Assembly: GCA_947571135.1 (NCBI GenBank)
Contig: CANOWY010000003.1
Span: 11,333 to 75,332 of the forward strand
Source of the DNA: an uncultured Mycoplasmatota bacterium
Lineage (GTDB): Bacteria; Bacillota_I; Bacilli_A; RF39; UBA660
Direction of reading: 5' to 3'
Length of the DNA stretch: 64,000 nucleotides
The notes under the pieces are model-generated. The model had not been told where the DNA came from. It saw nothing but the letters and a program-made list of their open reading frames with translations, and searched no databases. The position numbers were made by a program, and so were the translations under genes. This document shows positions 1 to 64,000 of this stretch, piece by piece; positions within the stretch are counted from its first letter, which is position 1; each line of letters begins with the position of its first letter.

Positions 1-614
1 CGTTCACGATTTACAACTTCTTGTGGTACATCACTAATAAATACATAACTTGGTTTCATAGCAGCCGCTTGCATAGATACATCTTTTGCAACATCCTCAT
101 TTGCACCTTTCAATACTGTTAAAACAGCAATTTTACCACCCATATGTAAGTAGGCACCGAATACTTCATCACTATTTTTCTCTATTACTTCTATTCTTCT
201 TAAAGAAAGTTTTTCTCCAATTTTTGCGGTTTTGGCAATAATTAAATCTCCCACTGTACCATCTTCATCAGTAGAAACTTCCAATGCACTTTCTAAATCG
301 GTTACATTGCTTTTTAAAATAGCCTTACCAATCGTATCAATCATACCTGTAAATTCCTCATTTTTACTAACAAAATCAGTTTCTGAATTTACTTCTAAAA
401 TAACGGCTTTATTCCCCTCTACATATATATTAGCAAGACCTTCTGCGGCAATACGACTTCCTTTTTTTTCGGCTTTGGCAATTCCTTTTTCTCTTAAATA
501 ATCCATAGCAGCATCAATATCACCATTACATTCAGATAGTGCTTTTTTACAATCCATCATTCCAGCACCACTTTTTTCACGTAAGTCTTTTACTAAACCT
601 GCTGTAACTTCCAT
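1..614 (-). CDS. tsf: Elongation factor Ts, N-terminal about 204 aa; the 3' end runs off the window start
   Basis: Minus-strand translation from ATG 612-614 gives MEVTAGLVKDLREKSGAGMMDCKKALSECNGDIDAAMDYLREKG..., the typical EF-Ts N-terminus. It lies directly downstream of rpsB (rpsB-tsf operon order). Confidence 0.85.
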   Translation of the reverse strand, partial: MEVTAGLVKDLREKSGAGMMDCKKALSECNGDIDAAMDYLREKGIAKAEKKGSRIAAEGLANIYVEGNKAVILEVNSETDFVSKNEEFTGMIDTIGKAILKSNVTDLESALEVSTDEDGTVGDLIIAKTAKIGEKLSLRRIEVIEKNSDEVFGAYLHMGGKIAVLTVLKGANEDVAKDVSMQAAAMKPSYVFISDVPQEVVNRE

Positions 615-641
615 AACATTCAACTCTTTTCCATTTTATTT

Positions 642-1589
642 TTATTTTAAATTTGCAATTAATTCTTCTTTTTTCATAGAAGAATATCCTTTTAAGCCTT
701 GTTCTTTAGCAACATTTTTAAGTTCTGCCAAAGTCATAGAAGCATACTCTTTTTTCTCAGTTTCTACTTCTTCTATTTTTTCTTCTTTAAGTTGTTCTTC
801 TTTCTTTTCTTCTGCTTTAGGTTCAATTTTTTCTACTACACTATCCATGTTGACTTCTTTTGCTTCTTTTTTGCTTTTATCTTCTTCTGTAATATAATCT
901 ACCATCTCTAAGTTACGAGATTCACATATTGCATTATTTAAAACACCTACTACTACTTTGACTGCACGAACAGCATCATCATTTGCAGGTATTACAAAGT
1001 CAACGTCATCTGGATCACAATTCGTATCCACAAGTCCAAATACAGGAATATTTAATTTTCTTGCTTCACGAATAGCATTGGTTTCCTTTTTAGGATCCAC
1101 TATAATAATCGCTTGTGGAAGTTTATTCATTTCGCGAATTCCACATAATACACGATTTAATTTCTCATATTCTTTTCTTAGTCCAATCACTTCTTTTTTT
1201 GGAAGTACATCAAACACACCATCACGTTCCATAGTTTCAATTTCTTCTAAACGTTTTACTCTTCTTCTGATTGTTCTAAAGTTAGTAAGTGTTCCACCTA
1301 ACCATCTTTCCGTTACATAGTAACTATTACTACGAATCGCTTCTTCTTTGCAAACTTCACTTGCTTGCTTCTTAGTTCCAATAAAAAGAAAAGTTCCTCC
1401 ATTATCTGCGATTGCTTTGATCTCCTTGTAAGCGACTTCAAGTTTTTCTGCAGTTTTTTGTAAATCAATAATATGAATTTCATCTCTTGCTGCAAAAATA
1501 TACTGTTTCATTTTTGGATTCCATCTTTTTGTTTGGTGTCCAAAATGAACTCCTGCTTCTAATAAATAACTCATAGAAACAACGGCCAT
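642..1589 (-). CDS. rpsB: 30S ribosomal protein S2 with a C-terminal extension of about 65 aa ending in a Rho_N-like helix motif
   Basis: 315-aa ORF. The N-terminal two thirds reads [27 protein letters not shown]... (S2 signature). The C-terminus has a KE-rich linker plus [30 protein letters not shown]. Confidence 0.9.
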
Positions 1590-1707
1590 AAATTATTCCT
1601 CCTTCGTTAAAACATCTGCTAAGATCAACTTAGGACATCACCTCTTCGGCACTCGATAATCCTAATCCCTTAAACATGTCTATTTGCTAACTCATTTAGC
1701 CACTTGT

Positions 1708-1736
1708 ATTTTAGCAAAATATGGCATTCCTCGCAA
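1708..1736 (-). promoter_or_regulatory. Putative sigma-A promoter for rpsB-tsf: TTGCGA, 17-nt spacer, TAAAAT with TGc extension
   Basis: Reverse complement reads ttgcgaggaatgccatattttgcTAAAAT, about 115 nt upstream of the rpsB ATG. Confidence 0.4.
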
Positions 1737-1794
1737 GCATTTTTAATATAATATATAGCATTATAGAAAAAAAATACACAAAAAAGTCAAAATT

Positions 1795-2436
1795 GTGCTA
1801 AAATCTTTTCTTGAAAAAGTGGTGAAAAAAATGAAAAAAACTTTTATCGAAAGAAAAAGAGAAAACAAATTAGAAAAAATCCACCAAAAAATTCTAAAAG
1901 ATGCGAAAAACTACTCAGAAATTATAGTACTTTGCTTGGGAAATTATAAAGAAGATCTCCCTTTTTTCTTAAAATTTGCAACGCTTGTGGGTACTACTTT
2001 AAAAGAAAATAACTTTTCTATTTATGGAGATAAAAAAAATCCTATCTTACTCGATCAAAGGTGCGTTTGCCCTATTTTAGAAAAAATAAAACAAGATATG
2101 CAAGATGCATTCCTACTTGTTGTTATGACTTCTATCAGCGAAAATAAAAAAGACGTAGGCAACTTAAGTTATAAAAATCAACCCTATCTATTAGGAGACT
2201 TAAAAATTGGCAATGCTACGATTCAACTATGTAGTAGTTATGGAAAGGCACTCAATCCAAAAGAAAGATACCAAAAATACATAAAAAATAGTTTAAATGC
2301 TACTATTATAAAAAATATGATTACGGAAACTTCTCTCATGCTAATGAGTGCCATAAAAGAAAAAGAGGAAGAAACCATTTTAGAAAGTCAGCCAATGCCT
2401 ACTTTAAAAAAAGAAAAACGAACTTCCTTTATTTAA
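1795..2436 (+). CDS. Hypothetical protein, weakly YyaC/GPR-like (possible sporulation protease family). The likely true start is ATG at 1833 (MKKTFIERK...).
   Basis: 213-aa ORF with a GTG start in the track. The IVLCLGNYKEDLPFFLKFATLVGTTLKE segment resembles the VVCIGTDRSTGDSLGPLVG core of YyaC-type proteins. The call is from memory of that family only. Confidence 0.3.
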   Translation: MLKSFLEKVVKKMKKTFIERKRENKLEKIHQKILKDAKNYSEIIVLCLGNYKEDLPFFLKFATLVGTTLKENNFSIYGDKKNPILLDQRCVCPILEKIKQDMQDAFLLVVMTSISENKKDVGNLSYKNQPYLLGDLKIGNATIQLCSSYGKALNPKERYQKYIKNSLNATIIKNMITETSLMLMSAIKEKEEETILESQPMPTLKKEKRTSFI

Positions 2437-2659
2437 TTAACAAAAATCCTTTATATTGATGATAATAATTCTTTTTAAAGGCATTTAATAGTTCTTTATT
2501 TCCATCTCCATAAATAGAAATAACAATTTTGTCAATTCCATAATCGTCAATAATTTTAAATACTCTTCTTTCTAAAATGGAAATAGTATCCATCGTAATA
2601 TCATTTGCTACATCTACAAATAAAGTTTCATTTTTATAATACACATTCATTTTTTTCAC
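2429..2659 (-). CDS. Small hypothetical protein (76 aa), possibly a truncated STAS / anti-sigma-antagonist-like fold
   Basis: MNVYYKNETLFVDVANDITMDTISILERRVFKIIDDYGIDKIVISIYGDGNKELLN resembles the SpoIIAA-type pattern but lacks the C-terminal part. There is no partner kinase nearby. Confidence 0.25.
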   Translation of the reverse strand: MKKMNVYYKNETLFVDVANDITMDTISILERRVFKIIDDYGIDKIVISIYGDGNKELLNAFKKNYYHQYKGFLLIK

Positions 2660-2671
2660 CTATTAGAAGAA

Positions 2672-2703
2672 TAACAAAAAAGAATTCCTTTCGAAAGGAA
2701 TTC
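2672..2703 (-). terminator. Intrinsic terminator after queH
   Basis: Perfect 10-bp inverted repeat gaattccttt / aaaggaattc (2682-2703) with a 2-nt loop. It is followed on the minus strand by a U-run (A-run 2673-2681 on plus). Confidence 0.55.
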
Positions 2704-2738
2704 GACAAAAGATATGATTTTCTTTTTTTAACTATATT

Positions 2739-3374
2739 TTATTCTACACTACCATTCTCTTTTCCATATAAGCAGCCACAATAATCCTGACGATACAAAT
2801 TGTATTGTTTTGAAATTTCAATACTTTTTTTATACCCTTCTTTTTTCTTAAAATCAGAAACTAAAAACAAAAGTTTATTTTCGCTACTATTTTCATTTAT
2901 GTTTTTCTCAATTGCAAGTCCAAGAGAATTAATAACTTGGGCATCTTTATGAGGACTAACCGTTAAAGTAGTTCCAAAATAATCAAAATGATTTTCTTTG
3001 GCAAGTTTAGCACATTTTTCTAAACGAAGATAATAACATTTATGACATCTTGCTCCGCCTTCTTTTTCTTTCTCCAAATTTTTGGCTATCTTTTGAAAAC
3101 ACTCATGATCATAATCAATATCAAACATTTTAATAGGAAGATGACTTTCCTTAATATACCTTTTTTGTTCGTTTTTTCTTTTTATATATTCTTCAAATGG
3201 TTCAATATTAGGATTGTAATACAAGATTGTAATCAAAAAATAATCATTTAAGACATCTAAAACTGCCGTAGAACATGGTCCACAACAACTATGCAATAAA
3301 AGAGTTTTCTTCTCTTTAAAACTCTTTAGTTCCTTTTCCATTAAAGTATTATAATTAATCTTAATTACTTCCAT
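2739..3374 (-). CDS. queH: Epoxyqueuosine reductase QueH (DUF208)
   Basis: 211 aa with LLLHSCCGPCS near the N-terminus and multiple conserved Cys (CHKCYY, CGC) typical of QueH. Confidence 0.75.
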   Translation of the reverse strand: MEVIKINYNTLMEKELKSFKEKKTLLLHSCCGPCSTAVLDVLNDYFLITILYYNPNIEPFEEYIKRKNEQKRYIKESHLPIKMFDIDYDHECFQKIAKNLEKEKEGGARCHKCYYLRLEKCAKLAKENHFDYFGTTLTVSPHKDAQVINSLGLAIEKNINENSSENKLLFLVSDFKKKEGYKKSIEISKQYNLYRQDYCGCLYGKENGSVE

Positions 3375-3376
3375 AC

Positions 3377-4093
3377 TTATTCAATACTCTCCTTATTTTG
3401 AAACCATGCTCCACCATTATCGGAATCCAAATATAGAATTCCTTTTTGAGTTAATGTAGTATAGGATAGCGCATACATATCAAGTCTATCAATATTTACT
3501 AAATTAATATAAACCTCGTTTCCATCATTCATACGAAGTAAAAATCTTGTATCATCAAGAATAATATCTCCACTTTTACTTGGAGAATATTCAATTTCAC
3601 TAACAAGGGCTAAAGATTCTTTCTTTACTTTGGCAAGTTCTTTTACTAAACGTTCATACACATCACTTTTTACATAATTAATCAAAAACAGAATTCCTTC
3701 GTAATTTCCTTTTACAGTCTCTGTACCATTTGATAAAACATAAGTAGAATTATTTCGATTGTAAAAAAGAACGTGGGCTTCTTCTACAAAAATACTAACT
3801 TTCCCAAAAAGATTTTTCTTAACTTCTACTTTATTTATTAAATCAAGAGTAGAAATATTTTTTTCCATAGTACTAGTTGTATATTTAATCATTTTAGGAT
3901 AGGTTTTTAATCCTGCCACTTCGATAATTTCATAGTCTTTTACATAATAATTTCCTGAAATATAGATATGCTGAATGTGTAAATTAGATATATAATAAAC
4001 AAAAGAAGCAAGAAAAGCAATAATCATAACAAAAACAAAAAAAGCCCTCCATTTTATATGCCATTTCACTTTTTTTTGCTTATTCTTTTTCAT
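3377..4093 (-). CDS. divIB: Cell division protein DivIB/FtsQ
   Basis: 238 aa with a basic N-terminus, one TM helix and a POTRA-like extracellular domain. Position directly after murG matches the dcw cluster order. Confidence 0.6.
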   Translation of the reverse strand: MKKNKQKKVKWHIKWRAFFVFVMIIAFLASFVYYISNLHIQHIYISGNYYVKDYEIIEVAGLKTYPKMIKYTTSTMEKNISTLDLINKVEVKKNLFGKVSIFVEEAHVLFYNRNNSTYVLSNGTETVKGNYEGILFLINYVKSDVYERLVKELAKVKKESLALVSEIEYSPSKSGDIILDDTRFLLRMNDGNEVYINLVNIDRLDMYALSYTTLTQKGILYLDSDNGGAWFQNKESIE

Positions 4094-4114
4094 CTTTTGC
4101 CACCTACTTTTCGA

Positions 4115-5212
4115 CTATTTTATTAGTTCTTTAATTGCTTTATAAATTGTTTCGCTAGGTTTTACTTGCTTATACTTTCCCATATTTTCCTTTAGCACTT
4201 TTATTTTTTCTGAATTGTTGAGTAAAATATTAATTTTTTCTGCCAACACTTCTTTCGTTATTTCTTTTTCTTCTAATACTTCAATAACTTGATTTTCTTC
4301 TAATTCTTTTGCATTGTAATACTGATGATTATTGGCGACATTAGGACTTGGAATAATAATACTTGGTTTTTCTAGTCCTATAATTTCAAATAAAGTTCCT
4401 GCTCCTGCTCTTGAAATCACTAAATCACTAGAAGCCATAATGCCAGGCAAGTTATCAAAATACGGAATAATTTTAACTCCTTTGGTATTCGTAAGACTTT
4501 TCTTAAATTCCTCAATATTTATATTACTCCCAACAATATATAATATTTCATAAGAATTATGTAAATCACTATTTAAAAAAGCAAGCATTTTTTGATTCAA
4601 AGAAGAACTTCCTAAACTTCCCGCCACGTAAACTACTAATTTTTTTGAAACACTAAACCCAAGCAAAGTTTTATCTATTTTTTTTGTATGTAAGGCTCCA
4701 TCTAAAGAAGGGTGTCCTGTATAAATAATTTTTTTAGCCTTTTTTAAATATTCCATAGAACTTTTAAAAGTAACTCCTACTAAGTCAGCATAACGACTAA
4801 CTAAATAATTTACTTTCCCAGGACGACTATTTTGTTCATGAATAAAAGTTTTAATTCCTAATTTTCTTGCCGTTTTGATAACAGGATAGGTTACATAGCC
4901 TCCTACACCAATCACTACATCTGGTCGAAAACTTTTCATAAGATGTAAACACTTTTTTTCGGCTTTACGAATTAAAAAAATATTTTTAATATCACGTTTT
5001 ATATCTTTTGTAAATCCATAAATCTCTAAAGATTCATAAGGAATTCCTTTTTCTGGAACAATTTGTTTTTCCATACGATTGTGTGTACCAATATATAACA
5101 CTTTTACATTTTTTTCTCTCTTTTGAAATTCTTCTATTATAGAAAGAGCAGGATAAATATGACCCCCACTACCTCCAGCAGAAACAATTATATTCATACT
5201 ATCACCTATCAC
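4115..5212 (-). CDS. murG: UDP-GlcNAc:lipid I N-acetylglucosaminyltransferase MurG
   Basis: 365 aa, N-terminal NIIVSAGGSGGHIYPALSI (MurG G-loop), GT28 architecture. Confidence 0.85.
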   Translation of the reverse strand: MIGDSMNIIVSAGGSGGHIYPALSIIEEFQKREKNVKVLYIGTHNRMEKQIVPEKGIPYESLEIYGFTKDIKRDIKNIFLIRKAEKKCLHLMKSFRPDVVIGVGGYVTYPVIKTARKLGIKTFIHEQNSRPGKVNYLVSRYADLVGVTFKSSMEYLKKAKKIIYTGHPSLDGALHTKKIDKTLLGFSVSKKLVVYVAGSLGSSSLNQKMLAFLNSDLHNSYEILYIVGSNINIEEFKKSLTNTKGVKIIPYFDNLPGIMASSDLVISRAGAGTLFEIIGLEKPSIIIPSPNVANNHQYYNAKELEENQVIEVLEEKEITKEVLAEKINILLNNSEKIKVLKENMGKYKQVKPSETIYKAIKELIK

Positions 5213-5287
5213 AATTATACTACAAATTAAGAAAACTTATTAGCAAATGTATGGAAAACTGTAAAATAACTACATTCCTAACTTTAT

Positions 5288-6379
5288 TCACTTCCTACTA
5301 ATACTTAATATAATCCCTACGCTTGCCATACTAACAAGCAAAGAAGAACCTCCATATGATAAAAACGGTAAAGTAACACCAGTGACAGGAATAATACCCA
5401 CTACAACCATTAAATTTAATAGGGCCTGAATAATGATTCCAAATGAAAGCCCAAAAGCCAAGTATTTGCCAAACAAATCATTTTGTTTTAAAGAGATTTT
5501 TAAAGAGCGAAAAAAGATAAAAAAGAAAACACTTGTTACAATTAAGACTCCTAAAAAACCAAATTCTTCACTAATAATTGAAAAAATAAAATCAGTTTGT
5601 GGCTCTGGAAGATAAAAATGCTTCTGACGACTGTTTAAAAAACCTTGTCCAAGAAGACCTCCTGGACCTATTGCGTACAAACTTTGAATAATTTGAAATC
5701 CACTTCCTAAAGGATCCGTCCATGGATTTAAAAAGGAAACAATTCTTGCCATACGATATGGGGCTACAATAATAAGTCCAACAATTCCTATAAGTCCTAC
5801 CATTAAGAGTTTAATAAAGAAAGACATTTTAACTCCTGAAATAAAAATCATTACAACCAGGGTTAGTACAATCACCATCGCTGTACCAAAATCTGGTTCT
5901 AACATAATAAGTCCAAAAAAAACTAGAATTAAACTCATAATAGGCAATACACCCTGTTTTATATCTCGCATATTTTTTTTATTATTAGAAAGATACTTTG
6001 CTACATAAATAATAAGTCCTATCTTAGCAAACTCACTTGGCTGAATACCAAAGCCACCTATACCAAACCAACTACGACTACCATTGCGGATTGTACCAAT
6101 TCCTGGAATAAGGACAAGAAGCAACAGCAAAAAACAACCGAATAAAATTAAATTAGCCTTTTTGTAATAAAGATGATAATCCACTTTGGATAAAAAATAC
6201 ATAAGAAAAATACCCACAATGAAAAACATACCTTGTGCTTTAATAAATTTAAAAGGATCCTGAAACTTATACTCTGCCCAAATACTACTAGCAGAATAAA
6301 TCATAATAATACCAAACGTAGCAATTAAAAGTACTGCTATAAATAATTTATAATCTATTTTTTTCATATAATGCCTCAT
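5288..6379 (-). CDS. ftsW: Peptidoglycan glycosyltransferase FtsW/SpoVE (SEDS family)
   Basis: 363 aa polytopic membrane protein with SEDS motifs (GxxxNGSRSW, PEPQTDFIFS, LPFLSYGGSS). Sits between mraY and murG. Confidence 0.85.
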   Translation of the reverse strand: MRHYMKKIDYKLFIAVLLIATFGIIMIYSASSIWAEYKFQDPFKFIKAQGMFFIVGIFLMYFLSKVDYHLYYKKANLILFGCFLLLLLVLIPGIGTIRNGSRSWFGIGGFGIQPSEFAKIGLIIYVAKYLSNNKKNMRDIKQGVLPIMSLILVFFGLIMLEPDFGTAMVIVLTLVVMIFISGVKMSFFIKLLMVGLIGIVGLIIVAPYRMARIVSFLNPWTDPLGSGFQIIQSLYAIGPGGLLGQGFLNSRQKHFYLPEPQTDFIFSIISEEFGFLGVLIVTSVFFFIFFRSLKISLKQNDLFGKYLAFGLSFGIIIQALLNLMVVVGIIPVTGVTLPFLSYGGSSLLVSMASVGIILSISRK

Positions 6380-7043
6380 TGAATTTTATGAGGGAAACCC
6401 AAAAAAAAGTAACAAATTACTTTTTTTCGCAAAATTTCTTTATAATCGATTTTTTTAAAATAAGAAAAATGTATATCATATATCGTAACTTGGCCATTAT
6501 GGACTATATTATGCTTTTTTACTATCATTTGGAATTCATACAGGAATTCTCCATAACCATATGGATCATAAGAATTAATAAATCCCCTTACGCATGATTT
6601 CATAATCTTTCCAAGTTTTCACTTGTTCCATAAATTATTTCTACGTTAAAATAAATATTCACCTCTTTAAATATTAAATCTACTTCACTATTTTCAATAT
6701 GAGAGTTTACACCTCACCTTGGATAAGCGATTTCCAAGTTATTTTCTAAAGTTTCTTAAGGTATTTTAGTAGTATCACTTATCATTCTCACAATATAATT
6801 CCTGATATCTCTATTTTCCTTTGCTAAGGCCTTTTTTATAATTTTATCATTTAAATATTGAATATTTTTCATATTTTTTTCCATTCTGACTTTAATCTAA
6901 AAGAAAAGAAAATTCATAGCAAATGACTAATTTGGCAAATTAAAACAAAAAAAAGAAAATTGTATGCACAATTTCCCTTAAAAGATTAGATAATTTGTCA
7001 AATTGGAAACAAATCAAACTGTTTTCGTTCTTTTTTACTTTTT

Positions 7044-8036
7044 TTAAATCCAAACCCCATAAGTAATCGCTGCCATAGCAAGCAAGAAACCGATTACCCA
7101 AAATAATTTTACAATATCCGTTTCTGCCCAACCAACTTGTTCAAAGTGATGATGAAGAGGAGCCATTTTAAATATTTTTTTATGAAACTTTCGTATCGCT
7201 ATGATTTGGACAAAACTAGAAATTGTTTCAACAACAAATACACCCCCAACTAATACAAGAGAAAGTTCATGACGCGTTACAATCGCAACAGTTGCCAGAG
7301 CCCCACCTAAAGCGAGGCTTCCTAAATCTCCCATGAAGATTTTAGCAGGATGGGTATTATATAATAAAAATCCCAGTAAACTTCCTACTAAAAGAAAACA
7401 AAATATTGCCACCTCTTCATATCCTTGCATCCACCCTGTATTCCAAGCAATAATTCCAAAAGCCAAAAATGCGATTGCAGAAAGGCCTCCAGCAAGACCA
7501 TCTAGTCCATCTGTAATATTGACAGCATTAGAAGTACCTACTAAAACAAATAAAATAAAGATTCCAAATAACCAGCCCATATCAATACTAATTCCAATAG
7601 AAGTAATCCAAAGAACTGGCTCCCCTCCATTTTTCATAAATACATAAAAGAAGACAAGCGCAATCGCCATTTGTAGTAAGAATTTCGTAGTAATGCTAAT
7701 CCCAGCATTATTTTTAAACTTTATTTTTAAATAATCATCAATAAATCCCAAGAAAGCATAAGCAAGAAAAACAAAAATTAAAATAAATAAATTATGATTC
7801 ATTGTAATACTACCACGAATATAAAGCAAAAATAAGGAAACCAAGACAGGAACAATAAAGATAAAGCCTCCCATTGTTGGTGTCCCATTTTTCTTAAGAT
7901 GTCTTTCTCCAATAGTCAAACTAACATTTTGCCCTAACTTTTCCTTACGAGCAAACTTTACAAAAAAGAAACCAAATATCATGGAGATTACAAACCCTAG
8001 CATAATGGACATCGCTGCTTTTGCTAAAATTAACAT
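7044..8036 (-). CDS. mraY: Phospho-N-acetylmuramoyl-pentapeptide transferase MraY
   Basis: 330 aa with NAVNITDGLDGLAGG and MGDLGSLALGG motifs diagnostic of MraY. Confidence 0.9.
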   Translation of the reverse strand: MLILAKAAMSIMLGFVISMIFGFFFVKFARKEKLGQNVSLTIGERHLKKNGTPTMGGFIFIVPVLVSLFLLYIRGSITMNHNLFILIFVFLAYAFLGFIDDYLKIKFKNNAGISITTKFLLQMAIALVFFYVFMKNGGEPVLWITSIGISIDMGWLFGIFILFVLVGTSNAVNITDGLDGLAGGLSAIAFLAFGIIAWNTGWMQGYEEVAIFCFLLVGSLLGFLLYNTHPAKIFMGDLGSLALGGALATVAIVTRHELSLVLVGGVFVVETISSFVQIIAIRKFHKKIFKMAPLHHHFEQVGWAETDIVKLFWVIGFLLAMAAITYGVWI

Positions 8037-8106
8037 TCACATCACCCCGTATTCAAATTATACAATACTTTTTCTTAAAACGAATTCCAATCCATAAAAA
8101 TTGACA

Positions 8107-10014
8107 TTAGTTAGACAACATTAAAGAAATTTTACTTCCTTCCTCTGCATAATAATTTCCTTCTGGACTTTGATAAATTACTTTATCTCCACTACCAGAA
8201 GTAATAATTTGAAAGCCTTTCAAAGTTTTTCTGGCTTCTTCTAAAGTCATTCCTACCACATCTGGTAACATTGTGTATTTTGTATCCAACCAAGTATATT
8301 CTCTTGGCATTCCTTCCTTGCTTTTCTCATAACCATAAAGTTCAATCGCTGTTTTAAAAACATTCTTGGCAATTGGTGCCGATACAACTCCACCATATTG
8401 TGTTACTCCTTTAGGATTATCAATCGCTACATATACAACAATTTCAGGATGATCTGCTGGCATAAATCCCATAAAAGAAACAATATAATTTCCTACCATA
8501 TAGGCTCCATTTTGTACCTTTTGTGCTGTTCCCGTTTTTCCCCCAATTCGATAATTTTCAACATAAGCATTTTTTCCACTACCATTTGCAACAACACTTT
8601 CTAAAGCATACCTTACCATCTTACTTGTCTCTTCACTAATAACACGTACTCCCTCATCTGGAGTAAACAATTTTATTACACTATCAGTTTCAGGTTCTGT
8701 CATTTTAGAGACAATATAAGGCGTATGTAAAATGCCTCCATTTACCGCTGCAGATACGGCACGCACTTGTTGAATTGGTGTAACACTAATTCCTTGTCCA
8801 AAACTTGTAGTCGCAAGTTCAACAGGTCCCATTTGTTCTAATGAAAATAAAATACCACTTGCTTCTCCATTTAAATCTATCCCTGTTTTTTTACCAAATC
8901 CAAAACTTTTAATATAATTTAAAAGTCGTTCTGCTCCCAGTTTTTGTCCCATTATAACAAATCCTGGATTACAAGAATTTTCTACTACTTGAAGCATTGT
9001 CTCTGCGCCATGTCCACCTGCTTTCCAGCACTTAATTCTAGCCCCCTCCACTTGTATGGAACCACCATCATAATAATTATCATTAAATAAATTTATTGTT
9101 TGTTCTTCCAAAGAAGCCGAAAGAGTAATAATTTTAAAAGTAGAACCTGGCTCATATGTCATCCATATTGGTAAATTACGATTAATAACTTCAACGGATG
9201 ACGTCTGGTATTGATTTGGATTAAAATTGGGTCTTGAAGACATTGCCAAAATCTCTCCTGTATTTGGATTCATCGCCATAATAAGGGCTTGTTCAGGATT
9301 ATATTTGCTTACAACATTATCTAACTCATTTTCAATAGCAAGTTGTAAATCGATATCAATCGTTAAATCCACATTAATGCCATTTTGAGGTTCCTCATAA
9401 ACTTCTGTAAGTTCTAGTCTGTTTCCTTTGCCATCTGAAAAATACTTAATCGCCCCATCAGCACCAGTCAAATATTCATCATAATTTAACTCAATTCCAG
9501 ATAAACCTTGATTATCTATCCCAACATACCCTAATACATGAGATAAAACATTTCCATAGGGATAATACCTTTTGCTTTCCTTTACTAAGTATACCCCATC
9601 ATATCCTAAATTATTAATTTCTTCTGCAACATCATAAGATAATTGTCTTCCTTCAGGATGAACTCTTTCAATCGAGGTTTTTTTAGAAATATGACGATAC
9701 ATTTCTTCATAAGTCACATTTAAAATATTCGCAAGTTTCTTTGCTACTTCTTCTTTATTTTGAATTTGATTGGGAATGACGACTAAAGAAGTTGTCGTCA
9801 TATTAGTAGCAAGTACTTTTCCATTTCTATCTCGTATTTCCCCTCTATCCGCCGTAATCGGAAGTTCCCTACTCCACAACGATTCTGCTAAACTTGAGAG
9901 TTTATTATACTTAAATACTTGAATATAAAACACCCGAAAAATAACCGCAAACAAAAGTACACACACTACAACTAAACAAACACGAATACGTATATGGATT
10001 TGATTAAAAAACAT
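8107..10014 (-). CDS. Class B penicillin-binding protein (SpoVD/FtsI-like) with a C-terminal PASTA domain
   Basis: 635 aa: N-terminal TM, dimerisation domain, transpeptidase motifs STFK, SCN and KTGT, then a C-terminal PASTA (PDVVGMTLEEARKTL). Positioned upstream of mraY like B. subtilis spoVD. Confidence 0.85.
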   Translation of the reverse strand: MFFNQIHIRIRVCLVVVCVLLFAVIFRVFYIQVFKYNKLSSLAESLWSRELPITADRGEIRDRNGKVLATNMTTTSLVVIPNQIQNKEEVAKKLANILNVTYEEMYRHISKKTSIERVHPEGRQLSYDVAEEINNLGYDGVYLVKESKRYYPYGNVLSHVLGYVGIDNQGLSGIELNYDEYLTGADGAIKYFSDGKGNRLELTEVYEEPQNGINVDLTIDIDLQLAIENELDNVVSKYNPEQALIMAMNPNTGEILAMSSRPNFNPNQYQTSSVEVINRNLPIWMTYEPGSTFKIITLSASLEEQTINLFNDNYYDGGSIQVEGARIKCWKAGGHGAETMLQVVENSCNPGFVIMGQKLGAERLLNYIKSFGFGKKTGIDLNGEASGILFSLEQMGPVELATTSFGQGISVTPIQQVRAVSAAVNGGILHTPYIVSKMTEPETDSVIKLFTPDEGVRVISEETSKMVRYALESVVANGSGKNAYVENYRIGGKTGTAQKVQNGAYMVGNYIVSFMGFMPADHPEIVVYVAIDNPKGVTQYGGVVSAPIAKNVFKTAIELYGYEKSKEGMPREYTWLDTKYTMLPDVVGMTLEEARKTLKGFQIITSGSGDKVIYQSPEGNYYAEEGSKISLMLSN

Positions 10015-10354
10015 AATGGTTCTCCTTTATAAAATTGTATTATAAAAATGAAAAATTATGTTTTAAAAAATGGCTACCTCCATTATGAAAAAATTTTTTA
10101 TTTTTTAAATATTTTATAGAGTATACAACTTTTCTTTTGCCAATTTAAAAAATTAAGTATTGAAAATGATAGAATATAACAAAAAAAAATCCTTTTAACA
10201 AGGATTCAATCACACTTATAATATTCTTCACTTTCTTCAAGTCTTCTAGCATACCCTGCCGCAACACAAAAAGAATAAAGAAAGAAAAGATAGCATAACA
10301 AAACACCAATAAAAATATACTTCATAAAAAACAACCAACCTTACTAATCTGTTA

Positions 10355-11098
10355 TTAGTCTTCCCCTAAATACACCTCTATATTCTCATTTTTTAAAACT
10401 TTCAAAGGATTTTCATAAGTGAGTTTTTCAAACTTTTCAATGGTTATTAATTTAATAATCTCTTTTCTTATCTTTTTCATATTTTTAAATAATACATCAT
10501 CACTATGATGAATATCAGTGGCCAAAAAATGGTATTGATTATTCTTTAACATATACAAAAATAAGTGCTTGGCATGTTTCCCATATTTACCTATTATGTT
10601 AGAAAAATTCCCTTGAAATAAACACCCCATTTTTAAAAATTCCTCTATTAATTTATGATTCTCTTGCAAATAAAGATATCTTTCTGGGTGAGCAATAATA
10701 GGAACATAATCTCTACTACGAAGATAAAACAGAAGTTCCAACATTTCTTGCATAGGGCTAGAAACTGGAAGTTCAATTAATAAATAGCGACTCCCATTTA
10801 ATGAAGTAATTTCATTATGACGGAGTAAAGAAAGAATAGCCGTATCAATAAAAATTTCATTCCCTAAATACAAATGTATAGGAATATTCTCATTTTTTAA
10901 ATACTCTTTTAAATTTTCTAATTGCTCATATTTGGCATAATTATTGCAAACGTATTTACTGCCCGTAATATAATGCGGAGTTGCAAGAATATGGGTAATT
11001 CCCAACTTATACATTTTTTTTAGTAACAAAACACTTTCTTCTATACCTCTTGCGCCATCATCAATCCCGCATAGTATATGAGAATGTATATCTATCAT
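10355..11098 (-). CDS. cpsB: PHP-family protein-tyrosine phosphatase CpsB/Wzh
   Basis: 247 aa starting MIDIHSHILCGIDDGA (metal-dependent PHP phosphatase motif). Adjacent to a BY-kinase. Confidence 0.75.
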   Translation of the reverse strand: MIDIHSHILCGIDDGARGIEESVLLLKKMYKLGITHILATPHYITGSKYVCNNYAKYEQLENLKEYLKNENIPIHLYLGNEIFIDTAILSLLRHNEITSLNGSRYLLIELPVSSPMQEMLELLFYLRSRDYVPIIAHPERYLYLQENHKLIEEFLKMGCLFQGNFSNIIGKYGKHAKHLFLYMLKNNQYHFLATDIHHSDDVLFKNMKKIRKEIIKLITIEKFEKLTYENPLKVLKNENIEVYLGED

Positions 11099-11108
11099 TT
11101 AAAACACC

Positions 11109-11777
11109 TTACTCATAATAATTTCCATAATAACTGCCATGTATATCATTTGTACGATTCACAATAATTCCTGCAATATCCGCTCCAACACTCATTAAAC
11201 TTTTCTTAGTAAACTCTAATTCATTAGTTTTGGTTTGATTAACAGAAGATACAATAACAGTTTTATCTACATATTTTGTCAATATAAGAGAGTCCGTAAG
11301 ACCATTTACTGGAGTACCATCTAAAATAATATAATCAAATTTATCTGCTAAAGTTCGCAAAAGAACTTTTGTCTTTGGCGAATTTAATAACTCACTTGGA
11401 TTTGGAGGAACCACACCTTTTGATAATAAATATAAATTTTCAATACGTGTTCTTCTAATATAACTGTTAAAACGCACTTCTACATTTTCAAGTAATAGAT
11501 TAGAAAGACCTTTATCATTTTCAATTTCAAATATTTTATGAAGTCTTCCTTTTCTCATATCACAGTCCATTAACAAGACTTTACTTCCATTTTGAGCAAA
11601 TGCAGTTGCTAAGTTAGTACTAATAAAACTCTTTCCTTCCCCTGGAACAGAAGAAGTCACCAATATAGAACGTACTTTTTTATCAACTCCAGAAAACTCT
11701 AGATTTGTTCTAATAATACGTATGGCCTCTGCAACACTAGATTTCGGATTCTTATCGACAATGATCTCATCTTTCAT
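11109..11777 (-). CDS. cpsD: BY-kinase (capsular tyrosine autokinase) CpsD/Wze
   Basis: 222 aa with Walker A SSVPGEGKSF, Walker A' ILLMDCDMRKG, Walker B IILDGTP and a C-terminal Tyr-rich tail GSYYGNYYE. Confidence 0.8.
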   Translation of the reverse strand: MKDEIIVDKNPKSSVAEAIRIIRTNLEFSGVDKKVRSILVTSSVPGEGKSFISTNLATAFAQNGSKVLLMDCDMRKGRLHKIFEIENDKGLSNLLLENVEVRFNSYIRRTRIENLYLLSKGVVPPNPSELLNSPKTKVLLRTLADKFDYIILDGTPVNGLTDSLILTKYVDKTVIVSSVNQTKTNELEFTKKSLMSVGADIAGIIVNRTNDIHGSYYGNYYE

Positions 11778-12493
11778 TTACGTTTTCCTCCTTTTTTCTT
11801 TTTAGTATAATCTGGTACAGAGCCTAAAATTGTAAGTCCAAACTTTCTTTCTACATCATTAACACTCTTTATCGTAGTATCAAAATAATAGAAAATGAAA
11901 AGTACAAATATAGCAACTGCTACTCCTGCTCCAACATAAAGAATCACTTGTTTAGATATATTAAAATTAGAAGGATAATCTTCAATTTCGGCTGAATCTA
12001 ATATGGAAACATTGGACAAATTATACAAATCTTTTGCTTCTTTACTAAATACTTCCGCTACTTCATTGGCAATGAAATAGGCCTGTTTTGCAGAAGCATC
12101 TGTTACAGAAATCTCAATAATCTCTGTGTCTTTAACTGCGCCTACGTTAATCATTTTCGCAAGTTCGACAGTACCATACTCTAATTTTAAATTTTCAATG
12201 ACTTGATTTAATACTCTTCTACTTTTTACGATTTCTTGATAAGTACTTACTAATTTTGAATTTACAGTTAAATCAGATTGCGTAATACTAGAAGTTTCGC
12301 TACTACTAAATCCAGTTAATATAATACTTGTTTTTGAAGTATATTTAGGTTGTTGTAAAAAAACAGAATACAAACACCCTAAAGTAACAACAAAAGCAAC
12401 AATTGCAAAAAATTGAACACTTTTATTTAGAAAATATGATAATAAATCCTTTATATCAAGTTCTTCCATAACGCCTCTTCCTATTCTATTCAT
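11774..12493 (-). CDS. cpsC: Polysaccharide chain-length regulator / BY-kinase transmembrane activator CpsC/Wzd
   Basis: 239 aa with two TM helices flanking a periplasmic Wzz-like domain and a basic C-tail. There is a 4-nt overlap with the downstream kinase. Confidence 0.65.
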   Translation of the reverse strand: MNRIGRGVMEELDIKDLLSYFLNKSVQFFAIVAFVVTLGCLYSVFLQQPKYTSKTSIILTGFSSSETSSITQSDLTVNSKLVSTYQEIVKSRRVLNQVIENLKLEYGTVELAKMINVGAVKDTEIIEISVTDASAKQAYFIANEVAEVFSKEAKDLYNLSNVSILDSAEIEDYPSNFNISKQVILYVGAGVAVAIFVLFIFYYFDTTIKSVNDVERKFGLTILGSVPDYTKKKKGGKRK

Positions 12494-12552
12494 AATTATA
12501 TCATAAGGAATTTTCTTTGTATAGAAAAAAACCGAAACTTGTCTTTCTGCTT

Positions 12553-13461
12553 TTACTGCTTAATTTTATAAGTTAGTGGGATAATATTTTCACTTCTAAT
12601 AAAGTTTGCAATAAGTTGTTCTTGCTTTTTAGAAATGATAATCCCAATTGTTTTGTTGTGCATTGGTTCTTTTAGTTGCTCATCAATTAATTTCATATAA
12701 AACTCTATTTGGGCTTTATCTTCTTTTCTTAGTTCACGTAATTTTAGTTCTACTGCGAAAAAACAATTCAATTTATAATTAAATAAAAGAATATCAATGT
12801 AATAATTCTTGTTGTTATAACTTATTTTATATTGGTTATCGATTAACGCAAATCCTTCTCCTAGTTGACTAAAAAACATTTGTAATTTCACAAGAATAGT
12901 AATTTCTAAATCACGTTCAGAGGTAATTGCTTTATTCTTTTCAAGTTCAATAATAATAGGATTTTGCATCGTATCCAGAAGGGAGAATCTTTTGGAAGGA
13001 GTTATAATTTCAATTTTATCTGGTTTCTTTATCAATCGTTCATAAGCATTGTTTTTGATTTCTTGTATAAGTTCTCTTTTTGACAAATTCTTTGTTATAC
13101 AGATATTGATATAAAAATTCCTTTTATTTTCATCTTGAATCGGTAATAATTCGCGAATATGACTCCAAGTTAATTGGTGCCCCACTGGTGCACCTTTTTG
13201 AAAACATTGGAAAAATTGTCTAAATCTCTTTAAATTTGTAGCATCATAACCTTTACCATATCTCTCCGTATATTTCATACTCCATTCTTTAATTAAACCA
13301 TTTCCATACTTGGCTCTTTCTTTTCCACCTTGCGCTTCTACTAAGAGTCTTCCTATATTCCAATAGTTTTCTAAAGTACTTTGGTTTTCTTCTAATATTC
13401 TTACTTTTTTACTTACTTCATTCTTTTTTATAAACAATTCAATTTCTGTGTAATAATTCAT
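12553..13461 (-). CDS. DUF1016/YhcG-family PD-(D/E)xK nuclease-like protein
   Basis: 302 aa. The N-terminal part (YWNIGRLLVE...GKGYDATNLKRFRQFF, YhcG N-domain) and a C-terminal PD-(D/E)xK-like core (FALIDNQYKI...IDILLFNYKLNCFFAVELK) match the YhcG family. It is embedded in the cps locus. Confidence 0.6.
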   Translation of the reverse strand: MNYYTEIELFIKKNEVSKKVRILEENQSTLENYWNIGRLLVEAQGGKERAKYGNGLIKEWSMKYTERYGKGYDATNLKRFRQFFQCFQKGAPVGHQLTWSHIRELLPIQDENKRNFYINICITKNLSKRELIQEIKNNAYERLIKKPDKIEIITPSKRFSLLDTMQNPIIIELEKNKAITSERDLEITILVKLQMFFSQLGEGFALIDNQYKISYNNKNYYIDILLFNYKLNCFFAVELKLRELRKEDKAQIEFYMKLIDEQLKEPMHNKTIGIIISKKQEQLIANFIRSENIIPLTYKIKQ

Positions 13462-13533
13462 AATATCCTCCTACTATTATATATACACTGTAAATTGGTA
13501 TTTTCCTTTTTTTAAACAAAAAATACCTTCTTT

Positions 13534-14019
13534 TTATGAAGATATTTTGGCTTTACTTTTTTTCTTATCAAGTATATCCAAAAAAAGAACTCCTACACTT
13601 GCCCCACTTGTATCAATAAATACATCAAAAAATCTTGCAGTACGTTCATTTACAAATAATTGATGGAATTCATCAGTACACGCGTAGAAAAAACAAAACA
13701 ATATAGAATAAAGAAATGCATGTTTTACTTGATAATTTTTTAAAGTTAAAAATACTAAAACGCCAAGCAATAAATATATAATAAAATGTGCCCCTTTTCG
13801 AATCAAAGTCCTTGTATTTACAATATAATCTTCTTTTTCTTGCATAGTTGTCTCTTTCTTTAAGATTTCAGACTTAATTTCTAACGTTTTCTTTGCCACT
13901 TCATCACTTAATCCTTGGCTAGTTTTAGCATTTTGATTAGAAAAGAAAAAGATAGTCGCCATACAAAGAAAGACCAATACAGAAAGTAATATCCTTTTAC
14001 GCTTCATGTAAAACCTCAT
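13534..14019 (-). CDS. VanZ-like membrane protein
   Basis: 161 aa with an N-terminal TM and the VanZ core (CTDEFHQLFVNERTARFFDVFIDTSGASVG). Overlaps the LCP gene end by 23 nt. Confidence 0.6.
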   Translation of the reverse strand: MRFYMKRKRILLSVLVFLCMATIFFFSNQNAKTSQGLSDEVAKKTLEIKSEILKKETTMQEKEDYIVNTRTLIRKGAHFIIYLLLGVLVFLTLKNYQVKHAFLYSILFCFFYACTDEFHQLFVNERTARFFDVFIDTSGASVGVLFLDILDKKKSKAKISS

Positions 14020-15445
14020 TTATTTTTTGTTTTGCAACCTTTACACTATTCATATTAGGCTCCATAACATACAGTTTATATTTTGTTCCCATACTATGAG
14101 TATAGTCCATATTTCCACTTCCTGTTACTGCAAAAGATTCAATTTTCCAAGACGGCATTTTTTCGAGTTGATATTTTATAAATGAAGTAATTTCTTCCAT
14201 AGACATATCCGTTTGGAAAGTTCCATCTAGAGCATTTAAAATACTATTATACTTACTAATTAAAACTGTAGAATTCGTTAACTTCTCTAAAATAGCCGTC
14301 ATGACCTGTTGTTGATTTGCTCCACGATGATGATCTCCTGTCGTATAAGCATAACGTTCCCTAGCGTAGGCTAAAGCAAGTTTTCCGTCAAAATGATTCC
14401 AGCCTTTATTGATGAATCTACTATCGTTTCGAGGTTTGTATGCTAAATCCGAATTAATATCAATTCCTCCAATTACATCTACGACTTTCACAACCGTATT
14501 AAAGTTTACCCTAACATAATGAATAATATCAATTTCATAAAAATTTTCTAATGTCTTAATACTTTTGTCTATTCCATAAATCCCTGCATGAGTTAATTTA
14601 TCTTTTAAACCCGTTGTGCCAGCAAGTTGCACATAATAATCTCTTGGTGTATTTACAAACAAAATATGATGTGTATTTGGGTTTATAATAGCCAGTTGAT
14701 TTACATCACTTCTACCACGAGAACTTACAACGTCTCCCCATTGGTCAATTCCACTAATATAAAGAATAAATGGAGACATAGTAATTTCAGCATTCTCTTT
14801 TGTTTCCTCGTTTTCAATATGTAATTTTTCTTTTATCTCAAAAGTATAAATCACTTTGGTACTATTTTCAAAAGTATCTATCTCATCTTTTAAAATAGTC
14901 AAATAACTATCTTCCAAAACAATAGCGTCGGCTTCCTTTTCTAATAAAGCGTCCACTACACTACCAAATTCATCATTTAATACTTCTTGATACTCTATTT
15001 TACTTTGTAAAATATTTCGAATTTCTTCTTGATAATCATTATTTAAATAGAAAATCGTTTTCTCTTGTAAATCATCCATTTTTTGATAATTCAATTCATT
15101 AAGAACAATAACAGAAAAAGTAAGCGTATCATACTCTTGTTGTGTATTTTCAATAAAAGTATAAGTATTTTTAAGATACACCACCCCAAAACAAAACATA
15201 ACTCCAAAAATGACAAATAATAGAGAAACAATCACTTTTAAGCATTTATTCTTCTTTCTAAACAACAAAAAGATAAATAGTAAAAAGAAAAGAAAAACCG
15301 CAACAAATCCCCCTATTAAAAATTTAAAAGGAACTATGTTTAATTTTAGCAAAAAATAACTAAACCTACCACAACTTCCTAGAAAGAAAATCACAAATAA
15401 AGCACGAAGCAATATAGAAATTTTTTCCATTTTTGTTTTTTTCAC
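13997..15445 (-). CDS. LytR-CpsA-Psr (LCP) family polymer-to-peptidoglycan ligase
   Basis: 482 aa with N-terminal TM helices, an accessory domain and an LCP catalytic region (FVNTPRDYYVQLAGTTGLKDKLTHAGIYG...RERY). Confidence 0.75.
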   Translation of the reverse strand: MKKTKMEKISILLRALFVIFFLGSCGRFSYFLLKLNIVPFKFLIGGFVAVFLFFLLFIFLLFRKKNKCLKVIVSLLFVIFGVMFCFGVVYLKNTYTFIENTQQEYDTLTFSVIVLNELNYQKMDDLQEKTIFYLNNDYQEEIRNILQSKIEYQEVLNDEFGSVVDALLEKEADAIVLEDSYLTILKDEIDTFENSTKVIYTFEIKEKLHIENEETKENAEITMSPFILYISGIDQWGDVVSSRGRSDVNQLAIINPNTHHILFVNTPRDYYVQLAGTTGLKDKLTHAGIYGIDKSIKTLENFYEIDIIHYVRVNFNTVVKVVDVIGGIDINSDLAYKPRNDSRFINKGWNHFDGKLALAYARERYAYTTGDHHRGANQQQVMTAILEKLTNSTVLISKYNSILNALDGTFQTDMSMEEITSFIKYQLEKMPSWKIESFAVTGSGNMDYTHSMGTKYKLYVMEPNMNSVKVAKQKINEVLHEA

Positions 15446-15557
15446 AACTATCCCTCCTTTTTCTCTCCGTTATTCTAGCATATTTTTATATGAATAGATA
15501 GATAAACAGCAAAGCCTTACAGAATTTACTCCAATTCTATCCTTTATTCGGCAATTT

Positions 15558-16934
15558 CTATCTTTTTCTTATAATGTTTTTTATTTCTGCATAACAAGTT
15601 TTTAAAGTAGGATTCATAAAAACAAATAGTAAGAAAATGGTTAAAATTGTATAAAGAATCCCTCCATAAATAGCCCTACAAAAATATCCTGTTGTTAAAA
15701 ATAAAACCAAAATACACAAAATACAAATATAATCTCCACCCTTTAAGCGATATTCTTTAAAATGAAACTCTCCGATAACAAACCACAAAATATTAGTAAA
15801 CAAAGTAGCAATAGCAAAAGACTCTATTGTTTTAGATATAGCATAACACAAAAAATTCATGCCAAGAGAAAATAAAATGATAAATCCCATAATTCCAAAA
15901 TATTGATTTTGTTTTTTATTTGCTTTATACAAATTGGTATGTATACAACGAATAATAATAGAAACAACTTGAGAAGAAAAAAGTATAAATACAACATAAG
16001 AAGCCTCTTGGTATTTATCTAACCATATTTCAACTATAAATTGTATTGGATACACTAAAAAAATCATAAGAAAGGACAAAATCAACATAACCCTTTTGAT
16101 CAATACTATTTTCGTTTTATCGTTATTTTTACATAAATAATTGTACATCACAACACTTAAAGGACTAACAATTGTATTCATTAAATTCTCTAAACTAACA
16201 GCAAAAGAATAATAGGCAAAACGAACAATTCCTAAAAAATGATTTACTAACAAACGATCAAGACTTGTAAAAATTACATTGGAAAAATTCCCGAGCATTA
16301 AAAAAAATCCTTCTTTAATATTATTTTTTAAATAAGAAAATTGAAAAGAAGATTTGACTTTGCCAAATAAGGTATTCACTTCTAATTCTAAAAGGAGCCA
16401 ATAAACAAAATAAAATAAAATGTATCCTAAAATATAATAATTTGCATTGTCTGTTTTTATAATAAACAATAGAAAGAAATTCACAAAAAACGTAAACAAA
16501 GTATTTAAATTTGTAAATTTAGCATATTTGTCAAATTTTCCAGTGGCTTGATATAAATTTCTTAAATAATTGCCTATATTGATAGGTAAAATCGATAAAG
16601 AACAATAAAATAAAATAGAATTTTTAAGAAGAATGCTAATAAAAAGGCAAATAACTGTAACAAAGAATTGAAATATTTTAAATGTTTTAAATTCATATTT
16701 TACTTCAGAATTATTAATACACTGAATCTCTTTTCCACCATATTTTAAATACATTCCGTCTGAAAAACCTAAATGTAAAATTCCTATATAAGCAATATAC
16801 AATTGAAATAATTTAATATTGGAATAAGAATCAATCGATAACATCTTAGGTAAAACAAAACCTGTTATTACACTGATTATTAATCCCAACATATTTGCTA
16901 AAAAAACATAAACAAAACCTTTTTTTAAACTCAT
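15558..16934 (-). CDS. wzx: Wzx-type polysaccharide flippase (MOP superfamily)
   Basis: 458 aa, about 12-14 predicted TM helices, typical Wzx size and topology inside the cps locus. Confidence 0.6.
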   Translation of the reverse strand: MSLKKGFVYVFLANMLGLIISVITGFVLPKMLSIDSYSNIKLFQLYIAYIGILHLGFSDGMYLKYGGKEIQCINNSEVKYEFKTFKIFQFFVTVICLFISILLKNSILFYCSLSILPINIGNYLRNLYQATGKFDKYAKFTNLNTLFTFFVNFFLLFIIKTDNANYYILGYILFYFVYWLLLELEVNTLFGKVKSSFQFSYLKNNIKEGFFLMLGNFSNVIFTSLDRLLVNHFLGIVRFAYYSFAVSLENLMNTIVSPLSVVMYNYLCKNNDKTKIVLIKRVMLILSFLMIFLVYPIQFIVEIWLDKYQEASYVVFILFSSQVVSIIIRCIHTNLYKANKKQNQYFGIMGFIILFSLGMNFLCYAISKTIESFAIATLFTNILWFVIGEFHFKEYRLKGGDYICILCILVLFLTTGYFCRAIYGGILYTILTIFLLFVFMNPTLKTCYAEIKNIIRKR

Positions 16935-16938
16935 TTAA

Positions 16939-17799
16939 TCACTTACTTTCAAAAAACCTTTTTATCCAATTTTCATAATCATAATACTCTATAATTTCTT
17001 TAGAAATTTTTACACAAGGTTTTTTTAGAAAAGTGGGAAGTTTATCTAAAGAGTCTTCCCCTATAATAAAGATATTGTTTTTGTTATAAAATGAATAATT
17101 TTTAATATCTGCATTATTTGTAATTAATTTTTTTTCCAAAAATAAAGCCTCCATTGTACGTAATGTAAGTCCAGTTTGACCAGGTGCTAAAATATCTAAT
17201 AAACTTTTACTTTCGCTTACAATTTCTAAATAATCTTTATAAGAAATAAAGTCCGATTCCTTCTTTATTACTATTAATTTACTATGAAGATGAAGTCTTC
17301 TAAAAGAATTATCCATTTCATCTATACAATTTGCCCTTCCCTTGTCTCGTCCTAAAAACAGGATATCATACTTTAAATTCTTCTTTATTGGTTGCACTTG
17401 ATAGGTATAAAATTGAGGATTCCATTGAAGATGATATTTTTCAGAATCCTTTTTATCAAAAGTCCAAATTTCACTAATGTACGAATCATTAAGAATCCAG
17501 TGGTTATACTCCCCGATAACATTCCAATAATAAAATATAATTTTACAGTTCGGATTTTTCTTTTTTATATATTTAGAAATATTTGTTCTATACAAAGTAT
17601 CAAAAATAATAACACAATCTATATTTTTTATTCTTTTTGTCCAATTTCCAAAAAGAAGATAATTCATTTTTAATTTAGAAAATACTTTTAAAATCAATTT
17701 AGGAATTTTTTCTCTATAAAATCCATATATTTCTTTTTCACTTAATTGTGGAAAAAAAATAGTGAAAATATCATACCTTAAAATTATATACTTTTTCAT
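16939..17799 (-). CDS. Putative capsule-biosynthesis transferase (GT-B-like C-terminal motif)
   Basis: 286 aa soluble protein. LAPGQTGLTLRTMEALFLEKKLITNN resembles the GT-B C-terminal nucleotide-sugar-binding motif. The exact family is not recognised. Confidence 0.3.
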   Translation of the reverse strand: MKKYIILRYDIFTIFFPQLSEKEIYGFYREKIPKLILKVFSKLKMNYLLFGNWTKRIKNIDCVIIFDTLYRTNISKYIKKKNPNCKIIFYYWNVIGEYNHWILNDSYISEIWTFDKKDSEKYHLQWNPQFYTYQVQPIKKNLKYDILFLGRDKGRANCIDEMDNSFRRLHLHSKLIVIKKESDFISYKDYLEIVSESKSLLDILAPGQTGLTLRTMEALFLEKKLITNNADIKNYSFYNKNNIFIIGEDSLDKLPTFLKKPCVKISKEIIEYYDYENWIKRFFESK

Positions 17800-17901
17800 G
17801 TTTTATCCTTTCAACCTACTAACATTTCTTATTTTGACTACATTCTATCAAAAGACTGCATTTTTTAGATATTGGCTAACTATTTTTTACGACCGAGATA
17901 A

Positions 17902-18813
17902 TTAATTTTCTCCCCTATGATTTTTATGTATTATAATTTTAGGATTTTGAAAAATATTATTTCCTAAGGTTGTAATTTGCTTTACTTGGATGTTCTTTTT
18001 CCAAAGAACAAAAGGAAGCGAAATTTGATCTCGTAAACTAGAAGTATTTAATAATTCCAAAAACCATGCCTTTAATATTTCTATTGCCATTTTATTATGT
18101 AAATCTGAAACAATCATACCACACTCTGCCATACCATATTTTTTAGGAAATCCCTCCTTTTTATATTGTTCTATTTGACCTTGCAATAGTTTTTGATTTC
18201 CTTTTTTTAAAATTTTACAGGCTTCATATTCATCATAAATACAATGACGAAAACGATGTGTATGTAAAGCAATTCCAAGAGGGCCAACGCTATGAATTAA
18301 AGTAGAAAGATCTGAGATTATTTGCACACTTCCATCTACATAAATAGCATAGTCATACTCTTTAAATAACAAGGATGGATTTAATTTATAAAAACGATTT
18401 AAAAGGGTACCATTGCTTTTATACTTTTCCATTATTTCTTTCGGAATCACTTGAACGTTCCATTTTTCACTTTTTAGATTCCCGTCATCTGTAAAAAGAA
18501 TATAATCACAATTTGGCACTTTTAATAAAGGTTCTCTTACCTGATCGTAATTTCCTGTAATACACGTATATATGACTATTTTCTTATCCAACACTGGAAT
18601 ATTTTGAATATTGTACTTTGTTGGTTCACTGTTTTCATATTTTCTTATTTTATTATGAATCATTATCTTTTTTAAAATCGTAAAAATTTTACCTCGTTTG
18701 ATTAAATTTTTAAATTCCAATAATTTGGCTCCTACTCTATATTCTTTGGAATATAAAATAGCATTGTACTCTGTCACAATTTCTTCTAATGCTTCCATAA
18801 TCTCTTTATTCAT
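17902..18813 (-). CDS. DUF616-type (TOD1/MUCI70-like) putative glycosyltransferase
   Basis: 303 aa with an ITGNYDQV...ILFTDD...YVDGSV pattern. I recall this family from streptococcal cps loci, from memory only. Confidence 0.35.
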   Translation of the reverse strand: MNKEIMEALEEIVTEYNAILYSKEYRVGAKLLEFKNLIKRGKIFTILKKIMIHNKIRKYENSEPTKYNIQNIPVLDKKIVIYTCITGNYDQVREPLLKVPNCDYILFTDDGNLKSEKWNVQVIPKEIMEKYKSNGTLLNRFYKLNPSLLFKEYDYAIYVDGSVQIISDLSTLIHSVGPLGIALHTHRFRHCIYDEYEACKILKKGNQKLLQGQIEQYKKEGFPKKYGMAECGMIVSDLHNKMAIEILKAWFLELLNTSSLRDQISLPFVLWKKNIQVKQITTLGNNIFQNPKIIIHKNHRGEN

Positions 18814-18828
18814 AAAAAAGAACTCCTT

Positions 18829-19890
18829 CTAATTAAAAATACTTACATACGGTACTAGGGAACTATTATAAACGGTAAAGTTTAAAAAATAAAGAATAAA
18901 ACAAAGTCCTAAAACCGAGTAATAGATTCTTTTATTATTTTTATATTTTGAATATTCTATGGCATTTGGTAAACTAGCACATAAAAATACCCCGAAATAG
19001 AAACTAATACGAATCATTTCCCCTAAAACTGGTGTTAATGCTGCAAAACACACACACAAAAATTGTAGGTTCAAAAGAATTCGATTTTCAAATTCGTTCT
19101 TTTTTTCTTTAAATAAATATAACATAAAAAGATACAATAAAAAATTAATAGCAAAAAAGACTAAACTCATAGATTTTCCAATAGTAAGATAGTTAGAAAA
19201 ATGCCCCGAATCAAAAATAGAAAAAATGAAAGTAAAAATAAATTCTCTAAGTAATGTAGAACATAATAAAATCAATAACATTAAGAAAGTCTGCTTCCAA
19301 CCAATTTTAAAATGAACAACAGGATAAGCAATTAAAAAGACTAATGCTGTACGGTGAAACAATGTGGCTAGTAAAACACAAAGTATAAAAGGCATTGCCC
19401 TTTTTTGTTTCAAATAATCATAACTAAAAACCAAAACACTTGCCGCCAAAGTATGTCGCAACGCTGAAAAACTAAAACAATAGTAATTTAAAGAAAGGAA
19501 AACCAAATAACTTAATAACGGATTTTTAGAATACTTGTAAATAAAGCGACTTACTACCAATACATAAGGAATCGACATAATAGTCAAATAAAAATGAATA
19601 TTCTTACTAAACAAAGAGATAATTTTATTTAAAAGATAAAATAGCACCTCCGTTTGGTGGTTTTGAGTAAATTGAATGGTTTCTGCAAAAGATAAGTTTT
19701 TAATAATATTAAAATAAGGAATATAAAGTCCTTGTAAATCAACTCCCATTGAAGTGTCACGTAAAGCAAGCATTAAAAATAAAATAATTCCAATAAAAAT
19801 ACAATATTTTTTTTTATAATTTTTAAAATTCCTCTTCATGATAAAATAAGATATTACTACAATGAATACTAAAATAAGATAAGGTACCAC
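18829..19890 (-). CDS. wzy: Wzy-type (EpsG-family) polysaccharide polymerase
   Basis: 353 aa, about 10-11 TM helices with a large loop. Placed between glycosyltransferases and the flippase. Confidence 0.5.
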   Translation of the reverse strand: MVPYLILVFIVVISYFIMKRNFKNYKKKYCIFIGIILFLMLALRDTSMGVDLQGLYIPYFNIIKNLSFAETIQFTQNHQTEVLFYLLNKIISLFSKNIHFYLTIMSIPYVLVVSRFIYKYSKNPLLSYLVFLSLNYYCFSFSALRHTLAASVLVFSYDYLKQKRAMPFILCVLLATLFHRTALVFLIAYPVVHFKIGWKQTFLMLLILLCSTLLREFIFTFIFSIFDSGHFSNYLTIGKSMSLVFFAINFLLYLFMLYLFKEKKNEFENRILLNLQFLCVCFAALTPVLGEMIRISFYFGVFLCASLPNAIEYSKYKNNKRIYYSVLGLCFILYFLNFTVYNSSLVPYVSIFN

Positions 19891-19915
19891 TCTAAACCAC
19901 CTCTTTTTATTCCAT

Positions 19916-20635
19916 TTAATTCTTTTTTATTCTTTTCCAAAATTCTCTTATTAAAGATACTCTATTTTGAATCATTTTCAGTAAAGGATAATGATGCATA
20001 GCAGAAACATTTCCATAATGTCTACGATATTTTATTAATTTTTCTTTCATAAAATAGACACTTCCATATTTTTCACACAATAACCCTATCCATTGGTCGT
20101 GCATTTCAATTGTTTCTGGGATTGGTAAAATAGACTTTGCCATATCTTTAGAAAATGCCATACAACATCCCAGATATCTATTTTTGTATATATTCCTTAT
20201 TATACCAGATTTTGATTTACGATGTTCAAAAAACGAATCCATTAAATTTTGGGTTGTATCTTCATTCACAACAATACAATCATGTACTATACCTGTACAT
20301 TGTCTTTCCTCCAAAACTTCTAAAACTTTAGAAACTTTATTTTCTAACCATATATCATCTTGATCAGATAAAAAAATATACTTTCCACTACAATTTGCAA
20401 TTGCATTAGCAAAATTTTGCTTTACTCCTTTTTTAGGACCTTCTATTATTTTAATTCGACTATCACAAAATGATTTTATTATAGTAAGAGTATTATCTAT
20501 TGATCCATCATCCGAAATAATGATTTCATCATTCTCTTTTAAATTTTTTAAAATAGACGTAATTTGTTCTTTTATAAATCTTTCTCCATTATAAGTTGCC
20601 ATAGCAACAGATATAAAAAAATCTCTATCCTGCAT
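19916..20635 (-). CDS. Family 2 glycosyltransferase
   Basis: 239 aa with a FISVAMATYNGERFIKEQI...IISDDGSIDNT GT-A signature and a DxD (DQDD). Confidence 0.7.
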   Translation of the reverse strand: MQDRDFFISVAMATYNGERFIKEQITSILKNLKENDEIIISDDGSIDNTLTIIKSFCDSRIKIIEGPKKGVKQNFANAIANCSGKYIFLSDQDDIWLENKVSKVLEVLEERQCTGIVHDCIVVNEDTTQNLMDSFFEHRKSKSGIIRNIYKNRYLGCCMAFSKDMAKSILPIPETIEMHDQWIGLLCEKYGSVYFMKEKLIKYRRHYGNVSAMHHYPLLKMIQNRVSLIREFWKRIKKN

Positions 20636-20643
20636 ATATCTCC

Positions 20644-21894
20644 CTACTTTACTAATTTTTTTATTTCGTTTCTATATTTTTCGATTGATTTTTCTTTCGT
20701 AAAATTTTCTTCTAAATATTTTCTTCCCATCATATGTTTCTTAACAAATTGTTCCTTTTCGAAAATTATTTGTCTTAATTTTTCCTCAATCTCACTATAA
20801 TTTCCAGTTTCTGCTGTCACTCCACAATTTGATTTTTCAATAATATTCCACGCTTCTGTTCCAGGTTCTAGAATACCAAAAACGGGCACGTTTGAGGCTA
20901 GACAACCATAGATTTTACTAGGAACGGATACCCCTTTAATTCCTTTAGCATTTGTAACTAAATGCACATCCGCCGCATTCAAACTATAAATCAAATCCTT
21001 TTTATCTTGATAAGGGATAAACGTAATATTTTTCAAATTCTCTTCATTACAAAACTTTACAAGATTCTCTTTAATAGAACCTTCTCCAACAAAAGCAAAA
21101 ATAATATTATTTTCTTCTTTAAATTTTGCAATTATTTTTATTATATTTTCTAAATCATAATATAATCCAATATTTCCAGAATACATGATAACAAATTTAT
21201 TATCTAAATGGTATTTTTTTCTAAACTGCAGCACTTGAGTGTGATTCTTTTCTAAAGGATAAATTTCTTGTTCATTTATCCAATTATTAATCACAACATT
21301 ATAAGGAATTTTTTTATTTTTAAAACGATTTTCTAATGTTTTTTGCATATCCATTCCTACTGTCACTACTAAATCTGCTCTTTTACAAGAATGTTTATCC
21401 AGCCAAAAAAGTACTTTTAAAAGGAACTTATTTTTAGAATATTTTATGGCCATGATTTGTTCTGGATTAAAATCTTGAATATTGTAAATCAATTTCCCTT
21501 TCGTTAGCAAACGTCCCAAATTTCCTAAAATTCCTCCTAATATTGGAGGTTGTGATATAGTATACACAATATCTTGTTTTCCAACTTTACAAGTTGCTAA
21601 AAGGGAATTTAGAAAATAACTGGTTATGTGAAAAATTCTACTTTTTTTATTTTTTTTATTAAAATCACGTACACGTACTCTTATAATTCTGATTCCCTCA
21701 AATTCTTCCTCATAAAACCTTTTCGTTTTGTATTCTGATGCTATATTTCCTGTATAACAAGGAACAGAGCATATTACTGTAATAAGAAAATCATTCTGTA
21801 ACCCTTGGCATAACTCCGTTAATATTTGCGCCGTAGAAGCAACTTCTGGATAAAAATAATTTGCATACACTAACATCTTCTTCTTTTTTTCCAT
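20644..21894 (-). CDS. Family 4 (GT-B) glycosyltransferase
   Basis: 416 aa. The C-terminal half carries the GT4 pattern (FAFVGEGSIKENL...PYQDKKDL...ADVHLVTNAKGIKGVSVPSKIYGCLASNVPV). Confidence 0.7.
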   Translation of the reverse strand: MEKKKKMLVYANYFYPEVASTAQILTELCQGLQNDFLITVICSVPCYTGNIASEYKTKRFYEEEFEGIRIIRVRVRDFNKKNKKSRIFHITSYFLNSLLATCKVGKQDIVYTISQPPILGGILGNLGRLLTKGKLIYNIQDFNPEQIMAIKYSKNKFLLKVLFWLDKHSCKRADLVVTVGMDMQKTLENRFKNKKIPYNVVINNWINEQEIYPLEKNHTQVLQFRKKYHLDNKFVIMYSGNIGLYYDLENIIKIIAKFKEENNIIFAFVGEGSIKENLVKFCNEENLKNITFIPYQDKKDLIYSLNAADVHLVTNAKGIKGVSVPSKIYGCLASNVPVFGILEPGTEAWNIIEKSNCGVTAETGNYSEIEEKLRQIIFEKEQFVKKHMMGRKYLEENFTKEKSIEKYRNEIKKLVK

Positions 21895-21992
21895 TTATCT
21901 GTCACTCCCTCACATAAAAAAATAACTATACTGCTATTTTACATATATAGTTATCATATCATATTTTTACTCTTATTTTTATCCTAAATTGA

Positions 21993-22691
21993 TTATTCTG
22001 CACCATCTTTTTTAAATACTTGTACGATAGTTTTCCAAATAATTTCTAAATCCTTTTTAAAACTAAGATGCAAACTATAATTTTTTTCCAAAATCAAACG
22101 CTTCTGGAAAGTTGTATTGCTTCTTCCACTAACTTGCCAAATACCAGTTAAACCTGGCTTAGTAGAAGTGATAATTCTAAAGTAGCCTCCCATATCTTCT
22201 TTTTCAATGGGAAGATATGGGCGATTTCCTACTAAACTCATATCTCCTAAAAGTACGTTAATAAATTGTGGAACTTCATCTAAAGAAGTTTTTCTTAAAA
22301 ACCTTCCTACTTTTGTAATTCTTGGATCGTTCTTTACTTTTTTGTTTTTAAAATATTCATTTCTAAATTCTGGGTTTTTGCGCATTAATTCTACTAAAAC
22401 TTCATCAGCATTTGGAACCATGGTTCTAAATTTATACATATAAAAATTTTTACCATTTTTTCCTATTCTTTTTTGTTTATAAAAAATACTATGATAATCT
22501 CTATTGTAAAGAGAGATTGCTTTTATTATAAAAGCAAGTGGTAACATCATAAGTATTCCAAAAAAACCACAGAAAATATCAAAAGCACGTTTTACTTTGA
22601 AATACAAAGCATGGCTTACACTTGTGCTTACTTTTAAACTACTTTCTAACATCACACTATTGGTATTCATATAACCTTCTCCTTCAAACAA
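21993..22691 (-). CDS. Undecaprenyl-phosphate sugar phosphotransferase (Bac_transf, short PglC/WbaP-C type), the priming enzyme. The likely true start is at the second Met (MNTNS...).
   Basis: 232 aa with one N-terminal TM and motifs KFRTM, GLTGIWQVSGRS and DEVPQFINVLLGDMSLVGNRP. It is the first gene of the minus-strand cps operon. Confidence 0.8.
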   Translation of the reverse strand: MFEGEGYMNTNSVMLESSLKVSTSVSHALYFKVKRAFDIFCGFFGILMMLPLAFIIKAISLYNRDYHSIFYKQKRIGKNGKNFYMYKFRTMVPNADEVLVELMRKNPEFRNEYFKNKKVKNDPRITKVGRFLRKTSLDEVPQFINVLLGDMSLVGNRPYLPIEKEDMGGYFRIITSTKPGLTGIWQVSGRSNTTFQKRLILEKNYSLHLSFKKDLEIIWKTIVQVFKKDGAE

Positions 22692-22835
22692 TTTTTATCC
22701 CCCTGTTTTCTATTATCACTATTATAAAACATTTTTATAAATTTGACTATTAGTATAACATAAATTTTACAAAAATCCATAAAAACATGGCTTTTTTCGC
22801 TAAAAAATACTACCCAATTTCTGACAAAAAAACAA

Positions 22836-23132
22836 TTAGTCTTCACTAACTGCTTCTTTTGCTAGTTCTTTAAATAAGTCAAAAAATAATCTTCCTACTT
22901 CTTTAAGTTCATTTTCTTCTGTCACTTTTTCGATAGCCTCTTCGCCATCTTTTAAAACATATCTTGCTATCATTTGGTTACTTTCTATCAAATTTTCTTC
23001 TTTATCTACTTCTATTAAATAAAGATAAGTTGTATTGTTATAGTCTAACATATTGGCAATTGTATAATCTTTATCTCCATTCCCATCTTCACTTTCGATA
23101 GTTAATATTTTATATAGTTCTAATTTTTCCAT
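22836..23132 (-). CDS. DUF1292 (YrzB-like) small acidic protein
   Basis: 98 aa: MEKLELYKILTIESEDGNGDKDYTIANMLDYNNTTYLYLIEVD... matches the DUF1292 pattern. Confidence 0.55.
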   Translation of the reverse strand: MEKLELYKILTIESEDGNGDKDYTIANMLDYNNTTYLYLIEVDKEENLIESNQMIARYVLKDGEEAIEKVTEENELKEVGRLFFDLFKELAKEAVSED

Positions 23133-23133
23133 A

Positions 23134-25749
23134 TTATCTTCCTCTTCCTTCTGAAAGTTCTATGTCTTCACTATTGTAGAATCCTTCATATCCTTTTTCA
23201 TCCGCATTTTCATTCATAGCAAGTACACCTACTTGTTCTGCACCATTTGCTTCTATCGCTGCCTTTTTAGCCTTAGCGTCTTCTTCTGTTTCATAAATTG
23301 TTAAAACAGTTCCATTATATTCATAAACAATCCCCGCAACATCTCTTATGCTACTTTCTTCAAAATAAGGAGAAACACCATTTTGTTCGTTTGCAGCATG
23401 TACATCTTGTGTATACACATCTGCTCCCTCTTTGATAACAAAAGTATCATCAAATCCTACATTAGTATTCATTAAGCCATCCCATACTGGAGCATAATCA
23501 AGTTCATCTTTTTCTTTTCTGTCTTGGATATTCTCTTGTTTCTCCGTTACATTCTCCCGTTTATTATTTTCCGCATGAGTTTCATGTAATGCCTTAAGTC
23601 TTGTTTCATCAGCACTTATTTTATCCCCCATAGCAACTTCTTGAACTGAAGTTTTGTTCTCTTCCTCTATTTTTTCTAAAATTAGAGCATCTGTTTCTAA
23701 AACGGTTCCAGTAGCACTTGCATTTTTGGCCAACACTTCTTGGTCTATTACAGTTTCTATATGTTCGTTTGCTTCCACTAAAGGAACATCTTTAAAATCT
23801 TTTAATGAACCGATTCCGACAATGGTAGCAACCCCTACTGCAGCAGTTGTAACGGCAAACGCCAACCTTTTAGGATTTTGGGCAACACGACTATTCTTAA
23901 TTTTTAAAACATTTTGCAGATTCTTAGGAAGTAAATTTAAACATCTATGTACTTTCTCTACTTGATTAGAAATAATAGTTTTAAAACCTACTTTTTCTCT
24001 TTGCTTAACTTCTCTTTTTTCTTTTAACGACTCTAAATATTGATTGGCTTTAGAAAGAATTTCAGAAAAAACCTTTCTTTTTTCTTCTACTTCATATTCA
24101 TCAGAATTTAAAAATTTTTCTGGATATTCTGCGACTAAAGAAGTAAAATCATAAAGATCAACGCCTAAGTGTGTGGCTCTAAACATGACTTTTAAATTGG
24201 CAAGCAAAGCAAATCTTTTCCCTTTATTCAAATTATATAAGGTTCTTTTTAATTTCTTGATATTATGAAGTACTTCCTCTGTTTGATTTTCTTTATACAA
24301 ATCACTTAGTTGATTAAATATTTTCTTTTCAGCCTCTTCAATACTTTCTAACTTAACATCACTATCAATAATTTCAATATTGTTTTCAACGGCATACGCT
24401 TGTAATTCACGTTGTAATCTCTTATAATTCATAAAAATTTTATTAAATTGTTCTAAATGTCTTTTTAAAACGTAAAGGGGTTCTCCATTAATAGTCGCGA
24501 CTGCCATTACTTCATCTTTCGCAGAACGATTTACTACTTGGCTTGCTAAATGAAATAAATCTTGTTTTACATTTTTAAAATCAGCGTAAAGATCGGAATA
24601 CTTCATTTCTTGTTGTGTTGTATCTACCATGTCACTTGGCATATATCCTTCTTTTTCTTTTTCATACTGACGTTTTAATTTTTGCAATCTTCCTGTATAT
24701 CTAATAAAAAGTTCTCTATATTTTTTAGGGATTTCTACAATTTTTCCCTTATATTTCATACAAGTTTTTCTTCCCTTTAACTCGCCTTTTGCATTTAAAG
24801 TAAGAATATTTGCAATAATAAGACTTAAATAATCAATTTTATCTGTAAGAGAAAGTGTTTTAAAAAATTCTTCATCAACAATTACAGTATCTTCTTTAAC
24901 ATTAATTTTATTACTTTGTTCTTCTTTTATACTGTCTTCTACAACTTGAGAACTTTCAAAAGAAGGAACTATTTCCTTGACAAACTGAAGATTCTTTTCG
25001 TAGGCAGAAACTAGATTTTCTTCCTGCTGAATAGGAATCTCTGCTTCTTCCATATCAAAAAAATAATCTAGGGCACTTATAGTTTCATTTCTTAGCATTT
25101 CTATTTTTTGATTAATATCTTGAGATACATGTTTCAAATTTTGTGATATTTCATCATCAATTCTCTCAGTAGCACTCCCTAATTCTTCAATTTTATTCAT
25201 TGCATCCAAAGTATCTTGACTAAAATGTAAATTATCTCTTATCTTGACTTGTTCTAACATTTCGTTGTATTCTTTGGTTTGCAATATAGAATTATAAGTA
25301 TTTGCACTATTTGGATTGGATTTTAATCCTTTTTCATATAAGCGATTCATTTCAGCATCTATCATTTTTGCTTTTAAAGTAAGTAAGTTATATTCTTTTA
25401 AAATAGTAATAAGATAACCCCACTCTTTTTGAATCTCTTTCTCAGGAACAAAATGAATTACCCTATGATAGTGTTTTAAATTTTTTAATAAAATAGAAAG
25501 AAATTTAAAAAATTCCATTTCCTCTTTTAAACGTTCTTCCAATATTTTTCTTGAAATAGAATTAATGATTCCAGAACAAATAGAATCATATTCTTGCTTA
25601 AAATATCTTGTCGTTTCACAAACACGACCAAAATCAGGAAAATTTTTTACCACTATCTTTCCACTTATTATATCTTCTTTAAAATTTCTCAAGCCATCTT
25701 GGAACTCTGCTACTCTTTTATTATAAACGTCTTGGTTCATAACAAACAC
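23134..25749 (-). CDS. Large bitopic membrane protein of unknown function: about 630-aa cytoplasmic coiled-coil-rich region, one TM, about 230-aa extracellular C-terminus
   Basis: 871 aa. Single hydrophobic segment RLAFAVTTAAVGVATIVGIGSL around residue 630. No family recognised. Directly downstream of pbpB. Confidence 0.6.
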   Translation of the reverse strand: MFVMNQDVYNKRVAEFQDGLRNFKEDIISGKIVVKNFPDFGRVCETTRYFKQEYDSICSGIINSISRKILEERLKEEMEFFKFLSILLKNLKHYHRVIHFVPEKEIQKEWGYLITILKEYNLLTLKAKMIDAEMNRLYEKGLKSNPNSANTYNSILQTKEYNEMLEQVKIRDNLHFSQDTLDAMNKIEELGSATERIDDEISQNLKHVSQDINQKIEMLRNETISALDYFFDMEEAEIPIQQEENLVSAYEKNLQFVKEIVPSFESSQVVEDSIKEEQSNKINVKEDTVIVDEEFFKTLSLTDKIDYLSLIIANILTLNAKGELKGRKTCMKYKGKIVEIPKKYRELFIRYTGRLQKLKRQYEKEKEGYMPSDMVDTTQQEMKYSDLYADFKNVKQDLFHLASQVVNRSAKDEVMAVATINGEPLYVLKRHLEQFNKIFMNYKRLQRELQAYAVENNIEIIDSDVKLESIEEAEKKIFNQLSDLYKENQTEEVLHNIKKLKRTLYNLNKGKRFALLANLKVMFRATHLGVDLYDFTSLVAEYPEKFLNSDEYEVEEKRKVFSEILSKANQYLESLKEKREVKQREKVGFKTIISNQVEKVHRCLNLLPKNLQNVLKIKNSRVAQNPKRLAFAVTTAAVGVATIVGIGSLKDFKDVPLVEANEHIETVIDQEVLAKNASATGTVLETDALILEKIEEENKTSVQEVAMGDKISADETRLKALHETHAENNKRENVTEKQENIQDRKEKDELDYAPVWDGLMNTNVGFDDTFVIKEGADVYTQDVHAANEQNGVSPYFEESSIRDVAGIVYEYNGTVLTIYETEEDAKAKKAAIEANGAEQVGVLAMNENADEKGYEGFYNSEDIELSEGRGR

Positions 25750-25821
25750 TTCCTCTTTTATTATTTTTTATTATAACCGATTATCCTGAAAACTGCAAAT
25801 GATTTCGTATTCCTGAATTTT

Positions 25822-25847
25822 CTTAAAAAAGCACGTGAATACGTACT
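25822..25847 (-). terminator. Intrinsic terminator after pbpB
   Basis: Minus-strand RNA AAAAGUACGUAUUCACGUGCUUUUUU: a 6-bp stem (one G-U) plus U6, starting 7 nt after the stop codon. Confidence 0.4.
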
Positions 25848-25853
25848 TTTCTT

Positions 25854-27956
25854 TTACTCATCCGAAAGTTCCACTACAAGTGGTGTTGTTTTATCTATCA
25901 CTTCTCCTGGAATGATATTCATTGTTTTTACTTTCCCATATTTACCTGTTAATTCATAAGGCCAACCTAACATATTACAAAGTGTTACCACCTCATTTGT
26001 ACTCCACCCAATAATATCTGGCATTTTGTAAGTTGTATCATTTGTAAGAAGAATAACTTTCGCTCCCATTAAAACTTCTTCATTATTTAAAGGATATTGA
26101 TTAATAATATATTTTCCTTCTCCTAATACTATTGGGTTTAATCCTTTATTTTTTAACTCTTCCACCGTTGTAGTAAGTTGTTTAGAAATATAATTAGATA
26201 AAGCGATAATTTTACTATGATCTTCATCACTAATAGTATTTACAATTTTTAACGTTTTTGCTGTTTCCTTCACAACATTTTGGACAATGCCTGCAACATC
26301 AGCAGTTCCTCCTACAATTTGTTTAATTGAAATAAAAATGATATACTCAGGATCTTCATAAGGAAATAAACCCGCAAAACTTTTAATATAATCATATTCG
26401 CCCTTTAAATATCCCCCTTGCGGACTTGCAATCTGTGCTGTTCCCGTTTTTCCAATTAAGGTCACATTATCTGGAGCAAACTTATTATTAGATTTTACAT
26501 CATAAACGACTTTATGCATTAGTTCTTTAATTTTATCTGTTGTTTTTTTACTGGCAACTTTAGCAACTTCTGTTCGTCCATTTTCTTCTATAACTTTACC
26601 ATTTTCATCTACAATTTTAGAAACAATATAAGGTTTTATCATTACCCCATCATTAGCAACAGTCGTTAATGCTTGTAACATTTGAATAGGTGTCACTGTA
26701 ATTCCTTGTCCAAATGAGGCCGTTGCGACTTCACTTTCATAGGTAAAAGTAATTTTTCCATCGGCTTCACTTGGAAGTTCAATTCCCGTTTTCTTTCCAA
26801 ATCCCAACGTATCATAAAAACTTCGTAAATTTTTAGCGCCTAAATCTAAACCTAATATTGTCGCGGCTACATTACTTGAAAAAGCAAAACCAGTATCAAA
26901 ATCAATTTCTCCCCAACCCACATTATTATAATCATTTATCTGGGTACCATCACTCAGAATATAATGCCCAGATTGAAAAGTTTTTGTTCCATCATATTTC
27001 CCACTTTCAATGGAGTCCATAAAGGAAAATATTTTCATAACAGAACCTGGCTCATATTGATAAGAAACTAAAGGATTCAGATAACTATCCAAATCTTCTC
27101 TAGAATTCAAATCAAAATTCGGACTACTAGCACTTCCTAAAATAGCGCCAGTTTTAGCATTCATTATCGATAATGTCGCCCAATCATAAGTATAATTTTT
27201 CTTTAATTCTCCAATAGAATTTTCTAAAATATGCTGAACATCTTCATCTAGCGTTAAATAAATATTATTTCCACTAACACTTTTTTCTTCAATTACAGGT
27301 GTATTGGGAATTTGATACCCGTAAGCATCTTTTTGATATTCAATAGAACCATTTTTTCCCTTTAATATATCATTATAGTAATACTCTAATCCCATTTCTC
27401 CATTGATTTCGCCTTCGTCGTTGGCTTTCGCATACCCTAAGATAAAAGAAGCATATCTACCATTTGGATAATACCTTTTAACGCTTCTAACAAAATCAAG
27501 TCCTGGCAAATCTAATGCAAGAATTTTATTTTTATCATTTTCAGAAATTCCTCTTTTTAACTCCACTTGGTATTTATCACGATTTAATAATCCTAATAAC
27601 GTTTCTTTATCTCTTTCTAATATAGAACTTAAAACTTCTGCAGTATATTCCTTATCTACGACATGCTCTGGATTTTCAGAATTTTTGGTTCTACTCTCTG
27701 ATAAATACGCAATAACTGTATAAGAATTTACATCGGTTGCAAGTTCTCTTCCGTTATTATAATAAATAGAACCACGAGAAGCATAAAGACTACGCTTTTC
27801 AGTATTACGATTGCTTGCAAACGCCGTAAGATTTATCCCATCTACATCATTTGAAACAGATACATACACTAACTTTATACAAATAAACAAAAAGAAAAGA
27901 GAAACAAATAGCATGGTCATTTTTATATTAAATCTCAAACTATTCCTTCTCTTCAT
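25854..27956 (-). CDS. pbpB: Class B penicillin-binding protein PBP2B (FtsI-like) with a C-terminal PASTA domain
   Basis: 700 aa with SVMK (SxxK), SSN and KTGT motifs and a C-terminal PASTA (PDIIGWSTNEVVTLCNMLG). Follows ftsL as in the dcw cluster. Confidence 0.85.
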   Translation of the reverse strand: MKRRNSLRFNIKMTMLFVSLFFLFICIKLVYVSVSNDVDGINLTAFASNRNTEKRSLYASRGSIYYNNGRELATDVNSYTVIAYLSESRTKNSENPEHVVDKEYTAEVLSSILERDKETLLGLLNRDKYQVELKRGISENDKNKILALDLPGLDFVRSVKRYYPNGRYASFILGYAKANDEGEINGEMGLEYYYNDILKGKNGSIEYQKDAYGYQIPNTPVIEEKSVSGNNIYLTLDEDVQHILENSIGELKKNYTYDWATLSIMNAKTGAILGSASSPNFDLNSREDLDSYLNPLVSYQYEPGSVMKIFSFMDSIESGKYDGTKTFQSGHYILSDGTQINDYNNVGWGEIDFDTGFAFSSNVAATILGLDLGAKNLRSFYDTLGFGKKTGIELPSEADGKITFTYESEVATASFGQGITVTPIQMLQALTTVANDGVMIKPYIVSKIVDENGKVIEENGRTEVAKVASKKTTDKIKELMHKVVYDVKSNNKFAPDNVTLIGKTGTAQIASPQGGYLKGEYDYIKSFAGLFPYEDPEYIIFISIKQIVGGTADVAGIVQNVVKETAKTLKIVNTISDEDHSKIIALSNYISKQLTTTVEELKNKGLNPIVLGEGKYIINQYPLNNEEVLMGAKVILLTNDTTYKMPDIIGWSTNEVVTLCNMLGWPYELTGKYGKVKTMNIIPGEVIDKTTPLVVELSDE

Positions 27957-27971
27957 AAATAATCTCCTCTT

Positions 27972-28277
27972 TTATTGATTGGTGCCAACTACCTTAATAT
28001 TATCATAATTATAAGTTAAACCGGCTTCTTTTGCAACCTCTTGTATTTTATCAAGAGAAGCAAGTTCATCAATTTGCATACTTAAACTTTCATTTAAATT
28101 TTCTTGCGTACTAATTTTATTTTTTAACTGTTCTACTTCAATATTTGATTCAGATAAAAGCGCTTTCGTAAATACATTTGAAATGGGAACTGCAACAACA
28201 AGCAAAAATAATAAGCAATACAAAAGTTTTTCCCCTCTCACAATTTTAAATCTTTGTCCCATTTTATTCTTTTTCAT
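27972..28277 (-). CDS. ftsL: Cell division protein FtsL
   Basis: 101 aa with a short basic N-terminus, one TM and a coiled-coil extracellular part. Sits between rsmH and pbpB. Confidence 0.55.
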   Translation of the reverse strand: MKKNKMGQRFKIVRGEKLLYCLLFLLVVAVPISNVFTKALLSESNIEVEQLKNKISTQENLNESLSMQIDELASLDKIQEVAKEAGLTYNYDNIKVVGTNQ

Positions 28278-29209
28278 TAAATCACCTTTTCTATCACGCG
28301 AAGTTTTGCACTTTTACTTCGACTATTTTCTTTTATTTCTTCGTCACTTGCTATGACTGGTTTTTTATTTATAATTTGAATGTGTGGTTTATATTCCTCT
28401 GGAATATCTGGAAGCCCTTTCACCATCTCATCTACTTCACTATATTTTTTAAAAATTCTTTTTACAATGCGATCTTCTAAAGAATGAAATGTGATTACAC
28501 AAAGCCTTCCACCCTTTTTAAGTAAAGATATTGCATTGGGAAGTACATCCTCCAAAACATTTAGTTCATGATTAACTTCTATTCGAACGGCTTGAAATAT
28601 TTGTCTTTCTGGATGTTTTTCATAGAAATATTTAGCCCCCACAGCCGTTTCGATAATATGCACAAGTTCCCCTGTTGTGATAATTTCTTTTTCTTTTCGA
28701 TATTTTAAAATAGCAGCAACAATGGCTTTACTTCTAGGTTCTTCTCCATAAGTATAGAACATAGACAATAAATCTTCGCCAGAATAAGTATTCACAACCT
28801 CTTTAGCACTAAACTTTTGCATTCTATCCATTCGCATATCTAAAGGTCCATCTTGCATAAAGGAAAATCCTCTATTTCCATCATCGATTTGGGGACTTGA
28901 AACTCCTAAATCAAACAAAATCCCATCAACTTTTTGAATCCCTTCTTTTTCTAAATATTCTTTCATATTCACAAAATTAGTATGAAAAATTTTGAAATTA
29001 GAACTGATACTCAAAAGTTCTTTTTGAGAATAAAAAATTGCATTTTCATCTTGATCGAAAGCAAATAAATAACCTTCTTTTAAATTTTTTAAAATTAGAC
29101 TACTATGTCCAGCATATCCTAGTGTTGCATCAACATAGATTCCATTTTCTTTTAAATTTAAATTTGCGATTACTTCCTTTTTCATTACACTGTAATGTTT
29201 CATGACCAA
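28277..29209 (-). CDS. rsmH: 16S rRNA (cytosine1402-N4)-methyltransferase RsmH/MraW
   Basis: 310 aa: HYSVMKKEVIANL...YVDATLGYAGHS...FDLGVSSPQID, the canonical MraW motifs. Confidence 0.85.
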   Translation of the reverse strand: MVMKHYSVMKKEVIANLNLKENGIYVDATLGYAGHSSLILKNLKEGYLFAFDQDENAIFYSQKELLSISSNFKIFHTNFVNMKEYLEKEGIQKVDGILFDLGVSSPQIDDGNRGFSFMQDGPLDMRMDRMQKFSAKEVVNTYSGEDLLSMFYTYGEEPRSKAIVAAILKYRKEKEIITTGELVHIIETAVGAKYFYEKHPERQIFQAVRIEVNHELNVLEDVLPNAISLLKKGGRLCVITFHSLEDRIVKRIFKKYSEVDEMVKGLPDIPEEYKPHIQIINKKPVIASDEEIKENSRSKSAKLRVIEKVI

Positions 29210-29637
29210 TTCACATCCATAAATAGATTTTCTGCAATATCAGATAAATTCTCACTGCTTTGGTTTATAAATTCTTCCCATGCAAGTTTATCCCATATTT
29301 CAACACGGTCGTTAGCGCCGATTATCACACATTCTTTAGATAAACCGGCGTAACTAACTAGTGGAGAGGTAAGGCAAGTTCTTCCTTGTCGATCGAACTC
29401 GCATTCAGTAGCACCAGAAAAGAAGGTTCTTGTAAATGTACGGGCATCTTTTTTTGTAAAAGGTAGAGTTTTAATTTGTGCTTCTAGTCTTTCCCATTCA
29501 CATCTTGGATAGACATATAAACACTTTTCAAAGCCTCGTGCAATGATAAATCTTTCTCCTAAGCCGTTCCGAAACTTAGAGGGAAGCACAAGTCTTGATT
29601 TATCATCAATATTATGATGATATTCGCCCATGAACAT
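29200..29637 (-). CDS. mraZ: Transcriptional regulator MraZ
   Basis: 145 aa starting MFMGEYHHNIDDKSRLVLPSKFR (MraZ DXXXR motif, duplicated). Confidence 0.85.
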   Translation of the reverse strand: MFMGEYHHNIDDKSRLVLPSKFRNGLGERFIIARGFEKCLYVYPRCEWERLEAQIKTLPFTKKDARTFTRTFFSGATECEFDRQGRTCLTSPLVSYAGLSKECVIIGANDRVEIWDKLAWEEFINQSSENLSDIAENLFMDVNWS

Positions 29638-29845
29638 TCACATCCCCCACTTTCTACCACAATGTACCACTGTCTACCATTATATTACACAAATTTCCTG
29701 CAAAAGTAAATAGATTCCCTAAAGTTTTTTCAAAAAATTGACATAAAAAATACAACCTAAATGGGTTGTAAAATATACAAAAAAATATACCAGTTATCAA
29801 ATACGCAATAAACTTCTTTATAAATATCATTCTTTTATCAGGGCA

Positions 29846-29868
29846 TGTAAAAAGAGCCCTTAGGCTCT
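29846..29868 (-). terminator. Intrinsic terminator overlapping the efp stop codon
   Basis: agagcc-ctta-ggctct hairpin (29853-29868), followed on the minus strand by UUUUU. Confidence 0.45.
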
Positions 29869-30420
29869 ACTTGAATATTTACCATCTTTAGTAGATATAA
29901 TAATTTTTTCTCCAGTTTCAATAAACAAAGGAACTTTTACTTTATAGCCTGTTTCTAAAGTTGCATCTTTCATTGCGTTATTTGCTGTATTTCCCTTTAC
30001 AGCAGGCTCAGTTTCTACAACTTCAAATTCAATTTTTTCAGGAAGGGTGATTCCTATGATTTCTCCTTCATAAAAGTCAATTAAAATTTCTAAGTTTTCT
30101 TTTAAAAATTTAACATCGTCTCCTAAAACACTAGAAGAAATTTCAGTTTGTTCATAGGTATTTGTATCCATAAATACAAAATTATCACCATTTGCATAAA
30201 GATATTGCATAGGAGACTTTGTAATATGAGCACGATCTACTTTTGTTCCTGAATTAAAAGATACTTCTGTAATAGAACCTGTCTTTAGATTTTTAAGTTT
30301 CATTTTTACAAATGCGGCGCCCTTTCCTGGTTTTACGTGAGAAAAATCTTGTACAACGCAAGGAGCACCATCTACCATAATGGTCATTCCATTTTTAACA
30401 TCATTAACACTAACGTTCAT
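29860..30420 (-). CDS. efp: Elongation factor P
   Basis: 186 aa: MNVSVNDVKNGMTIMVDGAPCVVQDFSHVKPGKGAAFVKMKLKNLKTGS, with the conserved KPGKG loop. Confidence 0.9.
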   Translation of the reverse strand: MNVSVNDVKNGMTIMVDGAPCVVQDFSHVKPGKGAAFVKMKLKNLKTGSITEVSFNSGTKVDRAHITKSPMQYLYANGDNFVFMDTNTYEQTEISSSVLGDDVKFLKENLEILIDFYEGEIIGITLPEKIEFEVVETEPAVKGNTANNAMKDATLETGYKVKVPLFIETGEKIIISTKDGKYSSRA

Positions 30421-30432
30421 CTACTAAACCTC

Positions 30433-30606
30433 CTATTTTCCTAGTTTTGTTTCTTTGAATGTTGTTGTTTTTTTACATTTAGGACAGTATTTTTGTAATT
30501 CTAATTTATCTACAGTATTCTTTTTGTTTTTAATACTAGGACGTCTTGAGTATCCACATTCTGTACACTTAAGACCAAAAAATACTCTATTTAGATTTTT
30601 TGCCAT
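30433..30606 (-). CDS. rpmG: 50S ribosomal protein L33
   Basis: Manual translation gives MAKNLNRVFFGLKCTECGYSRRPSIKNKKNTVDKLELQKYCPKCKKTTTFKETKLGK (57 aa), with the C4 zinc ribbon and the DKLELQKYCP motif of L33. It is below the ORF-track size cutoff. Its stop overlaps the efp RBS. Confidence 0.8.
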   Translation of the reverse strand: MAKNLNRVFFGLKCTECGYSRRPSIKNKKNTVDKLELQKYCPKCKKTTTFKETKLGK

Positions 30607-30746
30607 GTAAGATACCTCTCTTTCTTTTTAAACTATATGTATTATATAGTAAAACGTGCCATTTTGCAAATTATTCTTCATTCTCTTTTTTTAAAGATTT
30701 CTTTTCGATTTTTAAATCATTAATTACAGAAATACCAAAACAACAA

Positions 30747-31487
30747 TTATTTTTTCTTTCTTTTTTGTTTTTTCATTTTATCACGAACCATTTTCATAAT
30801 ATCAAACTCTTTAGCATTGGCATTTTTCAAATTAGGAAAAGCCTCTAATAAACGTTTTGGATAAGTTTTAAATTTTACTACCCTTTCTTTCATTATTTTT
30901 TCAAGCATACCAGGTAACTTAGCAAGTTTTTCATTTTTTAATTCTTCACAAATAATAATTCTATTTCTTAAATTATAAGCGATAATAAAAGAATAAATCA
31001 TATCTAAAATGAAAACAACTAATAAACTATAGGCAATAATATTCATAGCAAGTGGGGAAAAATAACTTAATATTTTCGTAATAATATCATTCCCTGTATA
31101 AATAATAATTAAAGTCCCAAAACCAAAAAGTAAAGAATTAAATAAAAAAATACGTCCATGAACATTAAATTTTTCATCAGAATAATCCCACCATTTATTA
31201 TGAAAAATTTTTTCTAAAACAAAACTTGTTACATATTCTATTGCAGAAGTTATAATAGCCCCTAAAACAAAGACAATGACAGGATCCTCTTTAAATCTTA
31301 AGAGTAAAAACAAAATAAACAGACTTCCTACTCCATATATAGGACAATAAGGACCACATAAAAATCCACGATTGACTATTTTTTTTTGTTTAATACTAGA
31401 ACATACAATCTCACAAAGATACCCTACAAAACTGTACAACATAAAAACTAAAAATAAATACGGAAAATTCATTTGCATACGCCTCAC
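30747..31487 (-). CDS. Polytopic membrane protein, possibly DUF1113/'CmpB-like putative ABC-transporter' family
   Basis: 246 aa with about 6 TM helices, GFLCGPYCPIYGVGSL and a Lys-rich C-terminal tail. Family assignment is from memory only. Confidence 0.35.
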   Translation of the reverse strand: MRRMQMNFPYLFLVFMLYSFVGYLCEIVCSSIKQKKIVNRGFLCGPYCPIYGVGSLFILFLLLRFKEDPVIVFVLGAIITSAIEYVTSFVLEKIFHNKWWDYSDEKFNVHGRIFLFNSLLFGFGTLIIIYTGNDIITKILSYFSPLAMNIIAYSLLVVFILDMIYSFIIAYNLRNRIIICEELKNEKLAKLPGMLEKIMKERVVKFKTYPKRLLEAFPNLKNANAKEFDIMKMVRDKMKKQKRKKK

Positions 31488-31578
31488 CTATTTTAAGTAT
31501 AACATTTAATATTTTACTTGTAAATTAGCATAAAAAAAAATACCACACGTATACTTTTACTAAATTGGAGGGATTTAA

Positions 31579-32079
31579 ATGATTAATAAACAAGGTTTAT
31601 GGTTTGTCACATTATTTAGTTTAATATTAGTTTTAGGAATTTATTATGTTACAGTGAAAGACGATAGTAATCTACTCGCTCTACCAACTGCTACTACTTC
31701 AGGAAATGAATCTGAAGTAGTAGAAACAAATGAAAGCAGTATTTTAGTCTCTTTACGGGTACAAGATGAAGAAGAAATGCTAAAAGAAATGGAAAGTCTA
31801 CAAACTATTCTTTTAGACAACGAAGCAAGTTTACAAGAAAAAAATGATGCTTATAATTCTCTTCAAACACTAAACGCAAACAAAGGACGTGAAGAAAGTC
31901 TAGAAAAGAAAATAAAAGAAAAATTTAATTTAGAAAGTTTTATTAAAATTAAAAATGAGCAAATTAGCGTAACAATTGCTAGTAAGGAACATAATAATAC
32001 TGTAGCCAACAACATCATAAGAGCCATTCAAGAAGAATATGATACAAAAATGTTTATTGTTGTAAAATTTCAAGGCTAA
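31579..32079 (+). CDS. SpoIIIAH-like sporulation protein (membrane-anchored)
   Basis: 166 aa with an N-terminal TM and a C-terminal region resembling the SpoIIIAH/YscJ-fold domain. Lies near efp, as spoIIIA does in Bacillus. Confidence 0.35.
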   Translation: MINKQGLWFVTLFSLILVLGIYYVTVKDDSNLLALPTATTSGNESEVVETNESSILVSLRVQDEEEMLKEMESLQTILLDNEASLQEKNDAYNSLQTLNANKGREESLEKKIKEKFNLESFIKIKNEQISVTIASKEHNNTVANNIIRAIQEEYDTKMFIVVKFQG

Positions 32080-32172
32080 GCCTTATTTTAGGCATATACT
32101 CTCACTAAATCTTATCATACTTCATAAAATATTATAGATTATAAAAGTATTGAAAAGAAAGTGAGGATGCTC

Positions 32173-32385
32173 ATGAAAAAAAGTAGTATATTAACTATCC
32201 GTGAACAAGAAGTTTTTGAACTGCTCGTTTTAAATAAATCTACAAAAGAAATTGCTGAATTTTTAGGCATTAGTGAAAAAACGGTTCGTAACCATATTTC
32301 AAATGCAATGCAAAAATTAGGAGTCAAAGGACGTGCTCAAGCAGTTGTAGAACTTTTAAAACTTGGAGAAATTACGATAGAATAA
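32173..32385 (+). CDS. GerE/LuxR-family HTH transcriptional regulator (small, stand-alone)
   Basis: LTIREQEVFELLVLNKSTKEIAEFLGISEKTVRNHISNAMQKLGV is the classic LuxR_C HTH. RBS gtgagg at 32161-32166. ATG at 32173 is preferred over GTG at 32161. Confidence 0.7.
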   Translation: MKKSSILTIREQEVFELLVLNKSTKEIAEFLGISEKTVRNHISNAMQKLGVKGRAQAVVELLKLGEITIE

Positions 32386-32396
32386 TTGAAATTATA

Positions 32397-32430
32397 CTCA
32401 TCTAATAAGATGAGATTTTTTTATTTTTTT
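32397..32430 (+). terminator. Intrinsic terminator after the gerE-like gene
   Basis: ctcatct-aata-agatgag, a 7-bp stem followed by attttttttattttttt. Confidence 0.6.
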
Positions 32431-32476
32431 GGTATAAAAATGAATGTTAAAAATAAAATATATTAGGTGATTTATC

Positions 32477-33427
32477 ATGTTAAAAAAAGGGATTATTAAA
32501 AGAATAACAATTTCTTCTCTTGCACTTCTTATTCTCCTTATTACTTATTTTTTTCCCACCAAAATGGAGCAAAAAATTCCACAAACACTTAGTTATAGTG
32601 ATATCAAAACAAGTGCTATATACATTTTAAATAACACATCTTACGTTAGTCGCATTCCTATGAAAATATCTGCAAACGAAACACTTGATAGAGCAAAAGA
32701 AATCCTTACTATTTTAACGATTAAAAGCAAAGAAAGCGAATATTTACCCACTGATTTTTATGGGGTAATTCCAGTTGGAACAGTCATTCGTGATATTTCT
32801 TTAGATAATGGAATTATAAAAGTAGACTTTTCTAAAGAATTTCTAAATACAACCAAAGATTTAGAACGCAAAGTAATCGAAGCAATAGTGTTTTCTCTAA
32901 CGGAGTTAAAAGAAGTAGAAAATGTCCTTATTTTTGTAGAAGGAGAACAATTATTAGAACTTCCCTTCAGTAAAGAAAAACTTCCCCCTATTCTAAATAA
33001 AGATTTTGGAATAAATAAAGTTTATGATATTGAAAGTATTAAAAATACCACTAAAACAACTATTTATTATGGAAGTAAAACAAATGATACTTTTTACTAT
33101 ATTCCTATCACTTATATCGACAATAACCCACAAGAAAAAGTAGAAATTATTATTGAAAAGTTAAAAACTTCTCCATTATACGAATCTAATTTAGTAAGTT
33201 ATTTGCATGCTAATGCAGAAATGACCAATTATGAAATATTAGAGCAAGAAATAAAATTAAGTTTTAACAATTATTTATTAGATGATGTAACGAACGGAAA
33301 CGTTTTAGAAGAAGTAAAATATACAATTTTCCTTTCTTTACGTGATACTTATAATATAGAAAAAGTAGAATTTAATATTAAAAGTGATATAGAAAATTTG
33401 AATTTTGTTATAAATCCGCTTGAATAA
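32477..33427 (+). CDS. GerM-like lipoprotein / GerMN-domain protein
   Basis: 316 aa with an N-terminal signal/anchor and two GerMN-like repeats (spore germination/sporulation associated). Confidence 0.45.
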   Translation: MLKKGIIKRITISSLALLILLITYFFPTKMEQKIPQTLSYSDIKTSAIYILNNTSYVSRIPMKISANETLDRAKEILTILTIKSKESEYLPTDFYGVIPVGTVIRDISLDNGIIKVDFSKEFLNTTKDLERKVIEAIVFSLTELKEVENVLIFVEGEQLLELPFSKEKLPPILNKDFGINKVYDIESIKNTTKTTIYYGSKTNDTFYYIPITYIDNNPQEKVEIIIEKLKTSPLYESNLVSYLHANAEMTNYEILEQEIKLSFNNYLLDDVTNGNVLEEVKYTIFLSLRDTYNIEKVEFNIKSDIENLNFVINPLE

Positions 33428-33448
33428 TACAAAATATTATTATATAAT
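33420..33448 (+). promoter_or_regulatory. Putative sigma-A promoter for tRNA-Arg (TTGAAT-N17-TATAAT)
   Basis: TTGAAT at 33420-33425 (overlaps the gerM-like stop), an exact 17-nt spacer and TATAAT at 33443-33448, about 22 nt before the tRNA 5' end. Confidence 0.5.
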
Positions 33449-33469
33449 CAATATGTCCATGAGTGAAAC

Positions 33470-33546
33470 GTCCCGGTAGCTCAGTTGGATAGAGCATACG
33501 CCTTCTAAGCGTACGGTCATGTGTTCGAATCACATCCGGGACACCA
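33470..33546 (+). tRNA. tRNA-Arg (anticodon TCT), CCA encoded
   Basis: Cloverleaf folded by hand: acceptor GTCCCGG/CCGGGAC, D-arm TAGCTCAGTTGGATAGAGCA, anticodon stem TACGC/GCGTA with loop cTTCTAa, T-arm ATGTG-TTCGAAT-CACAT, and 3' ACCA. Confidence 0.85.
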
Positions 33547-33563
33547 CTTTAAGTATTATAATT

Positions 33564-33592
33564 CCTTAGAAATAAGGGATTTTTTTATTTTT
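33564..33592 (+). terminator. Intrinsic terminator after the tRNA
   Basis: cctta-gaaa-taagg stem-loop followed by gatttttttattttt. Confidence 0.5.
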
Positions 33593-33623
33593 GCTTTATT
33601 GTACCTATAAAAAAGAGCACAAT

Positions 33624-34562
33624 TTATACTTGTTCTCCTGATTCTATTATTTCCTCTGTTACATATATTTTACTGACTTCTTTTTTTAATCTTTTTACCA
33701 AAGTAAATTTATAAGGAATTTCTTCTATTTCTTCACGAACATTGACTAAGAATTCTTCTCTTTCCTCTTTATCTAAATTATTAAGCAAAGTAGAAAGATA
33801 AATACTTCTTAAAAAAGCAATTTGTTTTGTTCTACATAATCTTTCAGATATTAAACAATTTACTTGTTGAATAGCAAGATTAGTATTATATTCGTTTATT
33901 GTTTTCCATAACATATTTTTATCAAATACTTCTTCATAAATGATTTCTGTACTATATAATTCATAAGGAAAATGAAGTATTCTATCTTTTATATAAATTT
34001 GTTCCAATAATGTATTTAAATACGTGATTTCATAAGGAATACGTGTCACTTTTTCTTTTAATATTTTTTCACGTGGATTTTGACATGTAGAAATATTTAG
34101 AAAACGGAGACAATTTTCTAATTCTAAATCTTGAGAGATTGTATCTAAAATATAGTCTTCTTCTGAAGCATAAAATTTATTAATAGTTGATTTTTCTTGT
34201 AATAGTACTTCCCCTTCCTCATCTTTTATTGTTGAAGTAATAGGATTTTCTCTAACCAACTTTTTTAATTTTTCAGAAATTCTTAATAAAGCAAGGGATT
34301 GGTTATTTAAAACAATATAATTTTCTAATACACTATCATTGGATAATCCATAACATGTTAAAAATTTAAAATAGATGTCTTGCAAATGCGAAGCATAATC
34401 TTTTTGTAATGTTTCTAAAAGTTTTTCTTCTTTTTGGGTTAAATATTCTAAACAAGTAAATAGTGCTTCTTTTTCTGTTTTATCTTCCTCTTTTTGAATC
34501 CTACGATATAAATTATAGATTTGATGTGCATTTTCTATTAAAAATTCTATGATATTATGCAA
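33624..34562 (-). CDS. Hypothetical acidic cytoplasmic protein (312 aa, TTG start), driven by a poly-G-containing promoter
   Basis: Long ORF with no TM and no family recognised. Start codon is TTG at 34560-34562, preceded by an aggggtg RBS. A 7/8-bp hairpin plus U-run follows the stop, in the 33596-33630 area. Confidence 0.55.
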   Translation of the reverse strand: MHNIIEFLIENAHQIYNLYRRIQKEEDKTEKEALFTCLEYLTQKEEKLLETLQKDYASHLQDIYFKFLTCYGLSNDSVLENYIVLNNQSLALLRISEKLKKLVRENPITSTIKDEEGEVLLQEKSTINKFYASEEDYILDTISQDLELENCLRFLNISTCQNPREKILKEKVTRIPYEITYLNTLLEQIYIKDRILHFPYELYSTEIIYEEVFDKNMLWKTINEYNTNLAIQQVNCLISERLCRTKQIAFLRSIYLSTLLNNLDKEEREEFLVNVREEIEEIPYKFTLVKRLKKEVSKIYVTEEIIESGEQV

Positions 34563-34597
34563 ACTAAAACACCCCTGTCTTTTCTAATTTTCAAAAT

Positions 34598-34625
34598 ATT
34601 ATAACCCCCCCCCGATCGTTGTCAA
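34598..34625 (-). promoter_or_regulatory. Consensus sigma-A promoter with a G9 homopolymer in the spacer (TTGACA-acgatcGGGGGGGGGt-TATAAT); candidate phase-variable promoter
   Basis: Reverse complement of 34598-34625 reads TTGACAacgatcgggggggggtTATAAT. The spacer is 16 nt and 9 of them are G. It sits about 35 nt upstream of the TTG start of the 312-aa gene. Confidence 0.6.
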
Positions 34626-34691
34626 TAAAATTAAAAATCATATTAATAATATAAAAACTATTTTATAATTTATTCTTCCATTTCAACTAAA

Positions 34692-34730
34692 GAAAGTAGC
34701 AAATTATTCTTTAATAGTTTTGCTACTTTC
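34692..34730 (-). terminator. 12-bp perfect stem hairpin enclosing the stop codon of the 346-aa gene (terminator-like, weak U-tract)
   Basis: gaaagtagcaaa (34692-34703) pairs with tttgctactttc (34719-34730) around a 15-nt loop that contains the TAA stop. It is followed by UUUAGUU on the minus strand. Confidence 0.4.
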
Positions 34731-35744
34731 ATTTTTAAATTTCCACGGATTATCTTTTTCTCCTGTCCCTGATACTTTTAACCCAGATTTAAGAACAACA
34801 ATAGGTCGAATATAAGCGCTACTTGTAACTTCGGCATCAGATTCCATGAGTCTAATCCCTGAATATTCACTCCCATAACTATTTGAAACTTGTAGATACA
34901 AAGACACATTACGATATGTAGTGGCAGAAGTATGTTCATTTGTATAGGTACGAGTCGATAAAAAATAATTCCCTGTTTCGTTAGTAAAAACCTTATTACT
35001 GGCAAGCGTTCCTAAAGCATTTTGAAGCAAGGAAACATCTGTTTTATACGCTCTATCTCCACATCCTTGTGGCTCCAATGCCCCATCTAACCAATTTTTA
35101 TCATAAGTTCTATGATTCCAACAATTATTATTAATACCAGATAGACTATTATATATAATTAGAGACTGATTGCTATACCCTACATGTCTAGAACCATCTG
35201 TATATAAATCATTTTCATATTGTTTTGCAATATCCTGAATTGTTTGTACATAATATTTGTATCCATGTACACCAGTAAAATATATAGCAGTACTTGATAC
35301 ATATTCCGATACCATTTCGATTTTTCCATCATTTGTTTTTCTTATAACTCTCCACAAATTTAATTCGCTAGGATGAATAGTTTGATTTGTACTATAGCCT
35401 GTATAACTGTTTGGTACTGTATATGTTGTACTTTCAGGAGTCATTTCCACATAATCTCCTACTTCAACTACAGTTGTAAGTTCTACATCGTTATAATGAG
35501 GTCTAAAAACAGGGATTCTTCCCTTTAAGACATTAAATTCCTTTTTCTCTTCATAAAAAGCAAATGTTTTATAAAGTGTGATTCCACCTACTACCAGAAG
35601 TATTCCTATTATGCTTCCTACTAAGACTTTCTTTTGTTTTTGATTTTTATTAAACTTCTTAAATTCACCTGGGTTACTTTCTAATATACCCCCCCCCAGG
35701 CGTGTTCCTGAAGTTGGGAGGTTTCTTTTCTTCATTTTTTTCAT
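34704..35744 (-). CDS. Membrane-anchored surface protein of unknown function (346 aa) with a G9 tract in codons 17-19
   Basis: N-terminus MKKMKKRNLPTSGTRLGGGILESNPGEFKK (cytoplasmic), TM VLVGSIIGILLVVGGITL, then about 290 aa extracellular Tyr/Ser/Thr/Asn-rich domain with 4 Cys. Strong RBS ggaggag. C9 at 35689-35697 on the plus strand. Confidence 0.6.
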   Translation of the reverse strand: MKKMKKRNLPTSGTRLGGGILESNPGEFKKFNKNQKQKKVLVGSIIGILLVVGGITLYKTFAFYEEKKEFNVLKGRIPVFRPHYNDVELTTVVEVGDYVEMTPESTTYTVPNSYTGYSTNQTIHPSELNLWRVIRKTNDGKIEMVSEYVSSTAIYFTGVHGYKYYVQTIQDIAKQYENDLYTDGSRHVGYSNQSLIIYNSLSGINNNCWNHRTYDKNWLDGALEPQGCGDRAYKTDVSLLQNALGTLASNKVFTNETGNYFLSTRTYTNEHTSATTYRNVSLYLQVSNSYGSEYSGIRLMESDAEVTSSAYIRPIVVLKSGLKVSGTGEKDNPWKFKNESSKTIKE

Positions 35745-35944
35745 TTATATCTCCTCCATTTATTATATACTTATCATATCATATTTTTTTACTATTGTGA
35801 CAAATAAATAAATTTCCACGAAAATCCAAAAATGTAGTTTTCTTATGATATATTATAAAAATATTCTGTATTTCATAAAAAAAATGAACAAAATAAATTT
35901 AGATTATCAAATTTTTTACGTCTTTAAAATAATTTTATAACCGC

Positions 35945-35973
35945 ATAAAAAAATACTAGCCTAAACCTAGTAT
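35945..35973 (-). terminator. Intrinsic terminator after rpmF
   Basis: atactag-cctaaac-ctagtat (a 7-bp perfect stem) followed on the minus strand by UUUUUUU (A-run 35946-35952 on plus). Confidence 0.55.
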
Positions 35974-35998
35974 CTTTTAATCTGATAATATCTTTTTA

Positions 35999-36208
35999 TT
36001 ATTTCTCTTCAGATATTTTAATTACTTCTTTGTCTTTGTAATTCCCACATTTTGTACAAGCACGATGAGGTCTAATAGCAGCACCACATTTAGAACATGT
36101 ATTAATGGCTCCTACTTCTTTCTTTAAATGTGTACGACGCATTCTTTTTTTCGTTTTACTCGTTCTTCTAAACGGAACTGCAAATCTTTGAATGTCTAAT
36201 TGTAACAT
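35999..36208 (-). CDS. rpmF: 50S ribosomal protein L32
   Basis: ...[55 protein letters not shown] matches L32 ([10 protein letters not shown]4 ribbon). The likely start is ATG at 36206-36208 ([11 protein letters not shown]) with a ggaaggaa RBS. The track ORF is extended 8 codons upstream. Confidence 0.75.
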
Positions 36209-36212
36209 AATC

Positions 36213-36716
36213 TCATTCCTTCCCATGATCAAGTAACTCTGCCAATTTTGCTAGTCTCGGATCAATTTCATTTTTCTTTTCTTCTGTAAGTTCCCATCCA
36301 CTACCTGCGGTCTTTAAAATATTAGTACTTGCTTTGGTAGCACTAATGGGAATTTCCAATACAATATTCTCCCATAAAATCTCGCTAATATCAAGAGTAT
36401 TTTTACTTTTTTCATAAAAATCACCACAAGTTTCTTCAAGATTTTCGACTTTTTCTTCTATAAGACAAGAAAATGGATACTCTATTGGATCTAATGTAAT
36501 GGCATCTTGTAAAATAAATTTCCCGTTGGTTTCTAGATTTAGAGTCAAATTATTTTCATAGTCATAATTTATGTTTCCACTAACATGTAACTCTTTTATA
36601 TCCAAAATAGAAGCATTTTTATAGAGTTCTTTTTCTAAGAAAACTTCTTCGTCTATTAAAAGTCCAGTATTAGGTATTTTATTTAATTCTATAATCATCT
36701 TTTCACCTAAAAACAT
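36213..36716 (-). CDS. yceD: YceD/DUF177 family protein (23S rRNA accumulation protein YceD homologue)
   Basis: 167 aa acidic protein with two CxxC-type pairs, immediately upstream of rpmF (conserved yceD-rpmF synteny, ylbN in B. subtilis). Confidence 0.55.
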
Positions 36717-36795
36717 TATACTATAAAAAACAAATACAATCTACTTTATTTTTTATGTTCTCTTATGCTAAACTATGACAAAAGGAGTTTTATAT

Positions 36796-37908
36796 ATGGA
36801 GAAAATTGGTATTATTTGTGAATACAATCCATTTCATAATGGACACATGTATCATATCCAAAAAATAAAAGAGATGTATCCTGATTCTTTTCTAGTTTTG
36901 ATTTTAAATGGTTATTTTTTAGAACGAGGAGAAGTAAGTATCTTAACTAAAGAAGATAAGACCAAAATTGCACTATTTTATGGAATAGATTTGGTGGTAG
37001 AACTCCCTGCTTTATATGGAACACAATCCGCAGATATTTTTGCAGATATTTCTGTTACTCTTCTACATCATTTAAAAGTAGAAAAATTAATATTTGGAAG
37101 TGAGTTAAACGATATTTCTCTTCTAAACAAAATTGTAGAAGAAGTCGAATGTCCTACTTACCAAGAAACTGTACAAAAATTTCTTAAGGAAGGCATAAAT
37201 TATCCTACTGCTCTTTCCAAAGCCATTTCACTTAATATAGATTTTAACAACCCTAATGATTTACTGGCTATTTCTTATATAAAGGCTATTAAAAAACACA
37301 AGTATTCTATTACCCCACTCTCTATTAAAAGGACTAGCCATTATCACGATTTAAAAAGTACAGAAGAAATTATTAGTGCTTCTAACATTCGAAATAAATT
37401 ATTCCATCAAGAAGAAATTACAAATTACTTACCAGAGATAAGCCAAAAATCTATTATTCCTAACAACGACAAAACATTCTTTACTTTATTAAAATTTAAA
37501 ATACTAACTACCCCACATTTAGAAGAATTTTTGACAGTAGATGAAGGGATTGAAAATCGTTTAGTAAAATGTGTAAAGACAAGTAATTCTTTAGAAGAAT
37601 TTTTTAAAAATGTAAAAACGAAACGATATACAATGAACAAATTAAGACGTATGTGTATTCATATTTTACTGGGTATTACTAAAAAGGAAAATACAAAAAC
37701 TCTTTCTTATATTCATATTTTAGGTTTTAATAAAAAAGGACAAGCATATTTGAATAGCATAAAAAAAGAGATAGATATTCCTACCCAAATTAATAAAAAT
37801 TCTATAGAATACAAAACCGAAATAAAAGCCGCTATTTTATACGACTTATTACATAATACGAATACTTATAAATTTGAAATGCAAAATAAACCCATTCAAA
37901 AACTCTAA
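36796..37908 (+). CDS. tmcAL: tRNA(Met) cytidine acetate ligase TmcAL (YlbM/UPF0348)
   Basis: MEKIGIICEYNPFHNGHMYHIQKIKE is the HxGH nucleotidyltransferase N-terminus typical of YlbM/TmcAL. RBS aaaggag, ATG at 36796. Synteny with yceD-rpmF as in Bacillus ylbM-ylbN-rpmF. Confidence 0.65.
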   Translation: MEKIGIICEYNPFHNGHMYHIQKIKEMYPDSFLVLILNGYFLERGEVSILTKEDKTKIALFYGIDLVVELPALYGTQSADIFADISVTLLHHLKVEKLIFGSELNDISLLNKIVEEVECPTYQETVQKFLKEGINYPTALSKAISLNIDFNNPNDLLAISYIKAIKKHKYSITPLSIKRTSHYHDLKSTEEIISASNIRNKLFHQEEITNYLPEISQKSIIPNNDKTFFTLLKFKILTTPHLEEFLTVDEGIENRLVKCVKTSNSLEEFFKNVKTKRYTMNKLRRMCIHILLGITKKENTKTLSYIHILGFNKKGQAYLNSIKKEIDIPTQINKNSIEYKTEIKAAILYDLLHNTNTYKFEMQNKPIQKL

Positions 37909-37924
37909 TACAATTTTTAGAGTT

Positions 37925-38578
37925 TTATTTTTTTAACAATTCTCTTTGGAATTTAGTAAAATTAAATTCTTCATAATTAGATAATACTTGGGTTATAAAA
38001 TTTATTAAATCGTTATACATATCGATTTGTTCTAGTAAAGGTACTTCTTGATTAACAATAGACATTTCAATTCTTTTAAAATAAGCATCATAATTTTCTT
38101 GCTCTTTTATATAAGTATCCATTGTAATTTCTATCAATGATTCTAATATACTAAAAACGTCCTTTATTAAATTTCCCTTTTTATAGTAATCTATCAATAT
38201 GCTAACTAAGGCTTCCACTAAAATAAGATAAGAATCTAACATATTTTCTTTTTGTTTATAGGCAAGTATTTTTCTATTAAATCCATTTGGTAATTTTTTA
38301 TAAGGCATTCTCAATATCATTTCTGAAATTGGTCGGCGTAATTGCTCTTTTTCCATTGCATTTTCTATTTTTTCATTTTGTTGGTACATATCCTCTAAGA
38401 ACACGTCCATTTCTAAGATTTTTTTATTTCTTATCGTGGTTGTTTTCTCTGTTCTAGTTGCAAAAAATAAGTATCTTATTTTCTTTAAAATACTTTTGTA
38501 TATTTTTCTAAAACTTAAATTTGCATTTGCTTGTATTAATTCTTCTTTATATTTTAAAAATAGTGCTTCATAATCCAT
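37925..38578 (-). CDS. Hypothetical protein (217 aa)
   Basis: Long ORF with AT-rich-genome codon usage. No family recognised. Confidence 0.45.
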   Translation of the reverse strand: MDYEALFLKYKEELIQANANLSFRKIYKSILKKIRYLFFATRTEKTTTIRNKKILEMDVFLEDMYQQNEKIENAMEKEQLRRPISEMILRMPYKKLPNGFNRKILAYKQKENMLDSYLILVEALVSILIDYYKKGNLIKDVFSILESLIEITMDTYIKEQENYDAYFKRIEMSIVNQEVPLLEQIDMYNDLINFITQVLSNYEEFNFTKFQRELLKK

Positions 38579-38620
38579 AAAAAATATCTCCTTTTATAAG
38601 AGATACTTTAGCGCTTTCTT

Positions 38621-39022
38621 TTATCTTTGTCTAGAACTTTTTAATTTAGAGTCATTTATCCTTTCTTCCATTTCCCGTAATTCATTTACAGTATAATTTT
38701 TTTCTTCTTCGTTCAAAACATTTGCTAACATTTTAAAATTGAAACTATATTTTTTAGGGATTACATACACAAATCCTTTTTGAATGATTATTTTAGCATT
38801 TTCTCCCTTCAGATTTCTATATACTCTATTTTCTTTTTTCTGGTGTTGTTTCGTTTCTCTTTTAGGAATTAAAATTTCATATCTCTCTGTTTGTTTATTT
38901 TGGATAACAACTAAATCTTGATTCGAATAAGTTTCCGCTTCTTGATTTAAATACTTTTTTATTCGTTCTAGATTTTCTCTACTTTCTTCTAACACTTCTT
39001 TCATAAATTCTTCCCCTAACAT
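38621..39022 (-). CDS. Hypothetical basic protein (133 aa)
   Basis: ORF with a Lys/Glu-rich composition. No family recognised. Confidence 0.4.
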   Translation of the reverse strand: MLGEEFMKEVLEESRENLERIKKYLNQEAETYSNQDLVVIQNKQTERYEILIPKRETKQHQKKENRVYRNLKGENAKIIIQKGFVYVIPKKYSFNFKMLANVLNEEEKNYTVNELREMEERINDSKLKSSRQR

Positions 39023-39057
39023 TCACCATATTAAGAAATTTTGATAAGAATTGCAAG

Positions 39058-39876
39058 TTATTTTTGACAAGTAGGACAATAATACGTACTTCTTCCATTG
39101 ATTTTTTCCTTTTTTATTGTGGCTTTACAAACTTTGCATTCTTCGCCCTCTTTTTTATGCACCATAAGTTCCTGTTGGAAACGCCCAGTCACTCCCAAAC
39201 TTGAGGTATAACTTTTGATTGTCGTTCCTCCAAGTTCCATGGCTCTTTTTATAATTTTTGCAGCACTCTCGACTATGTTTTGCGCCTCCTTTTTCGTAAT
39301 CTCGCTTCCTTTTTTCAATGGATTAATTTTAGAAGCAAATAAAACTTCATTGGCATAAATATTACCAAGGCCACTAATGATTGTTTGGTCTAAAAGTAGA
39401 GTTTTAATGGCAATATTTTTATTTTTAAACTTTTCTAAAAGATAAGTACTTGTTAGTTCCTTTTCTCCGGGTTCAAATCCTTGTTTTTGAATGGCTTTAT
39501 TTGTTTCTAGTTCTTCCTTTTTAATTAATTGCATTCGTCCAAATTTTCTTGTGTCATGGTATCTTAAATCGGTATTATCTTGAAAGGTCAAAATAATGTG
39601 TTCATGTTTTTCTATTGGATTGTTTTCCTTTTTCAAAAAAAATTTCCCTTCCATACGAAGGTGACTTAACAAATAATGGTTTTCTAGTTCGAAAATCAAC
39701 CACTTTCCTCGTCTTTTGATATCTATAAATTCATTATTTTTTAACACTCTTTTAAATTCTTGTATATCGGATTCAATCATTTTTTCATAAAGTACTTGGA
39801 CATTTTCAATTTTTTTATATAAAATTTGCTTTTTTAATGTATTTCGTACGGTTTCTACTTCTGCAATTTCTGGCAC
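39058..39876 (-). CDS. mutM: Formamidopyrimidine-DNA glycosylase
   Basis: MPEIAEVETVRNTLK N-terminus (catalytic Pro2, Glu3), an H2TH region and a C-terminal C4 zinc finger CKVCKATI...YYCPTCQK. Confidence 0.9.
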   Translation of the reverse strand: MPEIAEVETVRNTLKKQILYKKIENVQVLYEKMIESDIQEFKRVLKNNEFIDIKRRGKWLIFELENHYLLSHLRMEGKFFLKKENNPIEKHEHIILTFQDNTDLRYHDTRKFGRMQLIKKEELETNKAIQKQGFEPGEKELTSTYLLEKFKNKNIAIKTLLLDQTIISGLGNIYANEVLFASKINPLKKGSEITKKEAQNIVESAAKIIKRAMELGGTTIKSYTSSLGVTGRFQQELMVHKKEGEECKVCKATIKKEKINGRSTYYCPTCQK

Positions 39877-39881
39877 TTTTA

Positions 39882-41147
39882 TTACTCACTTTCTAAATAT
39901 TCTTCTAGAGTTAAATCGTTATCCATTATATGATGTGCTACTTTACTATCCTCTACAAATCGAATATGCCATGGTTCATAGTTATATTTGGTTATTTTTT
40001 CTTTATATTCTGGATAACGAATAATGAATCCATAATCGGCACAATTGTCTTTTAAAAAACTATAAAAATCATCTAGTCTCTTATCAAATCCACTTAGCCA
40101 TTCTCCTTCTTTTTTTAAGCAGACATCTATGGCTAGTCCTAATTCATGTTCACTAAATCCTGGTTTAGCAACATAATTTTTAGCGTATTCGCTTCCTTCT
40201 TCCTGTTTTATTTGGTTATATATCTTTTCTTGTAACTCTTTTGTACGATAAGCACTTTCTACCTCTGCTTTATATCCGTTTTCATGCAAAAATGTTTGAA
40301 ATTTTTTCCAAGCCAAAAATGTATTTTCTTCTATATTACTATCGTTTATACATTTTGGATATTTAGAATGATATTCGACTATCTTATAATTGCATGGGTA
40401 TTTCAGTTCAAACTCACGATTTACCAAACCCAAATATTTATGGCATGAAGAAACGAGCCAGTCAAAGAGTAAACTTTCTCTTTCTATTTCTGGATGGAAC
40501 TGCACACCAAGCAATAGACTTCCATTTTCCGTGTATTCTATGGCTTCGTATACACCATCCTTAGATTCTGCACTTATACTCATATTACTAGGAACTCTTG
40601 CAATCGCCATTCCATGCAAACTGACTACATTTAAAGTTTCTTTCTTGACTATATCAAAAAGTAAAGTATTTTTTTCTATTTTAATACTATGTCTTGCATT
40701 TTCTATAGAATCCTTTTCTTTAGTTACCATATGAAAATGGATATTACCTTCTTCTAATTTTTTTAAATACGGATTCGTTTCTTTATTAATTTCGTAGGTT
40801 TCTTGAAATGTTTTTTCAGGACTTTTTTGTTGGTCTTCATAAATATTTAAAGCAGTGGCTAATGCTTGCGCTCCTAAACAGACGCCTAATAGAGGTTTTT
40901 TATTTTGAATTGCATCTTTTATTATTGGTATATATTCTTTTAAAATCTTATTCCCACCAGGCCATATATATCCATCACAAATAGAAGTAAATGATTCTAC
41001 ATCTCCTAGAATACCAATAGGAATACCTCCACTTTTTTCAATTTTCTCACTATACATAGTTACAAAATTTGCCTTATCTTGGTAAGGATCTGTTTCACTA
41101 TAAACAAATGTTGGAATAATTCCAATAATTGGTTTTTTCTTAAGCAT
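39882..41147 (-). CDS. Fusion protein: N-terminal class-I glutamine amidotransferase-like peptidase (C26 / gamma-glutamyl hydrolase-like), C-terminal VanY/M15 D-Ala-D-Ala carboxypeptidase domain
   Basis: N-half: PIIGIIP...GGIPIGILGD...LLGVCLGAQALA (Cys nucleophile elbow) and HGMA. C-half: SAYRTKELQ...AKPGFSEHELGLAIDV...YGFIIRYP (VanY SxHxxGxAxD signature) and EPWHIRFV. Confidence 0.6.
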   Translation of the reverse strand: MLKKKPIIGIIPTFVYSETDPYQDKANFVTMYSEKIEKSGGIPIGILGDVESFTSICDGYIWPGGNKILKEYIPIIKDAIQNKKPLLGVCLGAQALATALNIYEDQQKSPEKTFQETYEINKETNPYLKKLEEGNIHFHMVTKEKDSIENARHSIKIEKNTLLFDIVKKETLNVVSLHGMAIARVPSNMSISAESKDGVYEAIEYTENGSLLLGVQFHPEIERESLLFDWLVSSCHKYLGLVNREFELKYPCNYKIVEYHSKYPKCINDSNIEENTFLAWKKFQTFLHENGYKAEVESAYRTKELQEKIYNQIKQEEGSEYAKNYVAKPGFSEHELGLAIDVCLKKEGEWLSGFDKRLDDFYSFLKDNCADYGFIIRYPEYKEKITKYNYEPWHIRFVEDSKVAHHIMDNDLTLEEYLESE

Positions 41148-41164
41148 AAAAGCACTTCTCCCTT

Positions 41165-41674
41165 CTAATTACCATTTTCTTTGATTTCCTTTTGATTTAT
41201 TATCTTTACTAATTTATTGAATTCGATAAAATTCTTTTTATAAGGAACATGAATAAAAATTACTTTAGTTTGTTTTTCTGTACTATTCAAATATTTTAAA
41301 ACATGATAATAGGCATAATTACAATGAGATGTTCCTGGATTTCTACTTATTTTATAAGATATATTATTTTTCTTTAAATAATACATTAGTTCTTCTAGTG
41401 GAAAATTTGTTTCTAAAACATCCTGCATTTGTTTGCATATTATTTCTATGCTTAATTGTTTTATTAATGGCTTTTGCCCAAACATAATAACATAATCGTA
41501 TTCTTCTTTTAAAAACAACTTACCAATTTCATCATTTATTGTTGAATAATCATTTGTAAAAAGAAATCTTGAATAAACACTCGATAGCATTCCCAATAAA
41601 GTAGCCGAAGAAGTGTTTTTAAATCCTGTAAACAATATTCTATTTTGTCTCATACCAATCCTTACCATAATCAC
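41165..41674 (-). CDS. Pyroglutamyl-peptidase I (C15)-like protein, short form
   Basis: ILFTGFKNTS...GTSHCNYAYYHVL...IFIHVPY resembles the Pcp motifs (TGF, GxxxCN, FIHVP). 169 aa is shorter than typical Pcp. The N-terminus overlaps the polA 3' end. Confidence 0.4.
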   Translation of the reverse strand: MIMVRIGMRQNRILFTGFKNTSSATLLGMLSSVYSRFLFTNDYSTINDEIGKLFLKEEYDYVIMFGQKPLIKQLSIEIICKQMQDVLETNFPLEELMYYLKKNNISYKISRNPGTSHCNYAYYHVLKYLNSTEKQTKVIFIHVPYKKNFIEFNKLVKIINQKEIKENGN

Positions 41675-44225
41675 TACTTACTTTAAGGGGAACAGACAAA
41701 TGAATGGCGTTCGTCATTTTTTCCGTTACAATTTTAGTTACAATTTCTTTTTCACTTTCTAATAAATCTATAATAAGTTCGTCGTGCACTTGGATAACTA
41801 ATTTACTTTTTATATTAAGGCGTTCAAATTCTTCGTAGATTTCAATCATAGCCTTTTTAATAATATCTGCACTGGTGCCTTGAATCGGCGTATTTAGAGC
41901 AATTCTTTCTCCTGCCTGACGTACCATATAATTACTGGCATTTAACTCTTCAATGACTCTTTTTCGATTAAATAAGGTACGAACAGAGCCATTTTTATAG
42001 GCTTCAGCAACAATTTCATCCATGTAGTTTTTCACTCCTGGATAAAGTTCATAATATTTTTCAATAAATTGTTTGGCCTCTTTTTGACTTATTTCCAAGT
42101 TTTCTCCTAAACCAAAACCACTAATTCCATACACTATCCCAAAAATAACGGCTTTGGCAGTAGAACGCATTTGTTTTGTAACAGCAATTTCAGGTATACC
42201 ATGAATATCTGCAGCCACTTTTGTATGAATATCCATATTGCTATTAAAAGCATCAATTAATTCTTGGCATTTCGATATATGCGCAAGTATGCGGAGTTCT
42301 ATTTGAGAGTAATCCGCACTTAAAAAACAATCGTTAGTAGGAAGGAAGGCTTTTCTTATTTTTCTTCCTCCTTCGTCTCTTATTGGAATATTTTGAATAT
42401 TAGGTTCTACGGAAGAAAGTCTACCTGTTCTAGTTAAAGTCTGTTTAAAAATGGTATGGACTTTCCCATCCTCCTGAATAAAGTTTTCTAATCCCTCTAC
42501 ATAGATAGAATAAATTTTAGAAATATTACGATATTCTAATACTTTTTCAATAACAGGATGGCTTCCAAGCAATTTGTGCATGACTTTTACATCGGTTTTA
42601 TAGCCTTTTTGGGTCTTCACACCTCCTGGTAATCCTAATTTTAAAAATAAAATCTCTCCTAGTTGTTTGGTACTCGCTATATTAAATTCTTCTCCTACCA
42701 AATTGTATATATCATGGGATACTCGATCAATTTTAACTTTTAATTCGCATTTCATTTCCTCTAATATGGTTTTATCTACTTTTACGCCCGTAAGTTCCAT
42801 GTCCGCAAGCACTTTTAATAATGGCATTTCGATAGATTTATATAAATCATACATTTCTTCTCGTTTTAATTCTACAATAAATTTTTCATTTTCTTCTAAA
42901 ATAAATTTACTTTTTAGTAACATATCTTGCTTTACTTTCTCTAGTTCATAATTATTTTTGGCAATTGTATCTTCATATAAATCGACATCGTATCCTTCTG
43001 GTTTCATAAGGTAGGCTAAATCATCTTTAATCGTATAGTTTAAAAGATAAGATGATAACATCAAATCTTCTTCTACTTTTGGGGCTTTTAGTCCTAATCT
43101 ATGAAGGGCCACTATATTTTTCTTTTGATCGAAGGTGTATATATTTTTTTCCTTTAAAAGACTTAAAACATCTGCTATTAAATCTTTTTTTATAAAATAA
43201 GTATTGCTTTTATCTCTAATAGTCATACCCAAAATATTGCCAATATGATAATTGACATTGTCCATTTCTATATAATAGGACACCGTATCTTCTAATTTTA
43301 TCTGCTCAATACTCTCTACATCTATATAATTTTCTATAGTAGGAGAGGATTCTTTCTTATTCATTTTTTTTAAAAAGGAATAAAACTCTAATTCTTCATA
43401 TAAAGAATATAAGGCATCTCCTGTAGCAGTTTCTCCTTCGTATTTTAAGTCTTCTAGAGACTTAATCTCTAAAGGAACTTCGTTATAGATAGTGGCTATT
43501 TCCTTACTAATAAAAGCCATTTCTTTGTCCATTAACAATTTTTCTTTCATTTTTCCTTTTATATTCTCTATATTTTCATAGATTCCTTCAATTGTTTTAT
43601 ATGTGGCTAGTAAAGTTAATGCTGTTTTTTCTCCAATACCTTTTACTCCTGGAATATTATCAGAGGAATCTCCTGCTAGTGCTTTTAAATCAATCACATG
43701 AATAGGCTCAATTTTGTATTCAGCAAAAAAAGTAATTGGATTATAACGAATATGTCCTTTTTGCTTTAACAGTTTAATATCAACTTGTTCATTTATTAAT
43801 TGTAATAAATCTTTATCGCTTGAGATAATGGTTGCAATAAAATTGTCGTCTTCTACAACTTTTTTAGAAAGGGTACCAATAATGTCATCGGCTTCGAAAG
43901 GCGCAAGTTCAAAGTGTTTAATTCCCATAGCATCAAGCACTTTTCTTGCGTATGGCATTTGTTTAATTAAATCCTCTGGTGTTTCTTTTCTCCCATCTTT
44001 ATAAAAAGCATACTTTTCTGCTCTAAAATTCTTACCAATATCAAACGCTACGGCAATGTATTCTGGATTTTCCTCTTCAATTATTTTGTGCATCATAGAA
44101 ACAAATCCATACAAGGCATTCGTTGGAAATCCTTTACTATTACGCATGATCGATCCTGAGTATGCTGTTGCATAATAACTCCTAAACAATAAATTATTTC
44201 CATCTACTAATATTAACTTTTTCAT
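41640..44225 (-). CDS. polA: DNA polymerase I
   Basis: 861 aa with a 5'-3' exonuclease N-terminus (MKKLILVDGNNLLFRSYYA) and polymerase motifs (DYSQIELRILAH, KAVIFGIVYGIS, VHDELI). Confidence 0.9.
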   Translation of the reverse strand: MKKLILVDGNNLLFRSYYATAYSGSIMRNSKGFPTNALYGFVSMMHKIIEEENPEYIAVAFDIGKNFRAEKYAFYKDGRKETPEDLIKQMPYARKVLDAMGIKHFELAPFEADDIIGTLSKKVVEDDNFIATIISSDKDLLQLINEQVDIKLLKQKGHIRYNPITFFAEYKIEPIHVIDLKALAGDSSDNIPGVKGIGEKTALTLLATYKTIEGIYENIENIKGKMKEKLLMDKEMAFISKEIATIYNEVPLEIKSLEDLKYEGETATGDALYSLYEELEFYSFLKKMNKKESSPTIENYIDVESIEQIKLEDTVSYYIEMDNVNYHIGNILGMTIRDKSNTYFIKKDLIADVLSLLKEKNIYTFDQKKNIVALHRLGLKAPKVEEDLMLSSYLLNYTIKDDLAYLMKPEGYDVDLYEDTIAKNNYELEKVKQDMLLKSKFILEENEKFIVELKREEMYDLYKSIEMPLLKVLADMELTGVKVDKTILEEMKCELKVKIDRVSHDIYNLVGEEFNIASTKQLGEILFLKLGLPGGVKTQKGYKTDVKVMHKLLGSHPVIEKVLEYRNISKIYSIYVEGLENFIQEDGKVHTIFKQTLTRTGRLSSVEPNIQNIPIRDEGGRKIRKAFLPTNDCFLSADYSQIELRILAHISKCQELIDAFNSNMDIHTKVAADIHGIPEIAVTKQMRSTAKAVIFGIVYGISGFGLGENLEISQKEAKQFIEKYYELYPGVKNYMDEIVAEAYKNGSVRTLFNRKRVIEELNASNYMVRQAGERIALNTPIQGTSADIIKKAMIEIYEEFERLNIKSKLVIQVHDELIIDLLESEKEIVTKIVTEKMTNAIHLSVPLKVSSDYGKDWYETK

Positions 44226-44506
44226 TTACTTCCTCCATATATCACTATATAAATCCATTATAACATTTAATTTTCTAAATAAAAGAAAAAGAACTAGTAT
44301 TTTTAACAGGTTCTTCATACTTTACTTCTTTTATTTTAACACTAACTTCATAGGAAAAACATCTATAATCTTTAAAAACATTTTTAAAGGTATTTATTGG
44401 TATGGATCCTCATATCTAGAATATTATTGTGGTGTTATCTCTAACTTACTTTCGAGTTCTTTTTGCGCATAACCGCAACTTTTACCTATTTCTTTTATAT
44501 TTTTTT

Positions 44507-44611
44507 TCAGTACTTCTTAGATTTTCTTACCCTTTTAATGTCCCCTCCTCCCAAGTTTATTCCTGAAGTTAGGAGGGCTTTCTTTTCGTCTTCCTTCTAT
44601 CTTAAATTCAT
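44507..44611 (-). pseudogene. Degenerate 5' fragment homologous to the start of the 346-aa gene (interrupted G tract, in-frame stops)
   Basis: Minus strand reads ATGAATTTAAGATAG|AAGGAAGACGAAAAGAAAGCCCTCCTAACTTCAGGAATAAACTTGGGAGGAGGGGAC... It aligns at about 80 % nucleotide identity with 35680-35740. It encodes KKALLTSGINLGGGD versus KKRNLPTSGTRLGGGI and has a TAG at codon 5. Confidence 0.45.
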
Positions 44612-44642
44612 TATAAATTATTTTTTTTGATTTTCAATTATC

Positions 44643-44665
44643 AAAAAAGGAAGAATCTTTCTTCC
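44643..44665 (-). terminator. Intrinsic terminator after polC
   Basis: ggaagaa-tct-ttcttcc (a 7-bp stem) directly after the polC stop, followed on the minus strand by UUUUUU. Confidence 0.6.
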
Positions 44666-47600
44666 TTAAAACAAACTTAATTGACTTGTTTCTGGCATTC
44701 CTTCAAAAATACCCATGATTCGCATTTTTTCAATAGTAGATTGGTTTACTTTACCACGATTGCTAAAGTCTTCCACACTATAAAATTGTTTCTGCACTCT
44801 TTCTTCCATAATTTTAGTGGCAACTGCATCTCCAAGTCCATCCAAACTTCTAAAAGGAAGGATTAAAGCATTTTCATCTTCTACCATGACAAAATTGTTA
44901 CCATCGCTTTCTCGAATATCAATCATTTTAAAACGAACTCCTCGAGCACTTGCCTCAAGTGCAAGTTTTAGCGTTTCCAATAAAGACGCATCTTTATTGG
45001 TTGCCTCATGCCCTTTGCTTTGAATATCCAAAATTTTGGCCTTAATCGCATCATAACCTTTCACCATCGCATCAGGATCAAAATCTTGAAATCTGGTAGA
45101 AAAATAAGTGCAATAATAGACTAATGGTTTATGAACCTTATACCAGGCTATACGAAAAGCACTTGTAACATAGGCTGCAGCATGGGCTTTGGGGAACATA
45201 TATTTGATTTTTTGACAAGAAGTAATGTACCAATCTGGGATATTATACTCTTTTAAGGTATTTGCATGTTCTGCCCAAACATCAGGCTCTCTACTCGCTT
45301 TTCCTTTACGAACAAATTCCATGATTTTAAACGCCTTAATAGGCGGTACACCCTTATTCATAAGTTCCACCATGATATCATCACGACATCCTATAACATC
45401 TTTAAATGGGCATATATTGTTTTGTACCAAATCTTGTGCATTTCCAAGCCACACATCGGTTCCATGAGCAAGACCTGATATTTTTACTAGTTCGGCAAAA
45501 GTAGTCGGCTTTGCATCTTTTACTAGTTGTATCGTAAAGGGAGTACCAAACTCAGGAACACCAAGAGTCCCTGTATCACACATAATCTCTTCTTTCGTGA
45601 CACCTAAAGAATCCGTTCCTGTAAATAATGCCATCGTTTCTTTATCATCTAATGGTACTTCTGTTACATCGTCTCCAGTTAAGTCTTGAATCATACGAAG
45701 TTGGGTTGGATCTGTATGTCCCAAAATATCTAATTTTAAAACATCGGCATCTATAGCATGGTAATCAAAATGAGTAGTTCGCCACGCACTAGTAGGATCT
45801 TCTGCTGGGAACTGAAAAGGTGTAAAATCGGCTACCTCCATATAATCAGGAATAACAACGATTCCTCCTGGGTGCTGTCCAGTAGTTCTTTTAACACCTG
45901 TACAACCTTTTGCTAAACGTTCTGTTTCAATGTTACGCATTATAATGCCTTTTTCTTCACAATACCCTTTTACATACCCGTAAGCCGTTTTTTCGGCGAC
46001 AGTACCAATTGTTCCAGCACGATAAACATTATCTACTCCAAATAGTACTTTGGTATATTCATGGGCACTGGCTTGATTTAAATCAGAGAAGTTAAGATCA
46101 ATATCTGGTACCTTATCAGCATTAAATCCTAAGAATGTAGCAAAAGGAATATCATGACCATCTTTGGTCATTTTTTCTCCACACTCTGGACAATTCTTAT
46201 CTGGAAGATCAAAGCCACAAGAATACATAACACCTAAAGGCTCTCCCTTTTCATCATTAAATATACTATTCTTACATTTTGGACAACGATAATGAGCAGG
46301 CATACTATTCACTTCCGTAATTCCCATCATATTGGCTACAAATGAGGACCCAACTGATCCACGAGAACCTACTAAGAACCCCTCATCATTAGAATGCTTC
46401 ACTAACTTTTGCGCAATCAAATAAATAACATCATAGTTAGCCCCAATGATTCCACCTAGTTTTTTGAATGCTAGTTTATCCATTTCATCTTCGGTTTTCT
46501 CTTGTATATCTTCCTCTGCTAAATGCTTCTTCACCATATCTTTAACGGCTTCTTTTCCTTTTAAAATCGTCTCATGAATTAAAGCAAAAGCCTTTGCTTC
46601 ATCACTTTCTTCATTCTTACAAGCCTGAATTAATGCATCTCCATACAACTCTTTGGCAAGTCTCTCTTCAATATTTAAAGGCAAAGGACTTCCATACAAT
46701 TCATCTGCTTTGGTATAAACCAACTCTGTCATAGTTTCCACAGAATGAGGAATTTTTGGAGCAAATGGATTAGGGGTATCAATAATAACTTCAATTTCTT
46801 CCACTTTTCCAGCAATTTTATTTGGATTATCAATAATAATCTCTTTACGCGTTTCTTCATCTAAAAATGAAAAATCCTCCATCATCTCTTCTGTAGTTTT
46901 TAAATATTGATTAGGAACTTCAATTCCTTTTCTTTTTAAAGGATGCAATTTGCCATTGAATTTTTGGTTAATAATAATTTCGCGATAAATTTTATCTTCC
47001 TTTTTTAAATTATGAACATCCCCTGTTGCCACCACTGGTTTTCCGGCTTCTTTGGCAACTCTAATAATTCTTTTTAAATACTCTTCTGCCGCAGAAACAC
47101 TTGGAAATTTTGCATCTGCTCCTATCAAATGCGAAAAAGCGCTAATAGGTTGCACTTCAATGTAATCATAAAAACTCATCATGTTTACTAACTCTTCATC
47201 TTCTTTTCCAGAAGCCTTATCAAAAATTTCTCCATGAATACAGCCAGAACCAATAAGTAATCCTTCTCGTAACGCTTCTACTTCTTTTCTTGGAATTTTA
47301 GGTTGTTCATTTTTATACAAATATTTCGTATTCGCAATCGAAACAATTTTAAATAAATTTTTAAGACCTGGTCTATCTTTTGCGATTAAAGTAGCATGGA
47401 AAGGAAAAGCAAAACGAACCAAAGACTCCATATCGATATTGGCAAGTAAATCATCTGTTGTACTGATATTTTGGTCATAAAGGGCTTTTGCCATTTTGTG
47501 AAATGCAAGTGCCGTTCCTTCTGCATCATAATCCGCTCTATGGTGTTTTTCTTCATCCCAAGGAATGTCTAGTTTTTTAGTTAATGTTTGTAATTTATGA

Positions 47601-49540
47601 TTAGGCCACTCAGGATGAAGCATTCGAGCCATACTCATTGTATCTAAAACTGTCGCATTAAATTCTTTAAAATGATACTTATTACAAGCCGCTCTCATAA
47701 AAGAGATATCAAACTTTGCATTATGCGCGACCATTGGCAAATCTCCTACCCAATCTAAGAAACGTTTTGTAACATTTTCCTCTGAATCTTTTCCCGCTAA
47801 CATTTCATCCGTAATAAATGTAAGTTCTGTAATTTTTTTAGGAATGGGACGATGAGGATCAATTAACTCATCAAAACGATCTACTATTTTCCCACTCGCT
47901 ATTTTTACGGCACCAATCTCAATCATTTGGTCACTTCCCGCATAAAATCCTGTTGTTTCGGTATCAAATACAACAAATGTATCTTCCAATAAATTATAAG
48001 TACAATTATTTACAATAATATCAACATCATCGGCAACTACATTCATTTCTGCCCCATATAAAACTTTAAAACGATCCTGTTCTTCCCTCCCCTTGTTATA
48101 ATCACATACGGCATGATAAAGGTCTGGGAAGGCTTGTACACAGTTATGATCTGTTACGGCAATGGCTTTTTGCCCAATTTTAATAGCGTGTTTTACTAAA
48201 GTTTTTGCATCAATCACACCATCCATAGCACTCATCATCGTATGCGTATGTAACTCTATTCTAGGATTATCGGTTTGTTCCATTGTAATCTCATCTTTCG
48301 ATTCAATACTTTCATATTTTAAAATGGTAAGCACTAAATCTTTAGCAAAGTCATCTCGCTTTACATTCCCCTGAAAACGATACCAAGCCCCTTCTTTCAA
48401 ATCCTTAACAATACTACGAAATTCTTCTTTTTCATTAGGTCTTTTAAATACTTTCGCAAGCAAACTATTTGTTTTGTCACTAATCTTTAAAGTAAGAATA
48501 TTTATCTTTTCATGTTCCATAACGTCTTTTCCAAAAATATAGGCTTCAAGTGTAATATTGGCAATATCTCCCATAATATTATCAATCGCCGTTACATTCC
48601 CTGTAATAGGGCCTTCATTCATTGACTTAGGAGAAATTTCTTGTTTTTCAATCGTTTCTTCTTCCTTATCTAAGGACATAAAATCATTTACAGTTAGAAT
48701 TAAAGCGTTAGCATAAGAATCTTGTTTTATTCTTCCTGAAAAACGATACCAAAAGCCTTCCCTAAATTCTTCTTTTAATTTTTTAAATTCTTCTAGTTCA
48801 CTCGGTTTTTTAAAAATTTTAACAGATAATTGACTGGTTTTATCACTGATTTTTAATGTAATAATATTCACTTTCTCATGTTCCAAAGTATTCATTTCTA
48901 AAACATAACCTTCTATAATGGCTTTTCGAATAGGCTTTTTTATTGTTTCTAAAGAAGTGACTTCTCCTTCTAATAATTCTACATCTGATTGTTTTGGGCT
49001 TGAAAGAATAACAGGAATTTCTGCCGTCTTATTTTTTTCTATATCTTCCTTTACTTCTCTATTTAATTCTTCGTTTAAAATACTGGTAAGTTCGTATTCT
49101 CCTAATCCATAAGAATAAAGTTTAGACGTAATTCCTTTTGCTTCTTTTTTTACTTCTGCTTCTTCCATACGAGTACTCACCTCAAGTGTAATAATTTCAT
49201 CTTCGATTGTCACTAGAGCGTCCATTAAATTCACTAAAGATGGTCTTTTTTTCGTCAAATCTTTAATACAATCTTTTAAATACACTAAAATATCATCATG
49301 AGAAATTTCATCATACACAAAATGAATCGCACACTCTTTTTCTTGATTGATTTTATTCATAGAGGCTTTTAGAATTTCTTTGGCAATAGAAATAGGCAAT
49401 ACTGCTTGGAACTCTAAATAAACTTCAAATATATTTTTTTGTTTTAAATAAATCACTTTTTGGACACTAGCCCCTTCAAAGTCACTTTCTTTAAAGGCAT
49501 AGTTTATACTTGTAAAAAAACGCTTTAACTCTTCTGTCAT
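44666..49540 (-). CDS. polC: DNA polymerase III PolC-type (Gram-positive replicative polymerase)
   Basis: 1624 aa with OB domains, PHP, an inserted DEDDh exonuclease (FVVFDTETTG...HNAKFDISFM...HRADYDAEG), a Zn finger and the pol III alpha core. RBS aaggag. Confidence 0.95.
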   Translation of the reverse strand: MTEELKRFFTSINYAFKESDFEGASVQKVIYLKQKNIFEVYLEFQAVLPISIAKEILKASMNKINQEKECAIHFVYDEISHDDILVYLKDCIKDLTKKRPSLVNLMDALVTIEDEIITLEVSTRMEEAEVKKEAKGITSKLYSYGLGEYELTSILNEELNREVKEDIEKNKTAEIPVILSSPKQSDVELLEGEVTSLETIKKPIRKAIIEGYVLEMNTLEHEKVNIITLKISDKTSQLSVKIFKKPSELEEFKKLKEEFREGFWYRFSGRIKQDSYANALILTVNDFMSLDKEEETIEKQEISPKSMNEGPITGNVTAIDNIMGDIANITLEAYIFGKDVMEHEKINILTLKISDKTNSLLAKVFKRPNEKEEFRSIVKDLKEGAWYRFQGNVKRDDFAKDLVLTILKYESIESKDEITMEQTDNPRIELHTHTMMSAMDGVIDAKTLVKHAIKIGQKAIAVTDHNCVQAFPDLYHAVCDYNKGREEQDRFKVLYGAEMNVVADDVDIIVNNCTYNLLEDTFVVFDTETTGFYAGSDQMIEIGAVKIASGKIVDRFDELIDPHRPIPKKITELTFITDEMLAGKDSEENVTKRFLDWVGDLPMVAHNAKFDISFMRAACNKYHFKEFNATVLDTMSMARMLHPEWPNHKLQTLTKKLDIPWDEEKHHRADYDAEGTALAFHKMAKALYDQNISTTDDLLANIDMESLVRFAFPFHATLIAKDRPGLKNLFKIVSIANTKYLYKNEQPKIPRKEVEALREGLLIGSGCIHGEIFDKASGKEDEELVNMMSFYDYIEVQPISAFSHLIGADAKFPSVSAAEEYLKRIIRVAKEAGKPVVATGDVHNLKKEDKIYREIIINQKFNGKLHPLKRKGIEVPNQYLKTTEEMMEDFSFLDEETRKEIIIDNPNKIAGKVEEIEVIIDTPNPFAPKIPHSVETMTELVYTKADELYGSPLPLNIEERLAKELYGDALIQACKNEESDEAKAFALIHETILKGKEAVKDMVKKHLAEEDIQEKTEDEMDKLAFKKLGGIIGANYDVIYLIAQKLVKHSNDEGFLVGSRGSVGSSFVANMMGITEVNSMPAHYRCPKCKNSIFNDEKGEPLGVMYSCGFDLPDKNCPECGEKMTKDGHDIPFATFLGFNADKVPDIDLNFSDLNQASAHEYTKVLFGVDNVYRAGTIGTVAEKTAYGYVKGYCEEKGIIMRNIETERLAKGCTGVKRTTGQHPGGIVVIPDYMEVADFTPFQFPAEDPTSAWRTTHFDYHAIDADVLKLDILGHTDPTQLRMIQDLTGDDVTEVPLDDKETMALFTGTDSLGVTKEEIMCDTGTLGVPEFGTPFTIQLVKDAKPTTFAELVKISGLAHGTDVWLGNAQDLVQNNICPFKDVIGCRDDIMVELMNKGVPPIKAFKIMEFVRKGKASREPDVWAEHANTLKEYNIPDWYITSCQKIKYMFPKAHAAAYVTSAFRIAWYKVHKPLVYYCTYFSTRFQDFDPDAMVKGYDAIKAKILDIQSKGHEATNKDASLLETLKLALEASARGVRFKMIDIRESDGNNFVMVEDENALILPFRSLDGLGDAVATKIMEERVQKQFYSVEDFSNRGKVNQSTIEKMRIMGIFEGMPETSQLSLF

Positions 49541-49582
49541 ACTTTAACTCCTTTACTTATAAATTTTCAAAAACAAAATTCA

Positions 49583-49837
49583 TTACTTTTCAATTTTCTT
49601 TTCTACCAATTTCACATATCCAACTTCTCTATTATAACCTAATTTTTCATAAAAAGATTGCACAATTTTATTTTCATTTTGTGTTATAATGTTAGTGAAC
49701 CACTCCATCCTCGAATGAGGGCAAGGTGGGGCTTTTTTTTGCATTTCTTTAGGATAAATTACTAAACCATATTCATTTGAAGAAAATAAAAGTTTCACTA
49801 GAATATGGAACTGCACCGTCGTCTCCTGATTCATCAA
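49583..49837 (-). pseudogene. Possible decayed GNAT-family acetyltransferase remnant in the polC-dnaE spacer
   Basis: The C-terminus ...NENKIVQSFYEKLGYNREVGYV resembles the GNAT motif-B/C end (fYeKlGF). The upstream part is degenerate (VIYPKEMQKKA for the canonical V.PeyqgkGIG). A second short ORF in another frame (MSVIAYFDESGDDGAVPYS, 27 aa) abuts it. An A8 tract lies at 49731-49738. Confidence 0.3.
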
Positions 49838-49938
49838 AATATGCTATGACACTCATAATTACAACATCCTCTCTTTTATATTTTCCATAACTTTTTTCTT
49901 TACTTTCAATCATTAAGAAAAGAAAATATGATAAATTT

Positions 49939-52842
49939 TTATTTTTTAATAATATTGTTAATATTGATTTGATACTTATCAAATCTCTTTGTGACTCTTC
50001 CTTGCATTTCCACAATATCTTTTACATGCAAATCTTCCACTAAACGCATTTGACGAGCAAATACTACAAAGGAAGAAAAGCCCGTTTCATCACTTGCTTC
50101 TACAAAAGCCATTTCTTCTCCTGTTTTCGTTTTTGTTTTTCTAATACTTTCTATAAGAACTACACATCTTACATATTTATCAAAGTAATTTTCTATGTTT
50201 TTTAATTTCATTATGCGTTCCCCAGTATAAATAGAAGAAGGATGATTTGTAATATAAAATCCATAACTTTCCAATTCCAATTTATTTTTATTTTCTTCCT
50301 CTTCGTATGGTTTTAATATTGGTTTTAAAAGAAGTGGAGAATCTACGGAACTTGCAATTTCGGCGTAATTCATAACAACGGATAAATTTTCTTTTAACGT
50401 TGTCATATTCCCAAAACATTCCAATGCACCTGCATGAATCAAAGTTTCAATAATTTTCGCATTCACATTTTTATGTATAGTACGTGTTACAAAATCAACA
50501 AAATCTAAAAACAAACCATTTTTTTCTCTTTCTTCTAAGATACTCGTAATAGTAACGCTCCCTAACCCTTTAATAATAGAAAGAGGAAGAATAAGTTCAT
50601 TTTTTTTCACTTCATATACATTTTTACTCACATTAATACTAGGATGGACAATCGTTAAATCATGACTTTTGGCTTCTACTAAATATTCTTTCGTTTTGAT
50701 TTCACTATCTATACTCATATTCAGTAAATTAGTTAAAAAATAAGTAGAAAACTTCACCTTTAAATAAGCCATCTGGTACCCTATCAAAGCATAAGAAACA
50801 GAATGCGATTTATTAAATCCGTATCCAGCAAATTTCAAAATCAAATCGTAAAGTTCTTCTACTGTTATTTTAGAAAATCCCTTTACTATGGCTCGTGATA
50901 AAAACTTATCTCTTTCTGATTCAATAACTTCTCGCTTCTTTTTACTCATAGCACGCCTTATGATATCTGCCTCGGCATAACTATATCCCCCTATTGTAAC
51001 TAAAATTTGCATGACTTGTTCTTGGTAAACAATAATGCCTTCTGTTTCTTTTAAAATAGGCTCTAATTCTGGCAATAAAAAGGTAACTTTTTCTCTTCCT
51101 TCTTTTCTTTTGATAAACGTACTAATGTTATCCATAGGTCCTGGACGATAAAGAGCAATCGTCGCCACCAAATCACTAAAATTTCTAGGTTTTAACTTTT
51201 GTAAAAAACTACGCATTCCACTACTTTCATATTGAAAAATACCTGTCGTATCTGCTTTGGTAAATAAGGAAAGAACAGAAGGATCCTCTAAATTAATTTT
51301 GTTTAAATCGACCTTTTTCCCTGTATCATTTTTAATCAATTCTAAAATATTAGCGATTATCGTTAAATTCTTAATAGCGAGTAAATCCATTTTTAAAAGA
51401 CCTAGTTCTTCTAAATATTCCATCGTAATACCAGTTGAGATTTGTTTCCCCATTTTAATAATCGGAATAATATCATCTAAAGGCACTTTGGAAATGACAA
51501 CCCCCGCCGCATGTGTCGAAATATTTTTTTTAATTCCTTCCAGTTTTAAACCAATTTTATATATTTTTTGCAAAATCTTATTTTTTTCCAACACCTGTTT
51601 AATATTATCATTTTGTAAATTTTCACGTAAATCTTTTCCTGAATTTACTTCCTTTATTAAAGTTTCAAAATCACGTTCATTGTATTCAAAAATACGAGCC
51701 ATATCGCGTAATACCAATTTGCTTTTTAAAGTGGCAAAAGTCATAATAGAGGCTACTTTCTTTTCTCCATAACGTCCTCTAATATACTCAATCACTTGCC
51801 CACGTTTTGTATTCTCAAAATCAATATCAATATCAGGCATCGTGACACGTTCAGGATTTAGAAATCGTTCAAATAACAAATTATACTTTAAAGGATCAAT
51901 ATCGGTAATTCCTAAGGTATAACAAACCAAACTCCCCGCGGCACTTCCTCTTCCAGGACCTACAAACACATTGTTTTTTTTCGCAAACAAAACATAATCA
52001 TATACAATCAAAATATAATCAACAAACCCCATATTTTTAATGACACTGAGTTCATAGTCTAAACGAATTTGGTATTCTTCTCTAGCCTCTCCTTGTAAAC
52101 GTTTTAATAGTCCCTTTTTCGTAAGTCCTTTTAAATAAGCATACGAATCTTTTTCCTCAGGATTGTATAATGGAATGTAATTCTCATTCTTGGGGATTAC
52201 AAGCGAAATTTCTCTTGCAAAAGCAATTGTTGTTTTTTCATCTTCTAAAGATACATTTTCATGATAATAATTATTTTCATAACTTTGAAGCGTATAATCG
52301 CTAACATGAATATCTTCTTCTATCATTTTTAAATAATCTAAACAAATCGTATCTTCTTTTTTTAAAGAACGAATATTTTCTACATAAACAATATTCTCCC
52401 CTTTTAACAAGGCATGCGTTTTTTCATATTCATTTTGATATCCAATGTATACTTTCTTAAAACTATTGGTTACTTCCTCATAAATAGGAAGAGAATGAAA
52501 AGGCACAATCACTATCACTTCATTATGATACATTTCCAAATCTATAAAATTAAGGTCTCTTTCTGTTTTAATGGTATGGATTTTTAATAGATTCTGATAC
52601 CCTTTATAATTTTTAGCATATAAATAAAGAACACTATTATTTATAGAAACTTCAAATCCGATAATGGGCTTGATATTATTTTTTAAACATTTGTTATAAA
52701 ATTCCATAACTCCATACAAGTTTTCATCAACAAGAGCACACGCAGATATGTCTTTTGTTTTTAGGAAGGCAATTAAATCGTCCACACGAATGGTACTTTT
52801 TAGTAAACTATAATCTGTGGTTATTTTAAGTGGTACATACAT
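49939..52842 (-). CDS. dnaE: DNA polymerase III alpha subunit DnaE (short, about 967 aa)
   Basis: N-terminal PHP (MYVPLKITTDYSLLKST), the pol III alpha palm/fingers (PDIDIDFE, GRGSAAGSLV) and HhH. Lacks a long C-terminal extension. Confidence 0.9.
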   Translation of the reverse strand: MYVPLKITTDYSLLKSTIRVDDLIAFLKTKDISACALVDENLYGVMEFYNKCLKNNIKPIIGFEVSINNSVLYLYAKNYKGYQNLLKIHTIKTERDLNFIDLEMYHNEVIVIVPFHSLPIYEEVTNSFKKVYIGYQNEYEKTHALLKGENIVYVENIRSLKKEDTICLDYLKMIEEDIHVSDYTLQSYENNYYHENVSLEDEKTTIAFAREISLVIPKNENYIPLYNPEEKDSYAYLKGLTKKGLLKRLQGEAREEYQIRLDYELSVIKNMGFVDYILIVYDYVLFAKKNNVFVGPGRGSAAGSLVCYTLGITDIDPLKYNLLFERFLNPERVTMPDIDIDFENTKRGQVIEYIRGRYGEKKVASIMTFATLKSKLVLRDMARIFEYNERDFETLIKEVNSGKDLRENLQNDNIKQVLEKNKILQKIYKIGLKLEGIKKNISTHAAGVVISKVPLDDIIPIIKMGKQISTGITMEYLEELGLLKMDLLAIKNLTIIANILELIKNDTGKKVDLNKINLEDPSVLSLFTKADTTGIFQYESSGMRSFLQKLKPRNFSDLVATIALYRPGPMDNISTFIKRKEGREKVTFLLPELEPILKETEGIIVYQEQVMQILVTIGGYSYAEADIIRRAMSKKKREVIESERDKFLSRAIVKGFSKITVEELYDLILKFAGYGFNKSHSVSYALIGYQMAYLKVKFSTYFLTNLLNMSIDSEIKTKEYLVEAKSHDLTIVHPSINVSKNVYEVKKNELILPLSIIKGLGSVTITSILEEREKNGLFLDFVDFVTRTIHKNVNAKIIETLIHAGALECFGNMTTLKENLSVVMNYAEIASSVDSPLLLKPILKPYEEEENKNKLELESYGFYITNHPSSIYTGERIMKLKNIENYFDKYVRCVVLIESIRKTKTKTGEEMAFVEASDETGFSSFVVFARQMRLVEDLHVKDIVEMQGRVTKRFDKYQININNIIKK

Positions 52843-53160
52843 ATTTACGACACCCTCCTGTTGTTACTTCTATTATAGCAAAGAAGACATTTTCTGGATA
52901 TAGGAAAGAACAAATTTTTATTAGAATATTGACAATTTTTATTTTTCTTTAGTTAAAACAGATCGGATTTTTGAAACAATTAAATCTGCCTATTTTTTCT
53001 AACAATTACCAAATAATTTAAAAAAATACTTACTATAAGAAGTGTTATAACTTAAATTGACAAGAATTTTAAAGTTAGAGAAAATACTATTTATTGTAAA
53101 TATCGCTTGATTTCTTTTCTTAATTTTCATATACTAAGTATCCGAAAGAGGAAAATCACT

Positions 53161-53721
53161 ATGTCTACAAAGAAAAATAATGAAACTGTTACAAGTGAAA
53201 AAAATACTTTGCAGTTGATTGAAGATTTTGGAAATTTATTTGAAAGATTTATGCTATTTACAACTCCTAGAAAGATTTTAAAAGAATTGGATTTAAATTG
53301 GCAACTTATACTCCTTACATTAGAAAAAGAGCAAAAAAATAATATGGATATTTTTCAAACGTTACTTGCTCTTCTTCGAACAAAACTAGACTTAATTTAT
53401 GAAAGAAATAACAATACCTTAGGCGCATCAGCAGAAATACTAAATGGTGATATATATTATATTACTTATGGAATTATGGCAAGTATTCTTTTTCAAATTC
53501 GATTTATAACAGATACTACACTTGGCGAGGACATAAGTTATTTTGATTATAGAGAATATAATAAATCTTTAATCTCTCAAGTCAATGGAAAAATTGGCTC
53601 AACTTCTTTAGAAAAATTACAAAAAGAACAAAAACAAAGAATACAAGAATTACAGAACAATTATAAATTACAACTACAAAATTTACTAGAATTGCAAAAT
53701 AAGCAAGAATTTACGCTTTAA
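53161..53721 (+). CDS. Hypothetical protein with a Q/L-rich coiled-coil C-terminus (187 aa from MSTKKNNE)
   Basis: RBS aagagga precedes ATG 53161. The track ORF starts 18 codons earlier at a weaker site. No family recognised. Confidence 0.45.
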   Translation: MSTKKNNETVTSEKNTLQLIEDFGNLFERFMLFTTPRKILKELDLNWQLILLTLEKEQKNNMDIFQTLLALLRTKLDLIYERNNNTLGASAEILNGDIYYITYGIMASILFQIRFITDTTLGEDISYFDYREYNKSLISQVNGKIGSTSLEKLQKEQKQRIQELQNNYKLQLQNLLELQNKQEFTL

Positions 53722-53729
53722 ATTTTTAA

Positions 53730-53758
53730 TTGACTTCACTACTCTTTCTTGTTAAAAT
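53730..53758 (+). promoter_or_regulatory. Putative sigma-A promoter TTGACT-N17-TAAAAT upstream of helD
   Basis: ttgacttcactactctttcttgttaaaat. Followed at 53807-53838 by a 7-bp hairpin plus a T-run, then the RBS and helD ATG at 53865. Confidence 0.4.
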
Positions 53759-53864
53759 GAAGAAGACTTTTTTATTTACAATCTATTATTTTTTTACACC
53801 TTAGTGGCTCGAAAGATTATTTCGGGAGTTTTTTATTTGCCAAAAATAGAAAGAAGGGAAAAAT

Positions 53865-55871
53865 ATGAATGCAAACGAAAAAAAATTAGAAGAACAATAC
53901 TTAAAAAAAACTAGCCATTATTTAAATGAACAAATAAGCAAAATGGAAAAAGATATCTTTTTAGATACAGAGAAAATCAAAGAATTTAGAAGATATGCCT
54001 GGGAAAACAAAGGGGGAATGGACAAGCAGGAATTAAATGCAGTAAGAACAAGTGATGCCCAAGAAGCCATGAATCTATTAAGAGAACGTACATATTTTAA
54101 GAAATTATTAAAAATCAAAAGTAGTCCTTACTTTGCCTCTATTATTTTAGAAGATGAACAAAAGAAGAAACAAAAATTATATATTGGCATGACCTATTTA
54201 AAAGATGAAAACTTAGACAATTTGATTTACGATTGGCGTGCTCCTATTAGTAGTGTATTTTATGATTATGAAACAGGTCCTGCAAAGTACGAGGCTCCTA
54301 TGGGAATTATTGAAAGTTACTTACACCAAAAAAGACAATACAAAATTGAAAACCAAAAACTATTACGTATTATCGATAGTTCTATTAATATTGATGACGA
54401 AGTGTTACAAGAAGTTTTAGCAAGTGAATCTAGTGACAAAATGAAAAATATTGTCACAACCATCCAACAAGAACAAAATAGTGTCATTCGAAATACAAAA
54501 GACAAACACTTAATTGTTCAAGGAATTGCAGGTTCTGGAAAAACCAGTGTTGCTCTTCATCGAATTGCTTTCTTACTTTACAAAATCAAAAACTTATCTT
54601 CTGATAAAATTTTAATCTTCTCCCCTAACCAAATATTTACAGAATACATCTCCGATGTTTTACCAGATTTAGGAGAAGAAAATACTTTACAAACTACTTT
54701 TCATGATTATTTATCTAAAATTATTAAAGAATACAAAACGGTAGAATCATATATTGATTTCTTAAATCGTCATTACTTAAATCAAAATGCTAGTATAGAA
54801 CTTATAAAATACAAGCAATCCAATGCTATCATAAAAGATTTAGAAAACTTTGTTTCACATTACGAAAAGAATACATTCTTTAAAAAAGGATTTACTGAAA
54901 ATAAAATATACGAGTACACGAAAGAAGAACTAAATTTTTTATTCCATCAGCGCTATTCCACTGTTCCTTTTTTTGAAAGATTAGACCAAATGGCAACCAA
55001 GTTTTCTGAAAACAACTACAATGGCAGCAAAAAAAAGAAAGCCACCTATTATAAACTTCTATTGGAAGCATTGGAAATAAAAAAAGATTATAAAAACATT
55101 CTAAAACAATTTTATAAAAGTATTTTCTTTAAAGAACAGATTACGGAAATGGAAATTCAAAAACTAAACAATACCAAAATGATTTCCTATGATGATGCTC
55201 TACTACTAGTCTACTTAAAAGGATTACTGGAAGGATTTTACTATGAAAAAGATATAGAACAAGTCGTGATTGATGAAGCACAAGACTATAGTTATTTGCA
55301 ATATAGTATCCTTTCTAAAATATTTAAAAAATCTTCTTTCACTATTTTAGGAGATATTAACCAAAACATAAACCCATTTTATAACTATGATACGTTAAAT
55401 GAACTTACAAATATTTTTCCAGGAAAATATATAGAACTTACCAAAACATATCGTTCTAGTGAAGAAATAATAGAATATGCAAACCAAATCTTGGGATTAC
55501 ATCACATTTGCGCTATTCGAAAAAAAGTACAAAAGCCAGTTATCATTCGAAAAAACAATTCTACCTTAAAAGAAGATATACAAAAATTAAGAGATAATTA
55601 TAAATCTTTAGCCATTATTACTAAAAATACAGAAAGTGCAAAACAACTTTATGAACAACTAAAAAAAGATTTCAATTTATCTTATGTAGATACAAATACG
55701 GAAGAGTTTATAAAAGAATTTGCCATCATGCCTGCTTACTTAGCAAAAGGTTTAGAATTTGATGCCGTTTTAGTATACCAAAATAAAGAAAACCATTTTA
55801 CAAGTAATGAGAAAAAACTCTATTACGTTGCTGTAACTCGAGCACAACATGAACTTTATATTTATGAATAA
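53865..55871 (+). CDS. helD: HelD-type (helicase IV-like) UvrD-family DNA helicase, RNA-polymerase-associated
   Basis: 668 aa with an N-terminal HelD-specific domain, Walker A VQGIAGSGKTSVALHRIAFLLY and Walker B VIDEAQDYS. The C-terminal helicase motifs are UvrD-like. Confidence 0.65.
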   Translation: MNANEKKLEEQYLKKTSHYLNEQISKMEKDIFLDTEKIKEFRRYAWENKGGMDKQELNAVRTSDAQEAMNLLRERTYFKKLLKIKSSPYFASIILEDEQKKKQKLYIGMTYLKDENLDNLIYDWRAPISSVFYDYETGPAKYEAPMGIIESYLHQKRQYKIENQKLLRIIDSSINIDDEVLQEVLASESSDKMKNIVTTIQQEQNSVIRNTKDKHLIVQGIAGSGKTSVALHRIAFLLYKIKNLSSDKILIFSPNQIFTEYISDVLPDLGEENTLQTTFHDYLSKIIKEYKTVESYIDFLNRHYLNQNASIELIKYKQSNAIIKDLENFVSHYEKNTFFKKGFTENKIYEYTKEELNFLFHQRYSTVPFFERLDQMATKFSENNYNGSKKKKATYYKLLLEALEIKKDYKNILKQFYKSIFFKEQITEMEIQKLNNTKMISYDDALLLVYLKGLLEGFYYEKDIEQVVIDEAQDYSYLQYSILSKIFKKSSFTILGDINQNINPFYNYDTLNELTNIFPGKYIELTKTYRSSEEIIEYANQILGLHHICAIRKKVQKPVIIRKNNSTLKEDIQKLRDNYKSLAIITKNTESAKQLYEQLKKDFNLSYVDTNTEEFIKEFAIMPAYLAKGLEFDAVLVYQNKENHFTSNEKKLYYVAVTRAQHELYIYE

Positions 55872-55890
55872 AAAACTAGTATTTACAATA

Positions 55891-56454
55891 CTAATTTTTT
55901 TCTACAATTTTTTGATAAAACGATTTAAATTTATTTACTAATCTCTTTTTTCTACTCAGAGAATTCAAATTTTGCTCTGCATAAATACTCATAATCTCTT
56001 CTAATGAAATATTTCCATAATAAAATACTTCTTGTTCTGAGTCATGCATACCACAAATAATTTGCTTATAATCTGCCACATTTGGTAAATTAGCCCCCAT
56101 GCTTTTCAAAGCGATATTAGATAGACTAGCAGCTCCTGTACCAATCGCAACAGTAGCAATATGTTCTCCGTCCGTGGGTATTTTATCAAAACACTCTTTT
56201 ATAATTTCAGTTTGATCCTCGTTCCAACCATTTTCACAAGAATGGCAAATCAAGGCATGAAAAGTTTTATCTCCAATCTTCTTAGAAAGAACCGTTCCTA
56301 ACTCATTTTTCCCACAAAATTCTAACTCAGGCCAATATTTTTTTGAAAGCGACCATGCAAAACCACAATCAATACTACCTTCAGTATTTAACGCAAAAGC
56401 AATATGTTTAGCCTTTGTTTCAAATATATCCCCACGAAATGTTCTTGTTATCAT
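55891..56454 (-). CDS. Macro-domain-like protein (putative ADP-ribose binding/processing), stand-alone
   Basis: 187 aa. The N-terminus RTFRGDIFETKAKHIAFALNTEGSIDCGFAWSL (GDI...N-cap plus Gly-rich loop) and VAIGTGAASL resemble macro-domain motifs. The assignment is tentative. Confidence 0.35.
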   Translation of the reverse strand: MITRTFRGDIFETKAKHIAFALNTEGSIDCGFAWSLSKKYWPELEFCGKNELGTVLSKKIGDKTFHALICHSCENGWNEDQTEIIKECFDKIPTDGEHIATVAIGTGAASLSNIALKSMGANLPNVADYKQIICGMHDSEQEVFYYGNISLEEIMSIYAEQNLNSLSRKKRLVNKFKSFYQKIVEKN

Positions 56455-56538
56455 AAAAGCGCTCCTTTTTCACAAGAAATAAAATAACATAATTGCATAG
56501 TTATAGCAAGTTTAACTATATTTTTTAAGCATAAATAT

Positions 56539-56567
56539 TTGACTAAACGCATATTTAATGATAAGAT
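56539..56567 (+). promoter_or_regulatory. Putative sigma-A promoter for rpmB (TTGACT-N17-TAAGAT)
   Basis: ttgactaaacgcatatttaatgataagat, about 30 nt upstream of the ggaggtg RBS. Confidence 0.4.
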
Positions 56568-56596
56568 TTTATAGAAAGAAATTTTGGAGGTGCAAA

Positions 56597-56755
56597 ATGG
56601 CTAAAAATATATCAAAAAAGAAACCTTTAACTGTAAATTTAAGAAGTAAAGCATGTAATGCTGTTAAATCTCGTCAAAAGCCAAATTTACAAAAGAAAAA
56701 AGTAAATGGTAAAACTGTATTAATCAGTGCTAGAGAAGCCAAAAAAATGGCATAA
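56597..56755 (+). CDS. rpmB: 50S ribosomal protein L28
   Basis: MAKNISKKKPLTVNLRSKACNAVKSRQKPNLQKKKVNGKTVLISAREAKKMA matches the L28 pattern (NLQK..VNGK...SARA). RBS ggaggtg at 56587-56593. The track ORF is extended 13 codons upstream. Confidence 0.75.
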   Translation: MAKNISKKKPLTVNLRSKACNAVKSRQKPNLQKKKVNGKTVLISAREAKKMA

Positions 56756-56758
56756 GAA

Positions 56759-56790
56759 AAGATTTCAAAAACTGAAATCTTTTTATTTTA
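56759..56790. terminator. Bidirectional intrinsic terminator between rpmB (+) and rpe (-)
   Basis: aagatttca-aaaac-tgaaatctt, a 9-bp perfect stem flanked by an A-run upstream and a T-run downstream. It overlaps the rpe stop codon. Confidence 0.6.
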
Positions 56791-57430
56791 CTACATTTTC
56801 CAATTTTTCAATTTGTTTATCAAAATTAGCACTTTTGCAAACATAAGAACCTGCAACAATTCGATCTAATTTGTTTTCTTTTAAACTTTTTATCGTATCT
56901 TCGCTAATCCCACCATCAACACTAATTACAAAATGTAAATCTTGTTCCTCTCTTATCTTTTCCAAATAAGAAATCCTTTCTGTAGTTTCTTTTAAAAACT
57001 TTTGTCCTCCATATCCTGGAATAACAGACATAACAAGAATTATATTTATTTTTTTTAAGTAAGGAATTAATAAATCAATATTAGTTAACGGATTTATGGC
57101 AATTCCTACCTTGACTTCCTTACTCTTTATATACTTAATTAATTTATTATGATCAGAAGTGGCTTCAAATTCATAAATAATACTTTCTGGTTTTATATAA
57201 GAAAATACATCAATAAATTTTTTTAAATGCAAAGTCATTAAATGCACTTCTTTTGGTTTTCTACTATTTTTTAAAGTATCTAACATCGATTTATCAAAAG
57301 GTGTTCTATTATTTACAAACAAACCATCCATGACATCTACATGAATAAAATCTGCTTTTGATTTATTAATCAATTCTATTGTTTTGTCAAAACTATATTG
57401 ACTACTTAAAAAAGAAATGGAAGTTTTCAT
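56783..57430 (-). CDS. rpe: Ribulose-phosphate 3-epimerase
   Basis: 215 aa. S41 and H67, plus D70 and D184 (VMDGLF, HLMT...GADFIHVDVMD-like) and C-terminal GADI-like motifs. It is downstream of rsgA, as in Firmicutes. Confidence 0.8.
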   Translation of the reverse strand: MKTSISFLSSQYSFDKTIELINKSKADFIHVDVMDGLFVNNRTPFDKSMLDTLKNSRKPKEVHLMTLHLKKFIDVFSYIKPESIIYEFEATSDHNKLIKYIKSKEVKVGIAINPLTNIDLLIPYLKKINIILVMSVIPGYGGQKFLKETTERISYLEKIREEQDLHFVISVDGGISEDTIKSLKENKLDRIVAGSYVCKSANFDKQIEKLENVVK

Positions 57431-57442
57431 ACTTCTTTCCTC

Positions 57443-58273
57443 CTATTTATTCTTCAAAAAACTTAAATAACTTTGGTAACGAGTTTCTAAAATACTATGG
57501 TTTTCTACTGCTTCTTTCACTCGACAATCTTTTTCCTTATCATGCATACAATTTTTAAAAGGACAGGCATATTCTCCAAATTCTATAAAACTATTTCTTA
57601 TTTCTTCTTTTGTAACTTTACCGAAATCTAAACTAGAAAAACCAGGAGTATCTGCTATATAAAAACGTTTAAATTTAAAAAGTTCTACATGACGTGTTGT
57701 ATGTTTTCCTCTCCCTAAACTTTCCGAGATTTCATCTGTTTTCAAATTCAATCTCTTATCCATTTTATTAAGCAAAGTACTTTTCCCTGCACCAGTTTGT
57801 CCAGTAACAACTACAATCTTTCCCTTTAATAATTTATTTAATTTTTTATGTTCGCGATTGGTAATGACTTTATATCCAATAGTTTTATAATACTTAATAA
57901 GTGCTTGCATTTCTTTTTTTTCATTTTTAGTAAGTAAATCTAATTTAGTAAAACACAACACTGGTTCAATCTGATGAAGAGTTACAATACTAATCATCTT
58001 ATCTAATAAATTTAAAGAAAGATTTGGTTTTTTTACACTTGTTACAATAAGGGCAACATCCACATTCGCAATTTGAGGTCGCAATAAAGAATTTTTTCTT
58101 GGAAGCATTTTCATAATGTATCCATTGTCTAAGTCAATTTCACAATAATCTCCGACAAGAGGAGTAATAGAACAATTTCTAAACTTTCCTCTTGCTCGGC
58201 AACCGATAATACTTCCATCTTCTGTTTCTACTGTATATAAATTACTAATAATTCTAACAATTTTACCTTTCAT
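57443..58273 (-). CDS. rsgA: Ribosome small-subunit-dependent GTPase A (RsgA/CpgA)
   Basis: 276 aa with an OB N-terminus, a circularly permuted GTPase (G4 TKLDL before G1 GQTGAGKST) and a C-terminal Zn finger CPFKNCMHDKEKDCRV. Confidence 0.8.
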   Translation of the reverse strand: MKGKIVRIISNLYTVETEDGSIIGCRARGKFRNCSITPLVGDYCEIDLDNGYIMKMLPRKNSLLRPQIANVDVALIVTSVKKPNLSLNLLDKMISIVTLHQIEPVLCFTKLDLLTKNEKKEMQALIKYYKTIGYKVITNREHKKLNKLLKGKIVVVTGQTGAGKSTLLNKMDKRLNLKTDEISESLGRGKHTTRHVELFKFKRFYIADTPGFSSLDFGKVTKEEIRNSFIEFGEYACPFKNCMHDKEKDCRVKEAVENHSILETRYQSYLSFLKNK

Positions 58274-58276
58274 ACT

Positions 58277-60019
58277 TTAACATTGTCCTAATTCTCTAAG
58301 AGTATCATCACACTCGCCTACTCCACCATCGCCATTATTTCTAGCAACTTCTATCGTTAAGGTTACCCCTGCTCGAATTACGAAGTCTTTTGGCTTATCT
58401 TGACTAATGATTTTACCATCTGGTTCTTCATTCGTCACAACTTCATTTACCTGTAGTTTTATACCATATTCATCACAAAAGGCTTGGATTTCTTCAATGC
58501 TATAACTTCCATCTGTAAAATCAGGATATTTGCTAATAATATTCGGTATATAAAGGGTTATGGTATCTCCAACACTTGCTTTTTCTCCCGCCTTTATAGA
58601 TTGGTCAATAATCTCTCCATCTTTAGCCGTTTCTGGATTATCTACATCCTTCTTCTCAATTAAAACTTGTAATCCTAAGGCTTCTAACGCCCCTTTTACT
58701 TCTAAATAATTTTTTTTCAAGTAGTTTTCTATCGAAATTTTAGTATCTCCCATTGATACAAATAAAGTAATTACAGTATTTTTAGTTCTTTTGCTATTGG
58801 CAGCAGGATTTGTTTTAATAATACGCCCTTCTGCTATTTCACTACTTGACTGTTCTTGCTGCTCGTCACTTACACTAAATCCAGCATTCTGTAACTCCTC
58901 GATGGCTTCCTGTATTGTCTTATTCGTAACATCTGGCACTGTAATTTCTTTTTGATTGGTAATTATTGGGATCAAAACCACTACAGAAGTTATTATGACT
59001 ACAAGTCCTGTAAAAATTGAGGCTAAGGCAATTAATAATTTATTTTGTTTCTTTAAATCATTTTTAGTAATTTGCTTTGCTATTGGAACTTCACCATCAC
59101 TTTCTTTTTTATTTCCTTTTAATAATTTGTTTGTCTTTGTATCATCAAAACTATTTTCTGGATATTTAAATTGCACTTTTGCTTCTTTCGCTCTTGCATC
59201 CTCCATACAAGTTTTTAAATCTTCATGCATTTCCCTAGCATCTGTATACCTATTTTTGGGATTTTTGGTCGTTGCTTTTAATATAATATTCGCTATACTA
59301 TTTGGTATAGTTGGCAACTCTTCTTTAATATCTGGCATAGGTTCTCTTAGATGTTTTAAAGCAATTTCAACTGCATTGTCCCCACGAAATGGCAATTTTC
59401 CAGTTAAAAGTTCATACATCACGATTCCCATTGAATAAATATCACTTTGTAAACTTGATCCGTTTCCATTGGCTTGTTCAGGTGGCAAGTAGTGAACACT
59501 TCCCATCACTGAATTTGTTTGTGTAAGTTGCGTTGCATTCATCGCCATCGCAATTCCAAAATCTGTGATTTTTACAAGACCATTTTCTAAAATCATAATA
59601 TTTTGCGGTTTAATGTCTCGGTGTATAATATAAGAATCATGAGCAACACTCATACCATCTGTGATTTGCATCATAATATCAACGACTTCACTGGTCGTTA
59701 GTTTTCCACGTTTTTTAATTAAATCTTTCAAATGTTTTCCTTCAATATACTCCATTACAATATAGTAGTTTCCACTATCTTCACCGACATCATAAACCTC
59801 TACGATATTTGGGTGATTTAAACTACTTGCAGATAAGGCTTCCCTTTGAAAACGATGAACAAATTTTTCATCACTTGCTAAATCTCCCCTTAAAAGTTTT
59901 ATGGCAACATTTCGATCTAAAATTGTATCATAAGCAAGATAAACGTTTGCCATTCCTCCTTCTCCAATAGATTTAATTACTTGATAGCGATCACTAATCT
60001 TTTGCCCCTTCATAATCAT
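58277..60019 (-). CDS. pknB: Ser/Thr protein kinase PknB/PrkC-type with extracellular PASTA repeats
   Basis: 580 aa with Hanks kinase motifs (VAIK, HRDIKPQN, DFGIA, SVHYLPPE), a TM and C-terminal PASTA-like repeats. Confidence 0.85.
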   Translation of the reverse strand: MIMKGQKISDRYQVIKSIGEGGMANVYLAYDTILDRNVAIKLLRGDLASDEKFVHRFQREALSASSLNHPNIVEVYDVGEDSGNYYIVMEYIEGKHLKDLIKKRGKLTTSEVVDIMMQITDGMSVAHDSYIIHRDIKPQNIMILENGLVKITDFGIAMAMNATQLTQTNSVMGSVHYLPPEQANGNGSSLQSDIYSMGIVMYELLTGKLPFRGDNAVEIALKHLREPMPDIKEELPTIPNSIANIILKATTKNPKNRYTDAREMHEDLKTCMEDARAKEAKVQFKYPENSFDDTKTNKLLKGNKKESDGEVPIAKQITKNDLKKQNKLLIALASIFTGLVVIITSVVVLIPIITNQKEITVPDVTNKTIQEAIEELQNAGFSVSDEQQEQSSSEIAEGRIIKTNPAANSKRTKNTVITLFVSMGDTKISIENYLKKNYLEVKGALEALGLQVLIEKKDVDNPETAKDGEIIDQSIKAGEKASVGDTITLYIPNIISKYPDFTDGSYSIEEIQAFCDEYGIKLQVNEVVTNEEPDGKIISQDKPKDFVIRAGVTLTIEVARNNGDGGVGECDDTLRELGQC

Positions 60020-60765
60020 TTTTCTTCACCACTTTCTTTTATTTGTAAATAAGCGATTGATACATTATCTTGTCCCCCTCTGGCATTACATTTACGAATC
60101 AATTTAATGACTTTTTCTTCTACTGTAAGCGTTGTATCATTTAATACTTTTTCGATTTGCTCGTCATTTAGCATATTGGTTAGACCATCACTGCATAAAA
60201 GAACAGCATCAACAGACAAATCAACATCAAAAATATCAAGTTCTACTTTTTCCATTGCTCCAAGTGCTTTCATAAGCACATTTTTTTTGGGATGGTATTT
60301 TGCCTCTTCTTCTGTTAACTGGCCTGTTTCTACAAGAAGATTTACTAAAGAATGTGGTTTTGTTACTTGATGCATTTGTCCATTTTTTAAAACATATCCA
60401 GTAGAATCCCCAATATTTCCAAAAATCAAATATTCTTTTGTTAGAAGTGCTAATACAAGAGTAGTTCCAAGGCCTTTTGCGTTTGGGTATTTTTTTGCAT
60501 ATTCGATAATTTCATTATTTACTTCACTAGCATTATCATTAAGCCAATTTACAGCATCTAATTTAGAGCCAATAGACGGTGTATTACTAAATCTTTTTCC
60601 AAAATGGGTTACTGCAAGACTTGAGGCTACTTCTCCAGCACGATGACCACCCATCCCATCTGCAACCATTAAAAGATATTCATTGCTAGCATTCTTTAAT
60701 ATTGTGACACTATCTTCATTGTGACTTCGAACACGACCCGCATCGGTTAAATAAAAACTTTTCAT
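60016..60765 (-). CDS. stp: PP2C-family Ser/Thr phosphatase (Stp/PrpC)
   Basis: 249 aa: RSHNEDS, VADGMGGH, GDS...DGL and GGQDNVS metal-binding motifs. Overlaps the kinase gene by 4 nt. Confidence 0.8.
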   Translation of the reverse strand: MKSFYLTDAGRVRSHNEDSVTILKNASNEYLLMVADGMGGHRAGEVASSLAVTHFGKRFSNTPSIGSKLDAVNWLNDNASEVNNEIIEYAKKYPNAKGLGTTLVLALLTKEYLIFGNIGDSTGYVLKNGQMHQVTKPHSLVNLLVETGQLTEEEAKYHPKKNVLMKALGAMEKVELDIFDVDLSVDAVLLCSDGLTNMLNDEQIEKVLNDTTLTVEEKVIKLIRKCNARGGQDNVSIAYLQIKESGEEK

Positions 60766-61793
60766 TTTTCCACCTCTTTGCTCCTTAACTGTCCACAGGC
60801 AGCAGATATTTTACTACCAAACTCTTTTCTGATGGTGACATTAATACCGTTTTCTTTTAAAGTGGCACAAAATTTGCTAATTGTTTTTGCATCACTTTTA
60901 TAAAGATGAATGTGGTTTGTTTCGTTATAAGGAATCAAATTTACATAAATATTCATACCTCGTAAAACACTCGCCAATTCTCTCGCACAATCTTCACTAT
61001 CATTTATCCCTTTAAGCATAACATATTCTATGGTTACTCGTCTATTAGTATGTGCAATATAGTCACGAATTGCTTGTATTAGTTGACTAATATTATACAC
61101 TTGGTTTACTTTCATGATTTGGTTTCGTATGGCATCATTTGGGGCGTGCAAAGATACTGCCAAATTAATTTGGATATTTTCGTTCATTAAATCATAGATT
61201 TTAGGGACTAAACCACTTGTCGATAATGTAATATGACGTATCCCAAGTGCAAGTCCTTTGGCATCATTGATAATGCGAATAAAAGCAAGAACATTTTCGT
61301 AATTATCTAAAGGTTCTCCAATCCCCATAATGACAACAGAAGAAATTCTATCTCCAATGTCACTCTCTATTTCTAAGATTTGACTCACCATTTCAAAAGA
61401 CTCTAAATTACGAACCTTTTTTAGTCTACCACTTTCACAAAAACGACATCCCATATTGCATCCAACTTGACTCGATACACAAAGACTAATTCCGTAATCA
61501 TGGTACATAACAACGGCCTCAATATAATTGTTATCTTCAAGTTCAAACAAATATTTACGAGTTAAGGTATCTCTTTCTCTACGAATAATTTTCGGTCTTT
61601 CAAAAGAAAAATCATTTATTATTTTCTCACGAATTTCCAATTTTATGTTAGTCCACTCTTCTACATTCGAATTTTTCTTTTCATAAAGCCATTCAAATAC
61701 TTGCAAAGCCTTAAATTTTTTTTCACCGATACTTAAAAAATAGGCTTCTAATTTTTCTCTTGTATATCCGTAAATATTGTCCATAGTTCTCAC
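60762..61793 (-). CDS. rlmN: 23S rRNA / tRNA m2A methyltransferase RlmN (radical SAM)
   Basis: 343 aa with CVSSQVGCNMGCRFC (CxxxCxxC radical-SAM), GMGEPLDN and a C-terminal catalytic Cys (ISAACGQL). Confidence 0.9.
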   Translation of the reverse strand: MRTMDNIYGYTREKLEAYFLSIGEKKFKALQVFEWLYEKKNSNVEEWTNIKLEIREKIINDFSFERPKIIRRERDTLTRKYLFELEDNNYIEAVVMYHDYGISLCVSSQVGCNMGCRFCESGRLKKVRNLESFEMVSQILEIESDIGDRISSVVIMGIGEPLDNYENVLAFIRIINDAKGLALGIRHITLSTSGLVPKIYDLMNENIQINLAVSLHAPNDAIRNQIMKVNQVYNISQLIQAIRDYIAHTNRRVTIEYVMLKGINDSEDCARELASVLRGMNIYVNLIPYNETNHIHLYKSDAKTISKFCATLKENGINVTIRKEFGSKISAACGQLRSKEVEK

Positions 61794-61842
61794 CTAATCC
61801 AATTATAGCACGTTTTTAAAAAAAGAAAAAATAGCCAAATTG

Positions 61843-62388
61843 CTATTTCTTAGGAATATATTTTATTTTTAAATTTCTTGCTAACTCTTCATTTTTATCT
61901 GTATACTTGCTATACAAAATTTCTCTTATTTCTTCAAAAGAGTAGCCTTCCCTTTCTAGTTCTAAAAATTCTCTGTGAAGAATTTCATAAGATGTCTCTA
62001 CACTTTCTAAATTCCCATCTTCCCCTTCTGAAAAAATAAGTTGTTCATTTTTTCTATAATTAGAAATTCTAAAAGCACTATATTCTAAAGATTTATTACA
62101 ACGTATACATTTACAGAAATACGTAGTAGTATTAGTTAAAAACCTATTATTTGAATACATAAAATAATGAAAAGGATGAGGACATTCTTGTTGGAATTTT
62201 TCTTCATATTCTGACTTTTTACGTTCATATTCTTCTTGTAACTTTTCTCTATCATACAAAGCCGCATTGTATTTTGCTATCAAAGGAATCATTTCTATCT
62301 CAGCAATATATTCTTCTTTGTCTTGAATACATTTTGATAAATTTGCCATTTGTTCTTTTAGTAATTCTAAAGTACTTTTTTCTTCCAT
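61843..62388 (-). CDS. Hypothetical protein with a Cys-cluster (putative zinc ribbon)
   Basis: 181 aa: coiled-coil N-terminus, CPHPFH...CKCIRC and an acidic C-terminus. No family recognised. Confidence 0.45.
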   Translation of the reverse strand: MEEKSTLELLKEQMANLSKCIQDKEEYIAEIEMIPLIAKYNAALYDREKLQEEYERKKSEYEEKFQQECPHPFHYFMYSNNRFLTNTTTYFCKCIRCNKSLEYSAFRISNYRKNEQLIFSEGEDGNLESVETSYEILHREFLELEREGYSFEEIREILYSKYTDKNEELARNLKIKYIPKK

Positions 62389-62464
62389 AAATTCATTTTC
62401 CTTCTTTCAATTTTCTATTCTAACATAATATTTTACAAAAACAAGAAAAAAACATATATTGCTT

Positions 62465-63082
62465 TTAAAACGCAAAAGACAACTCATACGTTTCATTTCC
62501 TTTAATTATGGTAATACTTTCAATTTGGACTTCATCTGTAATCACTACTATTTTTAAATTTTCTTCGATAACGGTATATTCATAAGTTGTTTTTTTATCT
62601 TCTTCCACAATATCAGAAGCAGAAGCAGGTATATTTTGAATAAAGTCTTCTAAATAAGAAAGATTTACGAAATCGGAATCAATATTTTCATAAAGAGAAT
62701 TCCATTCCTTTTTCTCTTCCATTAAAATTTCATAGACAATTCCATCTTCAATGCTATATCTTATAATCCCATCTGCTCGTTCTCTATATCCTGTTGTAAT
62801 TTCATCTGTTACTGTACCCTCATATTTTACAGTTCCTTCTGAAGTGGAAACTATATATTTAAAAGAATAATCCTCCTTTGAAAAACGATTCCATTTCACT
62901 TCATAAGATACTTCATTTGTTTTAGGTATTTCTTTTTTCGTCGCATCTTTTGGGCTACTAAATTGATTTACAATAGTAACAATTCCCATTAACAATGTTA
63001 AAGAAACAATCCAAATAATCAAAACCATCAAAGAATGCCATCTAGGGTGCTTCCAACATTTTTTCAAAAATTCTTTATTCAT
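62465..63082 (-). CDS. Hypothetical membrane-anchored protein (N-in, extracellular beta-rich domain)
   Basis: 205 aa with an N-terminal TM (LMVLIIWIVSLTLLMGIVTIV). No family recognised. Confidence 0.45.
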   Translation of the reverse strand: MNKEFLKKCWKHPRWHSLMVLIIWIVSLTLLMGIVTIVNQFSSPKDATKKEIPKTNEVSYEVKWNRFSKEDYSFKYIVSTSEGTVKYEGTVTDEITTGYRERADGIIRYSIEDGIVYEILMEEKKEWNSLYENIDSDFVNLSYLEDFIQNIPASASDIVEEDKKTTYEYTVIEENLKIVVITDEVQIESITIIKGNETYELSFAF

Positions 63083-63086
63083 ATTT

Positions 63087-64000
63087 TTAACCTACTTTTT
63101 TATTTGTGAATTCTTCCTTATTAATTCCATTTAGATAATCTTTTATATCCATTTCTTTCTTTCCAAATGGTTTGACTCTTTCTAAGTAAATAATTCCATC
63201 TTGACAAGTAACACCCAATCTTTTTTTATCCAAAACGAACTTGCCTACTTCCTTATTCGTTCCTTCTTCAAAAGTGGCTTCTAGTACCTTCATTTCATTT
63301 CCATCTAGCAAAAAGTTAGCAATTGGCCAAGGATTTAACCCTCGCACTTTATTTAAAATTTCCCTTCCTGTCTTACTAAAATCAAGTTTTTCTTCTTCTC
63401 TTTTTATATTATAAGCATACGTTACTTCGCTTATATTTTGTTTTATTCTTTCATTTGTTCCATTTATAATACTTGGCAAGGTTTCAATTAATAAATCGGC
63501 TCCTATTTGTGATAATTTTTCATGAAGGGTTCCTACATTATCATTTTCTAAAATTTTGTATTCTCTTTGGGCAATAATATCTCCACTATCCATCGCTTCA
63601 TCCATATACATTATTGTAATTCCCGTTTTTTCATCACCATTTAACAAACATTTGTGAATCGGTGCACCACCTCTATACTTTGGAAGAAGAGAAGCATGGA
63701 CATTAATACAACCAAGACTTGGATAATCCAAAATGGCTTTTGGAATAATCTGTCCGTAAGCACAAGTTATAATAATGTCGGCCTCAGTATTTAAAACCAC
63801 ATCAAAATCTTCTCTAATCTTTATAGGTTGGAATACTGGAATACCTGCTTTTTCTGCCTCTACTTTCACTGGGGTTTTGGTTAAAACTTGTTTTCTACCC
63901 ACCGATTTATCAGGTTGAGTCACTACCAAAACCACGTTTGTATTCTCTATTAACTTTTGCAAAACAGGAACTGCAAAATCAGGAGTTCCCATAAAAATCA
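63087..64000 (-). CDS. fmt: Methionyl-tRNA formyltransferase; the 5' end runs off the window
   Basis: ...IFMGTPDFAVPVLQKL, the SLLPKYRGGAPIH motif (HASLLP...GG) and the C-terminal fmt domain. The ORF continues past position 64000. Confidence 0.85.
   Translation of the reverse strand, partial: IFMGTPDFAVPVLQKLIENTNVVLVVTQPDKSVGRKQVLTKTPVKVEAEKAGIPVFQPIKIREDFDVVLNTEADIIITCAYGQIIPKAILDYPSLGCINVHASLLPKYRGGAPIHKCLLNGDEKTGITIMYMDEAMDSGDIIAQREYKILENDNVGTLHEKLSQIGADLLIETLPSIINGTNERIKQNISEVTYAYNIKREEEKLDFSKTGREILNKVRGLNPWPIANFLLDGNEMKVLEATFEEGTNKEVGKFVLDKKRLGVTCQDGIIYLERVKPFGKKEMDIKDYLNGINKEEFTNKKVG

Follow-up and report, generated by a model that had tools for sequence, protein, structure and literature searches.

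Why does a surface-polysaccharide operon lie inside the dcw cluster, between two class-B PBP genes that adjoin each other in sporulating Bacilli (PMC10693644)? We analysed a 64,000-nucleotide stretch of DNA, here called the window, from a lineage of uncultured gut Bacilli with low GC. Its relatives carry the labels uncultured Bacilli or Tenericutes, and one of them, Ca. Coprovivens, is assigned to order RF39. Congruent with a preliminary description of this DNA, the two genes are parted by accessory DNA including the polysaccharide locus. That description further viewed the intervening DNA as an insertion of about 16 kb, possibly coupling capsule expression to division. Instead, our findings favor, with a probability of about 0.75, the view that this is a capsule-type island, old and recombining, which sits at a permissive boundary between operons and is separately transcribed, the placement being neutral rather than a regulatory coupling.

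Layout of the locus

All genes of both dcw halves and of the block between them are on the reverse strand. The proximal module (25854-29637; Pfam and NCBIfam matches) comprises mraZ (29200-29637), rsmH (28277-29209), ftsL (27972-28277) and pbpB (25854-27956), the latter encoding a PBP2x/FtsI-like class-B PBP with PASTA domains (two PASTA stretches in Pfam), and this block is kept in L012, L017, L018, L034, L036, L057, L075 and L080. At a distance of 15.8 kb from pbpB, the distal module (3377-10014) starts with spoVD (8107-10014), the product of which scores as SpoVD (TIGR02214, 729 bits with a cut-off of 688), in keeping with its earlier designation as spoVD-like. Next follow mraY (7044-8036), spoVE (5288-6379), murG (4115-5212) and a divIB-like gene (3377-4093), all with NCBIfam and Pfam matches, and thereafter queH and rpsB. 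The interval between mraY and spoVE (6380-7043), described as containing only tiny ORFs, indeed holds no intact gene, its content being a decayed remnant; the gap spans 112-136 bp in the closest relatives, and the DNA after mraY in L010 is weakly similar to the remnant. Similarly, murE and murD are missing from their expected slots, as claimed, and are found neither in the cluster nor anywhere in the whole window. Considering that spoVD and mraY adjoin without murE, and with no murD next to them, in nearly all of 80 related loci, this absence is not peculiar to the present genome.

Two residents separate pbpB from the polysaccharide genes. The first, u871 (23134-25749), is conserved in the cluster and predicted by AlphaFold models to be single-pass, with a helical cytoplasmic N-terminal part (~1-600), a TM helix (~626-649) and, beyond a disordered linker, a folded C-terminal domain (762-868). 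It yielded zero Pfam, NCBIfam or PDB matches and approximately 98 cluster representatives in a search of 1.84 billion proteins and is, judged by sequence, a lineage-specific protein, present between pbpB and DUF1292 in L012, L017, L018, L093, L095 and L096. Its constant partner, the small DUF1292 protein (22836-23132; weak match to Pfam PF06949, E = 4.7e-4; 61 homologues recovered), marks the upstream border of the island. Both are located between pbpB and spoVD without polysaccharide genes in L007, L012, L014, L017, L018 and L093, and since the pair is kept where these genes are lacking, the island proper is 10015-22835. Thus, the proposed insertion stands as a lineage-specific locus with filled and empty sites in close relatives, but u871 and DUF1292 fall outside the inserted unit.

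By gene families, the 12.8-kb island is a complete Wzx/Wzy-type polysaccharide operon, a standard one rather than a new kind of system, separated by 340 bp from spoVD and by 3.2 kb from the PBP2x-like gene. It opens with Bac_transf, an initiating phosphoglycosyl transferase (21993-22691; PF02397, 202 bits; ATG 22670 is the start chosen by gene callers, 225 aa), which from its family would prime undecaprenyl phosphate. The variable middle (15558-21894; Pfam matches) encodes GT4 (20644-21894), GT2 (19916-20635), the EpsG/Wzy polymerase (18829-19890), a TOD1/DUF616 GT-like protein (17902-18813), an unassigned 286-aa protein (16939-17799) and the Wzx flippase (15558-16934), the match of which is under the cut-off (20.8 bits), while the L091 orthologue (78% identity) has PF01943 on record. 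Following their families, the GT4, GT2 and TOD1-like proteins, and probably the 286-aa protein, would build the repeat unit, Wzx would flip it across the membrane, and EpsG/Wzy would polymerise it. The 286-aa protein had been labelled GT-B-like, a label for which we find no support, as the protein has no sequence match in Pfam or PDB.

Towards spoVD, the island continues with an LCP (LytR-CpsA-Psr) ligase (13997-15445; PF03816, 111 bits), which would attach the polymer to peptidoglycan, a VanZ-like membrane protein (13534-14019; PF04892, 84.8 bits), a DUF1016/YhcG PD-(D/E)XK nuclease gene (12553-13461; PF17761 and PF06250), and a tyrosine-kinase regulatory module (10355-12493) of CpsC/Wzd (11774-12493; PF02706), the BY-kinase CpsD/Wze (11109-11777; AAA_31/ParA) and the PHP-type phosphatase CpsB (10355-11098; PF19567), from their families the likely regulators of the process. 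Last comes a 39-aa lipoprotein-like ORF (10206-10325), conserved in alignment across L001-L005. CpsD displays the Walker A motif GEGKS, LLMDCD, ILDGTP and a C-terminal tyrosine cluster, GSYYGNYYE, and in L001, L002, L003 and L005 is 92-97% identical and lies beside spoVD. Apart from the GT-B-like label, the families listed previously were correctly named, but the VanZ gene, the nuclease gene and the 39-aa ORF had been missed. Genes for sugar-nucleotide synthesis were not detected in the island. The nuclease gene occurs in every same-species assembly reaching that spot, yet is missing at the corresponding place in L002 and L005; as VanZ and cpsC are only ~100 bp apart there, it is probably a secondary insertion into the island.

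The boundary slot in related genomes

The 80 related loci all derive from metagenome-assembled genomes. The gene order at this locus, as given in the preliminary description, recurs in 10 independent assemblies, with 99.3-99.98% identity over up to 18 kb. In a second species (L095/L002) the island is placed between DUF1292 and spoVD on a single contig, and the sister taxon L091 shares this layout, with an additional ATP-grasp gene. An orthologue of Bac_transf (70-97% identity) immediately follows DUF1292 in L091, L095, L097, L098 and L099; different GT, Wzy and Wzx sets come next in the last three, and the gene content of the middle differs in all five. Other relatives have empty sites, without polysaccharide genes and with DUF1292 adjoining spoVD (L012, L018, L093), an LCP gene alone (L014, L017) or an ABC transporter (L007), and in deeper relatives the slot cargo includes a pilin and sortase, CobW, a pseudopilin-like protein, an AMP-ligase with a hybrid kinase, and a bacteriocin exporter. 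Direct adjacency of pbpB and spoVD was found in none of the 12 colinear loci, and the dcw modules are rearranged, with linkage lost, in L020, L021, L069, L070 and L096. An island common to several species and core-like in composition goes a long way towards the lineage-wide layout that, by the preliminary description, would speak against an insertion, though it is shared by some relatives and not all.

Upstream of spoVD, an LCP-VanZ pair or LCP alone is present in L005, L010, L011, L014, L017, L022, L024, L033 and L069, and polysaccharide, LCP or VanZ genes occupy this position in the distant relatives L022, L024, L033, L067 and L069. Such recurrence in distant relatives could mean selected linkage, against neutrality.

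Because the slot is occupied by other genes in some related species and is vacant in others, we consider the island old and variable. The boundary between the two dcw modules would then act as a permissive slot that gathers accessory, mainly cell-surface genes, in the genus of the window beginning with the u871-DUF1292 pair, followed in many species by an orthologous Wzx/Wzy-dependent operon. The ends of the island (promoter and Bac_transf; LCP-VanZ-CpsCDB) are conserved, the middle appears to be swapped between species, and the whole seems losable. Homologous recombination through the conserved flanks, which may operate here as at streptococcal capsule loci, would be expected to leave this pattern. 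Our relatedness tree is a single-gene NJ tree, which does not polarise gain versus loss of the island.

Transcription signals and the placement of the island

An intrinsic-terminator-like hairpin and U-run follow pbpB (25819-25852), as anticipated in the preliminary description, with the hairpin at 25825-25852 folding at -12.2 kcal/mol (z = -4.06; 0/200 shuffles fold equally well). A promoter scan of the region ahead of the island (22712-22800) detected two sigma-A-like promoters, TAGACT-16-TGTTATACT and TAGTCA-17-TATAAT (22721-22749), and ~75 nt of this region are near-invariant in an alignment of six species, the DUF1292 of which are just 66-92% identical. The operon is closed by a hairpin and T-run (10181-10207; centroid -7.8 kcal/mol, z = -2.7), and a sigma-E-like bipartite motif, ACATAAT-13 nt-AATACAAT (10034-10061), which we take to approximate the B. 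subtilis sigma-E consensus, lies ahead of spoVD; this motif class keeps a constant distance from the spoVD ATG in ~20 relatives, independent of upstream content, and every relative examined has a conserved promoter-like motif ahead of spoVD. From these signals we infer that the dcw cluster in this lineage would be two separately transcribed modules. Between DUF1292 and the island, RNA folding revealed no evident terminator (z = -0.8), and as all genes are same-stranded and the hairpins after pbpB and the island are weak by E. coli standards, read-through from dcw promoters into the island may occur. Nonetheless, with a promoter and terminator of the island's own, the pbpB terminator and the separate spoVD motif, transcriptional coupling of the island to division is not supported at the transcript level, and unrelated cargo in other relatives also argues against the coupling suggested earlier.

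Could selection still have favored linkage to the genes of the septal and spore-cortex peptidoglycan synthases, or partial co-transcription with them, the polymer being the main secondary wall polymer? The common strand, short intergenic distances and lack of a clear DUF1292-island terminator are compatible with such functional co-location, and so are the LCP gene retained alone by spoVD in L014 and L017, the LCP-VanZ or cps genes at this position in several deeper relatives, and the mostly surface-related nature of other cargo, such as the pilin and sortase or the pseudopilin-like protein. It is also in line with the septal recruitment of the CPS machinery by divisome-associated proteins via CpsC/D in S. 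pneumoniae (PMC10233549), and with the predicted lack of standard WTA and LTA synthesis in RF39 and related orders (PMC10868615). The pneumococcal coupling is however one of protein localisation, for which gene linkage is unnecessary. Considering also the conserved promoter and terminator of the island, the empty sites in the close relatives L012, L018 and L093, the unrelated cargo elsewhere (CobW, AMP-ligase with histidine kinase, bacteriocin exporter) and the five loci with modules rearranged without preserving linkage, we find selected co-location unlikely. Rather, as the island has its own promoter and terminator, an exchanged middle and is losable, its position inside dcw most plausibly reflects a historical accident where two operons meet, presumably kept because it is neutral.

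That the species of the window recently took up a foreign capsule island by horizontal transfer is much more doubtful still. The total GC of Wzx, the 286-aa ORF and EpsG is indeed lower (0.23-0.26 vs 0.30-0.34 in the flanks), as is in keeping with the amino-acid make-up of membrane proteins, the island is missing in some close relatives (L012, L093), and it contains a DUF1016/YhcG nuclease gene, of a family generally known to be frequent in mobile DNA. However, GC3 (0.15-0.24) and codon usage of the island equal those of core genes, with the codon-usage distance within the core range, the orthologous near-invariant promoter, Bac_transf and cpsCDB are common to several species, and the block between pbpB and spoVD has no integrase, transposase, tRNA, Rfam match, flanking or direct repeat, so that the earlier notion of an insertion does not hold in a recent sense. 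Finally, that assembly or binning joined two unrelated contigs is highly improbable, for although the relatives are all metagenome-assembled and the two ends of the island are suspiciously ~30 kb apart on one contig in L008/L098 (either a real rearrangement or a misassembly), the DUF1292-Bac_transf junction is covered by ten independent assemblies from different runs and the cpsB-spoVD junction is repeated in L001-L005.

Comparison with known systems

The flanking modules match the B. subtilis-type dcw cluster in having mraZ-rsmH-ftsL-bPBP, a SpoVD-scoring bPBP, mraY, a SpoVE-scoring SEDS gene, murG and divIB in canonical relative order. The B. subtilis order includes murE, murD and murB, whereas the cluster in the window is devoid of these and of ftsA-ftsZ, and its divIB is succeeded by queH and rpsB. 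Moreover, the bPBP genes, normally adjacent (PMC10693644), are here 15.8 kb apart and adjacent in none of the related loci.

With the eps/cps loci of lactic acid bacteria (EpsA-D / Wzd-Wze-Wzh) the island shares an LCP protein, a Wzz-domain modulator, a BY-kinase with C-terminal tyrosine cluster, a PHP phosphatase, a Bac_transf primer, GTs, Wzy and Wzx, and probably the mechanism. In contrast, its gene order is permuted, VanZ and the DUF1016 nuclease are embedded, and the conserved 39-aa lipoprotein-like ORF closes the operon.

In S. pneumoniae, pbp2x (in a dcw fragment) is found ~8 kb upstream and pbp1a ~7 kb downstream of cps, and they are co-transferred (PMC3537446). While the pneumococcal locus resides between dexB and aliA, the present island is directly between two dcw class-B PBP genes, lacks sugar-nucleotide synthesis genes and, in reverse of cpsABCD-E, begins with the priming transferase at its 5' end and carries LCP, CpsC, D and B at its 3' end. 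Nevertheless, both are Wzx/Wzy-dependent, with CpsB/C/D-type tyrosine-phosphoregulation, an LCP protein and PBP genes nearby, and both combine conserved ends with a variable middle, serotype-variable in pneumococcus, exchanged by homologous recombination in the flanks, as is likely here.

A dcw cluster in two modules

In the low-GC window (~29%), all genes assigned to a family between rpsB (642-1589) and efp (29860-30420) lie on the minus strand, and family searches bear out the two dcw halves, and the block between them, that a preliminary description had drawn from the sequence. The proximal module, mraZ, rsmH, ftsL and the gene of a PBP2x-like class-B PBP with PASTA domains (pbpB, 25854-27956), occupies 25854-29637 on the minus strand. 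The distal module opens with spoVD (8107-10014, minus strand), which is indeed a class-B PBP of the dcw type as assumed earlier, passing the SpoVD equivalog model TIGR02214 with 729 bits against a cut-off of 688, and continues with mraY, a SEDS protein passing the SpoVE model, murG and a POTRA-domain DivIB-like protein. The canonical Bacilli order is hence kept, with mraZ-rsmH-ftsL-bPBP at the 5' end and mraY, the SEDS gene, murG and divIB downstream. On the other hand, an ftsI-like bPBP gene is adjacent to spoVD in the canonical Bacilli dcw cluster (PMC10693644), whereas 15.8 kb separate the two PBP genes here, and the Mur ligase and ftsAZ content differs as well. Family searches recovered no Mur ligase gene, murE and murD included, in the cluster or elsewhere in the 64-kb window, and ftsA-ftsZ are absent from the 3' end of the cluster and across the window. 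The empty murE and murD positions, already pointed out in the preliminary description, are a trait of the lineage rather than of this genome alone, as spoVD is directly followed by mraY in nearly all related loci recovered, which makes the absence of murE a lineage property. In a relative (L098, 2168-3562) a Mur ligase gene stands directly upstream of mraZ, indicating that Mur ligases were displaced from their canonical slots in the lineage.

From pbpB to spoVD the order is u871 (encoding an 871-aa protein, 23134-25749), DUF1292, Bac_transf, GT4, GT2, EpsG/Wzy, TOD1/DUF616, a 286-aa protein, Wzx, LCP, VanZ, a DUF1016/YhcG nuclease, CpsC, CpsD and CpsB. The earlier gene list is thereby confirmed except that VanZ, the nuclease and a 39-aa ORF had been missed, while the label GT-B-like for the 286-aa protein (16939-17799) finds no support, this protein being without a Pfam or PDB match. 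The mraY-spoVE spacer (6380-7043) consists of the remnant of a decayed gene, its frames broken, and measures 112-136 bp in the related loci L001 and L005; it displays weak DNA and protein similarity to the likewise decayed DNA following mraY in L010 (13019-13368), and its frame-joined translation has no Pfam match. The remaining window carries housekeeping genes (polA, polC, dnaE, fpg, helD, pknB, rlmN and fmt). A gene at 39882-41147 fuses a class-I glutamine amidotransferase-like domain to a VanY/LdcB-type D,D- or L,D-carboxypeptidase domain.

Contents of the pbpB-spoVD slot in relatives

A total of 80 genome loci were recovered with SpoVD, all from uncultured gut MAGs of mouse, rabbit, chicken or human origin, which bear the taxon labels Bacilli, Tenericutes or Erysipelotrichaceae and include Ca. 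Ventrenecus, Ca. Caccenecus and Ca. Coprovivens, the latter belonging to the order RF39 (PMC8035907). A survey predicts that most RF39 species retain peptidoglycan and sporulation, and that these orders are without standard teichoic-acid pathways (PMC10868615). Scanning of metagenome contigs with DUF1292 returned one short contig only. The window proteins were mapped onto all loci by tblastn and phmmer, leftover ORFs were clustered, and recurrent ones were annotated with Pfam.

The two PBP genes are directly adjacent in none of the 12 colinear loci, all of which hold at least 1.2 kb of cargo between them, and the slot is lineage-wide; its contents differ, with filled and empty states both occurring. 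In L012, L018 and L093 the order is mraZ-rsmH-ftsL-pbpB-u871-DUF1292-spoVD, with a DUF1292-spoVD gap of only 60-110 bp; an LCP gene is the sole addition after u871-DUF1292 in L014 and L017, and L007 has an ABC transporter in place of the polysaccharide genes. As u871 and DUF1292 are present in loci with an empty slot, they are not part of the insertion. The previous reading of the entire block as a lineage-specific insertion is consequently retained in a broad sense, but needs correction in extent, the u871-DUF1292 pair being resident without the polysaccharide island (10015-22835, minus strand), and in age, the island being shared by several species.

Indeed, the layout of L091 equals that of the window plus one ATP-grasp gene, and L095, located on the same contig as L002, reads mraZ...DUF1292-Bac_transf-GT4-GT2-EpsG-TOD1-ATPgrasp-...-sortase-...-VanZ-cpsCDB-spoVD. 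In L097, L098 and L099, the sets of GT, Wzy and Wzx genes that come after DUF1292-Bac_transf are quite different; no overlaps joining L097 to L010, or L098/L099 to L008, were found, and these three loci were left out of the count of islands bounded on both sides. At the other end, cpsD of L001, L002, L003 and L005 is 92-97% identical to that of the window, and genes of the middle have been replaced or show only 54-73% identity, a combination of conserved ends and variable middle that is a hallmark of capsule loci diversifying by recombination. Sequence comparison accordingly shows one orthologous island common to several species. The slot of more distant relatives holds a SpaA-type pilin and a sortase (L036), an unknown protein and CobW (L034), a pseudopilin-like protein (L075 and L080) or an AMP-ligase with a hybrid histidine kinase (L057), and L016 has a bacteriocin exporter upstream of spoVD. 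Filled and empty loci intermingle in a neighbour-joining tree of SpoVD, where the slot is filled in the window and L001-L005 but not in their sister group (L012, L007 and L006); this implies repeated loss or gain, the direction of which cannot be read from the tree of one gene.

The two modules are inverted or separated in L006, L020, L021, L069, L070, L096 and L008/L098. In L096 (10298-20297; DUF1292 75% identical), DUF1292 is followed by helD, dnaE and polC, which are found at 44-56 kb in the window; the breakpoint of this rearrangement falls exactly at the site of the island, and an IS110-family transposase adjoins mraZ. L008 and L098 are parts of one 66,317-bp contig, on which cpsCDB-spoVD (~18 kb) and mraZ...DUF1292-Bac_transf (45-62 kb) lie ~30 kb apart in swapped order, which reflects either a genuine translocation by way of the island or an assembly error where cpsCDB is duplicated. 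Two tandem cpsC-D-B sets are present upstream of spoVD in L008, L010, L011 and L013, one near that of the window, with a cpsD identity of 81-90%, and a second, more remote one at 57-59%. The spoVD homologue of L093 (6445-8112, 93% amino acid identity) is shortened to 555 aa with loss of the PASTA end and is followed by unrelated small genes, including one for an HTH_17 protein; the truncation could be due to a mobile insertion or a chimeric contig.

The polysaccharide operon and the resident genes

The first island gene encodes Bac_transf, an initiating phosphoglycosyl transferase matching PF02397 over its full length (202 bits), and EpsG is a Wzy-type polymerase (PF14897, 161.5 bits, cut-off 30.1). 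The putative flippase Wzx matches the Polysacc_synt/MOP family PF01943 only below the cut-off (20.8 versus 28.2 bits, E = 2.8e-4); PF01943 is recorded for its orthologue in L091, which is 78% identical. The LCP ligase, of the family attaching polymers to peptidoglycan, matches PF03816 (111 bits), CpsC, the Wzz-domain modulator, belongs to PF02706, CpsD to P-loop families and the phosphatase CpsB to PF19567; CpsD exhibits Walker motifs GEGKS, LLMDCD and ILDGTP and a C-terminal Tyr cluster ...GSYYGNYYE, as in BY-kinases. The gene of the nuclease (12553-13461), of the PD-(D/E)XK type, is embedded between VanZ and cpsC, which in L002 and L005 are ~100 bp apart with no DUF1016 nuclease, and is probably a later lodger; apparent nuclease polymorphism within the species is artefactual and stems from truncated locus ends, as all assemblies match the window to 12836. 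Between cpsB and spoVD, the 39-aa ORF (10206-10325, minus strand) with a lipobox-like ...YSFC motif is conserved in an alignment with five other species, and the operon then ends in a hairpin and T-run.

By family membership, the island would encode a standard Wzx/Wzy pathway, with CpsB/C/D as predicted regulators and LCP as the predicted ligase joining the product to peptidoglycan. As no sugar-nucleotide genes are found in the island, common UDP-sugars are presumably used. Since these orders are predicted to be without teichoic acids, the island's product may be the main secondary wall polymer, which, if true, represents the strongest argument for a functional link with the cell-wall genes.

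The preliminary description had further proposed that capsule expression may be coupled to division, a notion that is not supported, as the island has its own conserved promoter and an end hairpin. The ~75 nt preceding Bac_transf (within 22712-22800) are nearly invariant in six species (the window, L091, L095, L097, L098 and L099), better conserved than the flanking coding sequences, and hold two sigma-A-like promoters in all six. A promoter scan places another sigma-A-like promoter upstream of u871 (25770-25799), and the hairpin following pbpB, suggested previously, is a good terminator (z = -4.06); no evident terminator separates DUF1292 from the island. Examination of the 90 nt upstream of spoVD uncovered a bipartite motif, (A/G)CATAA-13/14 nt-(C/A)ATAnA.T, at 10034-10061 of the window and in ~20 relatives, present whatever genes stand upstream, and presumably resembling the B. 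subtilis sigma-E consensus. Collectively, these signals fit separate transcription units with spoVD putatively under sporulation control, although some read-through between units may occur. With separate units, the stretch immediately before spoVD would be a natural boundary between operons, and insertions there would be harmless.

Among the resident genes, u871 has homologues in only ~98 cluster representatives of a full HMMER scan, and diverges unusually fast, being 28-34% identical where the neighbouring PBP is 72-77% and DUF1292 69-75% identical. Its AlphaFold model comprises a helical N-terminal region, one TM helix (~626-649), a disordered linker and an alpha/beta C-terminal domain, the last confident when modelled alone (pLDDT 83). 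This domain of ~105 aa (FGDTF...YEYNG...DAEAKK...NGA...GYEGYYN) recurs in ~50 shorter proteins, and no PDB structure matches it significantly. The protein is lineage-restricted and predicted to have a single membrane span, and its fixed place beside pbpB suggests a role in the envelope. A more far-reaching, and in our judgement improbable, reading is that, in this RF39-related lineage, the pbpB-spoVD boundary is no neutral slot but a selected docking site for surface modules, among them LCP-attached polysaccharide, pilin with sortase and pseudopilin-like proteins. There, u871 and DUF1292 would be new fast-evolving divisome- or wall-associated proteins linking surface-polymer attachment to septal/cortex peptidoglycan synthesis in hosts devoid of standard teichoic acids, u871 being modelled with one TM helix, a helical part of ~600 residues in the cytoplasm and, outside, a conserved domain with no significant PDB fold match.

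Origin of the island and comparison with known systems

None of the three marks of an integrative mobile island (integrase, repeats or tRNA, deviating composition) was detected. No integrase, recombinase or transposase is present among the ORFs of 10-26 kb, where DUF1016/YhcG is the only nuclease; the flanks exhibit only short AT-rich chance repeats; no tRNA target is found at the island, the only tRNA of the window being at 33470-33546, and no Rfam element was found in the block. The comparison of 10-26 kb with the core genes gave no deviation in GC3 or codon usage, with the island genes (GC3 0.15-0.24) in the range of the core genes and lower total GC confined to the membrane proteins Wzx and EpsG and the 286-aa ORF, which rules against a foreign origin at the GC3 and codon level. 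An assembly artefact is excluded by ten independent assemblies with the same arrangement, 99.3-99.98% identical over up to 18 kb (exact-sequence look-up with the DUF1292 protein), and by the cpsB-spoVD junction recurring in five other species (L001-L005).

Aggregated, the window harbors a typical island of the capsule type, seated in a variable slot of an eroded dcw cluster that is specific to the lineage. While mainly descriptive, the result reveals that the 'most conserved' bacterial gene cluster is split into two modules in poorly known uncultured gut Bacilli, and that a hypervariable surface-polysaccharide island occupies the break, providing a ready marker of serotype-like diversity. It also cautions that gene neighbourhood inside dcw is not evidence of division function, and the conserved u871-DUF1292 pair is a modest starting point towards new proteins of the cell envelope.

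Among known systems the pneumococcal cps locus comes nearest, being flanked by pbp2x (~8 kb) and pbp1a (~7 kb) and co-transferred with them (PMC3537446). To this case the island adds a second one in which PBP genes and a capsule locus are in genetic linkage, with co-transfer by recombination as a possible consequence. The linkage is however tighter in the window and involves two class-B dcw PBPs. Gene order differs too: pneumococcal cps, between dexB and aliA, starts with a conserved cpsA-B-C-D and has its priming transferase after that, whereas the window order is primer-GTs-Wzy-Wzx-LCP-VanZ-(nuclease)-CpsC-D-B, between DUF1292 and spoVD, with the regulators at the 3' end. In pneumococcus, divisome-associated proteins bring the capsule machinery to the septum via CpsC/D (PMC10233549), a coupling at the protein level for which gene linkage is not needed. 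Congruent with the pneumococcal type, the island combines conserved ends with a variable middle across species, both in identity profile and in gene content.

Follow-up and report, generated by a model that had tools for sequence, protein, structure and literature searches.

Two adjacent poly-G tracts as probable, separate contingency loci in an uncultured low-GC gut Bacilli genome

We describe two adjacent but separate loci in the genome of an uncultured, low-GC gut member of the Bacilli, both of which are probably contingency loci governed by homopolymeric G tracts. They lie together in a window of 64 kb (the whole stretch of DNA that was analysed). In the mechanism that we propose, gene 1 would encode a surface protein that is anchored by an N-terminal signal anchor and displays a DUF6273-type lectin-like ectodomain. 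Replication slippage of the G9 run in codons 16-19 would shift the reading frame of this gene, such that G9 yields the full protein and the other tested lengths yield a peptide of 20-23 residues. Gene 1 belongs to a large paralogous family in which about a third of the copies bear a tract, either in the promoter spacer or within the coding tail, so that the set of family proteins shown by a population could change over time. Gene 2 encodes an unrelated helical protein of the cytoplasm that is present in only a few lineages, and here slippage would change the length of the promoter spacer and so should set the level of transcription.

Results

The locus and the rarity of its tracts

A preliminary description of this DNA had placed two minus-strand genes beside a tRNA-Arg(TCT) gene, and the ORF and tRNA coordinates confirmed both the genes and their position (Table 1). 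The window has a GC content of 29% and holds exactly two G/C runs of six or more, both of which are G9 and both of which are found at the gene 1/gene 2 locus. From a composition model, 0.01 runs of at least nine and 1.8 runs of at least six were expected for the window, and dinucleotide-preserving shuffles gave a mean of 0.02 G9 runs, with two runs reached in 1 of 100 shuffles. Long tracts in 5'-coding sequence or a core promoter that are far rarer than composition predicts mark the locus as a probable repeat-tract contingency locus, which is a kind already known. Gene 1 belongs to a large and undescribed family of lectin-like surface proteins.

The proposal that each gene carries a G9 switch stood for gene 1, where the tract is intragenic, but the second G9 lies in the spacer of the gene 2 promoter and not in gene 2. 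Since changes in tract length either shift the frame of gene 1 or alter the promoter spacer, control by the tracts, with random changes to an on, an off or a reduced state, is very probable. The independent homopolymer control of both genes that had been suggested earlier deserves the same grade, as tract lengths vary among near-identical assemblies and tract positions are conserved in orthologues as well as paralogues.

Table 1. Features of the locus, with positions in the window
Feature	Position	Strand	Remarks
tRNA-Arg(TCT)	33470-33546	+	convergent with gene 2; one edge of the strain-variable stretch
Gene 2	33624-34562	-	312 aa; TTG start
Gene 2 promoter	34598-34625	-	-35 TTGACA (34625-34620), 16-nt spacer, -10 TATAAT (34603-34598)
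Gene 2 promoter G9 tract	34605-34613	-	9 of the 16 spacer bases
Perfect 12-bp hairpin spanning the gene 1 stop codon, terminator-like	34692-34730	-	-15.8 kcal/mol, z -4.4
Gene 1	34704-35744	-	346 aa; ATG start
Gene 1 G9 tract	35689-35697	-	from the third base of codon 16 into codon 19, where it covers two bases; reads L-G-G-G
Gene 1 RBS, GGAGGAG	35751-35757	-	6 nt upstream of the ATG; from sequence
Candidate gene 1 promoter, GTCACA-17-TATGAT	35773-35801	-	TG ahead of the -10; consensus scan 9/12; putative
rpmF 3' hairpin and U-run, terminator-like	35941-35978	-	-13.4 kcal/mol, z -2.45

Gene 1 reading frame, topology and expression signals

When the tract length was changed in silico, G9 gave the 346-aa protein, and G7, G8, G10 and G11 each led to a stop after 20-23 codons. 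From this effect on the frame we predict that the gene 1 tract is very probably a translational ON/OFF switch. A database entry for gene 1 (P0001) was called at only 246 aa, from G8 and G7 contigs, a warning that MAG gene calls in this family are often cut short for no other reason than an assembled tract of OFF length.

The amino acid sequence predicts a basic cytoplasmic tail followed by a signal-anchor helix and an ectodomain of ~250 aa. The only hydrophobic segment (around residues 40-58) comes after the basic tail, which bears out the single-TM topology with an N-terminal tail reported in the preliminary description, and no cleavage motif was seen in the sequence at the signal-anchor helix. 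Gene 1 has no cysteine before residue 208 and does not have the lipobox of a lipoprotein signal peptide; its cysteines number two, not four as had been counted. With respect to expression signals, the perfect hairpin noted between the two genes is real, given that 0 of 200 shuffles folded as well, and the rpmF hairpin upstream of gene 1, which is followed by a U-run, is plausible as a terminator (Table 1).

The gene 1 ectodomain resembles DUF6273 domains

The two proteins had been described as lacking a recognisable family. At the level of sequence this holds: PF19789 did not match gene 1 itself at E values up to 1 and thus stays outside the Pfam cut-off, and it matched only one of 67 members of the gene 1 family (6.8e-5). 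The modelled fold of gene 1, however, is DUF6273/C-type-lectin-like. It is similar to a solved DUF6273 domain at an identity of only 17%, and the best match of gene 1 among viral structures was a DUF6273 protein. Searches of PDB sequences with the gene 1 profile and of the PDB with Foldseek gave no match for gene 1. A profile search of 5.8 billion proteins placed the family at 745 clusters or more (at least), and among the 120 matches listed from this search PF19789 annotation was absent, so that they offered no bridge to DUF6273. In addition, gene 1 does not contain the N-terminal methylation motif PF07963 that would assign it to the type IV pilins. This motif was present in 5 of the 67 family members, where the same ectodomain is mounted on a pilin N-terminus. 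We infer that the gene 1 ectodomain may bind a host, phage or bacterial ligand. A phage origin was considered and rejected, because neither the gene 1 nor the gene 2 protein had a match in a tblastn search of 50,697 phage records and no relatives were present among IMG/VR viral contigs.

G tracts recur across the gene 1 family

In 679 kb of sequence around 76 gene 1-family loci from representative genomes we found 30 G/C runs of at least seven, and all 30 had the G on the sense strand of the gene. The majority (22 of 30) were located just before or within the 5' end of the family ORF, in two recurring layouts. Among paralogues with a coding tract, 8 of 10 were out of frame in the assembled consensus; in one orthologue (L017) the tract is interrupted and in frame (GGGGAGGGGG). 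One contig (L046) contains four paralogues in tandem, each with its own tract, and the window holds a single copy of the family. Since two thirds of the family copies are without a G run of seven or more, the G-tract switch is not a family-defining trait.

Gene 2 and its promoter

Gene 2 is a cytoplasmic, mostly helical protein of a very narrow family, with 18 representatives among 1.84 billion proteins. Its description as strongly acidic and cytoplasmic was right in so far as it has no hydrophobic segment, but its acidity is only moderate (pI 4.97, 55 acidic versus 40 basic residues). Searches of gene 2 against Pfam, PADLOC, PHROG and NCBIfam returned only noise, its family profile found nothing below an E value of 0.38 among PDB sequences, and the AF2 model was poor (pLDDT 52.5).

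The promoter of gene 2 (TTGACA-acgatcG9t-TATAAT) is the sole promoter in 33300-36300 that matches the consensus at 12 of 12 positions. Orthologues down to 51% protein identity (L016 and L094) share its layout; those of 72% and 51% identity do so with tracts of G9 and G10. In more distant gene 2 homologues the promoter is of an ordinary type, tract-free and with 17 nt between its boxes. In the window the G9 results in a spacer of 16 nt, and G10 results in one of 17 nt. The effect of a 16- versus a 17-nt spacer is general sigma-70 knowledge that does not come from this organism; by analogy, G10 would give the optimal 17-nt spacer, and the length of the gene 2 spacer is likely to alter expression. 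The hairpin after gene 2, which had been taken for the terminator of this gene, has little strength when read in the direction of gene 2 (z -1.1) and is better interpreted as a plus-strand terminator that belongs to the tRNA gene.

Gene 1 and gene 2 do not travel together

The preliminary description regarded the two genes as a cassette made of a surface component and its cytoplasmic partner, at a tRNA known as the kind of place where DNA integrates. In its full form this would be one functional and possibly mobile two-gene system (a surface receptor or adhesin with a cytoplasmic partner, for example for phage exclusion or abortive infection) inserted at tRNA-Arg, a possibility that we consider unlikely. 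It is true that gene 1 and gene 2 lie side by side in the same orientation in all contigs of the window's species group, and that there is a G tract at both. Co-occurrence of the two families is confined, however, to this locus within the window's species group, which leaves the cassette unsupported. A gene 2 homologue was absent from all 76 gene 1-family loci. Conversely, gene 2 homologues were found without gene 1, after rpmF, after comEC or beside other genes: a 35%-identical homologue sits directly after rpmF with neither gene 1 nor a poly-G tract, and a 51%-identical one has a different upstream gene. Outside the species group the two genes were thus never co-located, an outcome that the preliminary description itself held to speak against its reading. 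In addition, each gene has its own promoter, with a terminator-like hairpin between them, and the PADLOC and PHROG searches mentioned above gave no match.

The two genes also differ in their histories. In the same strain pair the gene 1 protein is 99.4% identical with a dS of 0.005, and the gene 2 protein is 84% identical with a dS of 0.31, which is a difference in divergence of ~60-fold. The alleles of gene 2 are strongly divergent and mosaic when compared with their flanks (dS 0.31 versus 0.005). Such unusual divergence could be counted in favour of a two-gene system, but the unequal dS values within one strain pair count against the cassette.

Gene content beside tRNA-Arg does vary by strain, as a mobile system would suggest and in keeping with the preliminary description. 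Gene 1 and gene 2 themselves are found in all contigs of the species group, and the variable DNA is the interval from gene 2 to the tRNA, where three contigs have extra genes: L016 has one for a PBECR nuclease, and L009 and L011 have a block of 4.7 kb. The window lacks the genes of the L009 insertion, and the edges of this insertion have no matching repeats. Evidence of integration at the tRNA was not found. No integrase-type Pfam family occurs among the called genes of the near-identical contigs within ~5 kb on either side (those listed are rpmF, yceD, GerM, a GerE-type regulator, SpoIIIAH, EF-P, L33 and MraZ), and the tRNA 3' end is present in one copy in the window with up to three mismatches allowed, so there is no attachment-site repeat. 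A tRNA-integrated island was rejected for the lack of an integrase-type family among those called genes and of a direct repeat of the tRNA 3' end in the window.

The last point in favour of a two-gene system is that the states of the two tracts appear to go together. Where both tracts were assembled (n = 6), the joint states for the coding and promoter tract were (9,9) in four cases, (8,10) in one and (7,10) in one; by our own estimate the Fisher test value for this coupling is ~0.07, from six samples that are perhaps non-independent. A related idea makes gene 2 a conflict-type protein not described before (one of phage defence or immunity, for example), whose very different alleles are kept by balancing selection in genomes that otherwise agree, and whose poly-G promoter opposes the state of gene 1, with gene 1 ON going with the 16-nt spacer and OFF with the 17-nt spacer. 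If this were true the locus would toggle between receptor display and high-level internal defence; we give it the same low chance as the two-gene system.

Tract lengths differ between near-identical contigs

We compared the window with contigs that are 98.7-100% identical to it, and found G7, G8 and G9 for the coding tract and G9 and G10 for the promoter tract, so that tract length varied while the flanks stayed the same in what are low-coverage consensus sequences. The closest comparison was with L001 (99.84% identity across 2460 nt; two mismatches, two gaps), in which the sole indels were the two tracts themselves (G8 and G10). The coding tract was G7 in one sequence (L002), G8 in one (L001) and G9 in four (the window, L004, L005 and L100), and the promoter tract was G9 in four of the related contigs and G10 in nine, in a census of only 13 sequences, some of which may share one study. 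Two exact-pattern scans of JGI metagenome contigs revealed no further tract alleles. Six Logan contigs from different runs begin ~11 nt past the coding tract, and such breaks beside the tract are suggestive, but only suggestive, of switching within the population. We infer from the sequences that the differences in length may arise by reversible slippage within populations.

Control at the level of RNA would be another way to use the same tract. In this case the polymerase slips on the G run and an out-of-frame gene 1 still yields some full-length protein, which would make the DNA tract a leaky attenuator and not an ON/OFF switch. Other bacteria are known to show transcriptional slippage on long homopolymers, and an out-of-frame consensus, as most paralogues have, would be tolerable if slippage rescued them. 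What this explanation leaves unaccounted for are the length differences in the DNA, the tracts in promoter spacers (which are not transcribed as coding sequence) and the interrupted in-frame tract of L017, and we think it has little chance of being the whole answer. RNA-level slippage is, moreover, compatible with slippage of the DNA rather than an alternative to it.

Least probable of all, by a little, is that the tracts are fixed, that their varying lengths reflect sequencing or assembly artefacts, and that neither gene is phase-variable at the DNA level. The informative contigs have a coverage of 1.7-5.4x, homopolymers are error-prone, such that the consensus differences could partly be error, and two-colour Illumina chemistry makes spurious poly-G at read ends; L068 and L015 have poly-G at their contig ends. 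The tracts discussed here, however, lie inside their contigs between unique sequences and occupy equivalent places in the homologues of many species, separate assemblies show the same alternative lengths again (G10 in nine contigs from different runs), artefacts would not all be placed on the sense strand beside gene 5' ends as the 30 family runs are, and a G9 run in a genome of 29% GC is a known substrate for slippage in repeat-tract phase variation.

Discussion

Two separate loci switched by slippage of G tracts, as favoured here, have close counterparts elsewhere. Random switching driven by repeats is textbook knowledge for Neisseria, Haemophilus, Campylobacter and Mycoplasma. The Vlp lipoproteins of Mycoplasma hyorhinis have a homopolymer in the promoter spacer of each member of a multigene family. 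Likewise, gene 2 and many gene 1 paralogues have their homopolymer in the interval from the -35 to the -10 box, where slippage alters the length of the spacer. The Vlp genes are also tandem paralogues each with its own tract, as in the row of four in L046, and they too come from a host-associated, low-GC lineage of the Bacilli/Mollicutes type. The differences are that the Vlp tracts are poly-A and those described here poly-G, and that Vlp proteins are lipoproteins whereas the gene 1 family consists of signal-anchored or pilin-fused lectin-like globular domains that lack both a lipobox and C-terminal tandem repeats. Furthermore, gene 1 itself has its tract in the coding region and is present in one copy in the window, and the window's lineage possesses sporulation-type genes (SpoIIIAH and GerM).

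Poly-G and poly-C loci are known in Neisseria, Haemophilus and Campylobacter, with porA and opc as examples of tracts in the promoter spacer and pilC of a tract in the leader-coding region. Both tract positions recur here, an early coding G run being classical for ON/OFF control and a promoter-spacer G/C run for graded levels, and so do length differences between otherwise identical strains. In those bacteria, as is probable here, the loci are independent, so tract states combine freely. The lineage studied here is, however, a Gram-positive-type gut commensal and not a Gram-negative mucosal pathogen, and the protein families differ. Our literature search, directed in part at phase-variable systems of Erysipelotrichia and other gut lineages, found no description of poly-G phase variation in this lineage or in the gene 1 family.

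The DUF6273-type domain of phages is a hypervariable receptor-binding surface in the 'tentaclin' proteins, which are diversified by DGRs (PMC10743442). Because of this hypervariability in phages, the scaffold seems to have been placed under mechanisms of variation repeatedly. Like the phage tentaclins and the domain at the N-terminus of the IgA protease from Thomasclavelia ramosa, the gene 1 ectodomain would be an extracellular, oversized lectin-like module. In contrast to these DUF6273 systems, gene 1 would vary by ON/OFF switching and by the number of paralogues and not by DGR mutagenesis, and unlike the T. ramosa protease it has no protease domain attached.

Attention to phase variation in gut commensals has mostly gone to invertible promoters. 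Here, a large and unannotated lectin-like surface family of uncultured gut Bacilli appears to be run by two kinds of poly-G switch. In its modelled fold, the gene 1 ectodomain agrees with the N-terminal domain of the T. ramosa IgA protease and also with the receptor-binding domains of gut phages in which retroelements generate diversity. Confirmation of these switches would provide a concrete handle on the ways in which such poorly known bacteria change the surface that they present to phages, mucus or host IgA.

Two G tracts at neighbouring genes

The preliminary description had reported G9 tracts at two neighbouring genes of the window (29% GC), one for a surface protein (gene 1) and one for a cytoplasmic protein (gene 2), and this observation was confirmed. 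The window contains exactly two G/C runs of six or more, both nine long, and such runs occurred at a mean of 0.02 in dinucleotide-preserving shuffles of it; runs of 6, 7 or 8 are absent, and composition predicts 1.8 runs of at least six. The two G9 runs are genuine and far from chance. GC skew is strongly negative throughout the window (1-64000; -0.07 to -0.31 in 4-kb bins, never changing sign), which makes both tracts G runs of the G-rich minus strand, the one bearing both genes. A separate ribosome-binding site precedes each gene. The gene 1 stop codon lies within a perfect 12-bp hairpin (z -4.4), and rpmF is followed by a hairpin with a U-run, but the hairpin proposed after gene 2 is weak on the gene 2 strand. 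Two further ORFs, between a tmcAL-like gene and fpg, match nothing in Pfam and are conserved in the related contig L004.

Positions of the features discussed, in the window and in related contigs and loci
Sequence	Feature	Position	Strand	Remark
Window	tRNA-Arg(TCT)	33470-33546	+	
Window	tRNA-Arg to gene 2	33547-33623		4.7-kb block missing
Window	Gene 2 ORF	33624-34562	-	312 aa, TTG start
Window	G9, promoter-spacer tract of gene 2	34605-34613	-	
Window	Gene 1 ORF	34704-35744	-	346 aa
Window	G9, coding tract of gene 1	35689-35697	-	
Window	rpmF, yceD		-	upstream of gene 1
Window	ORF	37925-38578	-	217 aa
Window	ORF	38621-39022	-	133 aa
L009	4.7-kb block	2072-6825		
L011	4.7-kb block	2070-6836		
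L009	Third G tract	5882-5888		G7
L011	Third G tract	5880-5885		G6
L017	Interrupted tract	6030-6045		in frame
L017	Next tandem copy	7254		G10, out of frame
L035	Gene with poly-G-type promoter	6799-8198		453 aa
L047	Gene with poly-G-type promoter	6936-9361		792 aa

In gene 1, the tract starts at the third base of codon 16 and ends at the second base of codon 19 (…TRL-GGG-IL…), within a basic cytoplasmic tail that precedes the single hydrophobic helix (residues 40-58). Replacing G9 in silico with G7, G8, G10 or G11 led to a stop after 20-23 codons. The second tract had been described as carried by gene 2, but lies instead in its promoter, TTGACA-acgatcG9t-TATAAT, where it accounts for 9 of the spacer's 16 bases. 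No other promoter within 33300-36300 matches the consensus at 12/12 positions, and lengthening the tract to G10 would bring the spacer to the canonical 17 nt. In the proposed mechanism, the coding tract would be a translational ON/OFF switch for gene 1 and the promoter tract a transcriptional level switch for gene 2, with gene 1 ON and the gene 2 spacer at 16 nt in the window strain. The evidence best supports reading them as two repeat-tract contingency loci that are independent of each other.

Tract lengths in near-identical contigs

Look-ups by exact protein identity yielded, from independent metagenomes, contigs with 98.7-100% identity to the window. One of these, L001, differs from the window by 2 mismatches and 2 gaps over 2460 nt, and its tracts are G8 (coding) and G10 (promoter), both unlike the window's. 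In a census that rests, like the tract comparison as a whole, on low-coverage consensus sequences, the coding tract was G7 in one, G8 in one and G9 in four sequences, and the promoter tract was G9 in four and G10 in nine. A 246-aa database entry (P0001), 100% identical to gene 1, is the gene call made on the contigs with G8 and G7. In six Logan contigs, assembled from separate runs (L003, L006, L009, L010, L011 and L013), position 1 falls ∼11 nt downstream of the gene 1 coding tract, and these assembly breaks fit heterogeneity or difficulty there. The (coding, promoter) states were paired in all six sequences with both tracts (the window, L001, L002, L004, L005 and L100), being (9,9) in four, (8,10) in one and (7,10) in one, a sample too small to interpret and possibly not independent.

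Poly-G tracts in the gene 1 family

A first search retrieved 146 relatives of gene 1, and a domain profile at least 745 clusters; among the matches listed, named relatives were hypothetical proteins from Bacilli MAGs, and none of the listed profile matches had a Pfam annotation for the ectodomain. Scanning one genome per species for the motif PSELNLWR[VI] gave 76 loci, up to 13 per genome, all from gut MAGs with roughly 23-32% GC under the labels Bacilli, Tenericutes or Erysipelotrichaceae. Several family-bearing MAGs (L017, L020, L023, L024, L029, L031, L037 and L040) are titled 'uncultured Muribaculaceae', which looks wrong because their contigs have 27-30% GC and Bacilli-type genes. The conserved ectodomain of ∼250 aa is joined to varied N-termini: the tail-plus-anchor of gene 1, a plain signal anchor, a type IV pilin N-terminus (5 of 67 members) or FN3-type extras.

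Within 679 kb around family loci there were 30 G/C runs of seven or more, every one of which reads as G in the sense direction of the family gene. Twenty-two were at the 5' end of a family ORF in one of two layouts, either in the coding tail (…NLPTS.TRL-GGG…, G8-G11) or in a promoter spacer (TTGAC[AC]-N6-9-G7-12-TATAAT, 37-64 nt before the start codon). At locus L046, each of four tandem paralogues has a promoter tract, and the consensus tract puts 8/10 coding-tract paralogues out of frame. L017, which at 46% identity was the nearest orthologue that the representative-genome scan gave, has its tract interrupted and in frame, GGGGAGGGGG (LGRG), making it a natural 'locked' version. With a tract in 21 of the 67 copies whose 5' region was available (about a third), the poly-G switch is common, but not universal, in this family. 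Poly-G-type promoters also drive genes with other C-terminal domains: the L035 protein has the leader and first ∼55 residues in common with a neighbouring family member but lacks the lectin-like domain, and a larger protein is found at L047. In genomes of this type, surface genes beyond the lectin-like family seem to be under this switch as well.

Fold of gene 1

The AF2 model of gene 1 was confident, with a pLDDT of 83.5 across the whole protein and ∼98 within the domain, and its top match in a viral-library search was a DUF6273 protein. The corresponding Pfam profile, PF19789, matched one family member (6.8e-5). Because PF19789 gave no match for the window's gene 1 protein, and neither Foldseek against the PDB nor profile searches found anything for it, we class gene 1 as DUF6273-like by fold and not as a Pfam member. 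The N-terminal domain (residues 31-321) of the Thomasclavelia ramosa IgA protease, which the gene 1 ectodomain resembles in fold, is an oversized C-type-lectin-like domain, nearest to Lcl, that is not needed for catalysis and is of unknown function according to the authors (PMC12237041); another group labelled it DUF6273 (PMC12402451). DUF6273 domains in phage receptor-binding proteins are targets of DGR mutagenesis (PMC10743442). We infer that the gene 1 ectodomain is an exposed ligand-binding module. Gene 1 has 2 cysteines, not the 4 counted earlier.

Gene 2 and its alleles

Gene 2 is predicted to be mostly helical and has neither signal peptide nor transmembrane segment; with a pI of 4.97 it is not the strongly acidic protein described before. 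Its family has 18 representatives among 1.84 billion proteins, with no credible match in Pfam, PADLOC, PHROG, NCBIfam or PDB sequences. Homologue L093 (35% identity) lies right after yceD-rpmF, with no gene 1 and an ordinary promoter (TTGACA-17-TAGTAT), and L094 (51% identity) lies before tRNA-Arg, with another upstream gene and TTGACA-aacaccG10t-TATAAT. Since these promoters differ, the poly-G promoter is a trait of the window's subclade. Two other homologues lie after comEA-comEC (L097) and amid surface-protein genes (L095).

Between the window and contig L009, dS was 0.005 for gene 1 and gerM, and 0.31 for gene 2 (dN 0.086; dN/dS 0.27; protein identity 84%). Sliding identity showed mosaic blocks with breakpoints within gene 2 and just upstream. 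Gene 2 is thus functional, and its alleles are either exchanged or maintained while the genomes around them are otherwise identical.

Cassette or island

The two genes had been taken for a tRNA-adjacent cassette. This reading is not supported: none of the 76 gene 1-family loci has a gene 2 homologue, the homologues L093, L094, L095 and L097 are placed otherwise, and the unlike histories of the two genes argue likewise. Judging from one distant relative, L093, gene 1 looks like an insertion that separated rpmF from gene 2 in the window lineage.

The DNA between gene 2 and tRNA-Arg is variable, differing in L009, L011 and L016, but without the signature of an island. The preliminary description had seen no integrase or attachment-site repeat in the window. 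The called genes of near-identical contigs include no integrase-type Pfam family, the window lacks an attachment-site repeat, and searches that included phage records and viral contigs gave neither a phage nor a plasmid signal. In L009 and L011, a 4.7-kb block that the whole window lacks, and for which no flanking repeats were found, encodes an MBL-fold (Apyc1-like) protein, coaD, coaE, a LysR regulator and several small ORFs; L016 has a PBECR2/3 nuclease gene and a small ORF in its place. A third G tract within the block runs straight into TATGAT upstream of small ORFs, and may be another tract-controlled promoter.

Relation to known systems

The earlier interpretation is partly supported, in that independent tract control of both genes is very probable and the cassette and island signature are not supported. 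The same switch logic operates in Neisseria pilC, porA and opc, in Campylobacter poly-G genes and in the Mycoplasma hyorhinis vlp family, the last being closest in logic. No description of poly-G phase variation in this lineage was found in literature searches directed at it or at gut commensals, one search being screened by title and abstract. The window loci are probably a known kind of system, the repeat-tract contingency locus, in proteins and a lineage other than those of the Neisseria, Campylobacter and vlp systems.

Follow-up and report, generated by a model that had tools for sequence, protein, structure and literature searches.

A G9 tract in the spacer of a consensus promoter and a second G9 tract in the neighbouring gene: a candidate phase-variable locus in an uncultured low-GC member of the Bacilli

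Textbook examples of slipped-strand promoter switches come from spirochaetes, mycoplasmas and a small number of Gram-negative pathogens; slippage changes promoter geometry in the poly-C of opc in Neisseria meningitidis and in the TA repeats of hif in Haemophilus influenzae (PMC5084427), as well as in the poly-A of the Mycoplasma vlp genes. To our knowledge, far fewer have been described in commensals that are uncultured, low-GC and spore-forming. The locus described here resembles opc, hif and vlp in that a simple repeat lies in or beside core promoter elements, yet it differs from each of them: the opc repeat overlaps the -35, hif has a dinucleotide repeat that serves two divergent promoters, and the vlp repeat is poly-A.

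The closest described systems are porA and tp0126. The porA promoter of N. meningitidis carries poly-G between its -35 and -10, with an optimal spacer of 17 nt (van der Ende et al. 1995, as cited in PMC7864442 and PMC5084427). Our locus shares with porA a G homopolymer of about 9-11 nt in the spacer, at which one-base slippage would grade transcription around 17 nt. In contrast, porA encodes a major outer-membrane porin of a Gram-negative pathogen, for which switching and expression were measured, whereas our case is built from sequence and concerns a predicted cytoplasmic protein of an uncultured low-GC spore-former. In Treponema pallidum, tp0126 likewise has poly-G between -35 and -10 and is transcribed optimally at 17 nt, and tract lengths of 7-11 nt vary within and between isolates (PMC7864442). 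The poly-G in the -35/-10 spacer and the 17-nt optimum are common to tp0126 and our locus; unlike it, tp0126 and the tpr genes encode outer-membrane proteins of a spirochaete and their variation was demonstrated with GFP reporters and by analysing fragment lengths, and the tracts of tprE, tprG, tprJ and tprL are located outside the spacer, upstream of the start site (PMC7864442). Poly-G/C tracts inside genes act as on/off switches in contingency genes of Campylobacter, Neisseria and Haemophilus, and homopolymeric tracts at 5' ends have been surveyed more generally (PMC2831843, PMC5084427). A second tract in our locus is similar to these in being a homopolymer near the 5' end of a predicted surface-protein gene that is found in both frames, and different in belonging to a new, unannotated family of uncultured Bacilli and in lying within a conserved N-terminal motif. 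A Gram-positive precedent for a homopolymer indel is Streptococcus pyogenes M28, where, according to the abstract of the study, a one-nucleotide intergenic indel affects the virulence-gene pair Spy1336/R28-Spy1337 (PMC7098570). Judged by its layout, our locus would be a promoter switch of the porA/tp0126 type, which would be no surprise to specialists in phase variation; the host group is poorly studied.

Within the window (the whole 64-kb stretch of DNA analysed, with a G+C content of 29%), the minus strand from 34625 to 34598 reads TTGACA-ACGATC-GGGGGGGGG-T-TATAAT, which places a G9 run inside a 16-nt spacer (Table 1). The two hexamers match the sigma-A consensus at 12 of 12 positions, the sole such match of a promoter scan in the window, and a regular-expression search of the whole window returned no second perfect promoter with a spacer of 15-19 nt. 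A perfect promoter with a 16-nt spacer is expected 0.01 times by chance, as estimated from 100 dinucleotide-preserving shuffles. The TTG start at 34562 follows 35 nt after the end of the -10 hexamer, a standard spacing for a promoter relative to its Shine-Dalgarno sequence and start codon, and the position of the Shine-Dalgarno sequence is taken in other alleles by a purine-rich equivalent (AGGAGG, GGGGAGG). The hairpin over the end of the preceding 346-aa gene has a minimum free energy of -18.8 kcal/mol (z = -3.35), and its stem is also found in the related contig L016; since this terminator-like structure separates the two genes, the 312-aa gene plausibly needs a promoter of its own.

Table 1. 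Features of the two-tract locus, in window coordinates
Feature	Position	Strand	Remark
-35 hexamer TTGACA	34620-34625	-	Promoter of the 312-aa gene
Promoter spacer, 16 nt, ACGATC-G9-T	34604-34619	-	
5' part of the spacer, ACGATC	34614-34619	-	
G9 homopolymer in the promoter spacer	34605-34613	-	Proposed slipped-strand tract
Last base of the spacer, T	34604	-	
-10 hexamer TATAAT	34598-34603	-	
Predicted transcription start	34590-34592	-	6-8 nt past the -10, from standard sigma-A geometry
Shine-Dalgarno sequence AGGGGTG	34570-34576	-	7 nt ahead of the TTG start
312-aa gene, TTG start	33624-34562	-	Predicted cytoplasmic, all-helical; mosaic between strains
tRNA-Arg(TCT)	33470-33546	+	Convergent with the 312-aa gene; past the tRNA, downstream context is strain-dependent
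Terminator-like hairpin	34693-34730	-	Overlaps the 346-aa stop codon; a U-rich stretch comes after it
346-aa gene	34704-35744	-	Predicted surface protein: N-terminal cytoplasmic tail, one membrane helix, C-type-lectin-like ectodomain
Second G9 tract	35689-35697	-	Codons 16-19 (CTG GGG GGG GGT) of the 346-aa gene

Runs of G or C longer than 5 nt occur only twice in the window; both are G9, both are on the minus strand, and they lie 1.08 kb apart. Runs of 6, 7 or 8 nt of either base were not found in the 64 kb. Words of eight or more G number four in the window compared with 0.14 expected from shuffled sequences, none of which reached four. These readings uphold the initial annotation, which had described hexamers on the minus strand that match the sigma-A consensus exactly, a 16-nt spacer that includes G9 (verified base by base over 34625-34598) and a distance of about 35 nt from the promoter to the TTG of the 312-aa gene. 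It had also held that a 9-nt run of G or C is very unlikely to be neutral in so AT-rich a genome and that finding such tracts to be common elsewhere would count against its reading; the observed number of words is far from chance, and G tracts are not common within the 64 kb available. The G9 at 35689-35697 was absent from that annotation.

Alignment of related loci shows that the promoter has been kept as a unit. TTGACA, a run of G9-10 and TATAAT are present in alleles whose proteins are 100, 85, 72, 71 and 51% identical, and TATAAT is the same in every tract-bearing allele. The part of the spacer that is not G varies by lineage (ACGATC, ACAATC, ATGAAT, AACACC or AAAACGTT), with G9 or G10 always there. 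In the 51% allele (L018), other upstream DNA is unrelated and a clear terminator stands just upstream of the -35. Retention of both hexamers and of the run between them amid unrelated non-coding DNA points to selection for the tract. A more distant relative, L146 (about 35% identity), is syntenic, with the gene in the same fpg-tmcAL-yceD-rpmF neighbourhood, and at the same position has TTGACA-TTTAAACTATTTTATGC-TAGTAT, in which the spacer is AT-rich, 17 nt long and devoid of a G tract. This tract-less promoter at the equivalent position locates the promoter independently, and its AT-rich spacer shows that the poly-G spacer is derived, having arisen later in one sub-clade and been maintained there.

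If the hexamers were a chance or inactive site, the 312-aa gene would be transcribed by read-through from the gene upstream, and the A/U-rich stem of the intergenic hairpin could indeed leak. We regard this as highly improbable, close to negligible, given how rarely a perfect match is expected, the invariance of the hexamers in alleles that follow different upstream genes (L016, L018) and the occupation of the same promoter position in the tract-less orthologue; read-through is further opposed by the terminator ahead of the -35 in L018.

Through look-ups with the exact protein and with homologues, about 20 independent public assemblies were compared, with ENA, Logan and NCBI together supplying about 22 contigs. 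The promoter tract was G9 in 5 samples (the window, ERZ14864018, ERZ14867586, ERZ14864657 and ERZ14221447) and G10 in 14 (L001, L004, L009-L014, L017-L020, L142 and L144), with flanks that are otherwise near-identical. Spacers of 16, 17 or 18 nt were seen, the last in L017, whose non-G part is longer. A 312-aa protein of 100% identity goes with G9 in the window, L002 and L003 and with G10 in L001 and L004, and both lengths occur again within the 97%-identical allele pair P0004/P0005 (L016/L017), from which it follows that the length change has occurred more than once. Where a contig matches the window at 99.7% identity or more, its indels are nearly all located in the promoter tract or in the coding tract; apart from these, a poly-A/T run in a terminator at 33580-33587 is the one place affected repeatedly, and L143 carries two further insertions, one of poly-T and one of 6 nt. 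Three features of a porA/tp0126-type switch are found here: an uninterrupted homopolymer of at least about 7-8 nt (G9 in the window, G9-G10 in relatives), at the sequence level a location between the -35 and -10 of a candidate promoter, and a tract length that differs between close strains when low-coverage contigs are included. The initial annotation had proposed a phase-variable promoter with the architecture of known slipped-strand switches, had pointed out that one extra G would give the optimal 17 nt and had suggested comparing the locus across assemblies. That comparison produced the predicted variation, and G10 relatives do have a spacer of exactly 17 nt; the differences in tract length and the conservation between assemblies support the proposal, with porA and tp0126 as the nearest models.

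One possible explanation for these differences is error in sequencing or assembling a homopolymer whose true length is constant. Many of the contigs have low coverage (1.7-5.4x in ENA), and A-to-C substitutions that resemble systematic read errors lie no more than 8 nt from the promoter tract (around 34618-34620), giving TTGACC in L002 and TTGACACC in L008. These are the only substitutions in an otherwise identical 290-nt region, both contigs are covered 4-5x, and the changes could stem from Illumina errors linked to the homopolymer or from local hypermutation; together with the low coverage, they mean that individual length calls may in some cases be mistaken. Of about 37 true contig ends, 16 fall no more than 45 nt from a G tract, and six Logan contigs begin 9 nt past the coding tract. 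Such breaks fit mixed lengths within samples, and they also fit read dropout at poly-G, where loss of quality could end a contig. Random errors, however, would be less consistent than G10 in 14 samples from two assembly pipelines and G9 in 5, the coding tract shows a two-base change (G7), and error cannot explain why G9-10 is kept at one promoter position in diverged alleles of a genome with 29% G+C. We therefore consider a constant tract very unlikely.

The 346-aa gene, whose start is preceded by a strong GGAGGAG ribosome-binding site, contains the second tract. Four samples, all G9, keep the reading frame (the window, L002, L003 and L008), and another 4 are out of frame (G8 in L019 and L143, G7 in L020, G10 in L142). 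Lengths of G7, G8, G10 and G11 each lead to a stop after 20-23 codons, and for the out-of-frame alleles gene callers give a 246-aa fragment from Met101 without the membrane helix. Because assemblies break at the tracts and callers report truncated proteins, loci of this kind are easily mis-annotated in MAGs. A tract in the 5' part of a coding sequence with both frame states among related strains is the pattern of intragenic homopolymer phase variation, and a classical frameshift on/off switch is the best-supported reading of the coding tract. An internal promoter at this tract is unlikely, the best -35 match there being 3/6. The tract lies within a conserved N-terminal motif, NLPTSG..LGGG, that is common to paralogues of the 346-aa protein. 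In L145 (GCA_964537805.1, 2525-5382), tandem paralogues follow a gene with a cadherin-like domain; one has an interrupted tract, GGGGAGGGGG, and the next has an uninterrupted G10, which breaks a reading frame that G9 would restore. This arrangement points to a multigene family of putatively phase-variable surface proteins. The window itself holds, on the minus strand between polC and polA (44489-44590), about 100 nt that match the 5' end of the 346-aa gene at 72% identity, motif NLPTSG..LGGG included, with an interrupted G tract, TTGGGAGGAGGGG, without a start codon and without a match in Rfam; it looks like the remnant of a paralogue's 5' end. The peptidase catalytic domain of the Thomasclavelia ramosa IgA peptidase (9qa6) is not present in the 346-aa protein, nor does the protein of the window match the prepilin motif PF07963 (N_methyl), which some homologues of its ectodomain carry.

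Alternatively, the promoter tract could be a fixed feature, such as a rigid spacer or a site for a regulator, with G9 and G10 a slow polymorphism fixed by lineage. Only two lengths of the promoter tract were seen, a narrower range than at many classical contingency loci; the tract is retained in alleles down to 51% protein identity; and length partly tracks data source or strain group, in that complete promoter tracts in Logan contigs are all G10 while ENA contigs have both G9 and G10, so that a partial pipeline or strain-lineage effect is possible. Recurrence speaks against such fixation, both lengths being found with an identical 312-aa protein and again in the 97% pair. The surroundings of the run (ACGATC, ATGAAT, AACACC, AAAACGTT) are too little conserved for a defined binding site, the coding tract 1 kb away has four lengths, frameshifting ones included, and assemblies break at the tracts. 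On balance, we think a fixed feature unlikely. Three other candidates were set aside: a single run of G cannot form a G-quadruplex; switching by methylation is unlikely, as the GATC/CGATCG beside the tract is missing from other alleles; and a search of the whole window against Rfam at gathering thresholds gave tRNA-Arg only, with nothing at either tract to suggest an RNA element.

Altogether, we consider it likely that the locus holds two adjacent contingency switches, both G homopolymers, one in a promoter spacer and one within a gene. Slipped-strand mispairing at replication would add or remove one G in the promoter tract, and the change between G9 and G10 would set the -35 to -10 distance to 16, 17 or possibly 18 nt and lower or raise transcription of the 312-aa gene, with G10 as the 17-nt optimum and the G9 of the window as the weaker 16-nt state. 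At the coding tract, G9 would leave translation of the 346-aa protein on, and other lengths would turn it off by frameshift. From this arrangement we infer that the consensus site would be an active promoter, that spacer length would alter expression and that switching would be fast and reversible within a population. Since the spacers are 16-18 nt long, graded volume control is more likely than a strict on/off switch at the promoter, and because both lengths lie within this functional range, the effect on expression could be modest. Furthermore, for a protein with a predicted cytoplasmic location such as the 312-aa product, the usual rationale for phase variation, a surface antigen, a receptor or a restriction system, is not evident.

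Contigs that span both tracts raise the question of whether the two are linked. Coding G9 is accompanied by promoter G9 in 4 of 4 such contigs (the window, L002, L003 and L008), and an out-of-frame coding tract by promoter G10 in 3 of 3 (L019, L020 and L142); these samples are phylogenetically non-independent, and so strain lineage may account for the linkage. We regard it as distinctly unlikely that the tracts form a coupled switch of two genes, with the 312-aa protein as a new phase-variable function inside the cell whose expression would be reciprocal to that of the surface protein; under such coupling, the 312-aa protein might, for example, serve in defence or immunity and be subject to diversifying selection.

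The 312-aa protein has no predicted signal peptide or membrane segment, HMM searches of Pfam, NCBIfam, PADLOC and PHROGs gave no match, tblastn found none in phage genomes, and a deeper alignment profile yielded nothing significant in Pfam or among PDB sequences. A match of that profile to retron PtuB (best E-value 0.12) was treated as noise, and AlphaFold, given 6 sequences, produced a poor model (pLDDT 52). The family is tiny, with 6 clusters in 5.8 billion proteins and 21 representatives in 1.84 billion by profile search. Compared with L009, L011, L016 and L142, the gene shows blocks of 100% identity that alternate with blocks of 67-85%, and the adjoining 346-aa gene is about 100% identical between strains; a mosaic gene beside a near-invariant one suggests recombination or diversifying selection.

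Beyond this locus, a generic scan of metagenomes for TTGACA, G8 or more and TATAAT returned at least 120 unrelated contigs, with no contig of the window's species among the matches; this number is roughly what chance would give in so large a collection (by a rough estimate, about 90). Among the loci collected (L022-L141), consensus promoters with G8-G12 spacers recur on unrelated low-GC contigs, in which the run often abuts TATAAT. Several of these low-GC loci are found in different contigs with differing tract lengths (G9 and G11, G9 and G10, G8 and G9), and many precede genes for proteins with signal-peptide, lipoprotein or prepilin/pilin-like N-termini (examples are L038/L022, L106/L048/L114/L023/L141, L075/L066 and L053). 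On viral contigs the coding-tract motif was not found, and the promoter-module pattern gave 3 chance matches, all without a G tract. Given the recurrence of poly-G spacers before secreted, lipoprotein and pilin-like genes in this crude scan, a systematic survey could pay. The present locus offers a clean example in which two kinds of putative switch are adjacent, the second of them unexpected, and it draws attention to two unannotated families, one membrane-anchored and C-type-lectin-like, the other rare, mosaic and cytoplasmic, that are probably under fluctuating selection.

The surroundings of the 312-aa gene vary as well. In L009, L011 and L142, similarity to the window stops near 33642 and the downstream context is entirely different, with a gene for a metallo-beta-lactamase-fold protein (an Apyc1-like Pfam match) followed by coaD, coaE and a LysR gene. 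In the 71-72% alleles, a gene for a 130-aa protein with a PBECR2/PBECR3 nuclease domain (L016, 1555-1947; L017, 1421-1813) is inserted and separates the 311-aa gene from the GerM gene. A genome scan matched a single contig, identical to L016 and labelled 'uncultured Tenericutes bacterium', and the ERZ14221447 sequence has also been deposited as a MAG under that label. The window encodes proteins of the SpoIIIAH, GerE and GerM families at 31579-33427, which indicate a spore-former, and the label 'uncultured Tenericutes bacterium' on the related representative genome therefore looks unreliable.

Follow-up and report, generated by a model that had tools for sequence, protein, structure and literature searches.

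A leader-encoded poly-G tract as a probable phase-variation switch of a membrane-anchored protein in uncultured gut Bacilli

To our knowledge, most of what is known of phase variation by slippage comes from a small number of cultured pathogens. In Neisseria, PilC carries poly-G in the region that encodes its signal peptide, and Opa carries CTCTT repeats in its leader-coding region; in Mycoplasma, Vlp of M. hyorhinis has poly-A in the promoter spacer and Vaa of M. hominis has poly-A in the 5' coding region. Poly-C/G switches within promoter spacers occur in Neisseria opc and porA and in Bordetella fim. In Treponema pallidum, poly-G lies upstream of tpr genes (PMC7864442). In Campylobacter, for which both translational and transcriptional phase variation have been defined, a G/C tract of at least 7 nt is the operational cut-off for a phase-variable gene, and all tracts of at least 8 nt vary (PMC6321876).

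Here we describe two neighbouring poly-G tracts in a 64-kb stretch of DNA (the window, to whose positions all coordinates refer). We propose that a run of nine G in the leader of a gene for a 346-aa protein is a DNA-level slipped-strand translational ON/OFF phase-variation switch of a surface protein, with a transcriptional switch next door, and we put the probability of this reading at roughly 0.8.

The coding tract and its neighbour in the promoter of the next gene

The gene that carries the coding tract, and the elements within and around it, are the following:

35689–35697, minus strand: coding poly-G tract, G9 (C9 on the plus strand), the proposed translational switch
34704–35744, minus strand: 346-aa gene, an open reading frame for a leader, a signal-anchor helix and an extracellular domain, with no Pfam model
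35751–35757, minus strand: Shine-Dalgarno sequence GGAGGAG of the 346-aa gene, 6 nt upstream of the ATG at 35744, read from the sequence
35773–35801, minus strand: candidate promoter of the 346-aa gene, GTCACA-17-TATGAT, with 9/12 consensus matches and identified by consensus match only
35716–35721, minus strand: CCTCCC element in leader codons Asn-Leu-Pro-Thr (AAC CTC CCA ACT)
35556–35627, minus strand: signal-anchor membrane segment, about residues 40–63, VLVGSIIGILLVVGGITLYKTFAF, within AlphaFold helix 33–72
34707–35480, minus strand: extracellular domain, about residues 89–346, with conserved INPSELNLWRVI and RPIV motifs and a predicted C-type-lectin-like fold

The first-pass annotation of this DNA had placed a C9 run in the gene at these positions, and the run is there, covering the third base of Leu16 (CTG) and Gly17–19 (GGG GGG GGt), that is, codons 16–19; the frame across it reads ACG CGC CTG GGG GGG GGT ATA TTA GAA (T R L G G G I L E). 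Since the Shine-Dalgarno sequence lies at 35751–35757, the start codon of the gene is upstream of the tract. The first in-frame ATG, GTG or TTG 3' of the tract is Val99/Met101, past the membrane helix, in agreement with the earlier observation that no in-frame ATG precedes the membrane segment. The run is thus of the length (at least 7–8 nt of G/C) and in the place, inside the frame and downstream of the true start, that characterize translational repeats.

Long G/C runs are otherwise rare here. On the plus strand, the window has fifteen C5 runs, one G5 run and two C9 runs, with none of 6 to 8 nt; the earlier statement that no further run reaches 7 nt therefore holds with room to spare, nothing besides the two C9 runs being longer than 5. 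By chance, 0.01–0.02 C9 runs would be expected in the window, and two are seen. Codon usage in the genome points the same way. CTG makes up 1.6% of Leu codons and GGG 15.6% of Gly codons, from which the probability of CTG GGG GGG, given Leu-Gly-Gly, is about 4e-4; with usage this low, the G9 run is improbable by drift.

Replacing the run in silico gave products of 346 aa with G9 and 347 aa with G12, both full length, and of 22 aa with G7, 20 aa with G8, 23 aa with G10 and 21 aa with G11. Both wrong frames reach a stop codon within 5 codons of the tract and before the membrane helix, so that gain or loss of a single G truncates the predicted product at 20–23 residues, as the first-pass annotation had foreseen for a slip of one nucleotide. 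Neither of the alternative upstream frames of the gene has a start codon. Gene callers report OFF alleles as a 246-aa remnant that starts at Met101 (P0001, P0128). Two other settings were considered for the locus and rejected: the coding tract and the TATATT that follows it make a poor promoter, the best -35 candidate (TTCAGG) matching at 3/6 positions, and the neighbouring genes (rpmF, yceD, a tRNA and sporulation genes) are not those of a prophage or a defence island.

The second C9 run belongs to the next gene:

34605–34613, minus strand: second poly-G tract, G9, in the promoter spacer of the downstream 312-aa gene, the proposed transcriptional switch
34598–34625, minus strand: sigma-70-type promoter, TTGACA-acgatc-G9-t-TATAAT, 12/12 consensus matches, the best match in the region
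33624–34562, minus strand: 312-aa gene, an all-helical orphan predicted to be transcribed from the G-tract promoter

This tract had been taken as transcriptional, and its position within the spacer of a 12/12 promoter match agrees with this. As in transcriptional repeats elsewhere, and as far as the sequence tells, it lies between the -35 and the -10 and its length sets their spacing, 16 nt at G9 and the canonical 17 nt at G10. Both lengths are observed, and G10 is the commoner allele. In relatives, the 312-aa gene always adjoins a gene of the 346-aa family. Its product has 6 homologues among 5.8 billion sequences and no significant family match in Pfam, NCBIfam, PHROGs or PADLOC, and its AlphaFold model, at pLDDT 52, was too poor for a fold search.

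The arrangement has parts in common with several of the systems above. As in PilC and Opa, the repeat stands in the 5' leader of a surface gene (an adhesin in Neisseria), where a frameshift aborts translation before export; as in Opa, the gene is one of a multigene family whose copies, we propose, switch independently. PilC and Opa are, unlike the present protein, outer-membrane or pilus-associated and made with a cleaved signal peptide, the Opa repeat is a pentamer, and neither protein has sequence or fold kinship with ours. Vlp and Vaa come from low-G+C relatives of Bacilli, form multigene surface families and show both homopolymer placements, but they use poly-A and are lipoproteins with repetitive C-termini, not signal-anchored lectin-like proteins. 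In tpr, opc, porA and fim, the length of a poly-G/C run modulates the promoter of a surface gene, which makes them the model for the tract at 34605–34613 and for the promoter-type members of the family below; in contrast to the coding tract, these switches are transcriptional only, and the organisms and proteins are unrelated.

Tract length among conspecific contigs

Metagenome and MAG contigs of the same species, found by exact-protein look-ups and 98.7–100% identical to the window, carry the two tracts at several lengths:

Coding tract, G9: window, L001, L002, L084, L094
Coding tract, G8: L003
Coding tract, G7: L004
Coding tract, second allele, G10: L098
Coding tract, second allele, G8: L099 (NCBI GCA_948705835.1)
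Promoter tract, G9: window, L001, L002, L094
Promoter tract, G10: L003, L004, L092, L095, L098, L100–L105, L107

An invariant tract was the outcome that the first-pass annotation had named as contrary to its proposal; the contigs show G7, G8 and G9, and G8 and G10 in the second allele. For L099, the downstream sequence sets the length that would be ON at G7 or G10. The list also includes L107, which has a 51%-identical orthologue of the 312-aa gene, with the promoter tract at G10. The coding tract is therefore polymorphic among close strains with conserved flanks, some of the contigs being of low coverage. The 2.46 kb compared between L003 and the window hold 2 substitutions, and both G tracts differ in length. 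Across all conspecific contigs, length differs in 6/13 comparisons of G tracts and in 2/115 comparisons of A/T runs of at least 7 nt (Fisher p = 8e-6).

These counts bear on another account, according to which Gly-Gly-Gly is a functional linker, the length differences are errors of sequencing or assembly, and the gene is expressed constitutively. The variant contigs are indeed of low coverage (3.7x for L003, 1.7x for L004 and 5x for L098, hence 1.7–5x), at which homopolymer miscalls are possible, and GGG is kept at the protein level in many leaders. Against this account, the A/T runs of 7–9 nt in the same contigs hardly ever differ (2/115, and 6/13 for the G tracts). The promoter tract, moreover, comes out reproducibly as G10 (at least 10 independent contigs) or as G9 (4 contigs), and paralogues from unrelated studies show G8–G11. 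A Gly3 linker in this genome would mostly be written with GGA or GGT rather than with the scarce GGG next to a scarcer CTG, and homologues with GRG or ERG at this place show the Gly3 residues to be dispensable. We therefore give this account very little credence.

Contigs that span both tracts number seven, and in them a coding tract at G9 (ON) goes with a promoter tract at G9, and a coding tract that is OFF goes with G10. The seven are non-independent, and the four contigs with G9 at both tracts may be one clone from a single study. Of the earlier description of the pair as a co-evolved contingency locus, the contingency part is supported by the length polymorphism and the frame effects, while the co-evolved part, drawn here from seven non-independent contigs, stays conjecture.

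Contigs from Logan are interrupted at the coding tract, 6 ending inside it and 6 starting 9 nt after it, and read through the promoter tract at G10. Reading the breaks as heterogeneity within samples was rejected, as the break points adjoin strain SNPs and misfit a simple k=31 model, and they were not counted as evidence. Exact patterns of leader plus tract had no match in JGI metagenome contigs.

The 346-aa protein and the tracts of its family

The N-terminal leader of the 346-aa protein (residues 1–39) is predicted to be cytoplasmic. An AlphaFold model, built on a 31-sequence alignment (pLDDT 77), is disordered over residues 1–31, followed by a long helix (33–72) and a compact alpha/beta ectodomain. 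The protein has no significant family match in Pfam, NCBIfam, PHROGs or PADLOC. We tentatively assign the ectodomain a C-type-lectin-like fold, on evidence that is no more than moderate because a Foldseek search of the model against PDB gave nothing below E 0.5 and the family profile had 0 matches among PDB sequences. In the IgA peptidase IgAse of Thomasclavelia ramosa, an enlarged, atypical C-type-lectin-like N-terminal domain, of unknown function, is dispensable for catalysis (PMC12237041), and we infer that this domain (PDB 9QA6) is the part matched by the ectodomain of the family. IgAse is a sortase-anchored multidomain metallopeptidase, whereas the 346-aa protein lacks a peptidase domain, and there is no detectable sequence similarity between IgAse and the family.

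A type IV pilin or pseudopilin (PF07963) was also considered for the 346-aa protein and rejected, as a prepilin leader ends in Gly, with F/M-T-L-I/L-E and a hydrophobic helix immediately behind it, while the present protein reads ...LGGG-ILESNPGEFKKFNKNQKQKK before the helix and has no PF07963 match. True prepilin N-termini, with GFTLIE and PF07963, do occur in five other members of the family, which indicates that the ectodomain is shared with pilin-type proteins, the window gene itself not being a pilin. Longer homologues join the ectodomain to Listeria-Bacteroides repeats and to Big_2, ricin-type lectin and fn3 modules. These combinations, with modules and with prepilin N-termini, fit a predicted extracellular binding role of the ectodomain.

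A word-seeded search identified 146 homologues of the 346-aa protein, and the family profile matches 2,972 clusters at 50% identity (1,378 of them at E <=1e-10); no Pfam model covers the domain in these homologues. A scan of species-representative genomes found 79 loci, with copy numbers reaching at least 13 per MAG. Nearly all loci are in MAGs assigned to Bacilli, Tenericutes or Erysipelotrichaceae or, by mislabelling, to 'Muribaculaceae', and the samples are from mouse, human, rabbit and other guts.

We oriented the 79 loci from other MAGs, leaving out the species of the window, by their family gene, and counted G/C runs of at least 7 nt. All 29 of 29 runs in the oriented loci were G on the coding strand, with 0 C. 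Among 37 assembled runs, G10 was the commonest length (15/37). Thirteen runs, of G8–G11, are in the N-terminal region of family genes, mostly with the conserved leader MKKxxxNLPT(S/R)xxxL immediately in front and (I/T/Y)LE... behind; at least 12 runs, of G7–G13, separate a -35 of the TTGAC type from a -10 of the TATAAT type, one of them preceding a gene with a prepilin motif. The same device is thus found at the same position across a paralogous family. The C. jejuni phasome is similar in that, in a genome of about 30% G+C, long G/C runs (at least 7 nt) are nearly all switches (PMC6321876); there too the runs are intragenic or in promoters, surface structures are targeted, and lengths of G8–G13 differ between isolates. 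Campylobacter differs in being a Gram-negative epsilonproteobacterium whose targets are many unrelated families (glycosyltransferases and modification enzymes of capsule, LOS and flagella), whereas here the targets are one paralogous membrane-anchored family, with tracts always at the leader position or in the promoter spacer.

Among the coding-type paralogues with a Shine-Dalgarno sequence and an ATG leader, 9/10 were assembled out of frame. Eight of these nine keep 365–484 open codons downstream; the ninth, the second copy in L005, has 35 open codons and then meets the contig end. Such long open frames past OFF tracts argue for reversible switches rather than pseudogenes. They also bear on a further possibility, namely that the gene is dispensable and decaying and that the tract is no more than a hotspot of mutation which inactivates it, reversibility not being under selection. 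The allele of L098 combines G10 with a nonsense codon (TAA, position 22), the frame of L038 is shifted a second time at a T run, and most paralogues are OFF, all of which speaks for decay, and some strains may simply be losing the 346-aa gene, as L098 suggests. Decay should, however, break up or remove the runs and leave stop codons here and there, whereas many paralogues and species keep a pure run at this one position in spite of codon bias, the bias towards the coding strand is complete (29 G, 0 C), and the open frames persist. As a general explanation of the tracts, we consider decay highly unlikely.

An interrupted form of the coding tract would be written GGAGGTGGA; interrupted runs do occur among the homologues, in which the first-pass annotation had proposed to look for non-slippery or pure runs. 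Pure runs of G8–G11, mostly out of frame, prevail, and a few are interrupted: in P0002, the closest homologue from another species (46% identity), CTG GGG AGG GGG ACA is a G10 in which a single A breaks the run and locks it ON, and P0105 has 'LERG' at the tract position, again with an interruption that locks the frame ON.

The out-of-frame copies are open to one more explanation, namely that slippage of RNA polymerase or the ribosome on G9–G11 acts as a rheostat, so that out-of-frame alleles still yield some full-length protein. Standing expression of this sort would preserve the open frames seen in eight of the nine out-of-frame paralogues, and the prevalence of G10 among assembled runs would agree with it. 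Against it, the DNA length itself differs between near-identical strains, the tract also occurs in non-coding promoter spacers, where there is no frame to restore, and interrupted in-frame alleles exist; productive transcriptional slippage, besides, is best documented for A/T runs. As a replacement for DNA-level switching we find RNA slippage improbable, if less so than the two preceding explanations, and the two processes can coexist.

In the subfamily of L038 and L063, whose proteins begin with MGGGLLE, the ATG is made by 'aAT' and the first G of the tract. With G10 these proteins read MGGG..., and with G9 they read MKKIKKTNGGG... (P0120). The window gene has CTG at this place and a single ON phase. 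Some family copies may therefore have two productive phases with alternative N-termini, as in MKKIKKTN-GGG at G9 and the ATG formed at G10, or in the alternative-frame leader of P0114.

The leader also holds the CCTCCC element, which paralogues share as DNA sequence (10/11 leaders identical), and which includes a CTC codon, a triplet that accounts for 1.7% of Leu codons, and is complementary to both the Shine-Dalgarno sequence and the G tract. RNAalifold pairs CCUCCC with the G tract, every pair being invariant, with zero covariation, and a single-sequence RNA fold around the coding tract is no better than shuffles (z -0.76). CCUCCC could pair with the Shine-Dalgarno sequence or with the G tract, so that tract length might also tune translation initiation. 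A small hairpin adjoining the tract (CAGG/CCTG or CAGA/TCTG) was rejected, as it has 4 bp and two states and is out of register in the alignment.

Proposed mechanism and its implications

DNA-level switching at the coding tract would proceed as follows. The G run would be a hypermutable simple-sequence repeat (SSR) and, during replication, would gain or lose one G by slipped-strand mispairing. At G9 or G12, the frame set by the ATG at 35744 covers the entire protein, which would then be displayed on the cell surface; at other lengths, translation would end at 20–23 residues, before the membrane helix, and OFF variants would presumably lack the surface protein. A later slip would restore the reading frame, so that switching would be reversible. 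The adjacent run, at G9 or G10, would set the spacing between -35 and -10 (16 or 17 nt) in the promoter of the 312-aa gene. The probable selective agent would be host immunity, phage or niche binding.

Extended to the whole family, the same reading would make the locus one part of a poly-G phasome that runs through a whole lineage of uncultured gut Bacilli, with a lectin-like family, membrane-anchored or pilin-borne, being diversified copy by copy through tracts in leaders or promoter spacers. We offer this extension as a tentative and rather doubtful one.

The mechanism is textbook slipped-strand phase variation and is not new. The family and its host lineage appear to be undescribed: the literature searched describes neither this family nor SSR switching in these taxa, an absence that is not proof of novelty. 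What the locus adds is the same device in uncultured, low-G+C, spore-forming gut Bacilli, attached to a very large surface family, one that lacks a Pfam model and has a predicted ectodomain that may resemble the puzzling domain at the N-terminus of a gut IgA peptidase. Gene callers systematically mis-annotate the genes of this family, as 246-aa remnants or with 'MGGG...' starts, and the frame in which a MAG shows such a gene is a snapshot of a population rather than a fixed property. Tract lengths in metagenomic reads could report selection by immunity, phage or niche on the surface of these commensals, without cultivation.

Paired lengths of the coding and promoter tracts

Seven contigs, not independent of one another, span both the coding tract (35689-35697, minus strand, codons 16-19 of the 346-aa surface-protein gene) and the promoter tract (34605-34613, minus strand, in the TTGACA/TATAAT spacer of the downstream 312-aa gene). 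Across these contigs, a coding G9 (the ON state) was always paired with a promoter G9 (16-nt spacer), and a coding tract in an OFF state (G7, G8 or G10) was always paired with a promoter G10 (17 nt). Clonal linkage is a possible source of this association. Besides its G10 coding tract, the second strain's allele of the 346-aa gene (L098:42-70; ENA ERZ14864679) carries a G-to-T substitution by which codon Glu22 of the ON frame becomes TAA (IL* in place of ILE), so two lesions inactivate the gene in this strain.

Among otherwise near-identical contigs, substitutions gather next to the promoter tract, at 34614-34625, a stretch made up of the -35 hexamer and the part of the spacer that adjoins it. 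The variants found there were TTGACCacgatc in L001, TTGACAccgatc in L002 and TTGACAacaatc in L004, and in the first two of these contigs the substitution is the sole mismatch across the entire contig.

Twelve Logan contigs from several runs break at the coding tract, yet read through a G10 promoter tract. Their ends are placed as follows:

L085-L090, 3' ends: lie within the coding tract, after four of its G
L092, L095, L100-L102 and L104, 5' ends: begin 9 nt past the coding tract

These breaks may reflect heterogeneity of the tract or else mixed strain haplotypes. Separately, an Illumina adapter (ACACTCTTTCCCTACACGACGCTCTTCCGATC) is joined to contig L096 (positions 1-40) precisely at the promoter poly-G tract; the assembly produced this fusion artefactually at the homopolymer.

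A CCTCCC element in the conserved leader

Upstream of the coding tract, the leader includes the following element:

35711-35721, minus strand: leader stretch AACCTCCCAAC, containing CCTCCC (plus-strand coordinates 35716-35721)

Ten of the 11 leader-type paralogues, which come from several MAGs, have the same nucleotides in the Asn-Leu-Pro-Thr codons of the leader, including CTC, yet this codon accounts for just 1.7% of Leu codons. The CCUCCC of the transcript pairs by complementarity with the GGAGG of the Shine-Dalgarno sequence, 30 nt upstream, and also with six G of the coding tract. Covariation was sought for the CCUCCC pairing in the leader and none was found, and the fold energy around this element and the coding tract was no better than that of shuffled sequences.

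Strand bias and synteny around the locus

Of the 50 long ORFs of the window, 44 are on the minus strand, and C is far in excess of G on the plus strand (11,415 vs 7,296). The strand that carries the two G tracts is therefore the G-rich coding strand, presumably the leading strand. The locus is flanked by:

33470-33546: tRNA-Arg(TCT)
sporulation genes: GerM/Germane, SpoIIIAH and a GerE-type regulator

Downstream of the 312-aa-gene orthologue, four contigs of a second strain or species (L098, L100, L102 and L103) carry a metallo-beta-lactamase-fold gene matching PF23023 (Anti-Pycsar Apyc1), followed by coaE and a LysR regulator. At the corresponding place the window has tRNA-Arg and GerM instead, and synteny is therefore lost directly after the two-gene unit. 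Elsewhere, L087 and L089 share a 14-bp deletion at about 38195-38208, within the minus-strand ORF 37925..38578, which breaks this 217-aa hypothetical gene into ORFs of 127 and 65 aa.

Tracts in other MAGs

At family loci of the L038:4003-4160 and L063:4003-4186 subfamily, 'aAT' and the first G of the tract make an ATG; therefore G10 gives MGGGLLE... and G9 gives MKKIKKTNGGGLLE.... In the L038 copy, a T run within KTYAFFEEK is the site of a second frameshift, and in L063 an N-gap is followed by a second leader copy with G11. The only run of at least seven G found in any gene outside the family is a G7 (L039:7884-7890), in a gene whose translation we take to resemble phosphoketolase. In L083, a gene starting MRRKGFTLIELLAV, a prepilin motif, is preceded by a TTGACT and a TATAAT with a G13 (2617-2629) between them; the promoter switch of the window's locus therefore has a counterpart at a pilin-type gene.
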